A stretch of 64,000 nucleotides of DNA from positions 85,684,001-85,748,000 of the forward strand of contig NC_135806.1 of NCBI RefSeq assembly GCF_964213995.1, in the 5' to 3' direction. The position numbers and the translations under genes are program-made. Positions 1-64,000 of this stretch are shown here, piece by piece. This stretch comes from Mustelus asterias. Its lineage: Eukaryota. Within the stretch, counting starts at the first letter, position 1; the number at the start of each line of letters is the position of its first letter. The notes under the pieces were generated by a model. The model searched no databases and was not told the origin of the DNA. It saw only the letters and a program-made list of their open reading frames with translations.

Positions 1-342
1 TACACTTCCCGCTGCCTTGGAAAATCAGCCAGCATAATTAAGAACCCCACGCACCCTGGACATACTCTCTTCCACCTTCTTCCGTTGGGAAAAAGATACT
101 AAAGTCTGAGGACACATACCAACCGACTCAAGAACAACTTCTTCCCTGCTGCCATCAGACTTCTGAATGGACCTACTTCGCATTACGTTGATCTTTCTCT
201 CCACCCTAGCTATGACTGTAACACTACTTTCTGCACTCTTTCCTTTCCGTCTCTATGAATGGTATACTTTGTCTGTATAGCACACAAGAAACAATACTTC
301 TCACTGCATACCAATACGTGTGGCAATAATAAATCCAATCAA
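1..342 (+). mobile_element. Rex1/Babar-type LINE 3' end
   Basis: HPGHTLFHLLP.GKRY.SLRT.TNRLKNNFFPAAIRLLN followed by a 3' UTR and an AATAAAT(CAAAT)-like tail. Confidence 0.7.
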
Positions 343-928
343 AATGAACCATGAAAACTGCAGTAATAATTAATTGCATCACCAAGTAAATGTAATTGCT
401 TTGTATGCAATCATTCAAACTTTTTCTATATTATTAACCTCTCTTCCAGTTGTAAGGAAAATCAACATGTAAAACCAGATTCAAGAAAATCAGCTTTGAT
501 GAAGTTGTGCTGTACCCAAAAGATTTTAAAAGTGTTCTGGATTTGGCTGGATATTTATAATTCCACTCACCAGCAGCAAGTTAATTTAGTAGAAATAATC
601 AGGCGTGTTCAGTACAAGAGTGACTTAAGGAACTCTTGGCCATGGTAAGGCCCCTGAGATAATTGTGCTTCTGCAACTACAACCTTATGCAGAGGGCAAG
701 CGCTTTCCTCCCCCTCAGGTAACTGGGACAATTAAAACATGTCAAAGTACCAATGGAACAGATTCAAGTTTTCAGATCTTATCAGCCATGAATGGATAAC
801 TGATGACATGGACCAAAAAATGTATGAACTGTTCCATAGATTTGCAATTTTTCATGAAGGAGACCAAATTCTAAAAGACTGAAAATTGGTCTGAGGCAAG
901 AAGGCATTCCCAAAGAATCTTTGCAACT

Positions 929-1272
929 AAATCATAGAAATCATAGAAACCCTACAGTACAGAAAGAGGCCATTCGGCCCATCGAGTCTGCACCGACCAC
1001 AATCCCACCCAGGCCCTACCCCCGTATCCCTACATATTTTACCCACTAATCCCTCTAACCTATGCATCTCAGGACACTAAGGGGCAATTTTAGCATGGCC
1101 AATCAACCTAACCCGCACATCTTTGGACTGTGCAGAGCACCCGGAGGAAACCCACTCAGACATGAGGAGAATGTGCAAACTCCACACAGACAGTGACCCA
1201 AGCCAGGAATCGAACCTAGGTCCCTGGAGCTGTGAAGCAGCAGTGCTAACCACTGTGCTACCGTGCCGCCCC
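929..1272 (-). mobile_element. HE1-like tRNA-derived V-SINE
   Basis: A/B boxes, V-domain GTGTGGAGTTTGCAC, CR1-like tail ending (TTCTATGA)n. Confidence 0.88.
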
Positions 1273-2226
1273 CTATGGATATATTGCTCTGCTGAAGCTC
1301 CAGATGAAAAAGATTGACAATGAATCAGGGCTCATAGAAAGTGGCAAGTACCTATTGAACAGGGGAGTTTTCATGGGACAGTAACCCAGGAAAGGATGAA
1401 TGTGCAAGTACAACACTTGCACAGATAAACAACTTGTCAACACACTAGAAGCTAATATGCTAAAAAAAAAGGAACTTATACTGTTATTTACAACCAGAAA
1501 ATTGAACCAAGAAATCTGTGCTGGCAAAGCTAAATAAACTGGAATGTGAACATCGTATCACTGAGGACAATTGCAGCTAGTCAGCCCTCTGAACAAGCTG
1601 GGTTCAATATTCTTCAAAATCAGTTTGGACTGCTGGTCCAGCCTGGAACTTACCTTATCCCAAGTATATAGTTATTTATATAAAGATGTGGTATGCAGTG
1701 AAATACAGGTGCTCATATTAATTTTTGTTGCTGTCTTATCCTCATTCACTTCAAACCCATTGTTTACATATTATCTGATGAACAAAGTATAACATTAGCT
1801 CTATCTAGTTCCTAGAAGTTTGTTTGCTCAAAACATTGATGATTTATTACACTTCTAATGTTTTATGACATTATGACCAAATGTCACTGTTAAGTACAAG
1901 CCAAGGACATTTCCATTGGTGACCTGTGGTATATCTTGTAATCAGGACACCATGTTCATTAGCAGTTACTGAAAGGTCTGCGATAAATTCATGGATTGAA
2001 ATAATTAATTAGACTACAGAAAGATCATTGAAACTCTGACTATACTGGTCAGTCATTTGATTTTTAAAAAATCAACCCCTACATAATTAGCTAAAATTTT
2101 AAAGAGTTCCCACAGTTCTTTATGCACTTGTCAGCATTAAATCAGTGCTAATAAGCGTACCATTAAAGTGCTGTGGACTTAATTAACAGGTGCCTTATTC
2201 ATGCCAAAGGAATTTCAATATCATCA

Positions 2227-2500
2227 GTAAGTAAGTTTATTTATTAGTCACAAGTAAGGCTTACATTAATACCGCGATGAAGTTACTGTGAAATTCCCCT
2301 AGTTGCCACACTCCGGTGCCTGTTTGGGTTAATGTACCTAACCAGCACATCTTTCAGACTGTGGGAGGAAACTGGAGCACCCGGAGGAAACCTTCAGTCA
2401 CAGGGAGAACCTGCAAACTCCACACAGACAGTGACCCAAGCCAGGAATCAAACCCAGGTTCCTGGCGCTGTGATGCAGCAGTGCTAACCACTGTGCCACC
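2227..2500 (-). mobile_element. V-SINE variant with an alternative tail ending AATAAACTTAC
   Basis: Same head and V-domain, different 3' half; also at 25134-25402 (+) and 21290-21445 (-). Confidence 0.75.
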
Positions 2501-2652
2501 CCTCAATCAATCTTAAGGGATAAAAATTCTTGGGTACCTACTCCACTGTTGGAGTAGAATTTGCAGTTACCAATGCCAACTCTGTCCTAAATTTGCAGGG
2601 ACAGGGTCACTTAGTTCAAGGTAGGTACATTGCTGCTGTAGGGGTGTAATTA

Positions 2653-2972
2653 TCATAGAATCTACAGTGCAGAAGGAGGCTATTTGGCCCATTGAGCCTG
2701 CACTGACGACAATCCCACCCAGGTCCTATCCCCGTAACCCCATATATTTACCCTCCTAATCCCACTGACACTAATGGTCAATTTAGCATGGCCAATCAAC
2801 CTAACCCACACATCTTTGGATTGTGGGAGGAAACCGGAGCACCAGGAGGAAACCCATGCAGACACGGGGAAAACATGCAAACTCCACTCCGATAGTCACC
2901 CAAGTCGGAATTGAACCCAGGTCCTTGGTGCTGAGAGGCAACAGTGCCAACGACTGTGCCACCGTGCTGCCC
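2653..2972 (-). mobile_element. HE1-like V-SINE
   Basis: Full head, V-domain and tail. Confidence 0.85.
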
Positions 2973-3464
2973 AATACATGACAAATACAAAAAATTGGTA
3001 AAAGTTTTGTCCAGTTTTTTAATAAATGAAGAAATTCATTGAAGAAGATCCATTCAGCTTTTACTATCTACAAATCTTCCAATCACTGCATCTGATCCAA
3101 AATAAAGCAATACTTGACAAAATGGCCATCAAATTTGCTCCATTCTGTTTTGCAACAATAAAATGAGAATCAAAGTCTCCACTGTAGTGAGCAGTGTGCA
3201 TGTACTCATTCTGCACTGTAAGTGGTTGCAAAGCCCATCACACTGAATAGACCTCCTCCATACATGGCCATGATTTTTGTTGGAATCATTTAATAGCCTC
3301 ATTATCCTGTCCTACGCTTGTTGTAGGACACTTCTGTGAAACTGGTTGCTCCAGTGCCTGACTCACCCATAATAATTGTGTTTGTTAAGTAATTTGTAAA
3401 TAATAGACGATAACAGACAGCACAGACTCTTCAGTGATGTTATTTAAAGGGATGCACAACTACA

Positions 3465-4452
3465 ATCAGTATTGGGACTGCAATTGTTTACAATTTACAG
3501 AGATGATTTGGAGTTGGGGACCAAGTGTAGTGTGTCAAAATTCGCAGATGACACTAAGATGAGTGGCAGAGCAAAGTGTGCAGAGGATGCTGAAAGTCTG
3601 CAAAGGGATATAGATAGACTAAGTAAGTGGGCGAGGGTCTGGCAGATGGAGTACAATGTTGGTAAATGCGAGCTCATCCACTTTGGTAGGAATAACAGCA
3701 AAATGGACCATTATTCAAATGGTAAAAATTGCAGCATGCTGCTGTGAAGAGGGACCTGGGTGTCCTTGTGCAAGAATCACAAGGAGTTGGTTTGCAGGTG
3801 CAGCAGGTAATTAAGAAAGCAAATGGAATTTTGTCCTTCATTGCTAGAGGGATGGAGTTTAAAAACAGCGAGGTTATGTTGCAGCTGTATAAGGTGCTGG
3901 TGAGGCCACACCTGGAGTACAGTTTTGGTTTCCTTACTTGAGAAAGGGGCATTGGAGAGGATGCAGAGGAGATTCACTAGGTTGATTCCGGAGTTCAGAG
4001 GGTTGGCTTATGAGGAGGGACTGAGTAGACTGGGGCTATACTCATTGGAATTCAGAAGAATGAAAGGAGATTTTACAGAAACATATAAGATTATGAAGGG
4101 AGTAGACAAGATAGAAGCAGGGAAGTTGTTTCCACTGGCGGGTGAAACTAGGACTAGGGAGCATGGCCTCAAAATAACGGGGAGCAGATTTAGGACTGAG
4201 TTGAGGAGGAACTTCTTCACACAAAGGGTTGTGAATCTGTGGAATTCCCTGCAGGTATACCTCATTGAATGTTTTTAAGACAAGGATAGATACATTTTTG
4301 AACAGTAAAGGAATTAAGAGTTATGGTGAGCGGACAGGTAAGTGGAGCTGAGTCCACGAAAAGATCAGCCATGTTCTTATTGAATGGCGGAGCAGGCTCG
4401 AGGGGCCAGATGCCTACTCCTGCTCCTAGTTCTTATGTTCTTTATGTTCTTA
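3465..4452 (+). mobile_element. CR1 LINE, 5'-truncated
   Basis: RT C-terminus (SKFADDTK, RDLGV, LVRPHLEY, RRNFFTQRVVNLWNSL); TTCTTATG-type tail. Confidence 0.92.
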
Positions 4453-4852
4453 TTACATGCAAGTGAGTTTATGACTGCTGGTTAACTTCTGGGTGTTTTT
4501 GTAGTCTATCTTTTACAACTGAATTCTGACTTCTGTTAACACCGCTTTGTTACTATTGGACTACTTTTGACTCCTTTTGCAACATTTTATTTTCAGTCAT
4601 GGGTGGCCTCTGAGGGCTGGAGGATATGGGAAGCAGCAAAAGTGAGGAGTGTCATCTGTATTAGATCATCCCTACAGTAGTCTTCAGTGAGCACTTTTGC
4701 TGTTTATGTAAACATTAGTGAATCCTATAATTTGGTTTACAATAATACAAATGTTGGATCATTAAAAAAACTTCACAGAGAAACACTCTTTTAAGTGTCT
4801 CCATTTCACCAAGGAGACTGTTATCAACATCATCAGCCACAGCCATATCGCG

Positions 4853-5533
4853 GGGCTGAATTTCACAAGTAAGAGGTTGCTCTGACACTCTCGACCATTG
4901 CAAGAGCCAGCAGGTCTAAGAAATAATGCACTGCTGCTGGGCTAAATAGACTGACAGTGGAATTTGGGTCCCTCAGTGGGAGGAAGTCCTGCCTTTGAGA
5001 GCAGCCAGCCAATCAGGTTGACAGACAGTTCTAGCAATCCCAGCAGTGACAGAACTGAATATTCCCAGAATGAATTTTGAAAGATCCTGGAGTTAGGTAA
5101 TTGCTGAGTTTTTAAGACTGGGAAGGACCGAGCAGCCTAAGGAGGGGAGGGAAGGGGATGAGGGGACAGGTTTTGGATTACAGAAGGGGAGGAATAAAGG
5201 GGGCATGGTAACATCTTGGGAGGGTACCCCTGATGAACACAGGACACTTCCCCAAATGCTGTGCCCCTCAATTCCTTCCTGCCTTTCCAAATATTTCTTT
5301 CAAAACCAGGCTCCCCATTTCCACCCACCTGCCCACGCAACTGCTCTATGATGTGGGGAGCATGGAATATGGGTCAATTGGCTTGGAAACAAGCTCAATT
5401 GCTCATTTCATTTTAAAATGTCAGGCAGGCTGCTGATTTTGGCGCATTAATCAGGTCAGAAGTGGACAGGAAAGCTCCAATCTTGCCCTTCCTTCTGAAA
5501 ATATGCCTGGTGGGAGGCCGTAAAATCCAGCCC
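4853..5533. mobile_element. MITE with Harbinger-like short TIRs
   Basis: GGGCTGAATTTC ... AAAATCCAGCCC (10/12 match); TSD unclear. Confidence 0.5.
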
Positions 5534-5854
5534 TCAGTGGCCCTTAACTTCTATGCCATGATCTCGTTCAAGGTTGTGCCTGATAATATCTGTTATGTCT
5601 TCCAATTTTCTGTTCACTGTTGTATCAGTGTGGACACCAATGCTCTTTATATCAGAAGGAGCACCTACATGACTTTCTCAATGAACAGAATAAGGCATGA
5701 TGTGATAGCACTAGGTTTTGCACACACTGCAGGTTTTTCTTGGATGCACGGTGCTATCAGACTGCACCCACATTACATTGTGTGTTCATGTTACCATCCT
5801 GGAAGCTTCCGATGTCCTTAATATTCATCTTGCTTGTACCCACATGCAGCACAA

Positions 5855-6178
5855 CCTTTCCTGGTCCCTCCATGCCAACACTATAGTTAAGAAAACCCAC
5901 TAACGCCTCTACTTTTTCAGGAGACTAAGGAAATTTGGCATGTCCGCGACGACTCTCACCAACTTTTACAGATGCACCATAGAAAGCATTCTTTCTATGG
6001 CTCCTGTTCTGTCCAAGACTGAAAGAAACTACAAAGGGTCGTGAATGAAGCCCAGTCCATCACTCAAACCAGCTTCCCATGCTTTGTCTGTATCATGAAT
6101 CAATGTCTGTATCGTTTGCAAGAAACAATAATTTTCACAGTATGCCAATACATGTGACAATAATAAATCAAATCAAAT
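5855..6178 (+). mobile_element. Rex1/Babar-type LINE fragment, internally deleted
   Basis: KK.H.RLYF.RRLRKFGMSATTLTNFYRCTIESIL; same tail as 1-342. Confidence 0.65.
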
Positions 6179-7974
6179 CCTGCAGATATGTGCCCGGTTT
6201 ACTGGCAGTGATCACGTTTCATTCCTCCTCTGCTGCCTTTATTCCATTCAGGCTATCAGTTTACAGGCTGGCTGCTGAATTACAATTCTATCTCCTTCAG
6301 GAATGGATCCTGTCAAGAACCAAGCACAGTTGTAAAGCTGGTGTGCAGTGACAGCCATGCTACTAGCAGAAATGTTATTGGGCAGATACTCAAAGTGCTC
6401 AGGTGATTCTTTCACTGCTTGAAATGTTCATGAAATTTGCAATACAGTTTTAACCTTACATCCAGATTTATGGTTGCCTGCTGCAAATCTCAGAAGTTCA
6501 CAATTATAAGGGACCAGTCCTTACCACCGTTCGGGCAAAATTAGTGCAGGAAGAGAAGGAAAAGAAACACCAAGGCCTTAATTTCACACTTGGCGTGTGC
6601 GTAAAGTTGGTGGGCCTGGAAGTGGATGTGGAATCCACTCCTGTGCAAGATCACATTCTCCACACAGGGTGAAGCCAGCTGCAGACTGCTCAGGCTCACT
6701 CTGATCTCCCAGTGAAGTGAGAGACTCCCTGCCACCACCCTCCCAACCCCCCCATTATTGGTCGCAGTGTGATGCCCTACCCCACCATCTACTGAATACC
6801 CTCTGTGCCGGTCTCTCCCTCCCCACCACTGATCACCTCCCTTGCATACCCACACCGCTGATCACCGTCCCCATCAGCAGAGCTCCCCCACCCTTACAGA
6901 GCTCTCCCTTGCCTCCCCCTTCTTCCTATCATAGCCCCAACCCACTCAAGCTCCACACCCACTCAGCTGGCATTGCCACAGCACAGCTATGGTGCCCACT
7001 GGGCACTGCTAGTGTGCCAGGTGGGCACTGTCCAGCCATTACTTTCATTTATTAAATGCAAAAATAATTTAACATAACAAAAGGACAGGCTTGTTAGAAT
7101 AATAGATATTTAGTGAACAGTACAGTTGTGCCACTCTATTAGTGCCAATAGACACTATTTAAATTCTACAGCAGTCCTTAGCAGGGTCAGACTTCAGAGT
7201 GCTTTACACCGAAAAGTTTAAAACCAGTCAAAACATTTCTGTCCTCAACCTGCTGCAGTGTTTCAGTGATGCTCAATGCAAAGAACTTAACAATACCATG
7301 TTAGCACTAAATAGGTTTCTCTCACTTCACTAAAAGTGCACTAAATTGTAGCAGCTGCTTGCAACTTTGCAAGAGCTCAACCCACCCTCAATGTTAAGAG
7401 TTTGAATTAAAGCAACAATACACCTTCCGCTCCAACAAAGCATATACAGACTGCACTCAAGCTGTTTTAGCAACCAAATGGAAATTTCCTACCACTTTAG
7501 ATGGGTTGAGAGAGGCTGAATGCTAGCACTTAACAGTATGCTACTGTTTAAAATTAAAATGGCAAGAGAACATTACACAGTAGGATGATAATTGCAGTAT
7601 TTGTCATGTAATGTGGCACTGCAACAAATCACTGCCCAATTGAGATATCATGTTTCAGCTACCTCTTATAGCTCTTTCTGTGAGCTTTTCTCTATTTCAA
7701 TTACAAGGATTTCTGTCATCCATTTATTGTTTCTTCTGATTGCAATTTAGTCCAGCTCCAACAAAGTAACTTTGTGCTGGCTGAAAAAAAAACAATTCTC
7801 AAGCTGTTCAGCTGACAAATAATCTGCTATTGTTTTGCTCAGCACTGTAGAAATTGAGACAGGAAATCAGGTTACAGAGGTAATAAAGATGATGAGGATG
7901 AAACTAGTGGTGGAATTTCCCCCCCAAAAAATCACAAACATCTGAAAAGCCAAGTTCCAAGCCACTGGGATCCG

Positions 7975-8760
7975 TTATCCCAAAGTTGCTGGAAATGCAT
8001 CAGCAGAGCTAGAGATTGCAGGAGGGGCTGTCAGCAACACTGCAGCATCTGCGAAGTTGTTTGGAAGAGTCCCACAGCCTTCAGTCACAGGAGGTGGTGC
8101 CGGCATTGCATGGTACCCAGGCCAACACTGCAAGGGTGGTGTCCGCAGTGGAAAGTCTGGGTCAGGAAATAGTTGCCATGGGTGACAGGGACCAAGGCAT
8201 CCTGGAGACACAGCGAGCCATGACTAAGAGTCTTGGAGGCATTCTGGAGACATGGCTGCATGCATCAAGAGTTTGGCCCAGTTTCAGAAGGCTAAAGCTG
8301 AAGGGCTCCAAAGCTTGGCCCGGTCACAGAGCGATGTTGCTGAGGTGCTTAAGAGCTTGGCTCAGTCTCAGAGGGCCATTGCTGAGGACTTGCGCACCAT
8401 GGGACGGTCGCAGTTGGGCCTCCAGGGCTGGCAGGGCCTGTTGGCTTATGGACCCAGGGTCCCATGGAGTGTTCCAGGGACCCACAGGCACCCCGAGGGA
8501 GGAGGAAGGGCTGGAGCCCATTTGGGGGGCTTCCACCCAGGAGACGCTGGCTGTCGCCAGGCCTTCTGATTCCCCGCTTCCTGACACCAATGCATCTCAC
8601 GACAGTGGGATGAACAGGGTGGCACGGCTACATCCGTGTCATCCGAAAGTTGGCCAGGGCACTCCAGGTCCCAGCTCCCCAGGGGATGCCCTAGGGCATC
8701 ACAGGCCACGGGGTGCGGCATGCAGATGACCGCCCCCACCTCTGATGTTCATTCTGTTGG
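7975..8760 (+). mobile_element. GC-rich coiled-coil coding remnant, probably from a PIF/Harbinger Myb/SANT-type ORF
   Basis: Overlapping ORFs 8016-8729 and 8252-8569 with 14-residue repeats; family assignment is recalled and unverified. Confidence 0.4.
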
Positions 8761-11653
8761 GGGGGGGGGGGTTTAGTTAGCATTGGTTAGGGTTAGGTTA
8801 AAAGGCACTGCTAAGAAACACTCATAAATGTTATTGCACTCCACAGCCATGGCTAATCTGTCTGTGATTCGCTTCCCACAGGGATGATGGTACCCGACCA
8901 TACACATAGATGTGCAAGGCGTTGTGCAGCATGCTAGAGACCCTTCAGCCCACTAAACATGTGATCCCCAGATCTGTGTCAGACCCCTGACAGCAGTGGA
9001 ACTCCAAATGCTCATCCCAAGCAGTTCCAGCAATCCGGGTCCTGTGACCCGCAGTGACAGACGACCTGCCATGGCATCCCCAACCCCCCACCTCCCATGA
9101 CCTCAGCAGTGTAAAAAATGAGCCAGAAAGCAAATATCAATGGAGAAACTTAAGGTACTAAAATCTGACAAATTCCCAGACTGGTTGGCCTATACCCTCG
9201 GGTTCTGAAAGAGATAACTACAGAGATAATGGATGCACTTGCTATGATTTTCCAAAATTCTTTAAATTTGGGAAGGGTCCCACGAGACAGGAAGTTGACA
9301 AATGTTAAATAAGAACACAAGAACTAGGAGTAATAGGCCATCGGGCCCCTCGAGCCTGCTCCGCCATTCAATAAGATCATGGCTGATCTTTTCGTTGACT
9401 CAGCTCCATTTACCCGCCCACTCACCATAGCCCTTAATTCCTTTACTGTTCAAAAATTTATCTATCCTTGTCTTAAAAACTTTCAATGAGGTAGCCTCAA
9501 CAGCTTCACTGGGCAGGGAATTCCACAGATTCACAACCCTTTGTATGAAGAAGTTCCTCCTCATCTCAGTCCTAAATCTGCACCCCCTTATTTTGAGGCT
9601 ATGCCCCCTAGTTCCAGTTTCACCTGCCAGTGGAAACAACTTCCCTGCTTCTATCTTATCTATTTCCTTCATAATCTTATATGTTTCTATAAGATCTCCC
9701 CTCATTCTTCTGAATTCCAATGAGTATAGCCCCAGTCTACTCAGTTTCTCCTCATAAGCCAACCCTCTCAACTCCGGAATTAACCTAGTGGATCTCCTCT
9801 GCACCCCCTCCAGTGCCAGTTTATCTTTTCTCAAGTAAGGAGACCAAAACTGTACATAATACTCCAGGTGTGGCCCTCACCAGCACATTATGCAGCTGCA
9901 ACATAACCTCATTGTTTTAAAACTCTATCCCTCTAGCAATGAAGGACAAAATTCCATTTGCTTTCTTAATTACCTGCTGCACCTGCAAACCAACTCCTTG
10001 AGATTCCTGCACAAGGACACCCAGGTCCCTCTGCACAGCAGCATGCTGCAATTTTTTACCATTTAAATAATAGTCCATTTTGCTGTTATTCCTACCAAAA
10101 TGGATGACCTCACATTTACCAACATTGTACTCCATCTACCAAACCCTCGCCCACTCACTTAGACTATCTATATCCATTTGCAGACTTTCAGCGTCCTCTG
10201 CACACTTTGCTCTGCCACTCATCTTAGTGTCATTTGCGAATTTTGACATACTACACTTGGTCCCCAACTCCAAATCATCTATGTAAATCGTAAACAATTG
10301 CAGTCCCAACACTGATCCCTGAGGCACACCACTAGTCACTGATCGTCAACCAGAAAAACACCCATTTACCCCCACTCTTTGCTTTCTGTTAGTTAACCAA
10401 TCCTCTATCCATGCTAATACATTACCCATAACACCATGCACCTTTATTTTGTGCAGCAGCCTTTGTTGCAGCACCTTGTCAAATGCCTTCTGGAAATCCA
10501 GATACACCACATCCACAGATTCCCCATTGTCCACTGCACATGTAATGTTCTCAAAGAATTCCACCAAATTGGTCAAACATGACCTGCCCTTCATGAACCC
10601 ATGCTGTATCTTACCAATGGGACAATTTATATCCAGATATCTCGCTATTTCTTCCTTGATGATAGATTCAAGCATTTTCCCTACTACAAAAATTAAGCTA
10701 ACCGGCCTATAGTTACCCGCCTTTTGTCTACCTCCTTTTTTAAACAGTGGCGTCACACTTGTTGTTTTCCAATCTGCGGGAACCACCTCAGAGTCCAGCG
10801 AAGTTTGGTAAATTACCACTAGTGCATTTGCTATTTTCCCTGTCATCTCTTTTATTACCCTGGGATGCATTCCATCAGGGCCAGGAGACTTGTGTAGCTT
10901 TAGCCCCATTAGCTTGCCCAACACTACCTCTTTCGTGATAATGATAGTTTCTAGGTCCTCACCTGCCATAGCCTTCCTGTCATCAATTTTTGGCATGTTA
11001 TTTGTGTCTTCCACTGTGAAGACTGACACAAAATACCTGTTCAATGCCCCAGCCATTTTCTCATTTCCAGTTATTACATCCCCCTTCTCATCCTCTAAAG
11101 GACCAATGTTTACTTTTGACACTCTTTTTCATTTTATATATTTGTAGACAGTTTTGCTATCTGTTTTTATATTTTGAGCTAGTTTACTCTCATAATCCAT
11201 CTTATTTTTCTTTATAGCTTTTTTTCTGGTTTTCTGTTGACCTTTAAAGATTTCCCAATCCTCTAATTTCCCACTAATCTTTGCCACTTTGTATGCATTT
11301 TCTTTCAATTTGATACACTCCTTTATTTCCTTAGATACCCATGGCTGATTATCTTTTTCTACAGTCCTTCCTTATCACTGGTATATAGTTTTGCTGAGCA
11401 CTGTGAAAGATCACTTTGAAAGTCCTCCACTATTCCTCAATTGTCCCACCATAAAGTTTTTGCTCCCAGTCTACCTTAGCCAACTCCTCCCTCATCCTAT
11501 TGTAGTCTCCTTTGTTTAAGTACAAGACTCTGGTATTGGATTTTACCTTCTCACGCTCCATCTGTATTTTAAATTCAACCATACTGTGATCACTTCTTCC
11601 GAGAGGATCTCTAACTGTAAGATCATTAATTATTCCTGTCTCATTACACAGGA

Positions 11654-11892
11654 TGTGGAAATGCCGGCGTTGGACTGGGGTAAACACAGTAAGGAATCTA
11701 ACAACACCAGGTTAAAGGCCAACAGATTTATTTGGTAGCAAACACCACTAGCTTTCGGAGCGCTGCTCCTTCGTCAGATGGAGTGGAATTTCCACTCCAT
11801 CTGACTAAGGAGCAGCGCTCCGAAAGCTAGTGGCGTTTGCTTACCAAATAAACCTGTTGGACTTTAACCTGGTGTTGTTAGACTCCTTACTG
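11654..11892 (-). mobile_element. Penelope-like fold-back insertion (inverted pseudo-LTR pair) with hammerhead motifs
   Basis: Arms of about 103 bp centred near 11789, plus an unpaired extension of about 32 nt; 13-bp TSD TCATTACACAGGA (11641-11653 / 11893-11905); inserted in a CR1. Confidence 0.8.
11746..11782 (-). ncRNA. Minimal type I hammerhead ribozyme motif
   Basis: CCAT-CTGACGA-A-GGAGC-AGC-GCTCC-GAAA-GC-TA-GTGG: intact core, 5-bp helix II, palindromic AGCT in place of helix III. Confidence 0.7.
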
Positions 11893-12692
11893 TCATTACA
11901 CAGGACCAGATCTAGGATAGCTTGCTCCCTCGTAGGTTCCATTACATACTGTTCAAGGAAGCTATTGTGGATACATTCTATGAACTCCTCCTCAAGGCTG
12001 CCTTGGCAGACCTGGTTTGACCAATTGAGATGTAGATTAAAATCCCCCATGATAATTGCTGTACCATTTTTACATGCATCAGTTATTTCTTTGTTTATTT
12101 CTCGCCCCACCATGATGTTACAATTTGGTGGCCTATAGACTACGCCCATCAGTGACTTTTTTTCCTTACTATTTCTAATTTCCACTCAAATGGATTCAAC
12201 CATTTTTTTTCCATAGAACCTATATCATCTCTCACTACCGCCCTGATGTCATCCTTAAATATCAGAGCTACGCCACCTCCCTTACCTTCCTGTCGGTCCC
12301 TCTGAACAGTTTGATACCCCTGGATATTTAACTCCCAGTTATGACCATCCTGCAACTATGTCTCTGTAATGGCCACCAAATCATACATGTTGCAACACTT
12401 TTCAAGAAAGGAAGAAGAGAAAAATCTGGCCAGTTACTCTAACATCAGTTGTTGCTTGAATCTATCATTAAGGAAGTCTTAACAATTTTAGTAAAATTAA
12501 ACACTGTTTGACAAATTTATTAGAGTTTTTTTGATGATATAACTAAGAGGGTAGATAAAGAGGAGCCTATAGATATAATATACCTAGATTTCCAAAAGGC
12601 ATTCGAAGTGCTCATGGAGTTGGGGGTAATATATTAGCATGGATTGAGGATTGATTAACAAATAAAAAGCAGAGAGTGGGCAGCACCTGAAA

Positions 12693-13217
12693 ATGGGTAT
12701 TTCGCAGAAAAACTGCCACAAGCATGCAAGACTGGAAGTAAAAGGAAACCATAATCACAAAAAATAAAGTATGAACTTGGGTGTCCTCTTGCAAATACCA
12801 AGAATGGACCACGCCATATTCACGCAGTGCGAGTCCATGGTGAAAATAAAAAGTATCAAGCACTAAGGTTGGATGCTGGAAACCTCTCCTGGGGTTCTGA
12901 ATGTTGCACACAAGAAACCATGATCATTGATGTGGTGTACAATGCTTCTAACAATGAATTGCTTAGGACAAAGACATTAGTAAAGAACTATGTTGTTGTA
13001 ATCAACAGTACTTCTTTCCGGCAGTGGTATGAGTCTCACTTTGCCCTCCACCTTGTCTGGAAGAAGGGTGCCAAGCTGACCCCTGAAGAGGAAGAAATTC
13101 TGAACAAGAAAAGGTTGAAGAAAATTCAGAAGAAATATTATGATTGGAGAAAGAATGCAAGAATCAGTTCACTGCTAGAAGAATAATTCCAGCAGGATAA
13201 ACTGCTCACTTGCTTAG
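12693..13217 (+). pseudogene. RPS8: RPS8 processed pseudogene, 5' part (ATG to about GKLLAC)
   Basis: Intronless; [21 protein letters not shown]...[22 protein letters not shown]...[16 protein letters not shown]; frameshifts near the start and a premature TAA at 13184-13186. Confidence 0.95.
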
Positions 13218-14684
13218 AACATAAGAAATAGGAGCAGGAGTAGGCCATCTAGCCCCTCGAGCCTGCCCCGCCATTCAATAAGATCATGGCTGATCTGATA
13301 GTGGTTTAGTTCCACTTACCCGCCTGCTCCCCATAACCCTTAATTCCCTTATTGATCAGAAATCTATCTACCTGTGACTTAAACATATTTAATGAGGTAG
13401 CCTCCACTGCTTCAATGGGCAGAGAATTCCAGAGATTCACTACCCTCTGAGAGAAGAAGTTCCTCCTCAACTCTGTCCTAAACTGACTCCTCCTTATGTT
13501 GAGGCTGTGTCCTCTAGTTCTTGTTTCCTTTCTAAGTGGAAAGAATTTCTCTGCCTCTACCCTGTCTAGCCCCTTCATTATCTTATATGTCTCTATAAGA
13601 TCTCCCCTCAGCCTTCTAAACTCCAACGAGTACAGGCCCAATCTACTCAATCTCTCCTCATAAGCTAACCCCCTCATCTCCGGTATCAACCTGGTGAACC
13701 TTCTCTGTACTCCCTCCAAGGCCAATGCATCCTTCCGCAAATAAGGGGATCAAAATTGCACACTGTACTCCAGTTGCGACCTCACCAATACCTTGCACAA
13801 TTGCAGCAAGACCTCCCTGCTTTTATACTCCATCCCCTTCGCGATAAAGGCCAACATTCCATTTGCCTTCTTGATCACCGGCTGCACCTAAACTGAGTTT
13901 CTGCGATTCATGCACAAGCACTCCCAGGTCCCTCTGCACAGTAGCATGTTGTAATTTTTCACCATTTAAATAATAGTCCATTTTACTATTATTCCTTCCA
14001 AAGTGGATAACCTCACACTTGTCAACGTTATACTCCATCTGCCAGATCCTCGCCCACTCACTTAGCCTATCCAAATCTCTCTGCAGACTTTCCGCATCCT
14101 CCATGTAATTCGCTTTCCCACTCATCTTTGTATCATCCGCAACCTTTGTTACCCTACACTCGGTCCCCTCCTCCAGATCGTCTATGTACATGGTAAACAG
14201 TTGAGGCCCCAGCACCGATCCCTGCAGCACGCCACTAGTCACCAACTGCCAACCAGAAAAGCACCCATTTATTCCAACTCTCTGCTTCCTGTTAGATAGC
14301 CAATCCTCAATCCACGCTAACACTTTACCCCCAATTCCGTGTACCCTAATCTTCTGCAGCAACCTTTTGTGAGGCACCTTATCGAATGCCTTCTGGAAAT
14401 CCAAAAACACCATATCCACCGGTTTCCCTCTGTCAACTGCACTCGTTACATCTTCATAAAAATCCAATAAATTCGTCAAACACGACTTTCCCTTCATGAA
14501 TCCATGCTGCGTCTGCTTGATCGAACCATTTTTTTCCAGGTGTCCTGCTATTTCTTCTTTAATGATGGATTCCAGCAATTTCCCAACTACGGACATTAAG
14601 CTAACCGACCTGTAGTTACCCGCCTTTTGTCTACCTCCTTTTTTAAACAGTGGCATCACATTAACTGTTTTCCAATCAGCCGAA
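13216..14684 (-). mobile_element. Young CR1 LINE, 5'-truncated, inserted in the RPS8 pseudogene
   Basis: Long open RT frames (13823-14680 and 13306-13740); TTAG at both junctions. Confidence 0.95.
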
Positions 14685-14812
14685 TTAGCTTCAAGACCTG
14701 CCAGTGTGGATGAGTTGATGGCTGCATCCTTGAAGGAAAGATGTTGGAATTCTACCCAAGGAAAATCAGAGCAAAATAAACACAGTATTTTAAGGAAAAT
14801 GTGATTAATAAA
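14685..14812 (+). pseudogene. RPS8: RPS8 processed pseudogene, 3' part plus short 3' UTR ending at AATAAA
   Basis: Resumes after the CR1 insertion: LASRP/QCG*VDGCILEGKMLEFYPRKIRAK*, matching RPS8 [36 protein letters not shown] at 14807-14812. Confidence 0.9.
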
Positions 14813-17066
14813 CAATTAACAAGGCAAATGACATGATGTCCTTTATTGCAAGGATATTGGATACAGGAGTAAAGAAGTCTTGCTACAATGTACAGGGTTT
14901 TGTTGGTAACTTGTCTGGAATGCTGTGAGCAGTTTTGGTCTCTACATTTAAGAAGGGATTTACTCACGGAGGTGGCATGGAAAAGGTTCAGTAAATTGTT
15001 TCCTGGGATGAGGTCAGATGCTGAGTAAATTGGTCTTATATTCTCTGGTCTGAAGAATGAGAGGTAATCTCTAAAGGAGCTTGATATGGTAGATGCTGAG
15101 ATTGTTTCTGCTGATTGGGGAGTCTGAAACACAGGGGCACAGTCTCAGGATAAGAAACTAATCATTTAGGACCGAAATTAGGAGATATTACTTCACTCAA
15201 AGTTTAATTTTTTTTGTATTTTCTATTCCAGAAAATTGTGGATACGCTATTGTTGAATACATTTAAAGCAAGAATAGACAAATTTTTGATTTCTCAGCGA
15301 ATCAAGGGCTATGGGGAGTGGTCGGTAAAGTGGAATTAAAGCCCATGATTATATTGAATGGTGCAGCAGGCTATATAGTCTACTCCTGCTTCTATTTCTT
15401 ATGTTCTTGTGTAAAAATATGTAGATAAATTAACTGCTGACTGAGATGACTGGTAGATTGAAAAAGATTGTGATATTTTGTTCTATATGTGTCATTATAA
15501 GTAAACTCTTCTAAGATTTAAAAGATAACACAGATTAAAGAGTAAATTGACTAACTCTCCTTCACATTAGAAGAGAATGCAGTCAGAGCAATAGTGCTAT
15601 ATTGTTGCAGCTGTCATCAACTCATGTTTCTTTCTTTCAAGAAAAGTTTCCCACTGAGGAATGGAGCACCCTATATAACCATATAATAATTCTGATGGTC
15701 CATGTTCATTTGGAAGAAAAAAACACATTTTATGTTGGGATGTTGGTCCCTTTAATAAATAGGTTTCTCTAAGAATTGACGTTTTATAAAGCACCTGACT
15801 GTCAGCAAATGATCATGTGACCAAATTGCCCGTGAGATAAATAATAGAAAAGGGTCAGCAATAAATTAAGTACAGGTGTGGATGTAACTCTGGCCTAAAG
15901 CAGGGTTTTTAGTTTTAGAGCAAGGAATAGCGCTTTCCAGCAGAATTCATTTGAAATTAGAACTTGTGTAGAAGGGTCAATGGACCCGAAACCGTGTTTC
16001 TCGCTCCACAGATACTACCAGACCTTCTGAGTTTCTCCAGCACTTTTTTTTTCCAGATTTCCCACATCTGCAGCATTTTATTTCATTTGAAATTAATTGT
16101 GCTGACTAAAATAGTTTAAACCTCTTGTTAACTGCAAGATGCCTAACAATGAGGTAGGTTTCTAGGATAGCCAAGCTGAGGAGAGGGAGAAAAATTCAGA
16201 TGCAAGACTTCAGGGCTAAAGAATATTACAACCAGGAAAATTCTGATCCAAAGTGACTACACTAAGACAACAATGCTGTTTAACTGGCAGTCTATAAATT
16301 CCAGTTGGAGGTGATTTGAAAGGACAACCTTGGTAGAGGTAAGTGGAAGGGCCAAGCAATCTCAACTTTTATATGAAAATCTTTGAAGCAGTGCCCTGAC
16401 CAAACTTTGATATTTGAACTTTGGGAATGTAAAGCAAGTGGATCGAGAAGGAAATTTAAAATAAGTTTGGTTCAAAAAACATTGTACTTTCAATATCTTC
16501 AATGTTACTGATCATTTAAGATAGAGTATAGTTATGAGTATTCATGTTCTTCCACTTTTGTTTCATAAAATTCTTCTGGTTTCAACCATGAACCTTGTGA
16601 CTTTCTTTTAGAAACTACCTGTGTTTTCAGACTCTAAAAATAAATGAACATATTACTGGTTTCTACTGAAATCATAACACAACCTTGCTAAAGAAGGAAT
16701 GTGAAAATTAATCTTACAAAACAGTGAAAAAAATAAGGCAATGCAGGGTTTGGCCTGATGGGTATTCATAAAGGCGCCAGCAAAGTGAAGACACCAGCAA
16801 AGCCTGATGGTTAAAAGAGCTATCTCTATACTGGGCTTGGGACTGTGGGAGCTGCACAGAACAAGATGTGCAAGCATGGAAGTTGATTGGACAGTGGCTA
16901 TTGCTATGCCTTGAACAGTGATTGAACCTAGACTCCTGTGTACCATTTTTCTGAGAGAATTACAATTCCTGACAGAAGCACAACTCTTCAGCATTTGCAA
17001 CCAAAATGTTCTGTGATTACACGACCAGAAACATGATCAGAGCCAGTAATATCTGTATAAGGAGAG

Positions 17067-17317
17067 ACACAGTAAGAAGTCTAACAACACCAAGTTAAAG
17101 TCCAACAGGTTTATTTGGTAGCAAACGCCGCCAGCTTTCGCAGCGTGCTGCTCCTCTGTCAGGTGGAGTGGGATATCAGATCTCCCACTCCACCTGACGA
17201 AGGAGCAGCAAGCTCCGAAAGCTAGTGGCGTTTGCTACCAAATAAACCTGTTGGGCTTTAACCTGTTGTTAGACTTCTTACTGTGTTTACCCCAGTCCAA
17301 CGCCGGCATCTCCACAT
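17067..17317 (+). mobile_element. Penelope-like fold-back insertion, same family as 11654-11892
   Basis: Inverted arms centred near 17178; 3' extension TTACCCCAGTCCAACGCCGGCATCTCCACAT; probable TSD AAGGAGA. Confidence 0.8.
17190..17228 (+). ncRNA. Minimal type I hammerhead ribozyme motif
   Basis: CCAC-CTGACGA-A-GGAGC-AGCAA-GCTCC-GAAA-GC-TA-GTGG; helix I CCAC/GTGG. Confidence 0.7.
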
Positions 17318-19759
17318 TAAGAAGGAGACTCAGACATTAGCAGCAGTAACCTAGGATCAACCACTGCAGAAGAAGCAGCAAGGCCCAAAGTCTGGTATTC
17401 GGAGGCAATGGAACAAAGTCCATCGGGAGGGAGTCTGATCACTTCCCCTCACCACAGGTAGCATCTCTAAGTCCAAGTCGTGAGTTTGGATATTTTGTGA
17501 AGTTTTGATATCTTTTGAATACATTGTGTATAACAAAGTAGACCAGCAGTTAGTTACTTTGTGTATCACGAAATAAAGTCAGAGGTGTATTAGAAAGTTT
17601 CAATCCTGCTGTACTAAAGTTTTGTAGTAGAGTTTGATACTCTAAAGTTTGGTAATTTGGCAGAGTACAATAAAAGAGATTTGTTGTGCAATAATTCAAG
17701 AGTTTGAATGTCTTTGTCCACACCACTGAGTTTTGAGAGCAACAAGTCATTGCAAAATCAAGCAGAGGTCCCAGCAATTTAAGGTCCAATATTTAAACTG
17801 CATTTAATGAATGTGCTATAAAAATATGATTCTTAGCTTTTCATTAAAATATCAGTTATTGACGTTACTGTTGCAGCTTAGCACCTGCCTTAATCATTAA
17901 ATAATTTTCACCAACATGAATTTAACTATATTGCAGAGCAAAATTAAGGATTTTTCTACTGATAGTGTTGCCAGAATTATTTTACATATGATTTAACATT
18001 TAAAAACAAGTTCAAAATGCATACTGTGTAATGGTAGTCTTCCAGTAAAAGAATGTGTGTGGGTAGCATTTGGTGTAGGCACTGTGGTTATAGTGTCAAG
18101 CTTGAATGTAAAGCTCTTCAGAGTTAATGAGATGTATTTTTACATTCTCTGACAAAACCCTTGAATGTGATGACTGGGACTTGCATAGAAATACAGTTTT
18201 ACTGTTTCCTGCTAATGGACAGATGCGCAACAGCCTACAGTAAATGATGTCAGAGAACATTTGAAGTAAACCCTTTGCCCTTGAATGTCATGCAATTCTG
18301 CAGCAATGCTGTTGATTTTTATAGACATTAGAACTTTTAATTCTACACAATTGGTAGAAACCAGGAGGCCAATTCAGGAATAAATGAATCAATGTCAGTG
18401 CTTGCTGGAACAGGATTATAACACCACTTCATGTGTATTTTGCACAACTCTTAACATTTGTTGTGCTTTTTTTTATCCCCATATTTATTTCTCATTGTTC
18501 ATCAGCCAAACACTTCTCCAATTCCCAAAATTCCAGCCCACTAAATTAATAGCTTTTGCAAGGATTAGGTATCTGGCTAAAATCTCACCATTACCTGATC
18601 TAGCAGGGCATATCGGACAGTGGCCTAAGGACACAAACAGTGCCTTCCTTTCACACTTCGAATGCTCTCCTAATCCTCGACCGGGTAGTCTACACTAATT
18701 TTCTCCCCCACTCTTGCCAATCCTCTGTTGCACATTTGAGCGGAAGAGTTTCAGATTGTTATTCAATTATCCTCGCTCAATATCCACATCTGCATTTTCT
18801 ATGAACATCTTCTGGCCAATGATCGGAAATACGAAATCCCGCCAACTTTTACACCCAGACTTGGGTAGCACCTCGATTGTTGCAGCAGCTAAAGCCAACT
18901 ACTTGCCCTCTTTTTAGGTCAAACCAAATAAACAAACTCAGATTTCACACGGAGAATCCCAATTCTGCACGGATCCGAACCTGACCTTCACCACCTATCA
19001 CAAATTAGCACCCAGCCCCGATTCCAAAAGGCGCAGCTAGTCGCAGCTTTGATCGTCATTTATATAAACGCATCTATGATGCCCCGAAATAGATCGAGGA
19101 CCCTGGATAACGACTAGCAAGCACATTTTTAAAGAAAAATTAACCTTGTGTTTTAAAACCTCTAATGACTTGAAGTTTTTTGCTTCAAGTTAGACTTTTA
19201 AATCTCTGGAAGTTTTAAATAGGATAACAATGCTTTCACATCGTATACAGTACTGGTCCCAAAGCCTATCTCGTTTCTTGTACAACTTTGTTATTTTTAA
19301 CTAATTGATGTCGTACGAAACAGTAATATCACATTGAAAAGTGTTGCAATATTTATATATGGACTGCAAGCAAATCTGATAATGGATTTGTGATAAATAG
19401 CCAATAAATTAACTATTTATTCAGCCAACCGAGGTTTCGAGTGCTCCGTTGACAGATAATGTCTTCATATCAAAACCACTCTTTAAATATTAATCTGTAA
19501 TACTTCAGTACAACTCTCGACTTCTCATTCGTTTTGCCTTTCAAAACTGAAGATCTATCTCCCAAATTAGTGAACCAAGACCAGGATTTGGCACGGTTTT
19601 TAATTTTAATCGGAGGTTTAAATAAAAGAGCAGAAGATTGGCATATTTCTAGCACTGTTGGTACCTGCCCTGCAAACAGCCTGGGATTGCAAGTGTTGCT
19701 TGCAGCGACTGGTCGGATTGACATGTGCTGATCTAAAGTGGAATGAGCTGCAGACGTAC

Positions 19760-19866
19760 CGTCCTAGTTCCGATTCAATATCATAGAAATCTTCCAGGGC
19801 GTCCTTCTTGTTGGAGCCATCGATCCAGTAACCACAGTTCGATGTCGATCGGGCAACTTTCATCAT
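19760..19866 (-). CDS. CAMK4: CAMK4 (Ca2+/calmodulin-dependent protein kinase IV) first coding exon
   Basis: MMKVARSTSNCGYWIDGSNKKDALEDFYDIESELGR matches recalled human YWIDGSNRDALSDFFEVESELGR; phase-2 donor CG|GTACGT; WDR36-CAMK4 order and strand as in human; exon 2 not found in the window. Confidence 0.95.
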
Positions 19867-20461
19867 CCTGGCCGACGGCTGGAATGCACTCTCCAGTGAA
19901 GGCGAGAAGCTGCCGGCAGCGGCAGCAGCAACACAATCCCCAGTCCCCGCCTGTCTACCTCAGTAATCTGCAGCAAGCTGCACTCCCTCAATCATAGCAA
20001 CACAAGAGTGGGGGAGAGCGAGTCCATACGCCCACTGAATGCAAATCTGAACTTCCTTTTCTGTTCTTGAAGTTCCTTTGATTTTTTTAAAAAAAACAAC
20101 GCAAACTCGACAAAAATAATTACTAAAAAGCGGTAAGAAAAGGATGCACAAACTTATTGGGGCTGGAGCTCTGAACGTGCGCCACCGGCCCCTCTCGGGT
20201 TAACTTGCACACTGACGCCTGTCAGTCGAATAACCGCCATACCGTAATGCGGCGAGAAGACGCGCAATTTTACCGCGTTGTTTGTACGTCTCGCCCCGAC
20301 AATTCTTTTGGTGGGAGGAGGAGGTTGAATAAGTTGGCCCTCGCACCTGCTAGGTCGGTGGGGCGGAACAGGGTGTTATTTTTACAAGTTGAGAGGGGGC
20401 CGTTTCGAGCTGCGCTGCCCGTCGAGGGACTTGCCAGTGCGCGCGCGGCTAACGGTCAAGT

Positions 20462-20481
20462 GTTCGAGAATGTTCGAGAGG
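20462..20481. promoter_or_regulatory. Heat-shock element gTTCg-aGAAt-gTTCg-aGAGg
   Basis: Three perfect alternating nGAAn pentamers plus a fourth with one mismatch. Confidence 0.55.
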
Positions 20482-20659
20482 CGCGGGCGGTCCCGTCACG
20501 GACAAGTGCCGGCCCCGCTCCACGTTACCGGCTTCCCGGAGAGGTGTTCAACCTAAAACCCGAATTGTTGTTCTTGTCTTCAATATCATACAAAATACTG
20601 CGTTACCATTCGACTGGTTTGAATCGTTTTCTAAGACCAGTACCCGACATTAAAGCACG

Positions 20660-20784
20660 ATGTGGAGATGCCGGCGTTGGACAGGGGTGGGCACAGTAAG
20701 AAGTCTCACAATACCGGGTTAAAGTTCAACAGGTTTATTTGGAATCACGAGCTTTCGGAGCGCTGCTCCTTCATCAGGTGAGTG
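20660..20784 (-). mobile_element. Penelope-like 3' end (single arm) at the edge of the CAMK4 CpG island
   Basis: Same terminal sequence as the fold-back copies; no inverted partner. Confidence 0.8.
20745..20781 (-). ncRNA. Minimal type I hammerhead ribozyme motif
   Basis: TCAC-CTGATGA-A-GGAGC-AGC-GCTCC-GAAA-GC-TC-GTGA; helix I TCAC/GTGA, C at the cleavage position. Confidence 0.72.
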
Positions 20785-20958
20785 ACATAAAGCAGCAAAA
20801 AGATGCCATTCTGCCCATCCTGCCTCTGCAGCTGTTCTAAAGAATCTAATTCCCCTGCACTTACCACCACCCCCACCCCCCCCCCCCCAGCCGCAAATAA
20901 ACATCGAATTTCGTTTTGAAAGTTACTATTTAACTTGCTTCTGCCACCCTTTTCAGGT

Positions 20959-21865
20959 ATGATGGAATCTGTGATTTAAAGGCATTACATTTTTGAGGTG
21001 GACCTTAATTGAAAAGGACTGAGAAAATAGCGGACCCTTGCAATTGCTATGGAAACTAAATCTGAAAATGAGATTGGAAGCCACAACTCCTGGTTATATA
21101 AAAGAACACACAACCATCAAAGCTCAGTTAATTCCAGTGGTGCAGTACAAACAGGCTGTAGAAGATAGATTCAGAAGCTGTGAATTAGCAAAGATATAGT
21201 TGCTACCACTGTTTCTGTTACTTAAATGTTATATTGGTAGGTCTGCACTATCCAGACTGAGTTGAGAAGGTTCTGCAGACTTTTTTTAGAAGCTTATTTA
21301 TTAGTCACAAGTATTACTTGCATTAACACTGCAATGAAGTTACTGTGAAATTCCCCTAGTCACCACAGTCTGGCACCTGTTGGGGTCAATGCATATAACC
21401 AGTATGTCTTTCAGAATGTGGGAAGAAACTGGATCTCCTGGAGGATTCGATTCTGGCCTTGGGTGAATGTGTAGGGTTTGCACACTCTCCCCTGTCTGCT
21501 TGGATTTCCCTCTGGGTGGTCCAGTTTCCTCCCACAGTCCAAAGATGTGCAGGTTAGGTGAATTGACTAAATTGCCCTCTAGTGTTCAAAAATGTGTACG
21601 TTAGGTGGATTAGCTGTGGGGAATGTGCAGGGATAGGACGGGGGGATTGTGCCTGAGTAAGATGTTCTTTTGGAGAGTCGGTGCAGACTTGATGGGCCAA
21701 ATGGCCTCCTTCTGCACTGTAGGAGATTGATGGTTTTGTGATTCTGTGCAAGTGTTTGCTTTGTTTGACTCTTGTATAATAATTCTTTTGTTTAAACCAT
21801 GGAATCTTGTGGCTTCATTCTTTCTCTCAAAAATAATTTATTGGTCTCTAACCAAGATTGTAACA
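20959..21865 (+). mobile_element. Possible solo LTR inserted in a CR1 fragment
   Basis: Interrupts collinear CR1 sequence (TTTCAGG | GTGCTTTGCAGATC); TATATAAAA near 21095; ends GATTGTAACA; a similar end ATCATAACA at 16679 suggests another at about 15408-16679; no clear TSD. Confidence 0.35.
21290..21732. mobile_element. Two truncated V-SINEs fused back to back
   Basis: Minus-strand variant 21290-21445 joined to a plus-strand HE1-like copy starting at its B box (21446). Confidence 0.7.
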
Positions 21866-23569
21866 GTGCTTTGCAGATCAGAAGAATTACTTGTGCACTT
21901 GTCGTCATCTTCTAGTTATGTTGCCAATTATCTTAAATCCACCTCCTCTGGTACATAAAAATTCTCCTGATATAATCTACAAAAAAACTCTTAATTTTGA
22001 ACACGTCTATTAAAACTCCATTTAACATTCTCAGCCCCAAAGAGAACAATCTAAACTCTTGAGTCTATCCATATTACTGAATTTCTTCATCACTGTTACC
22101 AAAATACCAGATTAAAGAATCTAACTTGAATCGGTTTATTGTATAATCAGCTTTTCAAATATGTATAACATATGTATATTCAACATATACATGTATGACT
22201 ATTTACATAATGTCCGACAAAAAAACTGTATAAACCAAAGAATTAGATCATCAAAAGTTTTGTCAAAAAAGGCAAGTTTTAAAGAGTGTCTTAAAAGAAT
22301 TTAGAGTCGGGGTGTAACTTCAGAGTTAAGGGCTTAGACAACTGGAGAAGACACTGCTGCAGTAGTTTGGTGAAGGAAATCAGGATGCAGAAGAGACCAG
22401 AGCTGGAGAAATGTTGAGATCTTGGGGGGTTGTAGAGCTAGAGAAGGTTGCAGAGACAGAAGTTATGGGTGAATGGGACTTGAAGTGAGTTTTGGATGAG
22501 CTCAAATTTATGGAGGAGAGAACATAGTCAAGTCTGGAGATAACAAACACACAGAATTTGGTTTCGGCAGCAGGTAAATTGGGGCATTGGCAAAGCTGGG
22601 TGTTTTGAAAGAGGGTTAGAATCAAGTAAAACACAAAAGTCATAAACAGCCTGATTCCACCTGAGATAGAGACAGTGATCAGATCTAAAGGATAGAACTT
22701 TAAATATAAAACCAATTTACTCAGGCTGTCAACCCCCTCATCTCAGGGACCAGTTTAGAGAACCTTTTGCTGTTCCATTACAACTATATCCTTTCTTAAA
22801 AGTGGAGATCAAAACTGCACAAGGTATTCCAGATGCGGTCTCACCAAAACCATGTATGGCTAGCAAGAATTCTTTATTCTTGTGCTCCAATCTCCTTGCG
22901 ATAAAGGGCAATATTTATTGCTTGCTGCACTTGCATTCTAACTTTATGCATTCCTTGTACAAACACATTGAAAACTCTTTAAACATCAAGACTTATAAGT
23001 TTCTCACCTTTTAAAAAGCTACATCTTCCAGTCTATTTCACCTGTTGCTTCATCACTCCCATATTGCCATAGAACTTGAAAGCAGTATGATGGATGAATT
23101 GGTGGGGGCTGCCATGATTTGTGTGCGAAATAGATTTAGTGAGGGAGAAGAGTCATGTGGACTAAAATGTTAACTCTGTTTTTCTCTCTCCCATCAAGGT
23201 ACATCTGAATCCAGTAGATGGACAAAGTTGAAATGGCTGGAGATGATTCTGGATGCAGTGGATGACATTTGACCCTTGAGTACCTGACCACACACTTTGC
23301 ACTCCATAATGCTTTGCTTGGTCCCCACTGAATTTGTATTGAACCCTTCTGCCCATTCCAGTGAGTAAGATTTCACGTGGAAAGCTCAGTACATCCTAAT
23401 TCAATGATGGGGCAATACATCAGCTATCCTCAGTTGGATTTCCTGTCTTGCGAGACAATTTGCTAGGGTGTTGCTGCTGTCACATACGAACTACTTGGAA
23501 TCACAAATGTGAGCTGGATGTCGGTGAAGACCAGTGGAAGGTGAAACACTCCAAAGAGTGTGCCAGATC

Positions 23570-24240
23570 CCCCTTTACAGAAGTACAACCCAAACCCTGT
23601 CCTTGAATGTTGTCAAATTAAAACTCAAATGTCAACCCACACGTCAGCCAAATATTCCACCTGCCTTATATACTGCAGGAGTGACTCTGAATATATTGAA
23701 CGCTTTCCATACTTTGGCAGGCTCCTCTCTCTAAAAGCCACCATTGATGAGGGGATTTAAACCAGCTCAGCTGTGCCAGTTTGGCCTTCTACAAACGAGG
23801 GATGCGAGAACTTAACAAATACCTGCAAGTCAGCAAAACCCCGGCATACAGAGCAGTTGTCATCACAGCACTCCTGTACTTATGTATTATTGATAAACTG
23901 TCCAGGTACCACTTAAGAACATGAGAGAAATTCCATCAGCAATGCCGACTTACATCACATCCTCTAGATTCAATGGCAGGGCTGATGAGCAAATGCTAAT
24001 ATCCAGCTTGAAGCCAGATCCACAATCATTCAGACAAAACTGCAAAATCAACTTTGTTGGATGGGCCACTGTGTCCAGATGGCCCCAAACCATCTCCCTC
24101 ACAAATCCTGTTCTTTCAACTCTCCAATCGTCAATATTCTAGGGGAGGACAAAGAAAATGTCTCAAAGACCCCTTCAGTAAATGCTAGAATTGTAACTGC
24201 ACAGCTTGGCTAGAGACATCACCAGTTCTGGAACACAAGT
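23570..24240 (+). mobile_element. RTE-clade LINE fragment (another at about 32290-32620)
   Basis: FPYFG.LLSLKATIDE, WMGH.V.M and GGQRK..KD remnants. Confidence 0.6.
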
Positions 24241-24733
24241 CTTCAGCACTTTTCCTTGGAGCAGAGGAAACTTTGAAGGGGGACATGACTGAGATGCACA
24301 AAATTATGAGGAGCATAGATAGTGGATGGGAAGAAGCTTTCTCCTTGGTGGAAGGATCAATGACTAGGGGGCATAGATTTAAAATAAGGTGCAGAAGGTT
24401 TAGAGGGGATGTGAGGAAATGATTTTTCACCCAAAGGATGATGGGTGTCTGGAACTCATTGCCTGTAAGGCAGACACCCTCGTAACATTTTAGATGTACA
24501 GATGCGATGCCAAGGCATACAAGACTATGGACCAAGTGCTGGAAAATGGGTTTAGAATAGTTAGGTGGTTTGTCTTTGGCTCAGACATGTTTGGCCGAAG
24601 GCCTTTTTTTTCTCTGCTGTATACCTCTGAATCTATAAAGCAAATAACAATGCTTTGTACTTCCCAGTAATTAATTGAAGAGCACTTTCTGCTCCTCTAG
24701 TACTAGATATTAGATAAGTAGCCTGAAAACACA

Positions 24734-24839
24734 GGGGCTGGAATCGTACGGTCGTTCAGGATTTTCTGATCCCGCTGCAGTGAACGGAGATTTGGCTGGA
24801 GCGGTAGTGGGGCATGAACAGCTGGTAAGATCATGCCCC
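24734..24839. mobile_element. Small MITE with Harbinger-like TIRs
   Basis: GGGGCTGGAATCGTAC ... GTAAGATCATGCCCC. Confidence 0.5.
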
Positions 24840-25454
24840 AAAGGCTGTGAAGGGGTGAGAGAAGAGTTAGTCAGTAGCATTCATGATGGACTCAACATTA
24901 GCCTGATCTTCCAGTGCCTACAATGGTGAATGTTGAAATGTTCACCGCTGTTGTGCATCAGGATCCTACAGAAATCATGACCCATGCACAAGCATGATAA
25001 TTTTCCAGAAAATTTAAACTTTTAATGGGTAGAATTACTGGGTCTCCTCAAACATCATCTCTGAAACTGACCTTAGTGCTGGTGACGTTTGCTTAATGCT
25101 GTATATGGTTACAATCTCTAGAGACCGATAATGGCAGTATGGTGGCACAGTGGTTAGCATTGCTGCCTCAGTGCCAGGGACCCGGATTCGATTTCCGGCT
25201 TGAGCCATTGTCTGTGTGGAGTCTGCATATTCTCTTTCTGTCTGCCTGGATTTCCTCTGGGTGCTGGTTAGGTGCATTGGCCCTACTAAATTCTCCCTCC
25301 GTGTACCCAAACAGGCATCAGAGTGTGGTGACTAGGGGATTTTCACAGTAATTTCATTGCAGTGTTAATGTAAGCCTACTCATGGCACTAATAAATAAAC
25401 TTGAATGTTGAATTCAAATCTTTAGTTATCAATAGTAATTTGGTGAACAAAGAG

Positions 25455-25885
25455 AAATGTTGAAGCTTTTTATCTTGCACTCATCAGGACAGTTCACAAA
25501 AAAAGACAAAGGGAACATGAGAAGAGCATGCAGATTGGTTGGCAGGTGGACTCTGATGGAGGCATTGCCATGGAGAATACACCAGGGAATAGTTAACTGC
25601 CTAGCTTTTGTACAAATTCAAACCAGGCAAGTCCACTCTGACTGGTCAAGTCATTGTATAGGGGAATGAACCAGGGAGTGGCTGTCCCCCGAAGCTTTTG
25701 TTTAGCTCAAAAAGGCAGAATGCATGAGTGTGCCCCTTCTGTCTGCAGAGCTGTGTGCGACTGTTTATAGATTCTAGCTCATGTAATTGAGCCACACTGC
25801 AAGATCAATTGATAATCTTAAATTGGTCGTAGTGTCATTCTTAGTACAATCAGGATTGTTACGAAGTGTTGTGCAATCGAGAAAT
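25455..25885 (-). mobile_element. Penelope-like element 3' fragment (third family)
   Basis: Degenerate SIAQH..NNPDC.KN...QFKII....SVAQLHELE....LCRQK GIY-YIG-region C-terminus; terminal GTC-CTGATGA-GT-GCAAG-AT-AAAA-AGCT-TC motif near 25460-25490. Confidence 0.6.
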
Positions 25886-25899
25886 TGCATGCAGTGGTA

Positions 25900-27290
25900 A
25901 TAGGTCATAAAATGAAGAAGTAGGCCATTCAGTCTACCAAGTCTGCTCTGTTATTCAATGAGATCATAACTGATCTGATATGATAATCCTCAACCCCATT
26001 TTCCCATCTTATCCCTTAAATCCTATAGTGATTAAAATATGTCTACCTCAGCTTTGAAAATACTTAATGACCCAGCCTCTACAGCCTTCTGCAGTAAAGA
26101 ATTCCACAGATTCACTACCCTCTGAATGAAGAAATTCCTCCTCATCTCTGCCTTAAATAGGTGACCCTTTACTCAGATTATGCCCTCTGGTCCTAAACTC
26201 TGACTCTCTCAACACCTACGCTGTCAAGTACCCAGAAAATCCTATAAGTCTCAATAAAGTCACCTCTTATTCTCTTAAACTCCAAATGAGTACACACCCA
26301 ACCTACTCAACCTCTCCTCATTAAAAAAAAAATCCCTCCATACACGGGATCAACTTAGTAAACCTTCTCTTGATTGCCTCCAATGCCAGCACATCTTTCC
26401 TTCAATAAGGGGACCAAAACTGTTCAGTATTCCAGGTCTGGTTTAACTAATGCCTTGCGCAGTTTTAGCAAGATTTCCATTTTTATAATCCATTACCTTT
26501 TGAAATAAAGGCAAATATTCAACTTCCCTATTACCTGCTGACTTTACATGCTAGCTTTTTGTGACTTATGCATGAGGACCCCCAATCCCTTTGTGCTGCA
26601 GCTTTCTGCAGTCTTTCTCCAATTAAATATTCAGTTCCTTTATTCTTGCTACTAAATTGCATAACTTAATTTTTCTTAATTATATTCCATCTTCCAAGTT
26701 TTTGTTCATTCACTTAACTTGTCTATATCCCTCTGTAGATTCTTTGTGTCATCCTCATCTCTTGCCTTCCACACCAATTTTTGTGTCATCCTCAAACTTG
26801 GCAATTGTACATTCACTTCCCTTGATCAAGTCATTAACGTATATTGTAAATAATTGTGGCCCCAACACTGATCCCTGTGGCACTCCACTAGTTCCAGGTT
26901 GCCATCTTGAAAATACCCCCCTTTTCCCAACTCTGTCTCCTATTAGTTAGCCAATCTATCCATGCTAATATATTATCCCTAACACCATGGGCCCTTATCC
27001 TATTATGTGAGGTACCTTATCGAATGCTTTTTGGAAATCCAAGTATATTATATCTACTGGTTCCCTTTATCTATTCTGCTCCATTACCACCTCCAAAGAA
27101 TTCTAATAATTTCCCAGGCACGATTTCCCCTTAACAAAGCTATGCTGACTCTGCTTGATATTATGTATTTCTATATGCTCTGCTATTAATCCTTTATAAT
27201 GAATTCTAACATTTTCCCCAATGACAGATGTTAAACTAACTGGCCTATTACCTGCTTTTTGTCTCCCTCCCTTTTTGAATGTGTTACATT
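25900..27290 (-). mobile_element. CR1 LINE, degenerate
   Basis: Reverse complement of the RT motifs [13 protein letters not shown] and LDFQKAFDKV; CR1-type tail near 25905. Confidence 0.85.
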
Positions 27291-29469
27291 CTCTAAGAGG
27301 ATGCTGCCTGTGATCATAAATACAAAAGGCAGATTCAATTATAGTGACATCTTCTATTTGTCTATTGGATCGTCTGTATTTACAATATCAAAAAAAGAGA
27401 ATGTGGAGTGAGGATTTTCTTTTATTGTTTCTTGTCAATGTTGTAAATGTTTCAATGTATTCCTTTATGAATTTGATTATTTTACAATATTAAACTTCTG
27501 CATTATTTCCTACATTATAACAGTGACTCATTTCAAAAGCACTTCATTTGCTCATGGTGGTTGAGAAAAGTGCTATATAAATGCAAGTCTTTTTTTAAAA
27601 ACTGTATCACTTTTTGAAATTGAAGTTCCTGTGATGTTTCCCTTATCAGTCACCACATAAAGCATAACTGGGAGATTGCATTCAAATTGAAGAGATCAAG
27701 TTCATGGGAGGACTTAAACAAAACTTAAAGATTTGTCTAGCTTGTCTTGATGGAATATTTTCCAATTTGTCCCTTACCATGAAAGTCGGTTCTGAGATTA
27801 GGAATTGCCTAGCTGGAAAAGATAGTAAGCCATCGGGAGCTGAGAATAGCTTTGGACTGGTTCTGGAAAATGAAGCATCCAATTAAGAGACAGTAAAGTG
27901 CAACTATGGAGGTGGATTTTTGTCATTTTAAAAGCTGAATGGGGAATCTATTCTGTAGTTTAGAGTATAAATTATCTGCTGAATAGTGTGTGGTCAATGT
28001 TACTTTTAGTTTGTTACACTAAACATCTTAACTTGAAATCTTGGAATCTTAAAACTGGGAATATGCAGTTCTATAAGGAAACAAGTATCTGGGTGGCTTA
28101 TGAAAATTCAGACCAACAGAATGGCATATGGCATTGTACAAGATCAATTTTCTATCTTTTCTGCACTAGGAACAAATAAAGAGCAGTAGTTCAATTTAAG
28201 AACACCCTTCCCAAGAATCTTGTGTGTGTGATCAGACAAAAGAATTGTAAGCAATGAAAACAAAGCATTAGGGTTCATTTCTCGAGGAATAGAATTGAAG
28301 AGCTGAGAAGTTAAGTTAATCTTGTATAGAGTCTTAGTGAGACCATACTTGGAGTACGCTGTTCTTCCAAAATAGATATATAAAGGCACCGGAGAAGCTG
28401 CAACATTTATTTACAGAGGTGATTCTGGAACTGAGATGTTATGGCTATCAAGAAAGCCGAGACAGGCTGGGGCTTTTATTTTCCTAATTGGGATCTTAAA
28501 AATTTTGAGACAATTTGATAGGATAATAGAGAAAATGTTCTGGATTGTGGGAAATCCAAAACTAGGGGCCATAAATATAAGGTAATCACTAATAAATTCA
28601 ACAAGGAATTCAGGAGTAACTTCTTTAACTTAACAATTTTTACATTCTAAACATAACTGCAACTACTCCGTGTGAAAATAAACAGCAGGAAACTAGATAA
28701 GTGCAAGGAGAAATATATAGATAGTTATGATGATGGAGCTAGATCAAGTAGGGTAGGAGGAGGCTCATGTGAATCATGAACCATAGGTGAATCATAGATG
28801 AATTGAGCCAAATGGCCTATTCTATGCTGTAAAATCTGTGTAATTATCTCCCCAGGATAATTCTGGTTGTTTTTATCCACCAATTTGTTCTATTGTTTTA
28901 CACTCAAAACATGCTCTCGAATTGTTTCCTTTTGTATGTATATTTCATAAGCATATATACAATGCATGTTTCATAAGTATAACATTGAATGCTATTTCAG
29001 GAACAATGTTTCATCATCTTTCTCCACTTGTCTCACTTTGCAAACATTCATATCACGGGAAGCCTATTATCATCATATTTATCTTTGAAAGTATCTGAAA
29101 TTTTCTGTCAAAACCAGAGACCAAAATAAGAAAGAAATATAAGAGTCTTCCAGGTACAAAAAAATGGATGTATTTCTTTACCCTTGAGAGGTGCTAACTT
29201 TAGGCCTCGCCTAAACGTGAGGGTGTACCTCTGTTAATTGCACAATTCAACAAATTTGGTACACAAAAATATGAGCCAATAGAGCTTTTCTTTAATAACA
29301 CTTCAAAGAATGGTCCTGCATGGATGAAAACTGCTCTGCCCATCAGACCTTTGCTGTTTTTTTTCTAAACTAATTACCCATAAAACAATTACATTCAAAG
29401 CTAACTGCCTATTACACCCTATCATTTATGGTTCATAAGTATTGCCAATTTGCTCATCAATGCTATTTC

Positions 29470-29790
29470 ATGCCTATGATGGTAACTTGAGTTAGAACGT
29501 TGTAGGTTCAAGCCCTACTATTCAGCATTTAAGCATATGAAAATTAAGGAAAATTCTGTCAAGAAACCTTGCATCATTGAAAGTTCTGCCCTTTAGACAA
29601 GATATTTAATTGAAGCCCAACTGTCTGTTCAGGTGGAATATAAAGATCCCATAAAAAGCTGGGGGTTTAATTACAGTCAGTATTCATTGCTTGATCCGAC
29701 ACCACCAAAAACAGAAACTGATCACACGTTTCACTGCTGCTCACTGTACCTTCCCTTGTGCAAAAGGGATGCCACTTAACAAGTGACTGC
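29470..29790 (+). mobile_element. Degenerate DeuSINE-like (SacSINE1-type) element; related pieces at about 33080-33305, 59846-60052 and 27500-27592
   Basis: TCAGGTGGA..TAAAGATCCCA core; the related pieces share TTCCTACATTACAACAGTGAC and a TATAAATGCAAGT-type tail; family name from recall. Confidence 0.5.
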
Positions 29791-30146
29791 AAGAATGCAG
29801 GTTTAAGGTAATGTCTCCAAATTTAAAAGTTTGAGCTTTGCAAGGTCAAAAGACTCTTCAAAATAATCTGAAAATGCTGCATGTTACCTTTTCACAAACA
29901 TGCAACAGAAAACAAGGATGTCAAGGCCACGGTATGTCTGACCATGAGGCCCACTATGCTTTGAGGCTGTTATCTCTCAGTTAACCATGTCAAATTAAGA
30001 AATCTTTGCTCAAATGCAAAATTACTATGTAGACTTGAGTGAAACACTATGTTTTGATAAGGAATGAGAACAGTTAGATTGGATAACCAATATCATGCTG
30101 ATATGAACAAAGAAACTCTTGAAAGCTCTTTTGATTGCCAAAGATA

Positions 30147-31300
30147 TCATAGAATCCCTACAGTGCAGAAAGAGGCTATTCGACCCATCGAAACTTCACT
30201 GACTCTCCAAAGGAGCATCCCACCAGGATTTACACCAGTTTACACCAGGATTTAGCCCCATCCCTATAATCCCACGCATTTTACCATGGCTAATCCACCT
30301 AACCTACACATCTTTGATCAATAAGGAGCAATTTAGCTTGGCCAATTCACCAGTGCTTACTACTGTGCCATTGTACCACTCATTCATATCATATTTCAAA
30401 GGAGTAATAGATTTGGTCATGGCAGGCAGTGCAGAATAAAATAAGGGAAGAGGGAGTAAATCTGATTAAAGCTTCAAGAAAGTGGATGTCAGGGTGGACT
30501 TTAATTTAATGATTTAAACAAATAACCTGAAATCATTTGATATTTCATAAGAACCTTTATAGGTTTGAGGTTTTTTCAACAAAACTCTGGTACCCCCTGC
30601 AGGCAGCACAGTGGTTAGCACTACTGCCTCACAGCACCAGGGACCCAGGTTTGATTCCCAGCTTGGGTCACTGTTTGTGTGAAGTTTGCCCATTCTCCAT
30701 GTCTGTGTGGGTTTCCTCTGGGTGCTCTGTTTTCCTCCCAGTCTAAAGATGTGCGGGTTAGGTGGATTGGTTATGCTAAATTTCTCCTTCGTTTCAGGGG
30801 GACTAGCTAGGGTAAATGCATGGGGTTATGTGGGGGGGGGGGGGGGGGGGGATTGTGGTCAGCGCAGACTCGATGGGCTGAATGGCTGCCTCCTATACTG
30901 TAGGACTGTGTGATTCTATTAAAAAAGGACTATAAAAGTTGTTTCAAGTAATTGCAGTACAATACAATACCGGGGCGGCACGGTAGCACAGTGGTTAGCA
31001 CTGCTGCTTCACAGCTCCAGGGTCCCGGGTTCGATTCCCGGCTCGGGTCACTGTCTGTGTGGAGTTTGCACATTCTCGTGTCTGCGTGGGTTTCCTCCGG
31101 GTGCTCCGGTTTCCTCCCACAATCCAAAGATGTGCGGGTTAGGTTGATTGGCCAGGTTAAAAATTGCCCCTTAGAGTCCTGAGATGCGTACATTAGCGGG
31201 TAAAATATGTGGGGGTAGGGCCTGGGTGGGATTGTGGTCGGTGCAGACTCGATGGGCCGAATGGCCTCCTTCTGCACTGTAGGGTTTCTATGATTTCTAT
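30147..31300. mobile_element. Three HE1-like V-SINEs: 30147-30375 (-, deleted), 30602-30918 (+), 30972-31300 (+)
   Basis: The 30972 copy retains its CpGs and intact A/B boxes (GGTTCGATTCC). Confidence 0.88.
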
Positions 31301-33764
31301 AATAGTAATTTGGCAAATCACCTAGAACTGAAGTTCAACTACCAAGTTGTCTGACTTGGGTGGATCTTTAAGTAAAATATTTTGAGAGACTCCTTTAAAA
31401 TTATTTGAGACTCAGTGCAGCAACTGGTGTAAATGTCATGGTTTTGAATCTGCTTCATCAAATTTGCCCTTCTAAGCAGAGATCAAGTCTGAATGATTTA
31501 TCAATACCTCAAAAATCTTGGGTCCAGTGAAACCCCAGGAGTGAGGTCTTCCAACTTCTATTAATTCATCGCATACAAGGTGCTTTGAGACAATTCTAGA
31601 AAATGTGATATGTAAATATCAGTCTTTATTCATCCTGATTTATGCTTTCACTGCTGCTTTGCTAAGCAATGTCAAAAGAAGTCCACTAATATCCATAGTC
31701 CTACAATTCAAAGTAAAGTTGGATGGATGTCCCAAATGAATACATTTTGTTTTCTCAATTATTTTGAATCCCTTAAATCAATAATTACTAAATGTTATCA
31801 TTTGTGGATGCAAAGTTACAATTTAATTTTAAATTTAAGAATCTGGCAGAATTCATGTTATGAAAATGGATTATAGAACAGTACAGGATTCTTGGAATAA
31901 AGGCCTTCAATAATGAGGATAGAGGGCTGAGAGGAAATTTGATAGCGATATTCAAAATTACAAGGGTTCTGGACAGGATAGGAAAGAATTGTTCTCCTCT
32001 TTCCATGACAATGTGATGGGTAAGGTCAGCTGTGACAAAGCAACATTGGAACCCCTTGAGATCTGCAGTCAGGTCAAAAATGATTTTTATGACACTAACA
32101 CTTACTGGCATATTCTTGTTTTTGTTGCTGTCATATGCATCGTAGACAGGAGCTATCTACTTACATACCAGAACTGATGGATAACTGTTCAGCTGTGCTT
32201 GCCTAAGATCCAAGACAAAGGTGCGCCAAGTCCTCATTCGAGTATCCCTATATGGAGGGACATCCTCAGTGGCAAATGGACTGATTCTCACCCCTGTAAG
32301 AGTTTTGATTTAACCATCAGTATAAAGATGACAAATGTGGTCTAGGTTGTTGCCAGACTGCTATCTATCAGCATTGACAATGTGATACTGGAAGTTATTG
32401 ATTTCAGTCACTTGATGCTGAAATCAGAATGCGCATCGCAAAAGCTGCAATTTTTGTGTTTAAGTTGAGTAAAAGTGCAGGACAACAGCAACCTGACAGA
32501 CACCAAACTGAGTCTAGTTTTATTTTTTAATAAATGAACATGGTTCAACCATGTTCATCAGGTGAATGACAGTTGTATACCCATAGACCTTTTGAACAGT
32601 GAAGTCACCACAATTTTTAATTCTCAAAGAACTCTGGCACTGCAAAGCTTTTCACTGCCCTGCATGACCAGTCAGAACACACTGATTGGATAATCAGGTA
32701 TTCCAGGGGGTGCTCAGTTTGAATGTGCAATGTACACAAAAAATAAATCACTTGCTTGACCAACCTGTAACAGCTTGGAGGGGAAAAAAAAATCACTGAA
32801 GGGGAAGGTGACTTTGAACATGAAATAATCAGGGGTAGTGGCGCTGGTGGTAACTTTTGGTGATCATTGGTTTGAAATGGTAATTGATTCATCCCATTGC
32901 CACAGCATTTTTTGATTGATATCACAATGGTGACTACTTTTTAAATCTGTAACCATAAAGATGTAGAATAGATGTTTCATATGTTGGCTCTTGTGGAAGG
33001 AAGTTTCAGAGGGAGTGAGATTTTGACTACACTATTTATGCTTTTATCTTGGGTAACAGTGGAAGCAAACAAACTCATGGCACTAGTTGGAAGATGATCA
33101 AATGAGTTGTCCTAATGTCCATATCCAAAATTTAGTCCTCAACTAACATCACTAAAAAGGATGATCCCATTGCTGTTTGTAATAACATTGCTGCTGTGTT
33201 TGTCTACATCATCAGTAACTACTCTTCAAGGGTATTTAATTGGCTATAACACACTTTTTGATGTCCTGAGGTCATCAAAATGTTCTATATTACATGTTCT
33301 CTCTCTTTGTTGCTGTACAAACTGCTAAACATAAATTTTGTTTTAATGAGTGGAACATATACATTGTTATTATCTTTCTTGAATTAATACAAAGACATAA
33401 AAGTTTCATAAATTAGCTTCGAAACAAGACAAACTAAAATTCTGACTAAAACCAAAATAAGATTGATCTTTTGAAACATTCTTGAAATTGATACAGACGA
33501 ATAAACTCTCGGTTGCTATTCAAACACCAATTTAGCATTTCTCAACATTTTTTCTGTTTGCAATTTTGAAAAAATCCTGAAAGAACAAGACTAAAAATAT
33601 GAAACACAAATGCATTCTGTGAAAGACGTAAACTATATGAACAAAAGATTAGGATAAAAGTGTTGTATTTCTTATGGAGACCAGCTAAAAGAAAAAGTTT
33701 GACGGTACTCATTTGTGACGAATTTCCCTTTATTTGTGGGAATCTGTCTTATTCCCTAACTATA

Positions 33765-35010
33765 CAAGAATACAATAAGTGGACCTTATGGCTCATTGAG
33801 CCTGCTCTACCATTCAACACGATAATGGACTTCAACTCCACATTTCCACCGCACCCATATTTCTTGATTCTGAGGAACCAAACATTTGTCTATTGTAGTC
33901 TTAAATATAGTCAATGATGGAGTATCCATAACTTTCTGATTGGAGAATTCCTAATATTCACAATCTTTGAGTGAAGAAATTTCCCATCTCAGTCCTAAAT
34001 GATCAATCTCTTACCCAGTGCCCCCTTGTCCTTTATTCCCCAACAAAGGAAGACTGTCTCAGTATTTACCATGTCAATCCTCTTCAGAATCTTGCATGTT
34101 TCATTCTTCTAAATTTCAGAAAATTTAGATCCAATTTACTCAGCCTATCATAGAGGAATCCTTTCTTCCCAGGAAACGATAAGAGTGAATCTTTGCTATA
34201 TTGCCTCCAATAAAAGTATATCCTTCCATTAATATGGAGACCAAAACTGCAGAGTATTCCAAATGATCTGACCAAAGACCTGTAAATTGTAGCAAGACTT
34301 CCTTATTCTTGTGCTCCAATCACCTTGCAATGAAGGCCATCATGCTATTTGCCTTTTTAATTGCTTGCTGTAGCTGCATATTAACTTGAGTTCCTGTATG
34401 ATTATACCCAAGTCTCCCTGATCATTACTATTTAAAGTTTCACGTTTTAAAAAATATTCTGCTTTTCTCGGTAAAATGAATAACCTCACTTTCCTACATT
34501 ATACTCTGTTACCCAAACTGTTACCCTTTCACTTAACTTGTCTGTATCTCTTTACAACCCCTGCCCTGGTTGTAAACCTGCAAACCCACGTAGATTTGCA
34601 ACATCAGCAAATATAGATATGATACTGTCTCTTTATTAAACCCATCAATACCGACTATAAATAGCCGAGACCCCAGCACTGGTTCTTTTAACACTCCACT
34701 AGTCACAGCTTGCCAACTTAAAAATGCCCCATTTATCTCTCCTTTCTGTTAGCTAATCCTCTATCTATGTTAATATATCACCCCTAACACCATGAGCCTT
34801 GTATATTAACTTTTTATGTGGCATCATATCAAATGCCTTTTGGAAATCCAGGTTTACAACATCTACTAATTCCCCTTACCTACCCAAATAGTTATATCCT
34901 TATAAAACTCCAAAAAAATTGTCAAACATAATTTATTTTTTGTAAACTGTCAACTTTGTGAGATCATATTATTTTATAAGTGCACTATTAAGGCACCCTT
35001 ATAATAGATT
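33765..35010 (-). mobile_element. CR1 LINE, degenerate
   Basis: Same RT and 3' UTR motifs as the other CR1 copies. Confidence 0.8.
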
Positions 35011-35384
35011 AAATCTTCCACAGAACCATCTTCTGTTTGAAAGTTTCTCAGTTTGTAAGCTCTTATAAATTTATCTGAAAGTTCTGTTTTTATCTTGGAG
35101 TGTTTTATTAGTATAGTTACTTTCAAATTAACATCTTAAACCTAAGAATTACAGTAAAACATCCCTTTTGAAGTACGCTAAAAACAGATACCACCAAGTT
35201 TAATCCATTCCACCAAAATCAATTTAAAGATGCAAATAGGTAAAAACAAAAACGGTGTGAGGAAATAAAGTAATTTGATTCTATGAAATGTACATTCTTA
35301 ATGCAAAGACTTCAGGTGTGTACTATTTCAACTAGCTACAAAAAGTAAAGTACAAGATATTAAATTGTATATTCTACAAAATAG

Positions 35385-35390
35385 TTTATT
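35385..35390 (-). terminator. Candidate WDR36 polyadenylation signal AATAAA (alternative at 35104-35109)
   Basis: TTTATT on the + strand about 390 nt past the stop, in AT-rich non-repetitive 3' UTR-like sequence. Confidence 0.5.
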
Positions 35391-35780
35391 TGTATCATAC
35401 AGATGGTACAATTGCAAAATAAAACCATTTCTATTTACAGTGATGTAAACCGAGGTAAATCGGAGAGCCAGCATGAATAAAGAACATGATCCACAACAAT
35501 GTTTTTCTAACAGGTTCTGAGCCATTTTCTCTTTTACATTCAACCTATTACAGGCGTACTCAAATGTACCATCAGTATGACATTCCTTTTAAGAAATTAA
35601 ACTCAACAGAAAACTTGAAAATAAAGGAATTAACCCTAAAATGTAATTTCCATCCATGACAAAGCATACACTCAGTCTATAATGTAACATAAAAAGTAGC
35701 ACAATGACTTATTGGGTGAATTAAGTTATCCAGTCTATTTAGAGTGTACACTGAATCACTGGACAATACTAGATTTCAGC

Positions 35781-35930
35781 TTACAATAAAGCACTCTTCA
35801 TGTATCCCAGCAGGCACATGCTTTGGTTGAAAAGTAACTGCATACGTGTCCATGTTTCTTCTAGCAACACTGATATTTTAGACATTTCTTCTAAGAGCAC
35901 TGGTTCAACAGCAATAATCTTGAGATGGAG
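35781..35930 (-). CDS. WDR36: WDR36 terminal coding exon, LHLKIIAVEPVLLEEM...LFNQSMCLLGYMKSALL*
   Basis: CAG acceptor, 49 codons plus TAA; C-terminus matches recalled human LFNQSMCILNYLKSALL; preceded by a 16.5-kb repeat-filled intron. Confidence 0.96.
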   Translation of the reverse strand, partial: LHLKIIAVEPVLLEEMSKISVLLEETWTRMQLLFNQSMCLLGYMKSALL

Positions 35931-36709
35931 CTGCAGGGTGTAGGGAGAATGGCAGAGGAGAAAAGAAAACATGTTAACAGATTTGTAAAACGGGAAAGAC
36001 TTTTTGACCCAGCACAATGTATGACACTTAGAAATACCTAAGTTCTTACTGTTTGAATTCAAAGGAATGACAATTATTAAGAATGGAATGTATTTTTCTT
36101 TAGTAACCACATAATTATTAAGCATATAAGTAGCTACAACATAAAAATGGAAGATCAGCTTTATTGCAAAATACAATTGTAACAATGAAGCAAACTAAAA
36201 TGCAGTATGAGGAAAGCAGCTAATGAGACAGCTCCCTACTTCCCTTCCCAAAAAGTCCTTTTTTTAAATTTGAAAAATACCAACATTGCCACTTATTTTA
36301 ATACTAAACTAATAGGATGAGATGGTTTCCTTCACTAGTTTTAAATGCGGTAGATGAGATAACTGTAAACGTCCTAGTTCTAATTCAACAAAATTTGCTG
36401 ATTCAGGGACTGTTCCTTCAGCTCGGATGGTTGCACTTCAATCCATTAGGAAAAAATAATGAGGGAATTGTAGATTAGTTAGCCCAATATCCATTTTCAG
36501 AAATTAGCAGAGTCTATAATTAAGGATGATTGAACACCTTGAAATCTTTCCACAGATCAGAGACAGTCAGCCTGGACTTCTGGTACATTATATCTGACGA
36601 TCCTGATTTAAATGTTTTGAAGAGGTTACTATAGAGGAGGATTTTATTTATTTGTATTTCTAGAAAGCATTTAAATCCAGAATAAGAGATTGGAAGTTCA
36701 CAGAATCAC

Positions 36710-37013
36710 TCAGCTAATGTCCTGGGGACGCAGGTTTGAATCCTGCTACGGCAGATGGTGGAATTTGAATTTAATTTTTAAAAAATCTGGAATTAAGAAT
36801 CTATTGATGGCCATGAAACCATTGTCGATTGTCAGAAAAACCCATCTGGTTCACTAATGTCCTTTAGGGAAGGAAATCTGCTGTCCTTACCTGGTCTGGC
36901 CTGCATGTGTTCCAGAGCCACAGCAATGTGGTTGCCTAGTTGCATCCCTGGGCAACTAGGGATGGGCAATAAATGCTCGTCAACCTGCGACTTCATATCC
37001 CATGAATGAATTA
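36710..37013 (+). mobile_element. tRNA-derived SINE with the tail GGGATGGGCAATAAATG
   Basis: B-box-like GGTTTGAATCC; tail resembles that of the LINE fragment at 38710-39145. Confidence 0.6.
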
Positions 37014-37687
37014 ACAGAATTGTTACATAACAGGCCACACGACCTGTTGTGTCTGTGCCAGCTCTTCGAAGGAATGATTTACATAGTGCCACTTGCCGCC
37101 TTCTCCCTGTAGCCTTGCAAGTTCTTTCTTTTAAGATAATAATCCAATTCCTTCTCGAATGCCTTGATTGAACCTGTCTCCAACACACACTTTGGCAATG
37201 TATTCCAGATACCAATCATTCACTACTTCAAAAAGATTGACCTCATGTCACCATTGCTTCTTTCGCCAATTACCTTAAATCTGTCTCCTCTTGTTCACAA
37301 TTCTTCCACCAATAGAACAGTTTTTCCCCATCTGTCCAGATTCCTCATAATTTTCAATGCCTCTATCAAATATCCTCTCAACCTTTTGTTCTCAACCTCA
37401 ACAGTTTCAACCTCTCCAATTTATCTACGTAATTGAGGTTCCTCATCCCTGGAACCATTCTTGTGAATCTTTTCTGCACTCTCTCTAATGCCTTCACATC
37501 CTTCTAGTGCCTAGAACTGGGCACAGTACTACAGCTGAGGCCGAACCAGTGCTGTACAAGTTTAATACAACTTCCTTGCTTTTATGCACTTATGCACTTG
37601 GTAATAAAGTCTAGGATGCTGTATGCGTTATTAATCATTCTCTCTCAACCTGTCCCGTCACCTTCAATGATTTATACATATTATAAC

Positions 37688-37986
37688 AGAATCCCAACAG
37701 TACAAAAGGAGGCCATTCAGCATATCAAGTTTGCACCGTTCCTTTGAAAGAGCACTCTAACTAGGCCCGCTCCCCCACACCATAACCCCACACATTGATC
37801 ATGGCTAACCCACTTAACCTGCACATTTTTGGACTGTGGGAGGAAACCAGAGCACCCAGAGGAAACCCATGCAGATGCAAAGAGAACGTGCAGACTTCAC
37901 ACAAACAGCCACCCATGGCCGGAATTAAACCCAGGTCCCTGGTGTTGTGAGGTAGCAGTACTAACTACTGTGCCACCGTGCCGCAC
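37688..37986 (-). mobile_element. HE1-like V-SINE
   Basis: Family sequence; inserted in a CR1. Confidence 0.85.
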
Positions 37987-40417
37987 CCTTTATTGTACAT
38001 GTTTTTTGTATATTAAATTGAATCTGTCACTTGCCCACCCATTCCACCAACCTATATCCTTTTGAAGTTCTGCACTATTCCCCTCATAGTTCATAATGTT
38101 TCCAAGTTTTCTATCACCGACAAATTTCAAAATTGTGCTCTGTACAAAGGTCTAGGCCATTAATATACATGAGGAAGAACAGCGTGCTAACACTGGCCTC
38201 TAGAGAACTTCATTACAAACCTTCCTCCAGTCCAAAACCATCTATTAACTACTACTCTTATGTTTCCTGTCACTCAGCCAATTTTGGGTACACATTGCTA
38301 GTGTCCCTCTTATTCCATGAGTTATAACATTTCTCACATGTCTATTGTGTGACACTTTTAGAAGTCCACATATATGTCAACAGAATTATCTTCGTCTACA
38401 CTCCATTACCTCATCAAAAAACTCAACTAGGTTAGTTAAACACTATTTGCCCCAAACTAATCCAAATGGGTATGCTTCTGCTAACCTACATTTGCCCAAG
38501 GCAAATTAGTTTTGACCTAAATGATTGTTTCTAGAAGTTTCCCCACCATTAAAGTTAAACTGACTGATCGGTAATTGCTGGGCTCATTTTTACACACTTT
38601 TTTTGAATAACGTGTGACATTACAAATCAAATCAAATTTGCAGGTTCTCCAGTTGTCTGGCACCACCCGATTCTAAGGAAGACTGTGCCTCCTCAGTTTT
38701 CACACACACTTGCTGGAATGAGTGCAGCTCCAAAAACACAAGATAATCAACACCATCAGGACAAAGTAGCCCACTGATAGCTACCTCTTCCAAAAACACT
38801 TAATCCCTCCACCAACGGTGAATAGTGGCAACTGTGTTAGGCAGCACTTTCTAAACCCACAACCACTACATATAGAACAAGAACAGCAGATACATGGGAG
38901 CATCATCACCTGAAGGTTCCCCTCCAAGTCACTAGCCATCCTGCCTTGCAGATATATTGCTGTTCCTTCACTGTCGCTGGGTCAAAAACCCTGGAATACC
39001 CTCCCTAACAGCACTGTGGGTGTACTTACACCTCAGAGACTGCAACAGTTCAAGAAGGCAGCTCACCATCACCTTCTGAAGGGCAACTGCGGCTGGGCAA
39101 TAAAGGCTGGCCAGTGATGCGCACATCCCATAATGAATAAAAAATAAACTTACCTCAGTATCCTTGGATATATGTCATCTTATTAAATCTAAGTAGTGAC
39201 AGCCTATCTAATACCGCATTTCAATTTCAAACCCTTCAAGTGTCTGAATGACCCCTCCTCTCACCATGACCTACACAGCATCTTGTTCCTTGGCATAGAC
39301 AATTAATAGCAACTGCCCCTCCCACCCGCCATCCTCGATGCTTAAATCCCCTTTTTGGTCCTTCCTTTTATCAATCTTTTATTATTTATATGGCTATAGA
39401 AGGCTTTGGGATTCCCTTTGATGTTAGCTACCAGGCTCTTCTTATACTCTGTCATTGCTTTTCCTATTTGCTTTTTCACTTCCCCTCTGAACCTTCTATA
39501 TACATCCATACATTATATTCAGTTTGGTTTTTGGTTGTATTATCCATCTGACATCTTGTCACAAACACACTTTTTCTCCATCTTAATCTCTATCTCTTCC
39601 ACAGAGACATAGAAAAAAGGAGCAGAAGGAGGCCATTTGGCCCTTCAAGCCTGCTTTGCCATTCATTATGATCATTGCTGATCATCCATCATCCAGGCCC
39701 AGGGAGCTCTGAATTTTTTTGCCCTACCTCTCCCCTTCATGGAAATATACCTAGACTCTGCCCAACTTTCTCTTCAATTACTGTTTTGTCTGCTGACCTT
39801 TCATTCCAATTTATCTGATCCAGATTAATTCTTATCCCACTTAAGGTGGCTTTCCTCCAGTGAATTATTCTTAGTCTGGATTGTTTTTCTTTTCTTTTTC
39901 CATTGCAAGCCTTATGATACAATGATCATTGTTCTCGAAATGCTCTCATACTCAAAAACCTGACCCCTTGGCCCACCGCATCCCTAAGAACCCAAGTTCA
40001 ACAGTGTCTCCTTTCCCATTGAACTGGAAACATACAGCTGTAGAAAATGTTTCTGATCACACTCTAGGAATTCTTGCCCTTCACTGCTCTTTATGCTATG
40101 CTTTTATTACCCCAATCTATATCTGAATAATTAAAAAGCCCCATTATAACTACACTACAATGCTTGCATTCTCTGTAATTTCCTTGCAGATTTGTTCCCC
40201 TACATCCTTTCCATTAGTTGGTAGCTTATAGATTACACTGAGCAATGTAACTGCACCATTATTGTTCCTTAGCTCCAGCCAGATAGATTCTGTCCTTGAT
40301 CCCTCTGGGGCATCCTCTCTCTCCTGCACTACAATATCCTCCTTAATCAACACTGCTGCCACTCCCACTCCTCTCCCTTTCCTATCTTTCCTGAACATCC
40401 TTATATTATTTCATCCT

Positions 40418-40888
40418 TATGAAAGAGGAATACCAGGGTGCATAGATTATTGGGAGAGGCAGATAGCAATAGAGTAGGAAATATTAAATTATTAGGTGGG
40501 TTCAGAGTAAGGGATAACGTAATAATGTCTAAATTAGGGTTAATGTGTCACAACACCAGGTTAAAGTCCAACAGTTTATTTGGAATCAGAAGCTTTAGGA
40601 GTGCTGCTCCTTCATCAGGCGATGGCACAGATTGGCATATTTAATATGCAGTCCTGCCTTTCAGTCATGTATGTTATAGCCACAGCATCATATCTTCACA
40701 TAGCAATCTGTGCCAGTAACTCAGTCTTATTTACCATACTCCATATATCCACATATGTGCACATTAACCCTAATTTAGACATTATTATGTACCGCTTTCT
40801 CTGAACCTACCTAATAATTTAATATTTCCTACTCTAGTGCTATCTGCCTCTCCCAGTAATCTATGCACCTTGGTATTCCTCTTTCATA
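40418..40888. repeat. Unclassified element with 130-bp inverted repeats enclosing a Penelope-like fragment
   Basis: 40418-40547 is the reverse complement of 40760-40888 with roughly ten differences; Penelope end fragment at 40548-40619. Confidence 0.8.
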
Positions 40889-42351
40889 TGACCTCCTTGT
40901 TCCCACAACCCTGCCCTTATGTTTAAATCCTCCCCAATAGCACGAGCAAATCATCTCTCAAGGAAATCAGTCCCGTTTCTGTCTGTTTACATGCAACCAG
41001 TCAGACCTTTACAGATCCCAGAGCTGGAAAAAATGACCCAGGAATCTAAAACCTTCCTTCCTGCACCATCTTTCCAACCATGCATTCTACTTATCTGCAT
41101 GTGGAACTAGATATAATCCAGAAATGACCACTTTTGAGGTCCATTTTGCAAATTCTTTACCTAGCTCTCACATTCCTCTTTTTGTCTGTCTTTGGAACCA
41201 ATGTGGACCATGACCACTGGCTTTTCACCCTCCCCCCATAGTGCTTTGCAATCTATGACATCCTTGACCCTGACACCAGGGAGGCAGCACAGCATCCTGA
41301 TTCAGCCGTGGTGCCATGGACTTGGCTCTGACTGCACTCCCCAGATGAACCGCCAATTTCATCAGTATTCAAAACTGAATACCGGTTGGAGAGCGAAATG
41401 CTCCCAGGGGACTCCTGCACTACATGCCTATTTTTCTTGACTTTCTGGTGGTCACACATACCCATTGTCCTTGCATATTCTTAAACTGCAGGGTGATGTC
41501 GTCTATAAACATGCTTTCCATAAAGTTCTCATCCTTACCGATGCACCGCAATGAAGCCAGCTGCTGTTCAAGCTCTGAAACCCAGAGCTCAAGCTACTGC
41601 AACTTACTACACTTCCTGCACATATGGTTAACCAGGGCATCTGCAGAATCTTGGAATTGAAGGCACGTTATTGACCCAGCTAAGAAACTGATTAAATAGT
41701 AGGAAACAGGCAGTAGGGTTTTACTAGTGGTGTCCCACAGGGATCTTTCTTAGGGCCTCAACTAGTCACCATATTTATTGACAACTTGGATGATAGAAAA
41801 GAAAACCATATATTAAGTTTTCCAATGATACAAAGATAAGCAGCATTGTAAGTAGTATTGCTGAAAGCAAAAATAAAATACAACATACTAATAAATTAAG
41901 TGAATGGGCAAAACTAATGGGCAAATAACTTTCAAAATAGCCAAATGTGAAGTCATCTACTTTGGACCTGAAAGGGATAGATCAGAATACTCTCTAAATG
42001 ATGAAAAGCTGGAAACAGCAATGCTCCAAATAGCTTTTTGGGCCTATAGATCATTAAAATGTCATGGACAAGAACAGAAAACAATCAAAAAATCTCATGG
42101 AACGCTGGTCTTTATGTCTAGACAATCAAAATACAAGAGAATATGTTTTAGGCTACAGCAATACAAAGTCAAAGTGAAATACTACCTAGAGAATAGACTG
42201 GCCTTGGTGGAAGTGCAGTGTATATTTACCAGAATAATAACTGGAGTCCAAGGATTAAATTACGAGAAGAGATTACATGAACAAGAGCTGTATTCCCCAT
42301 TCAGTCTGGAAGGTTGTGAAGTGTATTTTCTATTCAGTCCATAGGTATGAC

Positions 42352-43167
42352 CTCAAACTTCCCCAATCATTTTAATTCTTCACCTTGCGCTTACATTGAA
42401 CTCTGTCCTTGGTCTCCTACACTGCTGCAATGAAGCTCAACATACACTTGAGGAACAACACCTCATCTTTCAATTAGGAACATGACAGCTTGTGGACTCT
42501 GAGTTCAACAGTTTCAGACCACTAACTCGTAGAATCATAGAAACCCTACAGTGCAGAAAGAGGCCATTTGGCCCATCGAGTCTGCACCAACCACAATCCC
42601 ACCCAGGCCCCACCCCACATATTTACCCGCTAATCCCTCTAACCTACGTATCTCAGGACACTAAGGGGCAATTTTTAGCATGGCCAATCAACCTAACCCG
42701 CACATCTTTGGACTATGGGAGGAAACCGGAGCACACGGAGGAAACCCAGGCAGACACGAGGAGAATGTGCGAACTCCATACAGACAGTGACCCAAGCCAG
42801 GAATCGAACCCAGGTCCCTGGAGCTGTGAAGCAGCAGTGCTAACCACTGTGCTACCGTACCGCCCGTTTCCCCAAAAACTCTTTCCCTGTTTTGTTTCTT
42901 TTGCTTGTTTTGTCTTTTTTTCATCTAATTTCTATTTTTAGTCAGTCGCACACCAGCTCTTTCACTTTTTTGCTTATTTTGTTGATCAACCTCTATTTCC
43001 TTTGGCCTTGAAAGACTTCTGACCTCTTCTGTCATTCATTCAATCTCTCATCTTTCAACCTATCATCGGCCTTCCTTTTGTCCTAGGCTCAGCCAACCTT
43101 TGTGGAAAACTTAGTACATTTATAACTTTTCCCAATTCTGACGAAAGGTCACAGAGCTGAAACATCA
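42352..43167 (+). mobile_element. Penelope-like element 3' fragment (second family), split by a SINE
   Basis: Degenerate HFNS...SVLGLLHCCNEAQHTLEEQHLIFQLGT C-terminus; terminal CTGACGA-AAGGTC-ACA-GAGCT-GAAAC motif at 43138-43163. Confidence 0.7.
42530..42866 (-). mobile_element. HE1-like V-SINE
   Basis: Very similar to the 929-1272 copy; inserted in a Penelope fragment. Confidence 0.88.
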
Positions 43168-46100
43168 GATGGGATTTTCTGGCCCCAACACCTGCCAGCA
43201 TCATTGTGGGCAGAACAAGAAAATTCAGAGAGCTGTTAAAGTCAATATCTCTCCGTACAGGAATTGATTCATATGTGAATTGAAAAAAAAATAAGAGAAG
43301 CAAAGAAAGAGTTGCCAACATTAAAGGAAATCCGAAGGTCTTCTCGGCATATGAATTGTAAAGAGTGGGAAAAGGACTAATGGGGCCAATTGGGGGCTTA
43401 AAAGGGGATTTATGCATGGAGGCAGAAGGCATGGTTGAGGTGCTAAATGAGAATTTTCCATCTGTATGTACCAAGGAAGATGCTGCCCATGTCATGTGAA
43501 ATACAACGACCTTAAAATATTTGATGGTTAAAAATTGACCAAAAGTTGGCATTGAATAAACTGACTGGGCCAGAGTCAGACGAAATGCATTCAAGGACAC
43601 AGACGGAATGAAGGATGGAAACTGCAGAGGTACAGGCCATAATTTTCCAGTCTTCCTTACACTGAGAGATGCCAGAGGACTGGAGAATTGCAAATGTTAT
43701 AATCTTGTTCAGAAAAAGGTGTAAAGATAAGCCCAGTAACTAGAGGCCTGTCACTTAAACCTTGGTGGTAGGGAAGTTTTTAAGAAGCGATAATTCAGTA
43801 CAAAATTAACGGTCACTTCAGCAAATGTGGGTTAGTTAAGGAAAGTCTGCATGGATCTGTTAAGGGTAAATGATGATTAACTAACTTGCTTGAGTTTTTT
43901 GATGCGATAAGAGAGGGGTTGGATAAGGATAATGCAGTCGATGTGGTGCACATGGCCTTCCTAAAGGTGTTTGATTAAGTGCCACAAGGCAGAATAGTGG
44001 TGAATAGTTGCTTTTCAGACTGGAGGAAGGTTTACAGTGGTGTTCCGCAGGGGCCGGTGTTAGGACCACTGCTCTTCATGATACGTATTAATCACCTAGA
44101 GGGCGAGGGCACGATTTCAAAATAGGATGCTACAAAAAATGGACAGAGCATTGAACAGGAATTATTGGAGCTTATAACAAAGGAACTGTAATAATTGTGT
44201 GGGACTTTAATCTTCATATAGGCTGGGTTAATCAAATTTGCAAGGGTGGTCTGGAAGATGAGTTTATAAAATGTTTCTGTGACAGTTTCTTGGAGCAATA
44301 TGCTGTGTATGTGACTGCGGATAAAGCTATCTTAAATTCAGTATTGTGTAATGAAGCAAGGTTTTGTAGTAATGTCACAGTAAAAGATCCACTATGCACA
44401 AAATCATAATACCATAATAACATGAATTCCATGTTAAATTTGAAAGTGATAAACTCCCATCACAACCAAGAATCTTAAAACTTAAACAAAGCAAATTACA
44501 TAGGCATGATGGGAGAACAGGCTAAAGTTGGTTGGGTAAATAGACTTAAAAGGTATGGAGATAAATGAACAGTCGGAAACCTTCAAGTAAACAATTCAAA
44601 ATGTTCAACAAAATACATTGCCTTGAAAAAAAGTCCATAAGAAAGACCCATCTGTGGCTTACAGAAGTATTTATGGATAGTATTCAATTAAAAGAGATTT
44701 ACCATGTTGCAAAAAACAGTTGCAAGCTTGAGAAGTGGGTGTTTTAGAAGCCAGTAAAGGGCCCAAGAAGTTGATTAAAAAAATGAGAAAATATAATGAG
44801 AGTAAACTAGCTGGAAACACAAGAGATTGCAAGAATTTTGTTTACTGAATAAAAAAGGAAGGCAGTAGCTAAAGTAAATGTTGGACCTTTAGAAGCAAAG
44901 GCTGGATAAATTATCACTAGGGAACAAGGAAATGACAGAGGCATTGAATAAATATTGTGTGTCTGTCTTCACAGTAGAAGACACAAGTTTCATACCAGAA
45001 ATAGACTGTAACCTAGGGGCTAAAAAGAGTGAGGAAATTAAGGAAATTAAAACCAGTAGAGAAAAATAATTGGATGAAATTGAGCGACTAAAATCTGACA
45101 ACTCCCTGAGACCTGATAGTTTACGCCCTAGGATTCTGAAAGACATAGCTACAGAGATAATGATAAGCTAGCTATTATTTCCAAAATTCCTTAGATTCAG
45201 GAAAGGTCTCACTAGACTGGAAATTGGCAAATGTCACACTGCTTTTCACAAGCGGGGACGGGGCAACAAGTCAGTTAGTTTAATATCAGTTGTTGGGAAA
45301 ATGCTGGAATGTATTATTCAGGAAGTCTTAACAATGCACTTAGAAAAGTCAACATGGTTTTCCTAAAGGGAAGTCCTGTTTGGCAACTTGAGTTTTTTTG
45401 AGCATGTATCAATTAGGATAAATTTAGGGGACAAAGTAGATGTAATATACCTAGATTTCAAAAGGCACTAATTAAGATGCCACTCAAAAGATTAATAGGC
45501 AACATTAGGAGTTGGGGGTAATATATTAGCATGGATGGAGGATTAGTTAACGGAAAGCAGAGTGTGGCATGAACTGAGCTTTTTAAATTGGCAAGCAGTG
45601 AATAGAGGAGTGCCTCAAGGATAAGTGCTGGGACATCAGCTATTTACAATCTATATTAATGACTTATTGAAGAAATAGAGAATAAAGTATCTAATTTTGC
45701 TGATGATACGTCAAGGTAGCTGGAAAGATAAGCTGTAGAGCTGTCACAGAAGGCTGCAAGCAGATATACACAGGTTAAGTGAGAGGACAACAAGATGGCA
45801 GAAGGAGCATTATGTAGGGAAGTGTGAGGTTATTCACTTTGATAGTAAAAATAGAAAAGCAGAATATTTTTTAAAAGGTGTAAAACTTGTAAATGTTAAT
45901 GGTCATTGTGCATGCTCATACAAAGAATACAGAAAGCTGGCATGCAAATTCAACAAGCAATTGAGGCGGCAAACAGCAAAGTTGGCCTTTATCATAAGGG
46001 GATTGGAGCACAATAATGAATAAGTCTTGCTACAATTGCACAAAGTTTTGATGAGACCAAATGTGGAATAATGTGTGCAGTTTTGGCTTTTATATTTAAG

Positions 46101-46693
46101 AAAGGATATACTTGCATTGGAAGCATTGCACCTAAGATTCACTAAATTGGACCCTGGGGTGAAACGTTGTCCTATGATGAGAGGCTGAGTAAATTGGGCT
46201 CATATTTGCTGGGGTTTAGAAGGATTAGAACAGACCTCAATGAAAGCTACAACAATCTGAAGGAGCTGAGATGAGGAACTTCCAGTTACATAGTGAGACT
46301 GAAGAAGCTGGGACTGTATTCCTTGAAGAAAGTTGAGGAGATTTGGCAGAGGTATTCAAAATCATAAATACCTCTGGACAGAGTAAATGAGAGAAATTGT
46401 TCTTATTGGTGGAAGGATTGAGAATCAGAGGACCAATTCAAGGTGATTGGCAAAAGCACCAATGGTGCATGAGGAAAAACTTATTTATGAAGCAAGTGGT
46501 TCAAATATAGAATATACTGTCTCAATATGTGGTGCAAACAGATTCAATTGTGGTTTTCAAGAGAGTTAAGGGTTTGGCTAAGAACAGTCAATGACACAAT
46601 ACACAGATTTTTATTTTAAAATCATGTTTACAAAAATGTGCATTAATTAGTCCTCAGGTGAAATCCATGTGGCATTGCATAGTCGATAGTCAT

Positions 46694-47185
46694 GATGTGG
46701 AGATGCCGGCATTGTAGGCACAGTAAGTCGTCTCACAACACCAGGCTAAAGTCCAACAGGTTTATTTGGTAGCACAAGCTTTCGGAGTGCTGCTCCTTCA
46801 TCAGGTGAGTAAAGAGTTGGGTTCACAAACAGGGTACATATAGGCACAGACTCAATTTACAAGATAATGGTTGGAATGTGAGTCTTAACAGGCAATCAGG
46901 TCTTTACCTGAGCTGGGCTTGCAAAATCTCACTAACTGTCCTGGTTTGAGACAATTTACACCTCTGTAACCTGTGCTTAACCCTCTCTCCACATCTGTAC
47001 CTGTAAAGACCTGATTACCTATTAAGACTCGCATTCCAACCATTATCTTGTAAATTGAGTCTGTGCCTATATGTCCCGTTTGTGAACCCAACTCTTCACT
47101 CACCTGAAGGAGGAGCAGCGCACCGAAAGCTTGTGCTACCAAACAAACCTGTTGGACTTTAACCTGGAGTTGTGAGACTTCTACT
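46694..47185 (+). mobile_element. Penelope-like insertion with inverted pseudo-LTRs of about 190 bp and a spacer of about 95 bp
   Basis: Arms about 46720-46907 and 47003-47185; hammerhead motifs at 46772-46808 (-) and 47100-47136 (+, core mutated); TSD ATAGTCGATAGTCAT / ATAGTTGATAGTGAT; orientation call is tentative. Confidence 0.8.
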
Positions 47186-47806
47186 ATAGTTGATAGTGAT
47201 ATTGAAAAAATTAACTTCTGAGGGCTAGATTGTTTTAAATTCAAGGGATGTGGGCTTCACTGGCTGGGCCAGCATTCATTGCCCATTCAATTTATACATT
47301 GAAGGAGGCCAAAACACTCCTTGGAATAGGGTCTCAGTGGAATAAATCTGAATTGTGGGCCCTAAACAGTTACTCCAATGCAGTTTGCTTGTTGAGGACT
47401 TACCACATACAAATAAAACAAATAGGTCTGGGGTTTGGGAGGCCAGAGAAGTACTCCTGTTCCCCTTCTAATTCCACTAAGTTTTGCTTCTGGATGTATT
47501 GATCAACACGACTGCTGACCATCTCCAATTACAATACATTTACACGTTTTTAATGATTTTAGGGAATCAATTTGCAAATTATTTTAGAAACCACCAGGGA
47601 CTTATGTAATTTTGGATGGAGTATCAACTGTGGACATTTCCACAATTCAGTCAGGTTGCTTTCAATCTCTGAAAAACTGAGCCATATTCACCTTTAACAT
47701 ATCCATGGTTATCTTAAATACTTTCTGGACCAATCCATCACTAATGCCTTATAACAGCTATATGACAGTGCCTTCAGCAGTTTCCTACTGGTGGTCATTA
47801 CTCTTC

Positions 47807-48162
47807 AGAATCATAGAACCCCTACAGTGCCAGAAGCGGCCATTTGACCAATCGAGTCCACAACGACTCTCCAAAAGAGCATCCTTACCCAGGCCTACCC
47901 CCCCTGGCCCTATCCCTGTAACCCCGCACACTTACCATGGTTAATCCACTTAACCTACAATTCTTTGGACACTAAGGGGCAATTTCGCCAATCCACCTAA
48001 CCCGCACATCTTTGGACTGTGGGAGGAAACAGGAGCACCTGGAGGAAACCCACGCAGACACGAGAAGATGCAGACTCCACATAGTCACCCAAGGCTGGAA
48101 TAAAATCCGGGTCCCTGGTACTGTGAGGCAGCTGTACTAACTATTGTGCCACCATGCTGCCC
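47807..48162 (-). mobile_element. HE1-like V-SINE
   Basis: Family sequence. Confidence 0.85.
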
Positions 48163-49154
48163 AATGTTGATACAAGCAGCAGTGTTCCATACATGCTGAA
48201 AAGATTGCTGCATTTACTGAATAAGCACTGAATCTAGTCAAATAAGAGATCAAATGCTTCAGTGGTCTAGATTCCCAGTTAAAGATAGGGTCATGGCGAT
48301 TGTAATTAGCTACCAGTATGCTGATAATCAGCATATTACTTGGGCTTTAAAAATAATTCATGGTTTGGGAAAATGCCTTTTGAATAACCAATGCGAAATG
48401 CTGACAGCAAATCAGAAAAAGGGACCAGTCTACGTTTGAAAGAAATGCCTGCTTCCTATGCTTAAATTTATGAAATAAGGTACAATAGGAAAGGGACAAG
48501 TGAAACTCCACCAATAGTTATTAAACCCTCATTTCACTCTCACAATGAGGCTACAATGGATCAAACATGGACAGGTCAATAAGATTATTTTTTAAATATT
48601 CAAGTTGGGATGCCCTTAAACAATTACTGGACCAATAATGCTTAATTTGGTGTATTTATTCCAGGGATGTAGGTGTCACTGGCTAGGCCAGCATTTATTG
48701 CCCATCCACAATTGCCCTCGAGAAGGTAGTGGTGAGCTGCCTTCTCAAACAGCTACAGTCCATGTGATGTAGGTACATCCACAGTGCTGTTAGGGAGGAA
48801 GTTCCAGGATTTTGACCTAGAGACAATGAAGGAAAGGCATATATTTCCAAGTCAGGATGGTGAGTGGCTTGGAAATATATGTGTTGATGTTCCCATGTGT
48901 CTGTCCTTCTATATGGTAGAGGCTATGGGTTTGGAAGATGCTGTCAAAGAGTTGTCAAGAGTTCCTGCAGTGCATCTTGTAGATGGTATACTCTGCTGCC
49001 ACTATGTCTCGGTGGCGGAGGGAATGAATGCTTGTGGATGGAGTATCAATCAATGCTAAAGTCAAACTAAATATAGCTGTTACCAAATGTGCTATTAACC
49101 AGATTATCTTTCAATGATTCATTATTTTTTTGACAAGTTTGTTGTGAGGAGGAA

Positions 49155-49843
49155 ACAAAGTCTTCAAAGATATAGAGATAGGTTAATTGAAGGGCAAAAC
49201 ATTGGCAGATGGAATATGTGGGAAAATGCACGGTTGTCAACGTTGGCAGGAAGGAAAGAAAAGCAGAATATTATTTACTTGGAGCGAGACTAGAGAATGC
49301 TGCAGTACAGAGGAATTTGGGAATCCTTGTACATGAATCACAGAAGATCAGCATGCAGTACAGCAAGTAATTAGGAAGGCAAATGGAAAGTTGGCCGTTA
49401 TTTCAAGGGGTATGGGGTATGAAAGTTGGGAAGTTTTACTACAACTCTACCGGGCATTAGTGAAACCACACCTAGAGTACTGTACAGTTTTGGTTACCTT
49501 ACTTAAGAGGGTACATACTTGAATTGAAAGCAGTTCAGAGAAGGTTCACTAGGCTGATCCCTAGGATAAAAGATTTGTCTTACGAGGACATGTTCAGCAG
49601 ATTGGGCTTATACATGTTAGAGTTGAGAAGAATGAGGGGTGATTTCATTGAAACATAGAAGATTCTGAAAGGGTTTGACCAGGTAGAGAGGATGCTTCCT
49701 CTCATGGGAAAACTAGAATGAGGGCCACAGCTAGACAGATCTTTGACGAGAGAGAGAAGGGTTATGGGCAGGGACATCAGGAATGTGTAATTAAGGCCAA
49801 AATTTGATCAGCCATGATCTAATTGAATGATGGAACAGGCTCA
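49155..49843 (+). mobile_element. CR1 3' fragment; tail continues at about 51106-51141
   Basis: LVKPHLEY and RMRGD.IE motifs; tail split by the Rex1/CR1 nest. Confidence 0.8.
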
Positions 49844-50288
49844 AAAGAAAAGATACAAAAGTCTGAGGTCACGTACCAACTGACTCAAGAACAGCTTCTT
49901 CCCTGCTGCTGTCAGATTTTTCAATGGACCTACCTTGCATTAAGTTGATCTTTCTCTACACCTAGCTATGATTGTAACACTACATTCTGCGCACTCTCGT
50001 TTCCTTCTCTATGAACGGTATGCTTTGTCTATATAGCATGCAAGAAATAATACTTTTCACTGGAACAGGCTCAAAAGAAGATACAAAAGTCTGAGGTCAC
50101 GTACCAACTGACTCAAGAACAGCTTCTTCCCTGCTGCTGTCAGATTTTTCAATGGACCTACCTTGCATTAAGTTGATCTTTCGCTACACCTAGCTATGAT
50201 TGTAACACTACATTCTGCGCACTCTCGTTTCCTTCTCTATGAACGGTATGCTTTGTCTATATAGCATGCAAGAAATAATACTTTTCAC
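49831..50288 (+). repeat. Tandem duplication of about 230 bp
   Basis: 49831-50060 and 50061-50288 are nearly identical. Confidence 0.9.
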
Positions 50289-51105
50289 TGTATGCTGATA
50301 AGAACATAAGAAATAGGAGCAGGAGTAGGCCATCTAGCCCCTCGAGCCTGCCCCGCCATTCAATAAGATCATGGCTGATCTGACGTGGATCAGTACCACT
50401 TACCCGCCTGATCCCCATAACCCTTAATTCCCTTACCGCTCAGGAATCCATCCATCCGCACTTTAAACATATTCAGCGAGGTAGCCTCCACCACCTCAGT
50501 GGGCAGAGAATTCCAGAGATTCACCACCCTCTGGGAGAAGAAGTTCCTCCTCAACTCTGTCTTAAACCGACCCCCCTTTATTTTGAGGCTATGTCCTCTA
50601 GTTTTATCTTCCTTACTAAGTGGAAAGAATCTCTCCGCCTCCACCCTATCCAGCCCCCGCATTATCTTATAAGTCTCCATAAGATCCCCCCTCATCCTTC
50701 TAAACTCCAACGAGTACAAACCCAATCTCCTCAGCCTCTCCTCATAATCCAAACCCCTCATCTCCGGTATCAACCTGGTGAACCTTCTCTGCACTCCCTC
50801 CAATGCCAATATATCCTTCCTCATATAAGGGGACCAATACTGCACACAGTATTCCAGCTGCGGCCTCACCAATGCCCTGTACAGGTGCATCAAGACATCC
50901 CTGCTTTTATATTCTATCCCCCTCGCGATATAGGCCAACATCCCATTTGCCTTCTTGATCACCTGTTGTACCTGCAGACTGGGCTTTTGCGTCTCATGCA
51001 CAAGGACCCCCAGGTCCCTTTGCACGGTAGCATGTTTTAATTGCACGGTAGCATGTTTTAATTGATTATTATCACTGATACATGTGATAATAATAAATCA
51101 AATCA
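49845..51105 (+). mobile_element. Rex1/Babar-type 3' end, tandemly duplicated and split by a CR1
   Basis: TN*LKNSFFPAAVRF.N occurs twice; tail resumes at about 51075-51105 after the CR1. Confidence 0.7.
50300..51063 (-). mobile_element. Young CR1 3' end with an uninterrupted frame of about 215 codons
   Basis: ORF 50390-51046; tail nearly identical to the 13216 copy; CTGATA on both sides; 21-bp duplication at the 5' junction. Confidence 0.95.
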
Positions 51106-51631
51106 GGAGGTCCAACGGCCTTCTCCTGCTCCTATTTCTTATCACTGCTTTTCATTTTAATATGATTCTTGTGCAGAGGTGATGCATCCAAAACACAGTC
51201 ATCTGTGTATTACTGCTGATCTTGCTAGGCCCATGGGTGACAATTTTTTCCATTACATTAAATTACACTGTTATTCAAATGATTTAAAGTCAATATCCAA
51301 CTAGTAATTGTATCTCCCATTGTATGAATCACAAAAACACATGTACAAATCACAATGGAGAATTTTAGAACATTTGCAGAATAAAAAGGTAGATGATCTA
51401 TTGGGATATGTCATTATTATTCTTCAAATGAAATACTTCCGACACAAAATAAAACTCTGCCTATGTACCTGAACCTACTCCTTAAAAAGCTGGGAACTTT
51501 CATGCTGGCTTTTGACAATAAATGGCCTAATATGAAAAGCAAAGAACTTTTTCTGGAAGGAAATAAGCAGGCTTAGATCCTGGGGTTTTTATGTACAATG
51601 GGATCGGTAAACCAACTATTGCAACTAGGTG

Positions 51632-52042
51632 TCATAGTTGGAGGACTGAGGTGAGGAGAAATTTCTTCACCCAGAGAGCAGTGAATCTGTAGAATTCATT
51701 ACCACAGAAAGTAGTTGAGACCAAAATGTTGCGTGATTTCAAGAAGAAATGAGATACAGCTCTTGGGGAATAAGGGATCAAAGGGCATGGGGGGGGGGGG
51801 GCAGAAATCAGGATTTTGAATATGATCAGCCATAAGACCATAAGACATAGGAGCGGAAGTAAGGCCATTCGGCCCATCGAGTCCACTCCACCATTCAATC
51901 ATGGTTGATTTCAACTCCATTTACCCGCGCTCTCCCCATAGCCCTTAATTCCTCGAGAAATAAGACCATAAGTCAATGATCAAAATGAATGGCGAAGCAG
52001 GCTTAAAGGCCGAATGGTCCGCTCCTGCTTCTATTTTCTATG
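51632..52042 (+). mobile_element. CR1 3' end containing an inverted CR1 tail of about 130 bp (51831-51972)
   Basis: Host tail is broken at GATCAGC and resumes at ATGATCAAAATG. Confidence 0.75.
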
Positions 52043-52089
52043 CAACATCATCATGACCCTTCATTGTGCATTCTTAACATGTGTCTTTC

Positions 52090-52320
52090 CAGAGTCAGTT
52101 AGCTCAGTCGGTTGGACAGCTGGTTTGTGATGTGGAGCAATGCCAACAGCATAGGTTCAATTCCCGTATCGGCTGAGATTATTTATGAAGGCCTCGCCTT
52201 CTCAACCTTGCCCCTCACCTGAAGTGTGGTGATCCTCAGGTTAAATCATTACCAGTCAGCTCTCTCTCTCAAAGGGGAGAGCAGCCTATGGTCATCTGGG
52301 ACTGTGGCAACTTTACTTAC
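52090..52320 (+). mobile_element. tRNA-derived SINE, separate family
   Basis: A box TAGCTCAGTCGG, B box GGTTCAATTCC, unrelated body, TTTAC/TTAC tail. Confidence 0.65.
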
Positions 52321-52407
52321 TAATAAATTATGGGTTATACTCTTTAGTGTGTGGAGGACGCAAAGTAAAAACTAACTTTTTTGCTTTCACTGGAAAACCC
52401 CAATTAC

Positions 52408-52595
52408 CTTTAGGTACAATGCCAGGTAGGCCTGTGTCAGCTCAAATTCTCGTTTGCTATCAAGCATGTAGCTGATCATTTTCAGAAAGCTCAACATCAC
52501 ATCCACAGATCCACCTCCTTCTGGGGCCAAGCCCCTCAGCTCAATGTCAATATTCGATGGTCCCATTCCTTTCAGAAGCTTAATTGCATGGTCAT
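52408..52595 (-). CDS. WDR36: WDR36 penultimate coding exon, (Y)DHAIKLLKGMGPSNIDIELRGLAPEGGGS...FELTQAYLALYLK
   Basis: 188-nt exon, CAG/GTAATT sites; GPSxIxxELRxL and FELxQAYLALxLK motifs. Confidence 0.96.
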
Positions 52596-53054
52596 CTGCA
52601 AGGAACCAGAAATAACTTCCTTTGATAACATTCAAGACAAAATTTCAAAGCATCTGATTGTTTCATGCTGATTTGACCTTCTAGAGAACCACCAACTTAC
52701 TATTCTTATATGACACAAGCCAGGCTTATCCAACTGGTGGCATGTGGGCAGCATTGTGGCCTGCGAAACTCCTCTTTGTGGCCCCTAGAGCCACAGTTCA
52801 AAATGCCAGTAAGACAAGCAATTAAATTCAAGATTTTGCAAGCAGCTGCTCCCCCAATCAACAGGTTGTTCCTTTCCCAAGGTGTGTCTCCATTTCCCCC
52901 CCATGCAAAAATGGAAATGTGTCCCGCCACCCCCTCCCCCAAACTTGCATAGGCCAAAGTTAGCAGAAATGTAGAATACTGGAAGTATTATTTTTGATCA
53001 ATAAAAGGGATATCAAGCACACTCAAAGTGGAAAAAACTGTACAAGTTACTTAC

Positions 53055-53136
53055 AATTGTTGGTGTTTAGAGCACCCTCCAGCTGCATATACAATTCTGT
53101 TTTCTGTGCCAATATGCCCAGATTTACCACTTTTGA
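53055..53136 (-). CDS. WDR36: WDR36 coding exon, SKVVNLGILAQKTELYMQLEGALNTNN(Y)
   Basis: 82-nt exon, CAG/GTAAGT sites; matches recalled human SKVVNLGVLAQKS; too short for the ORF track, found by manual translation. Confidence 0.93.
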
Positions 53137-53752
53137 CTGAAAATAGAATAAAAAGATGCAGTAGAAATAATCAAGATTTCAGCATCTATTACTGAATTCA
53201 AAACTTCCTTTACACTATACATCTATATTTTTCAATATTATAGAAATGAATTCAAATATAAAGAAACAGCCTTTTTTGAGTCTTGGAAACAAGATTTAGA
53301 ATACACATCTATTTTGAAACATGTTACAAAGGTCTTGATGCTTATTAGTTTCTGAATCCATGTAGAGAACCATCATTCAGATTACATTTATTCTTAAGAA
53401 TTCTCCATTGTACCACATCAGATATATTACATAACTGCATCATCATCAATTCAAACAAATTACATTTTTGATACAACTTCTGAAGGAAATATCTTGTTTT
53501 CCTTTTATCATGGTGTAATTAAGGTAGATTTAATGATGACAGAACCAATTGGGTGTATATCTTTATGAGCCATCTAATTTTACCTTTGACTCCTCTCCCA
53601 CATCAGTAACATTTCCAAACCAAGAAAACCAAATAGACAAAACAACATAAATGTCATAAACTTTCAAAAGGCTCAAAACACATTTATGTGGCCTGGCATG
53701 AATGTCAGTATTGCCATGGGCAGAAATCAGACATTACTGGTTTTCCTCCTAC

Positions 53753-53872
53753 CTGGTCTTCAGCAGTTTGTTGTTCCACAGCAGCGAAGTGAGGCACAAG
53801 GCCAGGAACAGTTGGAATGAAGAAGGGAACAGATTTGGGCACTTTAGGTGGTTCCTTGGGTTTATTTCTTTT
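53753..53872 (-). CDS. WDR36: WDR36 coding exon, KRNKPKEPPKVPKSVPFFIPTVPGLVPHFAAVEQQTAEDQ
   Basis: 120-nt phase-0 exon, CAG/GTAGG sites; NKPKEPPKVPKSxPFFIPT Utp21 motif. Confidence 0.96.
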
Positions 53873-54351
53873 CTGTAGATCAGCCAAACAAAACAGATTA
53901 GTGATCAGAACACAAGAGATGTACAAAGCGTGATTTTAAAATGATAAATAAGTTTTATTAAAATATATCAAACTAAAGATGCCAACATATAACTTTGTAG
54001 CCAATTAAAACTATCCCCGAGGTCTCAAATAAATTACGGATAGTAAAAGTATGACTTTATGGTAAAGTTATTTGATAAATATTCAAAAATCACGTCAACA
54101 TTCAACAGAAATTTCGGCAGTATGCAATTTCCAACACTTAAAAGCAAGAACGTGTGAACAAGACCACATACCGTAAACCACCTGTCAGAATATGGATAAA
54201 TAGCAATATTTTGTGCAAAGAAAGCAAAATATTGACAACCATTTTGACTTTTTTAAAAAAAATGTGCTAATTTCATGTACCACGATAAATATCCTAAAAG
54301 TACTCAGTTAAGAAAATTTAGTTTACAAGAGCATAAAGCACAATTTACTAC

Positions 54352-54497
54352 CTTGATAACATCAAGGTTGAGGAGATTTTTCCAGCGTGATTCTGGAAGC
54401 AAAGAGAGTGTTACCAACTGCTCTCCGAGCTGTTCGGATGAATCATATTCTATCATCTGGTCCTCTACTTCCTCTTCATTGTCTGAAGACTCCAGCT
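54352..54497 (-). CDS. WDR36: WDR36 coding exon, ELESSDNEEEVEDQMIEYDSSEQLGEQLVTLSLLPESRWKNLLNLDVIK
   Basis: 146-nt exon, TAG/GT splice sites; Utp21 C-terminal motif LVTLSLLPESRWKNLLNLDVIK. Confidence 0.96.
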
Positions 54498-54738
54498 CTA
54501 AAATAAAACAAGCACTTTTCATATCTTTAAAACTATGGCAAAAAGCTGTAATGAACTTAACAGAAAACATGCAGATTATTAAAGAATGTGTAATTAAATT
54601 TGCACGAGCAATGCATATTCCATTTAGAGAGAACCAAAGAAAGCAAAATAATCAACTTGACATGTATACAATATTAAGCAGCCTGAAAAACTAAAATTTA
54701 AATGCAATTTCTGGAAAGTTCAGTTTTAAAATAAAAAC

Positions 54739-54836
54739 CTTGTTGCTGGCACACTCCAGGAAGCATTACAAAAGAAGGTTGATAATCAGCAGGCAGTGGC
54801 CGAAGGGAAATAATATTATACAGCGTCTTATTGGAC
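54739..54836 (-). CDS. WDR36: WDR36 coding exon, (W)SNKTLYNIISLRPLPADYQPSFVMLPGVCQQQ
   Basis: 98-nt exon, TAG acceptor, GT donor; SLRPLPADY motif; phases consistent with neighbours. Confidence 0.93.
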
Positions 54837-55448
54837 CTAAACAAAAGGAGAAAGGGGCTTATTACAATTTGCTGCTCATTCCAATTATCATAGCTGTTGG
54901 CATACATTTCATGGTAACCCCATCCAAACACTTATTTTTTGAAAGGAAACATATATTTTCCCAATTCAAATTCCTTGGCAGTGCATTGATTTATGACTCT
55001 TACTATTCCTACTCAATTATGATGATATGAAGTTGTAAGAGAATTTTCATATCTTTTAGGGTGTCTCAAAGTGTGTCATAGTGAATTAATTTCTTTTGAA
55101 GTATAGACATCTTTATTTTGTTGACAAACATGGCAGCAAACTTAAGAGCACAAATGGGTCTTCAACTATAACCTCCTGCTTTTTTCATGATATTCTATGC
55201 ATAAGATACAAGAAACACAAACAAATTTTCAAAGTTTGCAATGGGGACAAAGTTTTGAAATGGTTTAAAAAGGGGATAGTCGTAGATGTCAGGCGGACAT
55301 AGACTTCTGACATCGGCAAATGACATACGACAGAGAAGTGTGAAATGATACATTTTGGAAAGACAAAAATAGGAAAGGTGAAACAGAGACTCCTCAGGGC
55401 TCACAAACAAATCTTTGATGACAGTAAAACAATTTAAGAAGGTTGTTA

Positions 55449-55777
55449 GCAGTGGTTAGCACTGCTGCCTCATAGTGCCAGTGACCCGGGTTTGATTCCA
55501 GCCTTGGGTGACTGCTTATGTGGAATTTGCATGTTCTCCCTGTATCTGCGTGAGTTTCCTCTGGGTGCTCCTGTTTCCTCCCACAGTCCAAAGATGTGCA
55601 GGATTGGCCATGCTAATTGGAATGTCCAGAGATGTGTAGGTTAGGGGGATTAGTGGGATAAATGTGTTGGGTAATAGGGATATGGCAAGGAGTCGGCCTG
55701 GGTAAGATGCTCTGTCGGAGAGTCAGTGCAGATCTGATGGGCCGAATGGCCTCCTTCTGCATTGTAGGGATTCTATG
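55449..55777 (+). mobile_element. HE1-like V-SINE (a partial copy is also at about 61470-61655)
   Basis: Family sequence. Confidence 0.85.
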
Positions 55778-55964
55778 AAATACATAATGGATATCTGACT
55801 TTAAAAATAATAGCATCGATCACAAAAACAAAGAAGTTATGTGAACCTTTATAAATAACCGGTTAGGTCATAGCAAGAGTACCAAATTTTGGGAAACATG
55901 TCATAACCTTGGAGAGTCCTGATCAAACTCTCAGTTCATATCTTGTGTATCTGTGACAAAAATA

Positions 55965-56790
55965 AATCATTGCTTCTTGACCTCCTCCACTTGTCTGCAG
56001 CCTTTGACATAGTTGAATAGAAAGAGACCAATGTCCAGCTGGTTGGGACAGCACATACTTGGATCCATTGTTACCTACCCAAGCGTAGACGTAGAATGAC
56101 CTGCAAAGGCTTCTCTTTCTATTATCTCTGAAGTTTCACAAGATGTTTGCTTGGTCTCCCTCGTATTTCTCATCCACATGCTGACCTTTGGCGACATCAC
56201 CTGAAAATATGTCAGGCTCCACATATATGCTGACAACACTCAGTTCTACCTCATCACGACCTCTACTATCAATACTGTTCACCATCCACTCCTGGAAGAG
56301 CAAGAATTTGCTCCAACGAATATTGGGAAGACTGAAGCTATTGTATTGAGTCCCAACCACAAACTCAATTTCCTCGCCAACTTGGGTTGCACCTGACCCC
56401 AATATGAGCTTCTAACCACACATCCACTGCATCACAAAGGCACCTACTTGTACCATCTTCCCTGCTTCAATTCATCTGATGATAAATCTTCATCCATGCT
56501 TTTGCTTCCTCTGCACTTGACTATTCCAGTGCTCTGCTGGCCAGTCTCCCATCCTCCATGAACCTGAGCTCTCCTGTCCAGATCCATCTAGTCCTAGGCA
56601 GCCATCATGTCTGTGCTCATTGACCTACATTGGTACCTGACCCAGAAATATCTCAAATTTAAAAATTCTGGAACTGCCTAACTGCCTAACAGCATGGTGG
56701 GTATACCTTCTATGGCCTTACCCCATCCTTTCTGAGTAACCTCAAGCCCCACAACCCTCCAAGATCTCTGTACTCCTCCAACCCTAGCCT
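55965..56790 (+). mobile_element. L2 LINE RT fragment (other L2 pieces at about 22260-22560 and 60690-61080, minus strand)
   Basis: LLDL..SAAFDIV, YADNTQFY and KTEAIV motifs. Confidence 0.7.
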
Positions 56791-56924
56791 CCAAAGGTGT
56801 TAGCAGTTCAAACGACACTTGGGATGGTGGCAGGCAGGAGGGGAAGAGAGATCTCTTATGAGAGAAGATTGGGTTATCCATTGGAGTTTAGAAGGTTGAG
56901 AGGTAATCTTTATGAAAAAAAAAA

Positions 56925-57530
56925 GCAGCAACTGAACTGGACACACCATACAAATAAAAGGCTATAAGAGCAGGTCAGAGGCTAGAAATCATGCAGCAAG
57001 TAATTCACCGCCTGACTTTCCAAAGTCTGTCCACCATCTCCAGGACACAAGTCAGGAGTGTGGTGGAATTCTCTCCACTTGCCTGTATGAGTGCAGCTCC
57101 AACAACACTTAAAAAGCAAGACACCCTCCAGAACAAAGCAGCTTGCTTGATTGGCACCCCTTACATAATCATTAAATCCCTCCACCAGTGATGAACAGTG
57201 GCAGCAGGGTGCACCATCTACAAGATGAACCGCAGGAACTCACCAAAGCTCCTTAGGACAGTAGCTTCAAAACACACAACTGCTATCGTATAGAAAGTCA
57301 AGGGCAACAGACACATGGGAACACCACCACTTGAAGTTCCCCTCCAAGTCATGCACCATCTTGACTTGGAAATATATCACCATTCCTTCACTGCTGCTGG
57401 GTTAAAATTCTGGAACTGCCTAACAGCATGGTGGGTATACCTACACCACAGGGACTGCAGCAGTTCAAGAAGGCACCACCACCTTCTCAAGGGCTTAGCC
57501 AGTGACACCCACAGCCTATAAAATGATAAT
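56925..57530 (+). mobile_element. LINE 3' fragment of a distinct CR1-group family (also about 38710-39145 + and 48660-49050 -)
   Basis: QVRSVVEFSPLACMSAAPTTLKK.DT.Q.KAACLIG; shared tail CACCACCTTCTCAAGGGC. Confidence 0.65.
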
Positions 57531-58540
57531 AAAAAAAATAAGATGCTGAGGAGATGAATCTTGGCAGGGTGGATGCTGACAGGATGCTTCTCCTTGTGGA
57601 AGAGACTAGAACTAGGGGACACAGCTTAAAGTAAGAGCTCTCATTAAAATGGAGGTGAGAAGAATTTGTTTCTTTTAGTGGGTTGTGATTCTTTGGAACT
57701 CTCTTCCCCTGAGAGCAATGGAGGCAGGGTCAATGTATATTTTTAAGGCAGCGGAGGATAGATTCTTCACTAACAAAGCAGGCAAAGATTATCATGGATG
57801 GGCAGAATGTGGAGTTGAAGCCACAATCAGATCAGCCATGATCTTATTGAATGGCAGAGCAGGCTCAAGAAGTCAAACCGCCTACTCCTGCTGCTAAGAC
57901 AAATGCATCTCTGATTTTAATCTCTCCACCGTTGGCCATGCCTTTAGCTGCCTCAGCTCAATGATCTGAAATATCCTCTGTAAACTTTTCTAATTTCTAT
58001 TTTCTGTTTTTCTATCTCCACTTTATCTTTAAAACCACCTTTTGCACCAAATTTTGGTCACCTATTCTGATATCCATTGTGGCTCTGTCAATTTTGTTTA
58101 ATGCTCCTGGGAAGTAACTTGGGTCATTGTTTACTACTTTAACAGTGCTATACAAATGAAAATTTGTATTGTAATGTCCGTGTTTTGTGCAATTCGTTTG
58201 GTTTCAGATATCTCTTATGAGAGCTGATAATGTTGCATTTTCTTTTTCCTTAGAGTACACTGGCAGCAGCCATTTCAATTACTAATTATGCCTACTGATA
58301 CCTATTTACAATGGCATTATGCAAGAAGTTAAATGGGCTTTTTAATACAGAAAGTGCTTTACAACATTCAAAATACTAACAATCTCTCATGTAACCTTTG
58401 AATGAATGATCAACGAGAATGCAATCAACAATCACTGGAAAAAAGTTAAACATTTCACTTTTGCATTGGAAAATAGATTTGAAGAAATGTATTAAGAAAT
58501 AATTAATACAATAATTTTATTTTGTAAAAATTACACATAC

Positions 58541-58648
58541 CAAAGGTAAATTCCCAAATCATCTACATGAGCAGAAGCCAAGAAGTCTCCAGTGGGGGAC
58601 ATGGTGATACTAACAGCTGCCGAGTTAAGCAAGAAGCAGTCTATTAGG
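58541..58648 (-). CDS. WDR36: WDR36 coding exon, (C)LIDCFLLNSAAVSITMSPTGDFLASAHVDDLGIYL(W)
   Basis: 108-nt exon, CAG acceptor after a polypyrimidine tract, GTATGT donor; matches recalled human CLIDCFLLDSAPLNVSMSPTGDFLATSHVDHLGIYLW. Confidence 0.95.
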
Positions 58649-58759
58649 CTGTGGGGAGAAAAAAAAAAACAGAATTTCAAATACAAACTTTAAAAATAAC
58701 AATTTAATTCTAATCATTCACAGCTCCTTCCACTTAAGTGCTCCAAGGTGCTCAAGTCA

Positions 58760-60690
58760 AATGCAAGGAATATAAGGAACACATTGAATGAACAGCAAGC
58801 ACAATGCAACCTGGAGTGTGTGACAAAGTAACCATGACTGAGACATGACTGTAGGATGGAGAGGATTGGGAACCAAATATATCAGGCTATAAGATCAACT
58901 GATAACATTGGGAAAATTGTACACGGGGAGGAGCAGCTTTCGTAGTCAAGGATAAGAACATTTCAATGGTAAGAGATGGTATAATAAAAAATAATCAAGC
59001 AGGAGACTTTACTATAGGTAGAATTAAGAAATAAAAAAGGATCAAGACTGTAGAGTACATGTACATCTGGTAGCAGCTGTGATGTGGTAATTTACATAAA
59101 TGCTAAGATGAGACAAGCATGAGGCAAAGCAGAATGGTTTTACTGCAGTATATTACTAGCTTTCACATAGATTGGGACAAGAGGAGTAACTTATCAGAAA
59201 GGTAGTGAATTTCTTGAACGTGTTCAGAATAGTGTTCTGCAGCAACATGTCCTGGAATCTACAAGGGTTCATGTTGTATTTGATTTAGTAATGAGCAATT
59301 AGCATATTATCATAGTCATAGAAACATAGAAAATTGGAGCAGGAGTAAGACCAACGGGCATGTTGTACCTGCTCCATCATTCAATGTAATCATAGCTGAT
59401 CCTCTATCTCAACACCACATTCCCACTGTCTCCCCATGCCCCTTGGTGCCTTTAGTGTCTAGAAATCTATTTCTTTCTTAAATATGTGCAGTGACTTGGC
59501 CTGCACAGCTTTATTTGGTCGAGAACTCCACATGTTCCCCACCCTCTGAGTGAAGAAATTTCTCATCCTAAATGGTCTATATTACATCCCAAGACCATGT
59601 TCCAGACACCCAGCCAGAGGAAACAACATCCCTGCATTCAGACTGCCCTGTCTAGTTAGAATTTTATACGCTTCAATGAAATCTCCTCTAATTTCTAGTG
59701 AATTCAAGCCTAGTCGACCCAATCTCTCCTCATACAACAATCTTGCCATCTCAGAAGTCAGCCTAGTGAACCTTTCTGCATTCCTTCTATGGCAAATATA
59801 TCCTTTCTTAGATAAGGAGACCAAAAGCACACAGAATACTCCAGATGTGTCCTGGCAATTATCTATCCATCAATGAACACCAGATTATCTGGTCGTTATT
59901 GTATTAGTTCTTGGGACCTCACTGCGCGCAAATTGGCAGCTGCATTTCCTACATTACAACAGTGACACCTCGAAAATACTTGATTGGCTATAAAAGAGTT
60001 TGAGACATCTGGTGGTTGTGAAAGGCACAATAGGATAGTAAGTCTTTCTTTTTGTAATGCCATCAAGTTCAGCATAGTGTTGAATGGGAGAAATGTGCAG
60101 CAACTACTAAGACATTAGATTTAGGTAAGGTTGACATTAATGGGATGCAGCAGAAACTGTCCACAGTAAAGTGGGCAATATGTTAATTAGCAAAATGACA
60201 GATGATCAATGGGAAGTGTCAAAAAGAAGAATTCAAGGTGATTTCTTGAAGGAGTGAGATCTCTACTTGCCAAAAATGACAGTCATGGACAAATAAAGTG
60301 GTAAGGGATTACACTGAATTAAACCAAAAAGCATACTAAAATGCAAGAAACTGCACAGATCCTGGCAATTGGGAATTACAAAGAACAGCAAAGGCAACAG
60401 AACAGATGGCAAGAGCTAAATAAAGTATGAAAACAAACTTGCAACAGATATCAAAACCGATATTTGGTCAGAAATAATGTGGGCTCCTTGAAAATTGATA
60501 ATGACTAGGTGAAAATGGCAACTTCTGAATAATTACTTCGCACCCGATAGAGGAAGAGGTCAGTATGCAGATGTCCAAAGCAACTGATATTGAATCAGGG
60601 ATGGGCATTCATCAAATTTAATATAATATGCAAAATAACAGTAATAAAGAAAACAATGGCCCTAAAGTGTGCCAAAGACCTAGCTTTTGA
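58760..60690 (+). mobile_element. Old CR1 endonuclease region with a nested minus-strand CR1 3' end (about 59320-59846) and a SINE tail
   Basis: AVTET.L and VELRNKKG motifs; inner copy ERFTRL...YEERLGRLGL. Confidence 0.7.
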
Positions 60691-62255
60691 GGAAAGTTAT
60701 GAAGACAGGGAGAGAAGTGGCAAGATGGGAGAGAGATTTCTGTAGCATATTGCTTCAGAGCGCCTTTAGGCTCTTCCTTTGATGAGGGGAGAAGGCAGAA
60801 ACGGTCTGTCAGTGGGGTGCAGGTATGTTGGAGCTAGATAATGGAGGGATTTGAAAATTGGGAGGCAAATAAAGTAGATGAATTGAGTATGAGGAGTCAA
60901 TGGTGGTCTGTAAGATCAAAGATGACACAAGCAGAAAATTCCTGAATTATCTGGCGTTTATGTAGACTGATGGCCAGATAAAAGTGAATATTGAGCTCAG
61001 GAAGGTGTGCTTGGTGATTTTAATTATGGTGAGAGATTGCAATGAATCTGATGTGAGTTTTTAAACTCAACTTGAGACTAAAATACCATCAGGTTCAGCA
61101 AACAAGGCCAGGAATGGAATCAGTACCTAAAATCCAAAGTTTCTGAGGGAACTGAACAGATCGGCATTTGTTTTGCCATACTAACATGTTACATACAGAA
61201 ATTAATACGTTATATATGGATAATACTGCAACACCCGGTACTACTGAAGCTGAGAATACAGAACTGGATGAAAAGCAAAATACTATCAGTTGGAGGTAGA
61301 TATTTGGTATTTCACCAACATGTGTTAGTGAAGCGGACTTGAGCTTCACAGGGGGCTTGGTCTCTGGGAGTACATCTCTACCACCATCACCAGCCATTAT
61401 CTTTCACTGCCTGTGTCTCATATTAACACCTGTTTATACAGGGTTTTCAGGTTTTAAAATGTCGGTGTGTTTACATATTTCCCCTTATTACAAATGTCCA
61501 AAGAAGTGCAGGTTAGGTGGATTGGTCATGGTAAATACGTGGAGTTACAGGCGTTGGATGGCGAGGGTGTGGGCCTGGATAAGTTGCTCTTTCAGAGAGT
61601 AGGTGCAGACTCGACGGGCCGAATGGCTGCCTTCTGCACTCTAGAGATTCTATGGTTTTAAAAGGTTAGGAAGAGTTTATCTGTTATAAAAGTTTACATA
61701 GATATTTTCAGTTGTAAATTTTGACAGACACAGACAGAAATAGTTACTATAAATTAAAACAAATCTTGTACTTGCACACACACTAACTAATCATAAACTT
61801 TACCTTTTGTCACAATATGTGGCCACACACTTGTGCCAATATTTAACACAAACTACCAATATAAATTATGATATGAATTTCCAATGTAAATAGTTGCCCA
61901 CCATGATTAGTTGAGTAATTGTTCAAATGACATGCAATTCTTTAAAAATATATTTTCTTTTTGTTATTCGTGATTGAACATCGATGTCTAATATTAGGTT
62001 TCAACATTTATGTATTTCACAATAAAATAATAAATTTAACCAATAAGTTGCCTTTTGTGATTTTTAATATCTTCTTTGCCCTTGAATTCTTTATTTCAAG
62101 GTCTTGTCTGTGAATATCTCCACAACAGATTTGTGGGTTCACTAAAATAAATGCAAAGCATTATGCCATAATTAACGGTTTATAGCACAAGAGCATAAAG
62201 TAGAAGCAGAATCTCTTCCAACATTATGAGCGTGTGGCCTTTTATTTCAACTTAC

Positions 62256-62335
62256 CACCCTGATGGAAGATCCCAGGTCCTAACGGTACAGTCCATTGAA
62301 GCAGAAATCAGCCAACGACCATCTGGACTAAAAGT
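62256..62335 (-). CDS. WDR36: WDR36 (UTP21 homolog) coding exon, TFSPDGRWLISASMDCTVRTWDLPSG(C)
   Basis: 80-nt exon with AG acceptor and GTAAG donor; matches recalled human AFSPDGRWLISAAMDCSIRTWDLPSGC; phase fits the next exon. Confidence 0.95.
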
Positions 62336-64000
62336 CTTCAAAGAAAAAAGAAAAAAGTTTATAGGTCGTAGTTCTAGGATATAGAGTTTCATTCAATAGT
62401 TGGCGTTATATTGTCGATAGTCTACCTTTTTTAAAGCGCCTTTATTAGTTTTAAATAGAGCTACAACTTATAAACGCTGGTAAATACTTGTCAACTTGTC
62501 TATTGAGAGAGGCAGCTCTAATTGTTAGAATTTCATATGGCGGTGGTGGCCCCACCCCATAGCTGAAAAGTTAAGGGAGAGCTTGCCTCTCGGATCTCCC
62601 TGGCTCTTGGCTCAACATAGGACCTCCACCATTGGAGAGAAAGCCCCAACTCAGGGCTGCCAGCAACTCTCTAGTGTCTACAGTGCAACAGGCAGTTCCC
62701 AAAGGGATGCCACGGGTGTGGACCCAACTCACACCCCTCACTTTGCCTCCAAAAGGTGTGTAAAATTCCCACCAATATTTCAGTTTAATAACTTTTTCCC
62801 AGATTTGGTAGAAGTTAGAGATTTAATAGTCTTTAAGCAAGGTACAAAGCCAGGGAAAAGGGAAAGAACAAAACTGTCTGCGATTAAGATGGAGCACAGG
62901 GAAAATTAAATTACAAAAGGGATGGGAAGGGGACAAGTAAAAAAACAAGAGATAGGTCCAGCAGTGTAAATTGTTACAACCGAATAGCAGAGGGGAAGGT
63001 AAGTAAAAGAAAATTTGCTAATTATGTGGGTAGGTTAACCTAAGAGTGTAGACCACCCCACCAACCATGTATCAATACAGAATCCCCAGCCTAAGCACAA
63101 TCCCATTGAACAAACTTTCTTCACGCCCAGTGGTTCTGGCGCAGTTATCCTACTTTATTAGCATCTGCCCACAGCAATGGCAGTGGTGGTTAAAATCTGA
63201 AGTTGTTAGACTCATGGTTAGTCTGGAAGGTGGTAAAATGCCCAACAGTAGCATAAGGTTCTGCTCCTCAGGTTTGTGTTGGACATCACTGGAGATGGCA
63301 GATGCGATGGAGAATCAAAGTTGCAAGCAACTGGAATCTCAGGATAATGCTTGTGGACTGAACAAAGATGTTCATCAAAGCAATCATCCAATCTATGATT
63401 ACCCTCCCATTATACAGGAGGCTGTATTGTGAGCAGCAAATACAGAATACCAATTGGAACAATTGAATTGCACCGGGAAGAACTTATGTGCTGGACATTT
63501 CAAAAACTGGAAGTGAAGTGGTAAGCATTGCATCTCCTGTGCTTTCCTTAGTAAGTTGCAAGCAAAATAGAGCATTGATTGTGATTCCCCCATTCCAATG
63601 AACTGCTTATTAATGTTTCAGTATTATCCATTAATTTGGGGCATTAGGTTTGATTCAGGGTTTTTAAAATTTCAAATGAAAGTACTGGATCAATTTTTCA
63701 GTTCTACCTTAATTATTAAACTTTATTGCTGAAATACTAAAGGAATCCTGAAAGAGTAAAGCACAAGGGTGCATTTACACTCTATGTGGATTCTTTTAAG
63801 ACTATTAAATGTCGGACGCCAGCTATTTCCCTAATAAGCTGCAGTTGCATACATCCACAAGCAAAACATAACTGGCAAAATAATTGCATTAGTCTTCAGA
63901 CCCTCCAGTGCAATACTGTATCAGTCAAATTCAAAGTAAGCATTTGCTTGATAAACAGGACCAAAATACTTCAAGACATAAACGAACCTCTCAATGCTAG

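Follow-up and report, generated by a model that had tools for sequence, protein, structure and literature searches.

The window and its insertions

The window, the whole stretch of 64,000 nucleotides of Mustelus asterias DNA that was analysed, includes parts of CAMK4 and WDR36, both on the minus strand, and five insertions of one repeat family. All five insertions named in a preliminary description (11654, 17067, 20660, 40548 and 46694) were recovered at those positions. The hammerhead motif said to be shared by the five is in fact distributed over eight arms, and its core is intact in only four of the eight. Three insertions (11654, 17067 and 46694) are head-to-head pairs and two (20660 and 40548) are single arms. 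The features are as follows.

11654..11785, minus strand: pair 1, tailed arm, within CAMK4 intron 1; minimal hammerhead at 11777-11749 intact and sense to the pre-mRNA
11786..11893, plus strand: tailless arm of pair 1; G8 changed (at 11801), core broken
about 17064..17186, minus strand: pair 2, tailless arm, within CAMK4 intron 1; decayed hammerhead
17186..17317, plus strand: pair 2, tailed arm; its hammerhead (17194-17224) is intact and antisense to CAMK4
19762..19866, minus strand: first coding exon of CAMK4; other exons reach about 85 kb left of the window
20660..20786, minus strand: single arm with tail, in intergenic DNA upstream of CAMK4; its hammerhead (20777-20749) is intact
35781..54651, minus strand: WDR36 3' exons; Utp21 pieces 54304-54651, 53705-53935, 52387-52644 and 35781-36194
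40546..40620, minus strand: single tailless fragment, last WDR36 intron; G12 changed (at 40618), helix I lost
46695..46915 (inner end approximate), minus strand: tailed arm of pair 3, last WDR36 intron; sense to the pre-mRNA
46920..47184 (inner end approximate), plus strand: tailless, longer arm of pair 3; A9 changed (at 47104)

The proposed dispersal through CAMK4 and WDR36 is correct for both genes, 11654 and 17067 lying in CAMK4 intron 1 and 40548 and 46694 in the last WDR36 intron, but not for 20660, which precedes the start codon of CAMK4 by about 0.8 kb and falls outside the coding spans of both genes (UTRs were not mapped). Nine arms lie within CAMK4 and four within WDR36, a small sample for strand bias. 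Pair 1 is flanked by a 13-bp target duplication as judged by eye, of which the script scored a 9-bp core; that of pair 2 has decayed to 7 bp, under the threshold, and that of pair 3 is 12 bp with one mismatch. The tailed arm of pair 3, with an intact core at 46804-46776, a helix I of 3 bp and a helix II of 4 bp, extends 231 nt upstream of the element ATG, and its tailless arm 327 nt. The copy at 20660 starts 36 nt before the cut site, within the main cluster of 5' ends described below. The five insertions are 5'-truncated, older ends of a Penelope-like element. The 40548 fragment sits inside a 128-bp inverted duplication; no second copy of this duplication was found elsewhere in 1.41 Mb, and it was rejected on that ground as a second repeat family.

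The parent element and its abundance

The element unit is 3,097 bp long and carries one ORF of 893 amino acids with reverse transcriptase (RT) and GIY-YIG domains. The Penelope-like identity was borne out by RVT_1 in this protein at E 4.3e-10 and by the GIY-YIG motifs, which are visible with CCHH residues at the C-terminus. The GIY-YIG match in Pfam is weak (E 0.023 on a fragment, unlisted for the whole protein); the Atlas neighbours of the protein show RVT_1 plus GIY-YIG at 0.97-0.98. A PDB sequence search with the 893-aa protein gave no match at E 0.01. A CX4CXXC linker of the Neptune/Nematis type directly precedes the endonuclease domain, and by this linker, rather than by a tree, the element would be placed as Neptune/Nematis-type.

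Locus L177 consists of two full units 3,097 bp apart, the tandem units being 99.97% identical, and the layout pLTR-ORF-pLTR was found in L177, L182-L187 and L178-180. Ten intact ORFs differ from each other at 0-9 of 2,682 nt. The claim of recent mobility thus applies to the family, as judged from the near-identical ORFs and tandem units, but not to the window copies, which are older, the arms of the window pairs being 90-94% identical (the arm-identity summary leaves out 15 of 48 pairs with fewer than 60 aligned bases). The hammerhead is located 100-130 nt before the ATG, with the cleavage base at 100 nt. No RNA source was listed for positions 46200-47700 of the window. Contig sets from four other organisms, presumed to be RNA, span the whole element; ends, strand and editing are unreadable there.

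The family is abundant, as had been supposed, occupying about 3.8% of the 1.1 Mb sampled, the counts resting on 110 stretches of 10 kb. Extrapolation gives about 164,000 intact hammerheads genome-wide (95% range 117,000-214,000), and the family is therefore large, with likely more than 100,000 intact motifs. A search with the end profile gave 142 matches in 1.21 Mb and none in the same sequence reversed, indicating that the matches are not due to chance.

Structure of the hammerhead motif

The published features of a minimal type I hammerhead are matched, and helices I and II covary; the initial proposal named covariation in helix I. The core is unchanged in 66 of 95 arms, the GC loop is present in 91 of 95, and the extra base between positions 9 and 10.1 is A in 88 of 95. 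The AGCT palindrome in helix III is present as described, and the cleavage base of the intact window copies does vary (A, A, C and T). For helices I and II together, 91% of cells are paired, as compared with 30-47% in slid controls, and a two-sided change was found for 5 of 10 pairs; this sample comprises 41 copies picked for an intact core, among which relatedness inflates the shuffle test. The helix I covariation cited earlier, CCAC/GTGG at 17190 and TCAC/GTGA at 20745, is present, but the pair on which it relied is the weakest of helix I, being unpaired in 13 of 41 copies. The clearest two-sided change in helix I is at the innermost pair (C-G in 28 and U-A in 8).

An Rfam scan of the window gave no match at E up to 1, as we would expect for a motif that lacks helix III. 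The AGCU duplex contributes only -2.5 kcal/mol. Published PLE hammerheads do not cleave as monomers and cleave poorly as dimers, according to the parts of the literature consulted. Minimum-energy homodimer folds did not include the dimeric hammerhead, a form that the folding method does not model.

Inverted pairs, tails and target duplications

Among arm neighbours less than 300 bp apart, 37 of 41 are arranged minus-then-plus, so that the 3' ends of paired arms point outward. Exactly one tail is present in 52 of 55 inverted pairs, and two tails in none. Relative to the ATG, tailed arms end at -3 to +10 and tailless arms at -38 to -30, the tailless arms stopping 33-38 nt short of the tailed ones. 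Target duplications, mostly of 12-14 bp, flank 37 of 48 pairs but none of 139 shuffled flank pairs. By inspection, the target duplications listed gave no sign of a preference for microsatellites.

Inverted ends, target duplications and window copies without coding capacity are also what miniature inverted-repeat DNA transposons or tandem non-LTR retrozymes would show. It is, however, hardly credible that the pairs belong to either class. The arms are unequal, range in length from less than 100 bp to more than 2 kb and align with the end of a unit that encodes RT, and short-unit tandem arrays are absent from the window and the sampled copies. This reading was refuted by the continuous size series, which leads up to full-length elements.

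The one-tail pairs with target duplications likely reflect reverse transcription with priming on both sides of the cut. In such a mechanism, the endonuclease would nick both target strands 12-14 bp apart, and each nicked 3' end would prime cDNA at one of two fixed RNA sites. Both cDNAs would then stop at, or run off, the 5' end of the RNA, gain a few untemplated bases and be joined.

The published view is different: the inverted arm is proposed to arise by priming on an antisense template (PMC3846280), and the one-sided tail is ascribed to endonuclease resolution of an intermediate (PMC8557442), as far as the consulted parts of both papers describe. Such self-priming, by fold-back or on an antisense template with trimming of the tail at one end on resolution, agrees with the about equal arms of 19 of 44 pairs and with the location of many junctions on short palindromes. 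In the other 25 pairs, however, the longer arm is tailless in 17 and tailed in 8 (of the 48 pairs, this comparison leaves out three that were unmapped and one without a tail on either arm). A longer arm lacking the tail of the shorter arm cannot be yielded by a single fold-back of the first cDNA. At L188, for example, a 197-bp tailed arm is opposite a tailless arm of 3 kb, without an internal tail. In addition, the two arms of a pair can share their end base, separated by just 2 untemplated bases, and the tail ends match the two sites at which reverse transcription starts in vitro with the Anolis protein (PMC11167929, in the part consulted). Self-priming is therefore considered an unlikely origin of the pairs. 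An asymmetric deletion within a once-perfect palindrome could also lengthen either arm.

5' ends and junctions at the predicted cut site

The main cluster of 5' ends is located 33-40 nt before the cut site, holding 21 of 76 ends within 8 of 123 positions (expected 4.9, P 1e-8); the histogram contains alignment artefacts near positions -13 and 0, and leaves out 67 arms longer than the profile. This upstream cluster is likely to represent the transcription start, because a TATA-like word is found about 30 nt before it in 52 of 61 arms and lies about that far ahead of an initiator-like word.

A second class of ends was detected at the hammerhead. Genome-wide, there are 46 insertions of the youngest subfamily in which the two arms begin precisely at the predicted scissile bond and are separated by untemplated bases. 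At the control positions, three in all, the numbers were 0 (4 nt upstream), 1 (4 nt downstream) and 6 (15 nt downstream). The flanks of 10 such loci that were fetched are all different. The second subfamily gave 4 junctions at the cut site, 2 of them palindrome joins, against 0 at the control, and the third gave a single one under a narrower pattern, for which there was no control position. The signal is strong and clear in the youngest subfamily only. When all junctions are counted per 12-nt window, 769 are at the cut and 711 at 13 nt downstream, the latter obtained with a pattern open to more subfamilies than the cut-site pattern.

Judged from these ends, the 46 junctions likely record ribozyme cleavage, at the predicted cut, in the living animal. 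The cut-site class would then stem from RNA templates that the ribozyme had cut beforehand and that make up a minority. Against this, position 17 of the youngest subfamily is U within a CUU triplet, which is a poor hammerhead cleavage site.

A second transcription start, or a stall of the reverse transcriptase at the three-way junction, might produce the same ends. In 59 of 92 cut-site ends (hand count), C is the first base added to the cDNA, which matches the copying of a cap, so that a transcription start at the cut base is possible; the cut lies at a pyrimidine-purine step, two other subfamilies show a weak signal, and PMC11167929 found no reads ending at the cleavage site in Anolis. On the other hand, a preceding G was also counted by hand at 10 of 21 ends in the upstream cluster, and addition of C may thus be a general habit of the enzyme. 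The TATA-like word precedes the upstream cluster, not the cut site. A stall at helix I is expected at the outer end of that helix, and the control there yielded 1, while the observed junctions end on the exact base after H17. A second start or a stall is thus possible but doubtful.

Taking the pairs and the junctions together, we consider it probable that the truncated copies arose by both-strand priming at a staggered cut and that the hammerhead serves the RNA of the element itself. For the more specific claim that, in every inverted insertion, one protein dimer primes both nicked strands at two fixed RNA sites, and that dozens of insertions were copied from hammerhead-cut RNA, the balance is slightly favourable. 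If this is true, the insertions provide genomic evidence that minimal hammerheads cleave in a living animal, both-strand priming explains the inverted pLTR together with the one-sided tail, and the genome preserves Penelope transposition as a large natural record.

Proposed effect on host introns

The preliminary description suggested that self-cleaving motifs may be scattered into host introns. For working motifs this was not supported. After insertion, 2.0% of core sites and 2.1% of flank sites have changed (non-CpG changes, 18 of 900 against 57 of 2,744; P 1.0), and changes at G12, which is a CpG site, number 13 of 100. The motifs thus appear to decay neutrally once inserted, the core being neither excess-conserved nor excess-lost.

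The intact sense-strand motifs in introns are those at 11777 and 46804, and both follow their own antisense arm in transcription. Folding predicts both to be trapped in long hairpins (-217 and -351 kcal/mol), with a mean probability of distant pairing of 0.69 and 0.85, as compared with 0.11 in the solo copy. Within pairs, the antisense arm would always be transcribed ahead of the sense ribozyme, which predicts its silencing.

That inserted copies self-cleave in host introns and alter CAMK4 or WDR36 RNA is therefore improbable. In its favour are the presence of the two sense motifs themselves, the 23 of 62 intact motifs outside inverted pairs, the large genomic number of intact motifs, which could permit dimers in trans, and the assistance of cleavage by the element protein in Anolis (PMC11167929, in the part consulted). 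Against it, besides the neutral decay and the hairpins, are the weak AGCU duplex, the absent cleavage of published monomers and poor cleavage of dimers noted above, and the fact that only 6 of 62 intact motifs have another on their strand within 5 kb. The evidence does not support an effect on host RNA; CAMK4 and WDR36 seem to carry the copies as neutral passengers, and the hammerhead likely serves the element's own RNA rather than host introns.

Comparison with known systems

The class of hammerhead-bearing PLEs is already published, and the comparisons below refer to those parts of each source that were consulted. The metazoan PLE minimal hammerheads of Cervera and De la Pena 2014 (PMC4209133) share with the Mustelus family the core, the extra 9/10.1 base, the G10.1-C11.1 pair, the palindromic 15.2-16.2 region, the short helix I, the pLTR location and the dispersal as single and opposite-strand pairs. 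Helix II, in contrast, is 5-6 bp in Mustelus but 7-8 bp in the Schistosoma families, and our extrapolated number compares with about 9,000 in Xenopus and about 4,000 in coelacanth, obtained by another method. In vivo evidence was stated there to be absent, and cartilaginous fish are not named in the parts consulted. Non-LTR retrozymes, reported in one cartilaginous fish (bioRxiv 10.64898/2026.07.22.740005), also carry a type I hammerhead and derive from PLE pLTRs; they are, however, tandem short units, whereas the Mustelus copies are single or head-to-head truncated element ends.

Partial tandems and a head-to-head inverted pLTR are known for Pen2a_Av (PMC3846280) and from Craig et al. (PMC8557442), and EN+ PLEs in both sources share the tail of 30-40 bp at one end and the short target duplication. 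The tail ends at the ATG in the Mustelus element but inside the ORF in the published EN+ PLEs. The one-tail rule counted on 55 pairs and the tight duplication of 12-14 bp go beyond those descriptions, in which the shape is explained by self-priming or endonuclease resolution. The C-terminal GIY-YIG with CCHH and the linker, defined as CX2-5CXXC, are shared with the Neptune and Nematis clades (PMC8557442). In our literature search, which covered sources other than subscription papers, neither twin priming for PLEs nor genomic ends at a hammerhead cut site was found reported; nor was the Mustelus family, for which Repbase and Dfam were likewise outside the scope.

Among the closest known systems is also Poseidon PAc of Anolis carolinensis (Frangieh et al. 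2024, PMC11167929), whose protein, a predicted dimer, cuts and extends both target strands in vitro. It is alike in the two RT start sites that define the tail and in the minimal hammerhead of the pLTR. Unlike the Mustelus hammerhead, which precedes the ATG, that of PAc contains the start of the ORF, and the PAc start sites are 111-118 nt into the ORF; PAc belongs to the Penelope/Poseidon clade, while the CX2-5CXXC linker is present in the Mustelus element. That study detected no RNA ending at the cleavage site and left the later integration steps open. The one-tail rule and the fixed stagger of 12-14 bp constrain the integration of PLEs, the sister group of telomerase. Arms that start on the base after the scissile bond offer a cheap genomic read-out of cleavage, and the active 893-aa element makes the points of priming and cleavage directly testable.

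Arrangement of the copies in the window

A self-search of the window detected one repeat in eight arms, each arm being one copy of the element end, arranged as three head-to-head pairs and two single arms.

Insertions found by self-search
11654-11893, head-to-head pair
17067-17317, head-to-head pair
20660-20786, single arm
40546-40620, single arm
46695-47184, head-to-head pair

Arms with intact hammerhead core (four of eight)
11777, minus strand
17194, plus strand
20777, minus strand
46804, minus strand

All five insertions of the preliminary description are present where it had placed them, and its helix I variants, palindromic AGCT and variable cleavage base match the copies. The hammerhead described as shared by all five is intact in these four arms, but in the other four a core base is changed or the arm has decayed. 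An Rfam scan of the window gave no match for the motif. CAMK4 and WDR36 are both on the minus strand; CAMK4 intron 1 and the last WDR36 intron hold two insertions each, so that the proposed dispersal through these genes applies to four insertions but not to that at 20660, which lies between the coding spans. This solo copy (20660-20786) lies at the border of the G+C-rich stretch that precedes CAMK4. It is oriented towards the gene, and RNA initiated within it would run into the CAMK4 5' region.

Three other features were observed in the window. CAMK4 intron 1 contains an intronless fragment (12755-13186, plus strand) that matches ribosomal protein S8e (Pfam E 6.4e-24), probably a processed pseudogene of RPS8. 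A 238-codon open frame at 8013-8729 (plus strand), without a match in a Pfam search, is classed as a repeat by its diverged copies (65-77%) at three other sample places. At 49845-50290 and 91-316, two 218-nt copies, 228 nt apart and 99% identical, lie where a LINE-like fragment carrying RT-like frames ends.

Identity and abundance of the element

Longer copies extend upstream into an ORF with reverse transcriptase (RT), a CX4CXXC linker and a GIY-YIG domain, confirming the earlier identification: the repeat is an endonuclease-bearing Penelope-like element. The linker fits the Neptune/Nematis definition of Craig et al. A protein search listed 104 scored matches whose matched part is free of stops, many of them in 913-codon open frames. 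In fetched examples the unit is 3,097 bp with an 893-aa ORF, and tandem units are 99.97% identical. Counted back from the ATG, the cleavage base of the hammerhead is at 100 nt and its C3 at 130 nt. Some tailed arms reach up to 10 nt beyond the ATG (L054:5430-5500 and L185:2170-2190, in fetched stretches outside the window), and a variant of the junction between the ORF and its flanking repeat (pLTR) has 603 exact copies genome-wide. Contigs of four other organisms (runs X1-X4) span the whole element at L177:2700-6050, mostly with 90-99% identity, and the family therefore appears common to related species.

For the estimate of abundance, 110 stretches of 10 kb were taken at round coordinates on the 26 large contigs of the 3.68-Gb genome. 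Among the 132 arms in this sample, 77 cover the hammerhead and 49 have it intact; the counts extrapolate to about 440,000 arms (95% range 341,000-542,000) and 164,000 intact motifs (117,000-214,000). The family occupies 3.8 +/- 0.7% of the sampled sequence, in agreement with the claimed abundance; the same profile gave 0 matches on reversed sequence. Arm-to-arm identity was 95% at the median and 100% at maximum (33 pairs). The claim of recent mobility is supported by ten intact ORFs, which differ mutually by 0-9 of 2,682 nt, but the window's own pairs (90-94% identity) belong with the older insertions.

Conservation of the hammerhead motif

A9 is followed by an extra base that is A in 88 of 95 arms; 91 have a GC loop, and at the cleavage position 42 arms have T, 30 A, 21 C and 2 G. 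In 41 distinct copies picked for an intact core, 91% of helix cells are paired, against 30-47% for slid partners, and two-sided change occurs in 5 of 10 pairs, counts that relatedness inflates. The proposed helix I covariation is clearest at the innermost pair (C-G 28, U-A 8), but the pair originally cited is unpaired in 13 of the 41. Conservation of the core beyond its flanks is not seen in inserted copies: non-CpG changes number 18/900 in the core and 57/2,744 in the flanks (P 1.0), giving no sign of post-insertion selection on the core. G12, a CpG site, is altered in 13 of 100 arms. Because the helices are paired yet post-insertion selection is not detected, we infer that master elements maintain the structure and inserted copies do not.

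Geometry of insertion

Arm neighbours less than 300 bp apart are mostly (37/41) in minus-then-plus order with 3' ends outward. Within 2.5 kb, 52 of 55 pairs consist of one tailed and one tailless arm, three are tailless and none is double-tailed. Counted from the ATG, the end point is -3 to +10 in tailed arms and -38 to -30 in tailless ones. Target duplications, mostly of 12-14 bp, flank 37 of 48 pairs, compared with 0 of 139 shuffled flank pairs. The longer arm is tailless in 17 pairs and tailed in 8, with 19 about equal. Long insertions have the same end types, as in fetched stretch L188, where a 197-bp tailed arm is opposite a 3-kb tailless arm. The inverted shape with one tail is already described in PMC3846280 and by Craig et al., who explain it by self-priming or endonuclease resolution. 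Both nicked strands probably prime reverse transcription at two fixed RNA sites; asymmetric deletion within the palindrome after insertion remains a rival to such two-ended priming. Around the 40548 fragment, a 128-bp inverted duplication (40418-40545 and 40762-40888, 93% complementary) has no other copy in the 1.41 Mb searched, and may be host DNA duplicated during insertion.

Arm starts at the predicted cut site

Of the 76 5' ends mapped in the sample, 21 lie 33-40 nt before the predicted scissile bond (4.9 expected, P 1e-8), and most window arms start near this cluster. An initiator-like word marks its position, and 52 of 61 long arms have a TATA-like word some 30 nt before it, both judged against the promoter consensus. 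The cluster probably represents a transcription start, with the templates uncleaved. In fetched stretch L177 (5780-5830), a TATA-like word precedes by about 30 nt an initiator-like word at the helix I 5' strand; this is a candidate promoter, and RNA started there would have the ribozyme at its 5' end.

A genome-wide exact search in the youngest subfamily, for loci where both arms start on the very base that follows the scissile bond with 2-8 other bases between them, detected 46 loci; the ten fetched are separate insertions with differing flanks. Patterns of the same design gave 0 at 4 bases upstream, 1 at 4 downstream and 6 at 15 downstream; both downstream patterns admit more subfamilies. 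Judged from the sequences, the junctions probably reflect ribozyme cleavage, a second transcription start or a stall being the less probable origin. Against cleavage speak the small signal in a second subfamily (4 matches, 2 of them palindrome joins, against 0 in the control) and a third (1 match), and the similar junction totals at the cut (769) and 13 nt beyond it on the downstream side (711). By hand count, C is the first added cDNA base at 59 of the 92 ends of the cut-site loci, a result that copying of a cap would also give.

Predicted effect on host RNA

Because the 3' ends of a pair face outward, transcription of either strand passes through the antisense arm first and reaches the sense ribozyme afterwards. 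Both intact sense motifs in the window introns belong to pairs, and their predicted pairing with the distant arm is 0.69 and 0.85, against 0.11 in the solo copy. Of 62 intact motifs, 39 are within inverted pairs and 6 lie no more than 5 kb from a partner on the same strand. Since monomers of the minimal hammerhead do not cleave, according to PMC4209133, the predicted hairpins and scarce partners make cleavage of CAMK4 or WDR36 pre-mRNA by inserted copies unlikely, contrary to the effect first proposed. Such long hairpins may serve as substrates for editing instead.

Comparison with known elements

Earlier publications already describe the element class and its minimal hammerhead, as well as the inverted pLTR and tail. 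A literature search, with Repbase and Dfam outside its scope, found no report of this family, two-ended Penelope-like priming or genomic cut-site ends; the value here lies in a counted insertion rule and a cut-site footprint. The extra base, loop and cleavage base of these arms agree with the minimal hammerhead of PMC4209133, and two-strand priming at two RNA sites, as suggested here, accords with what the Anolis element does in vitro (PMC11167929).
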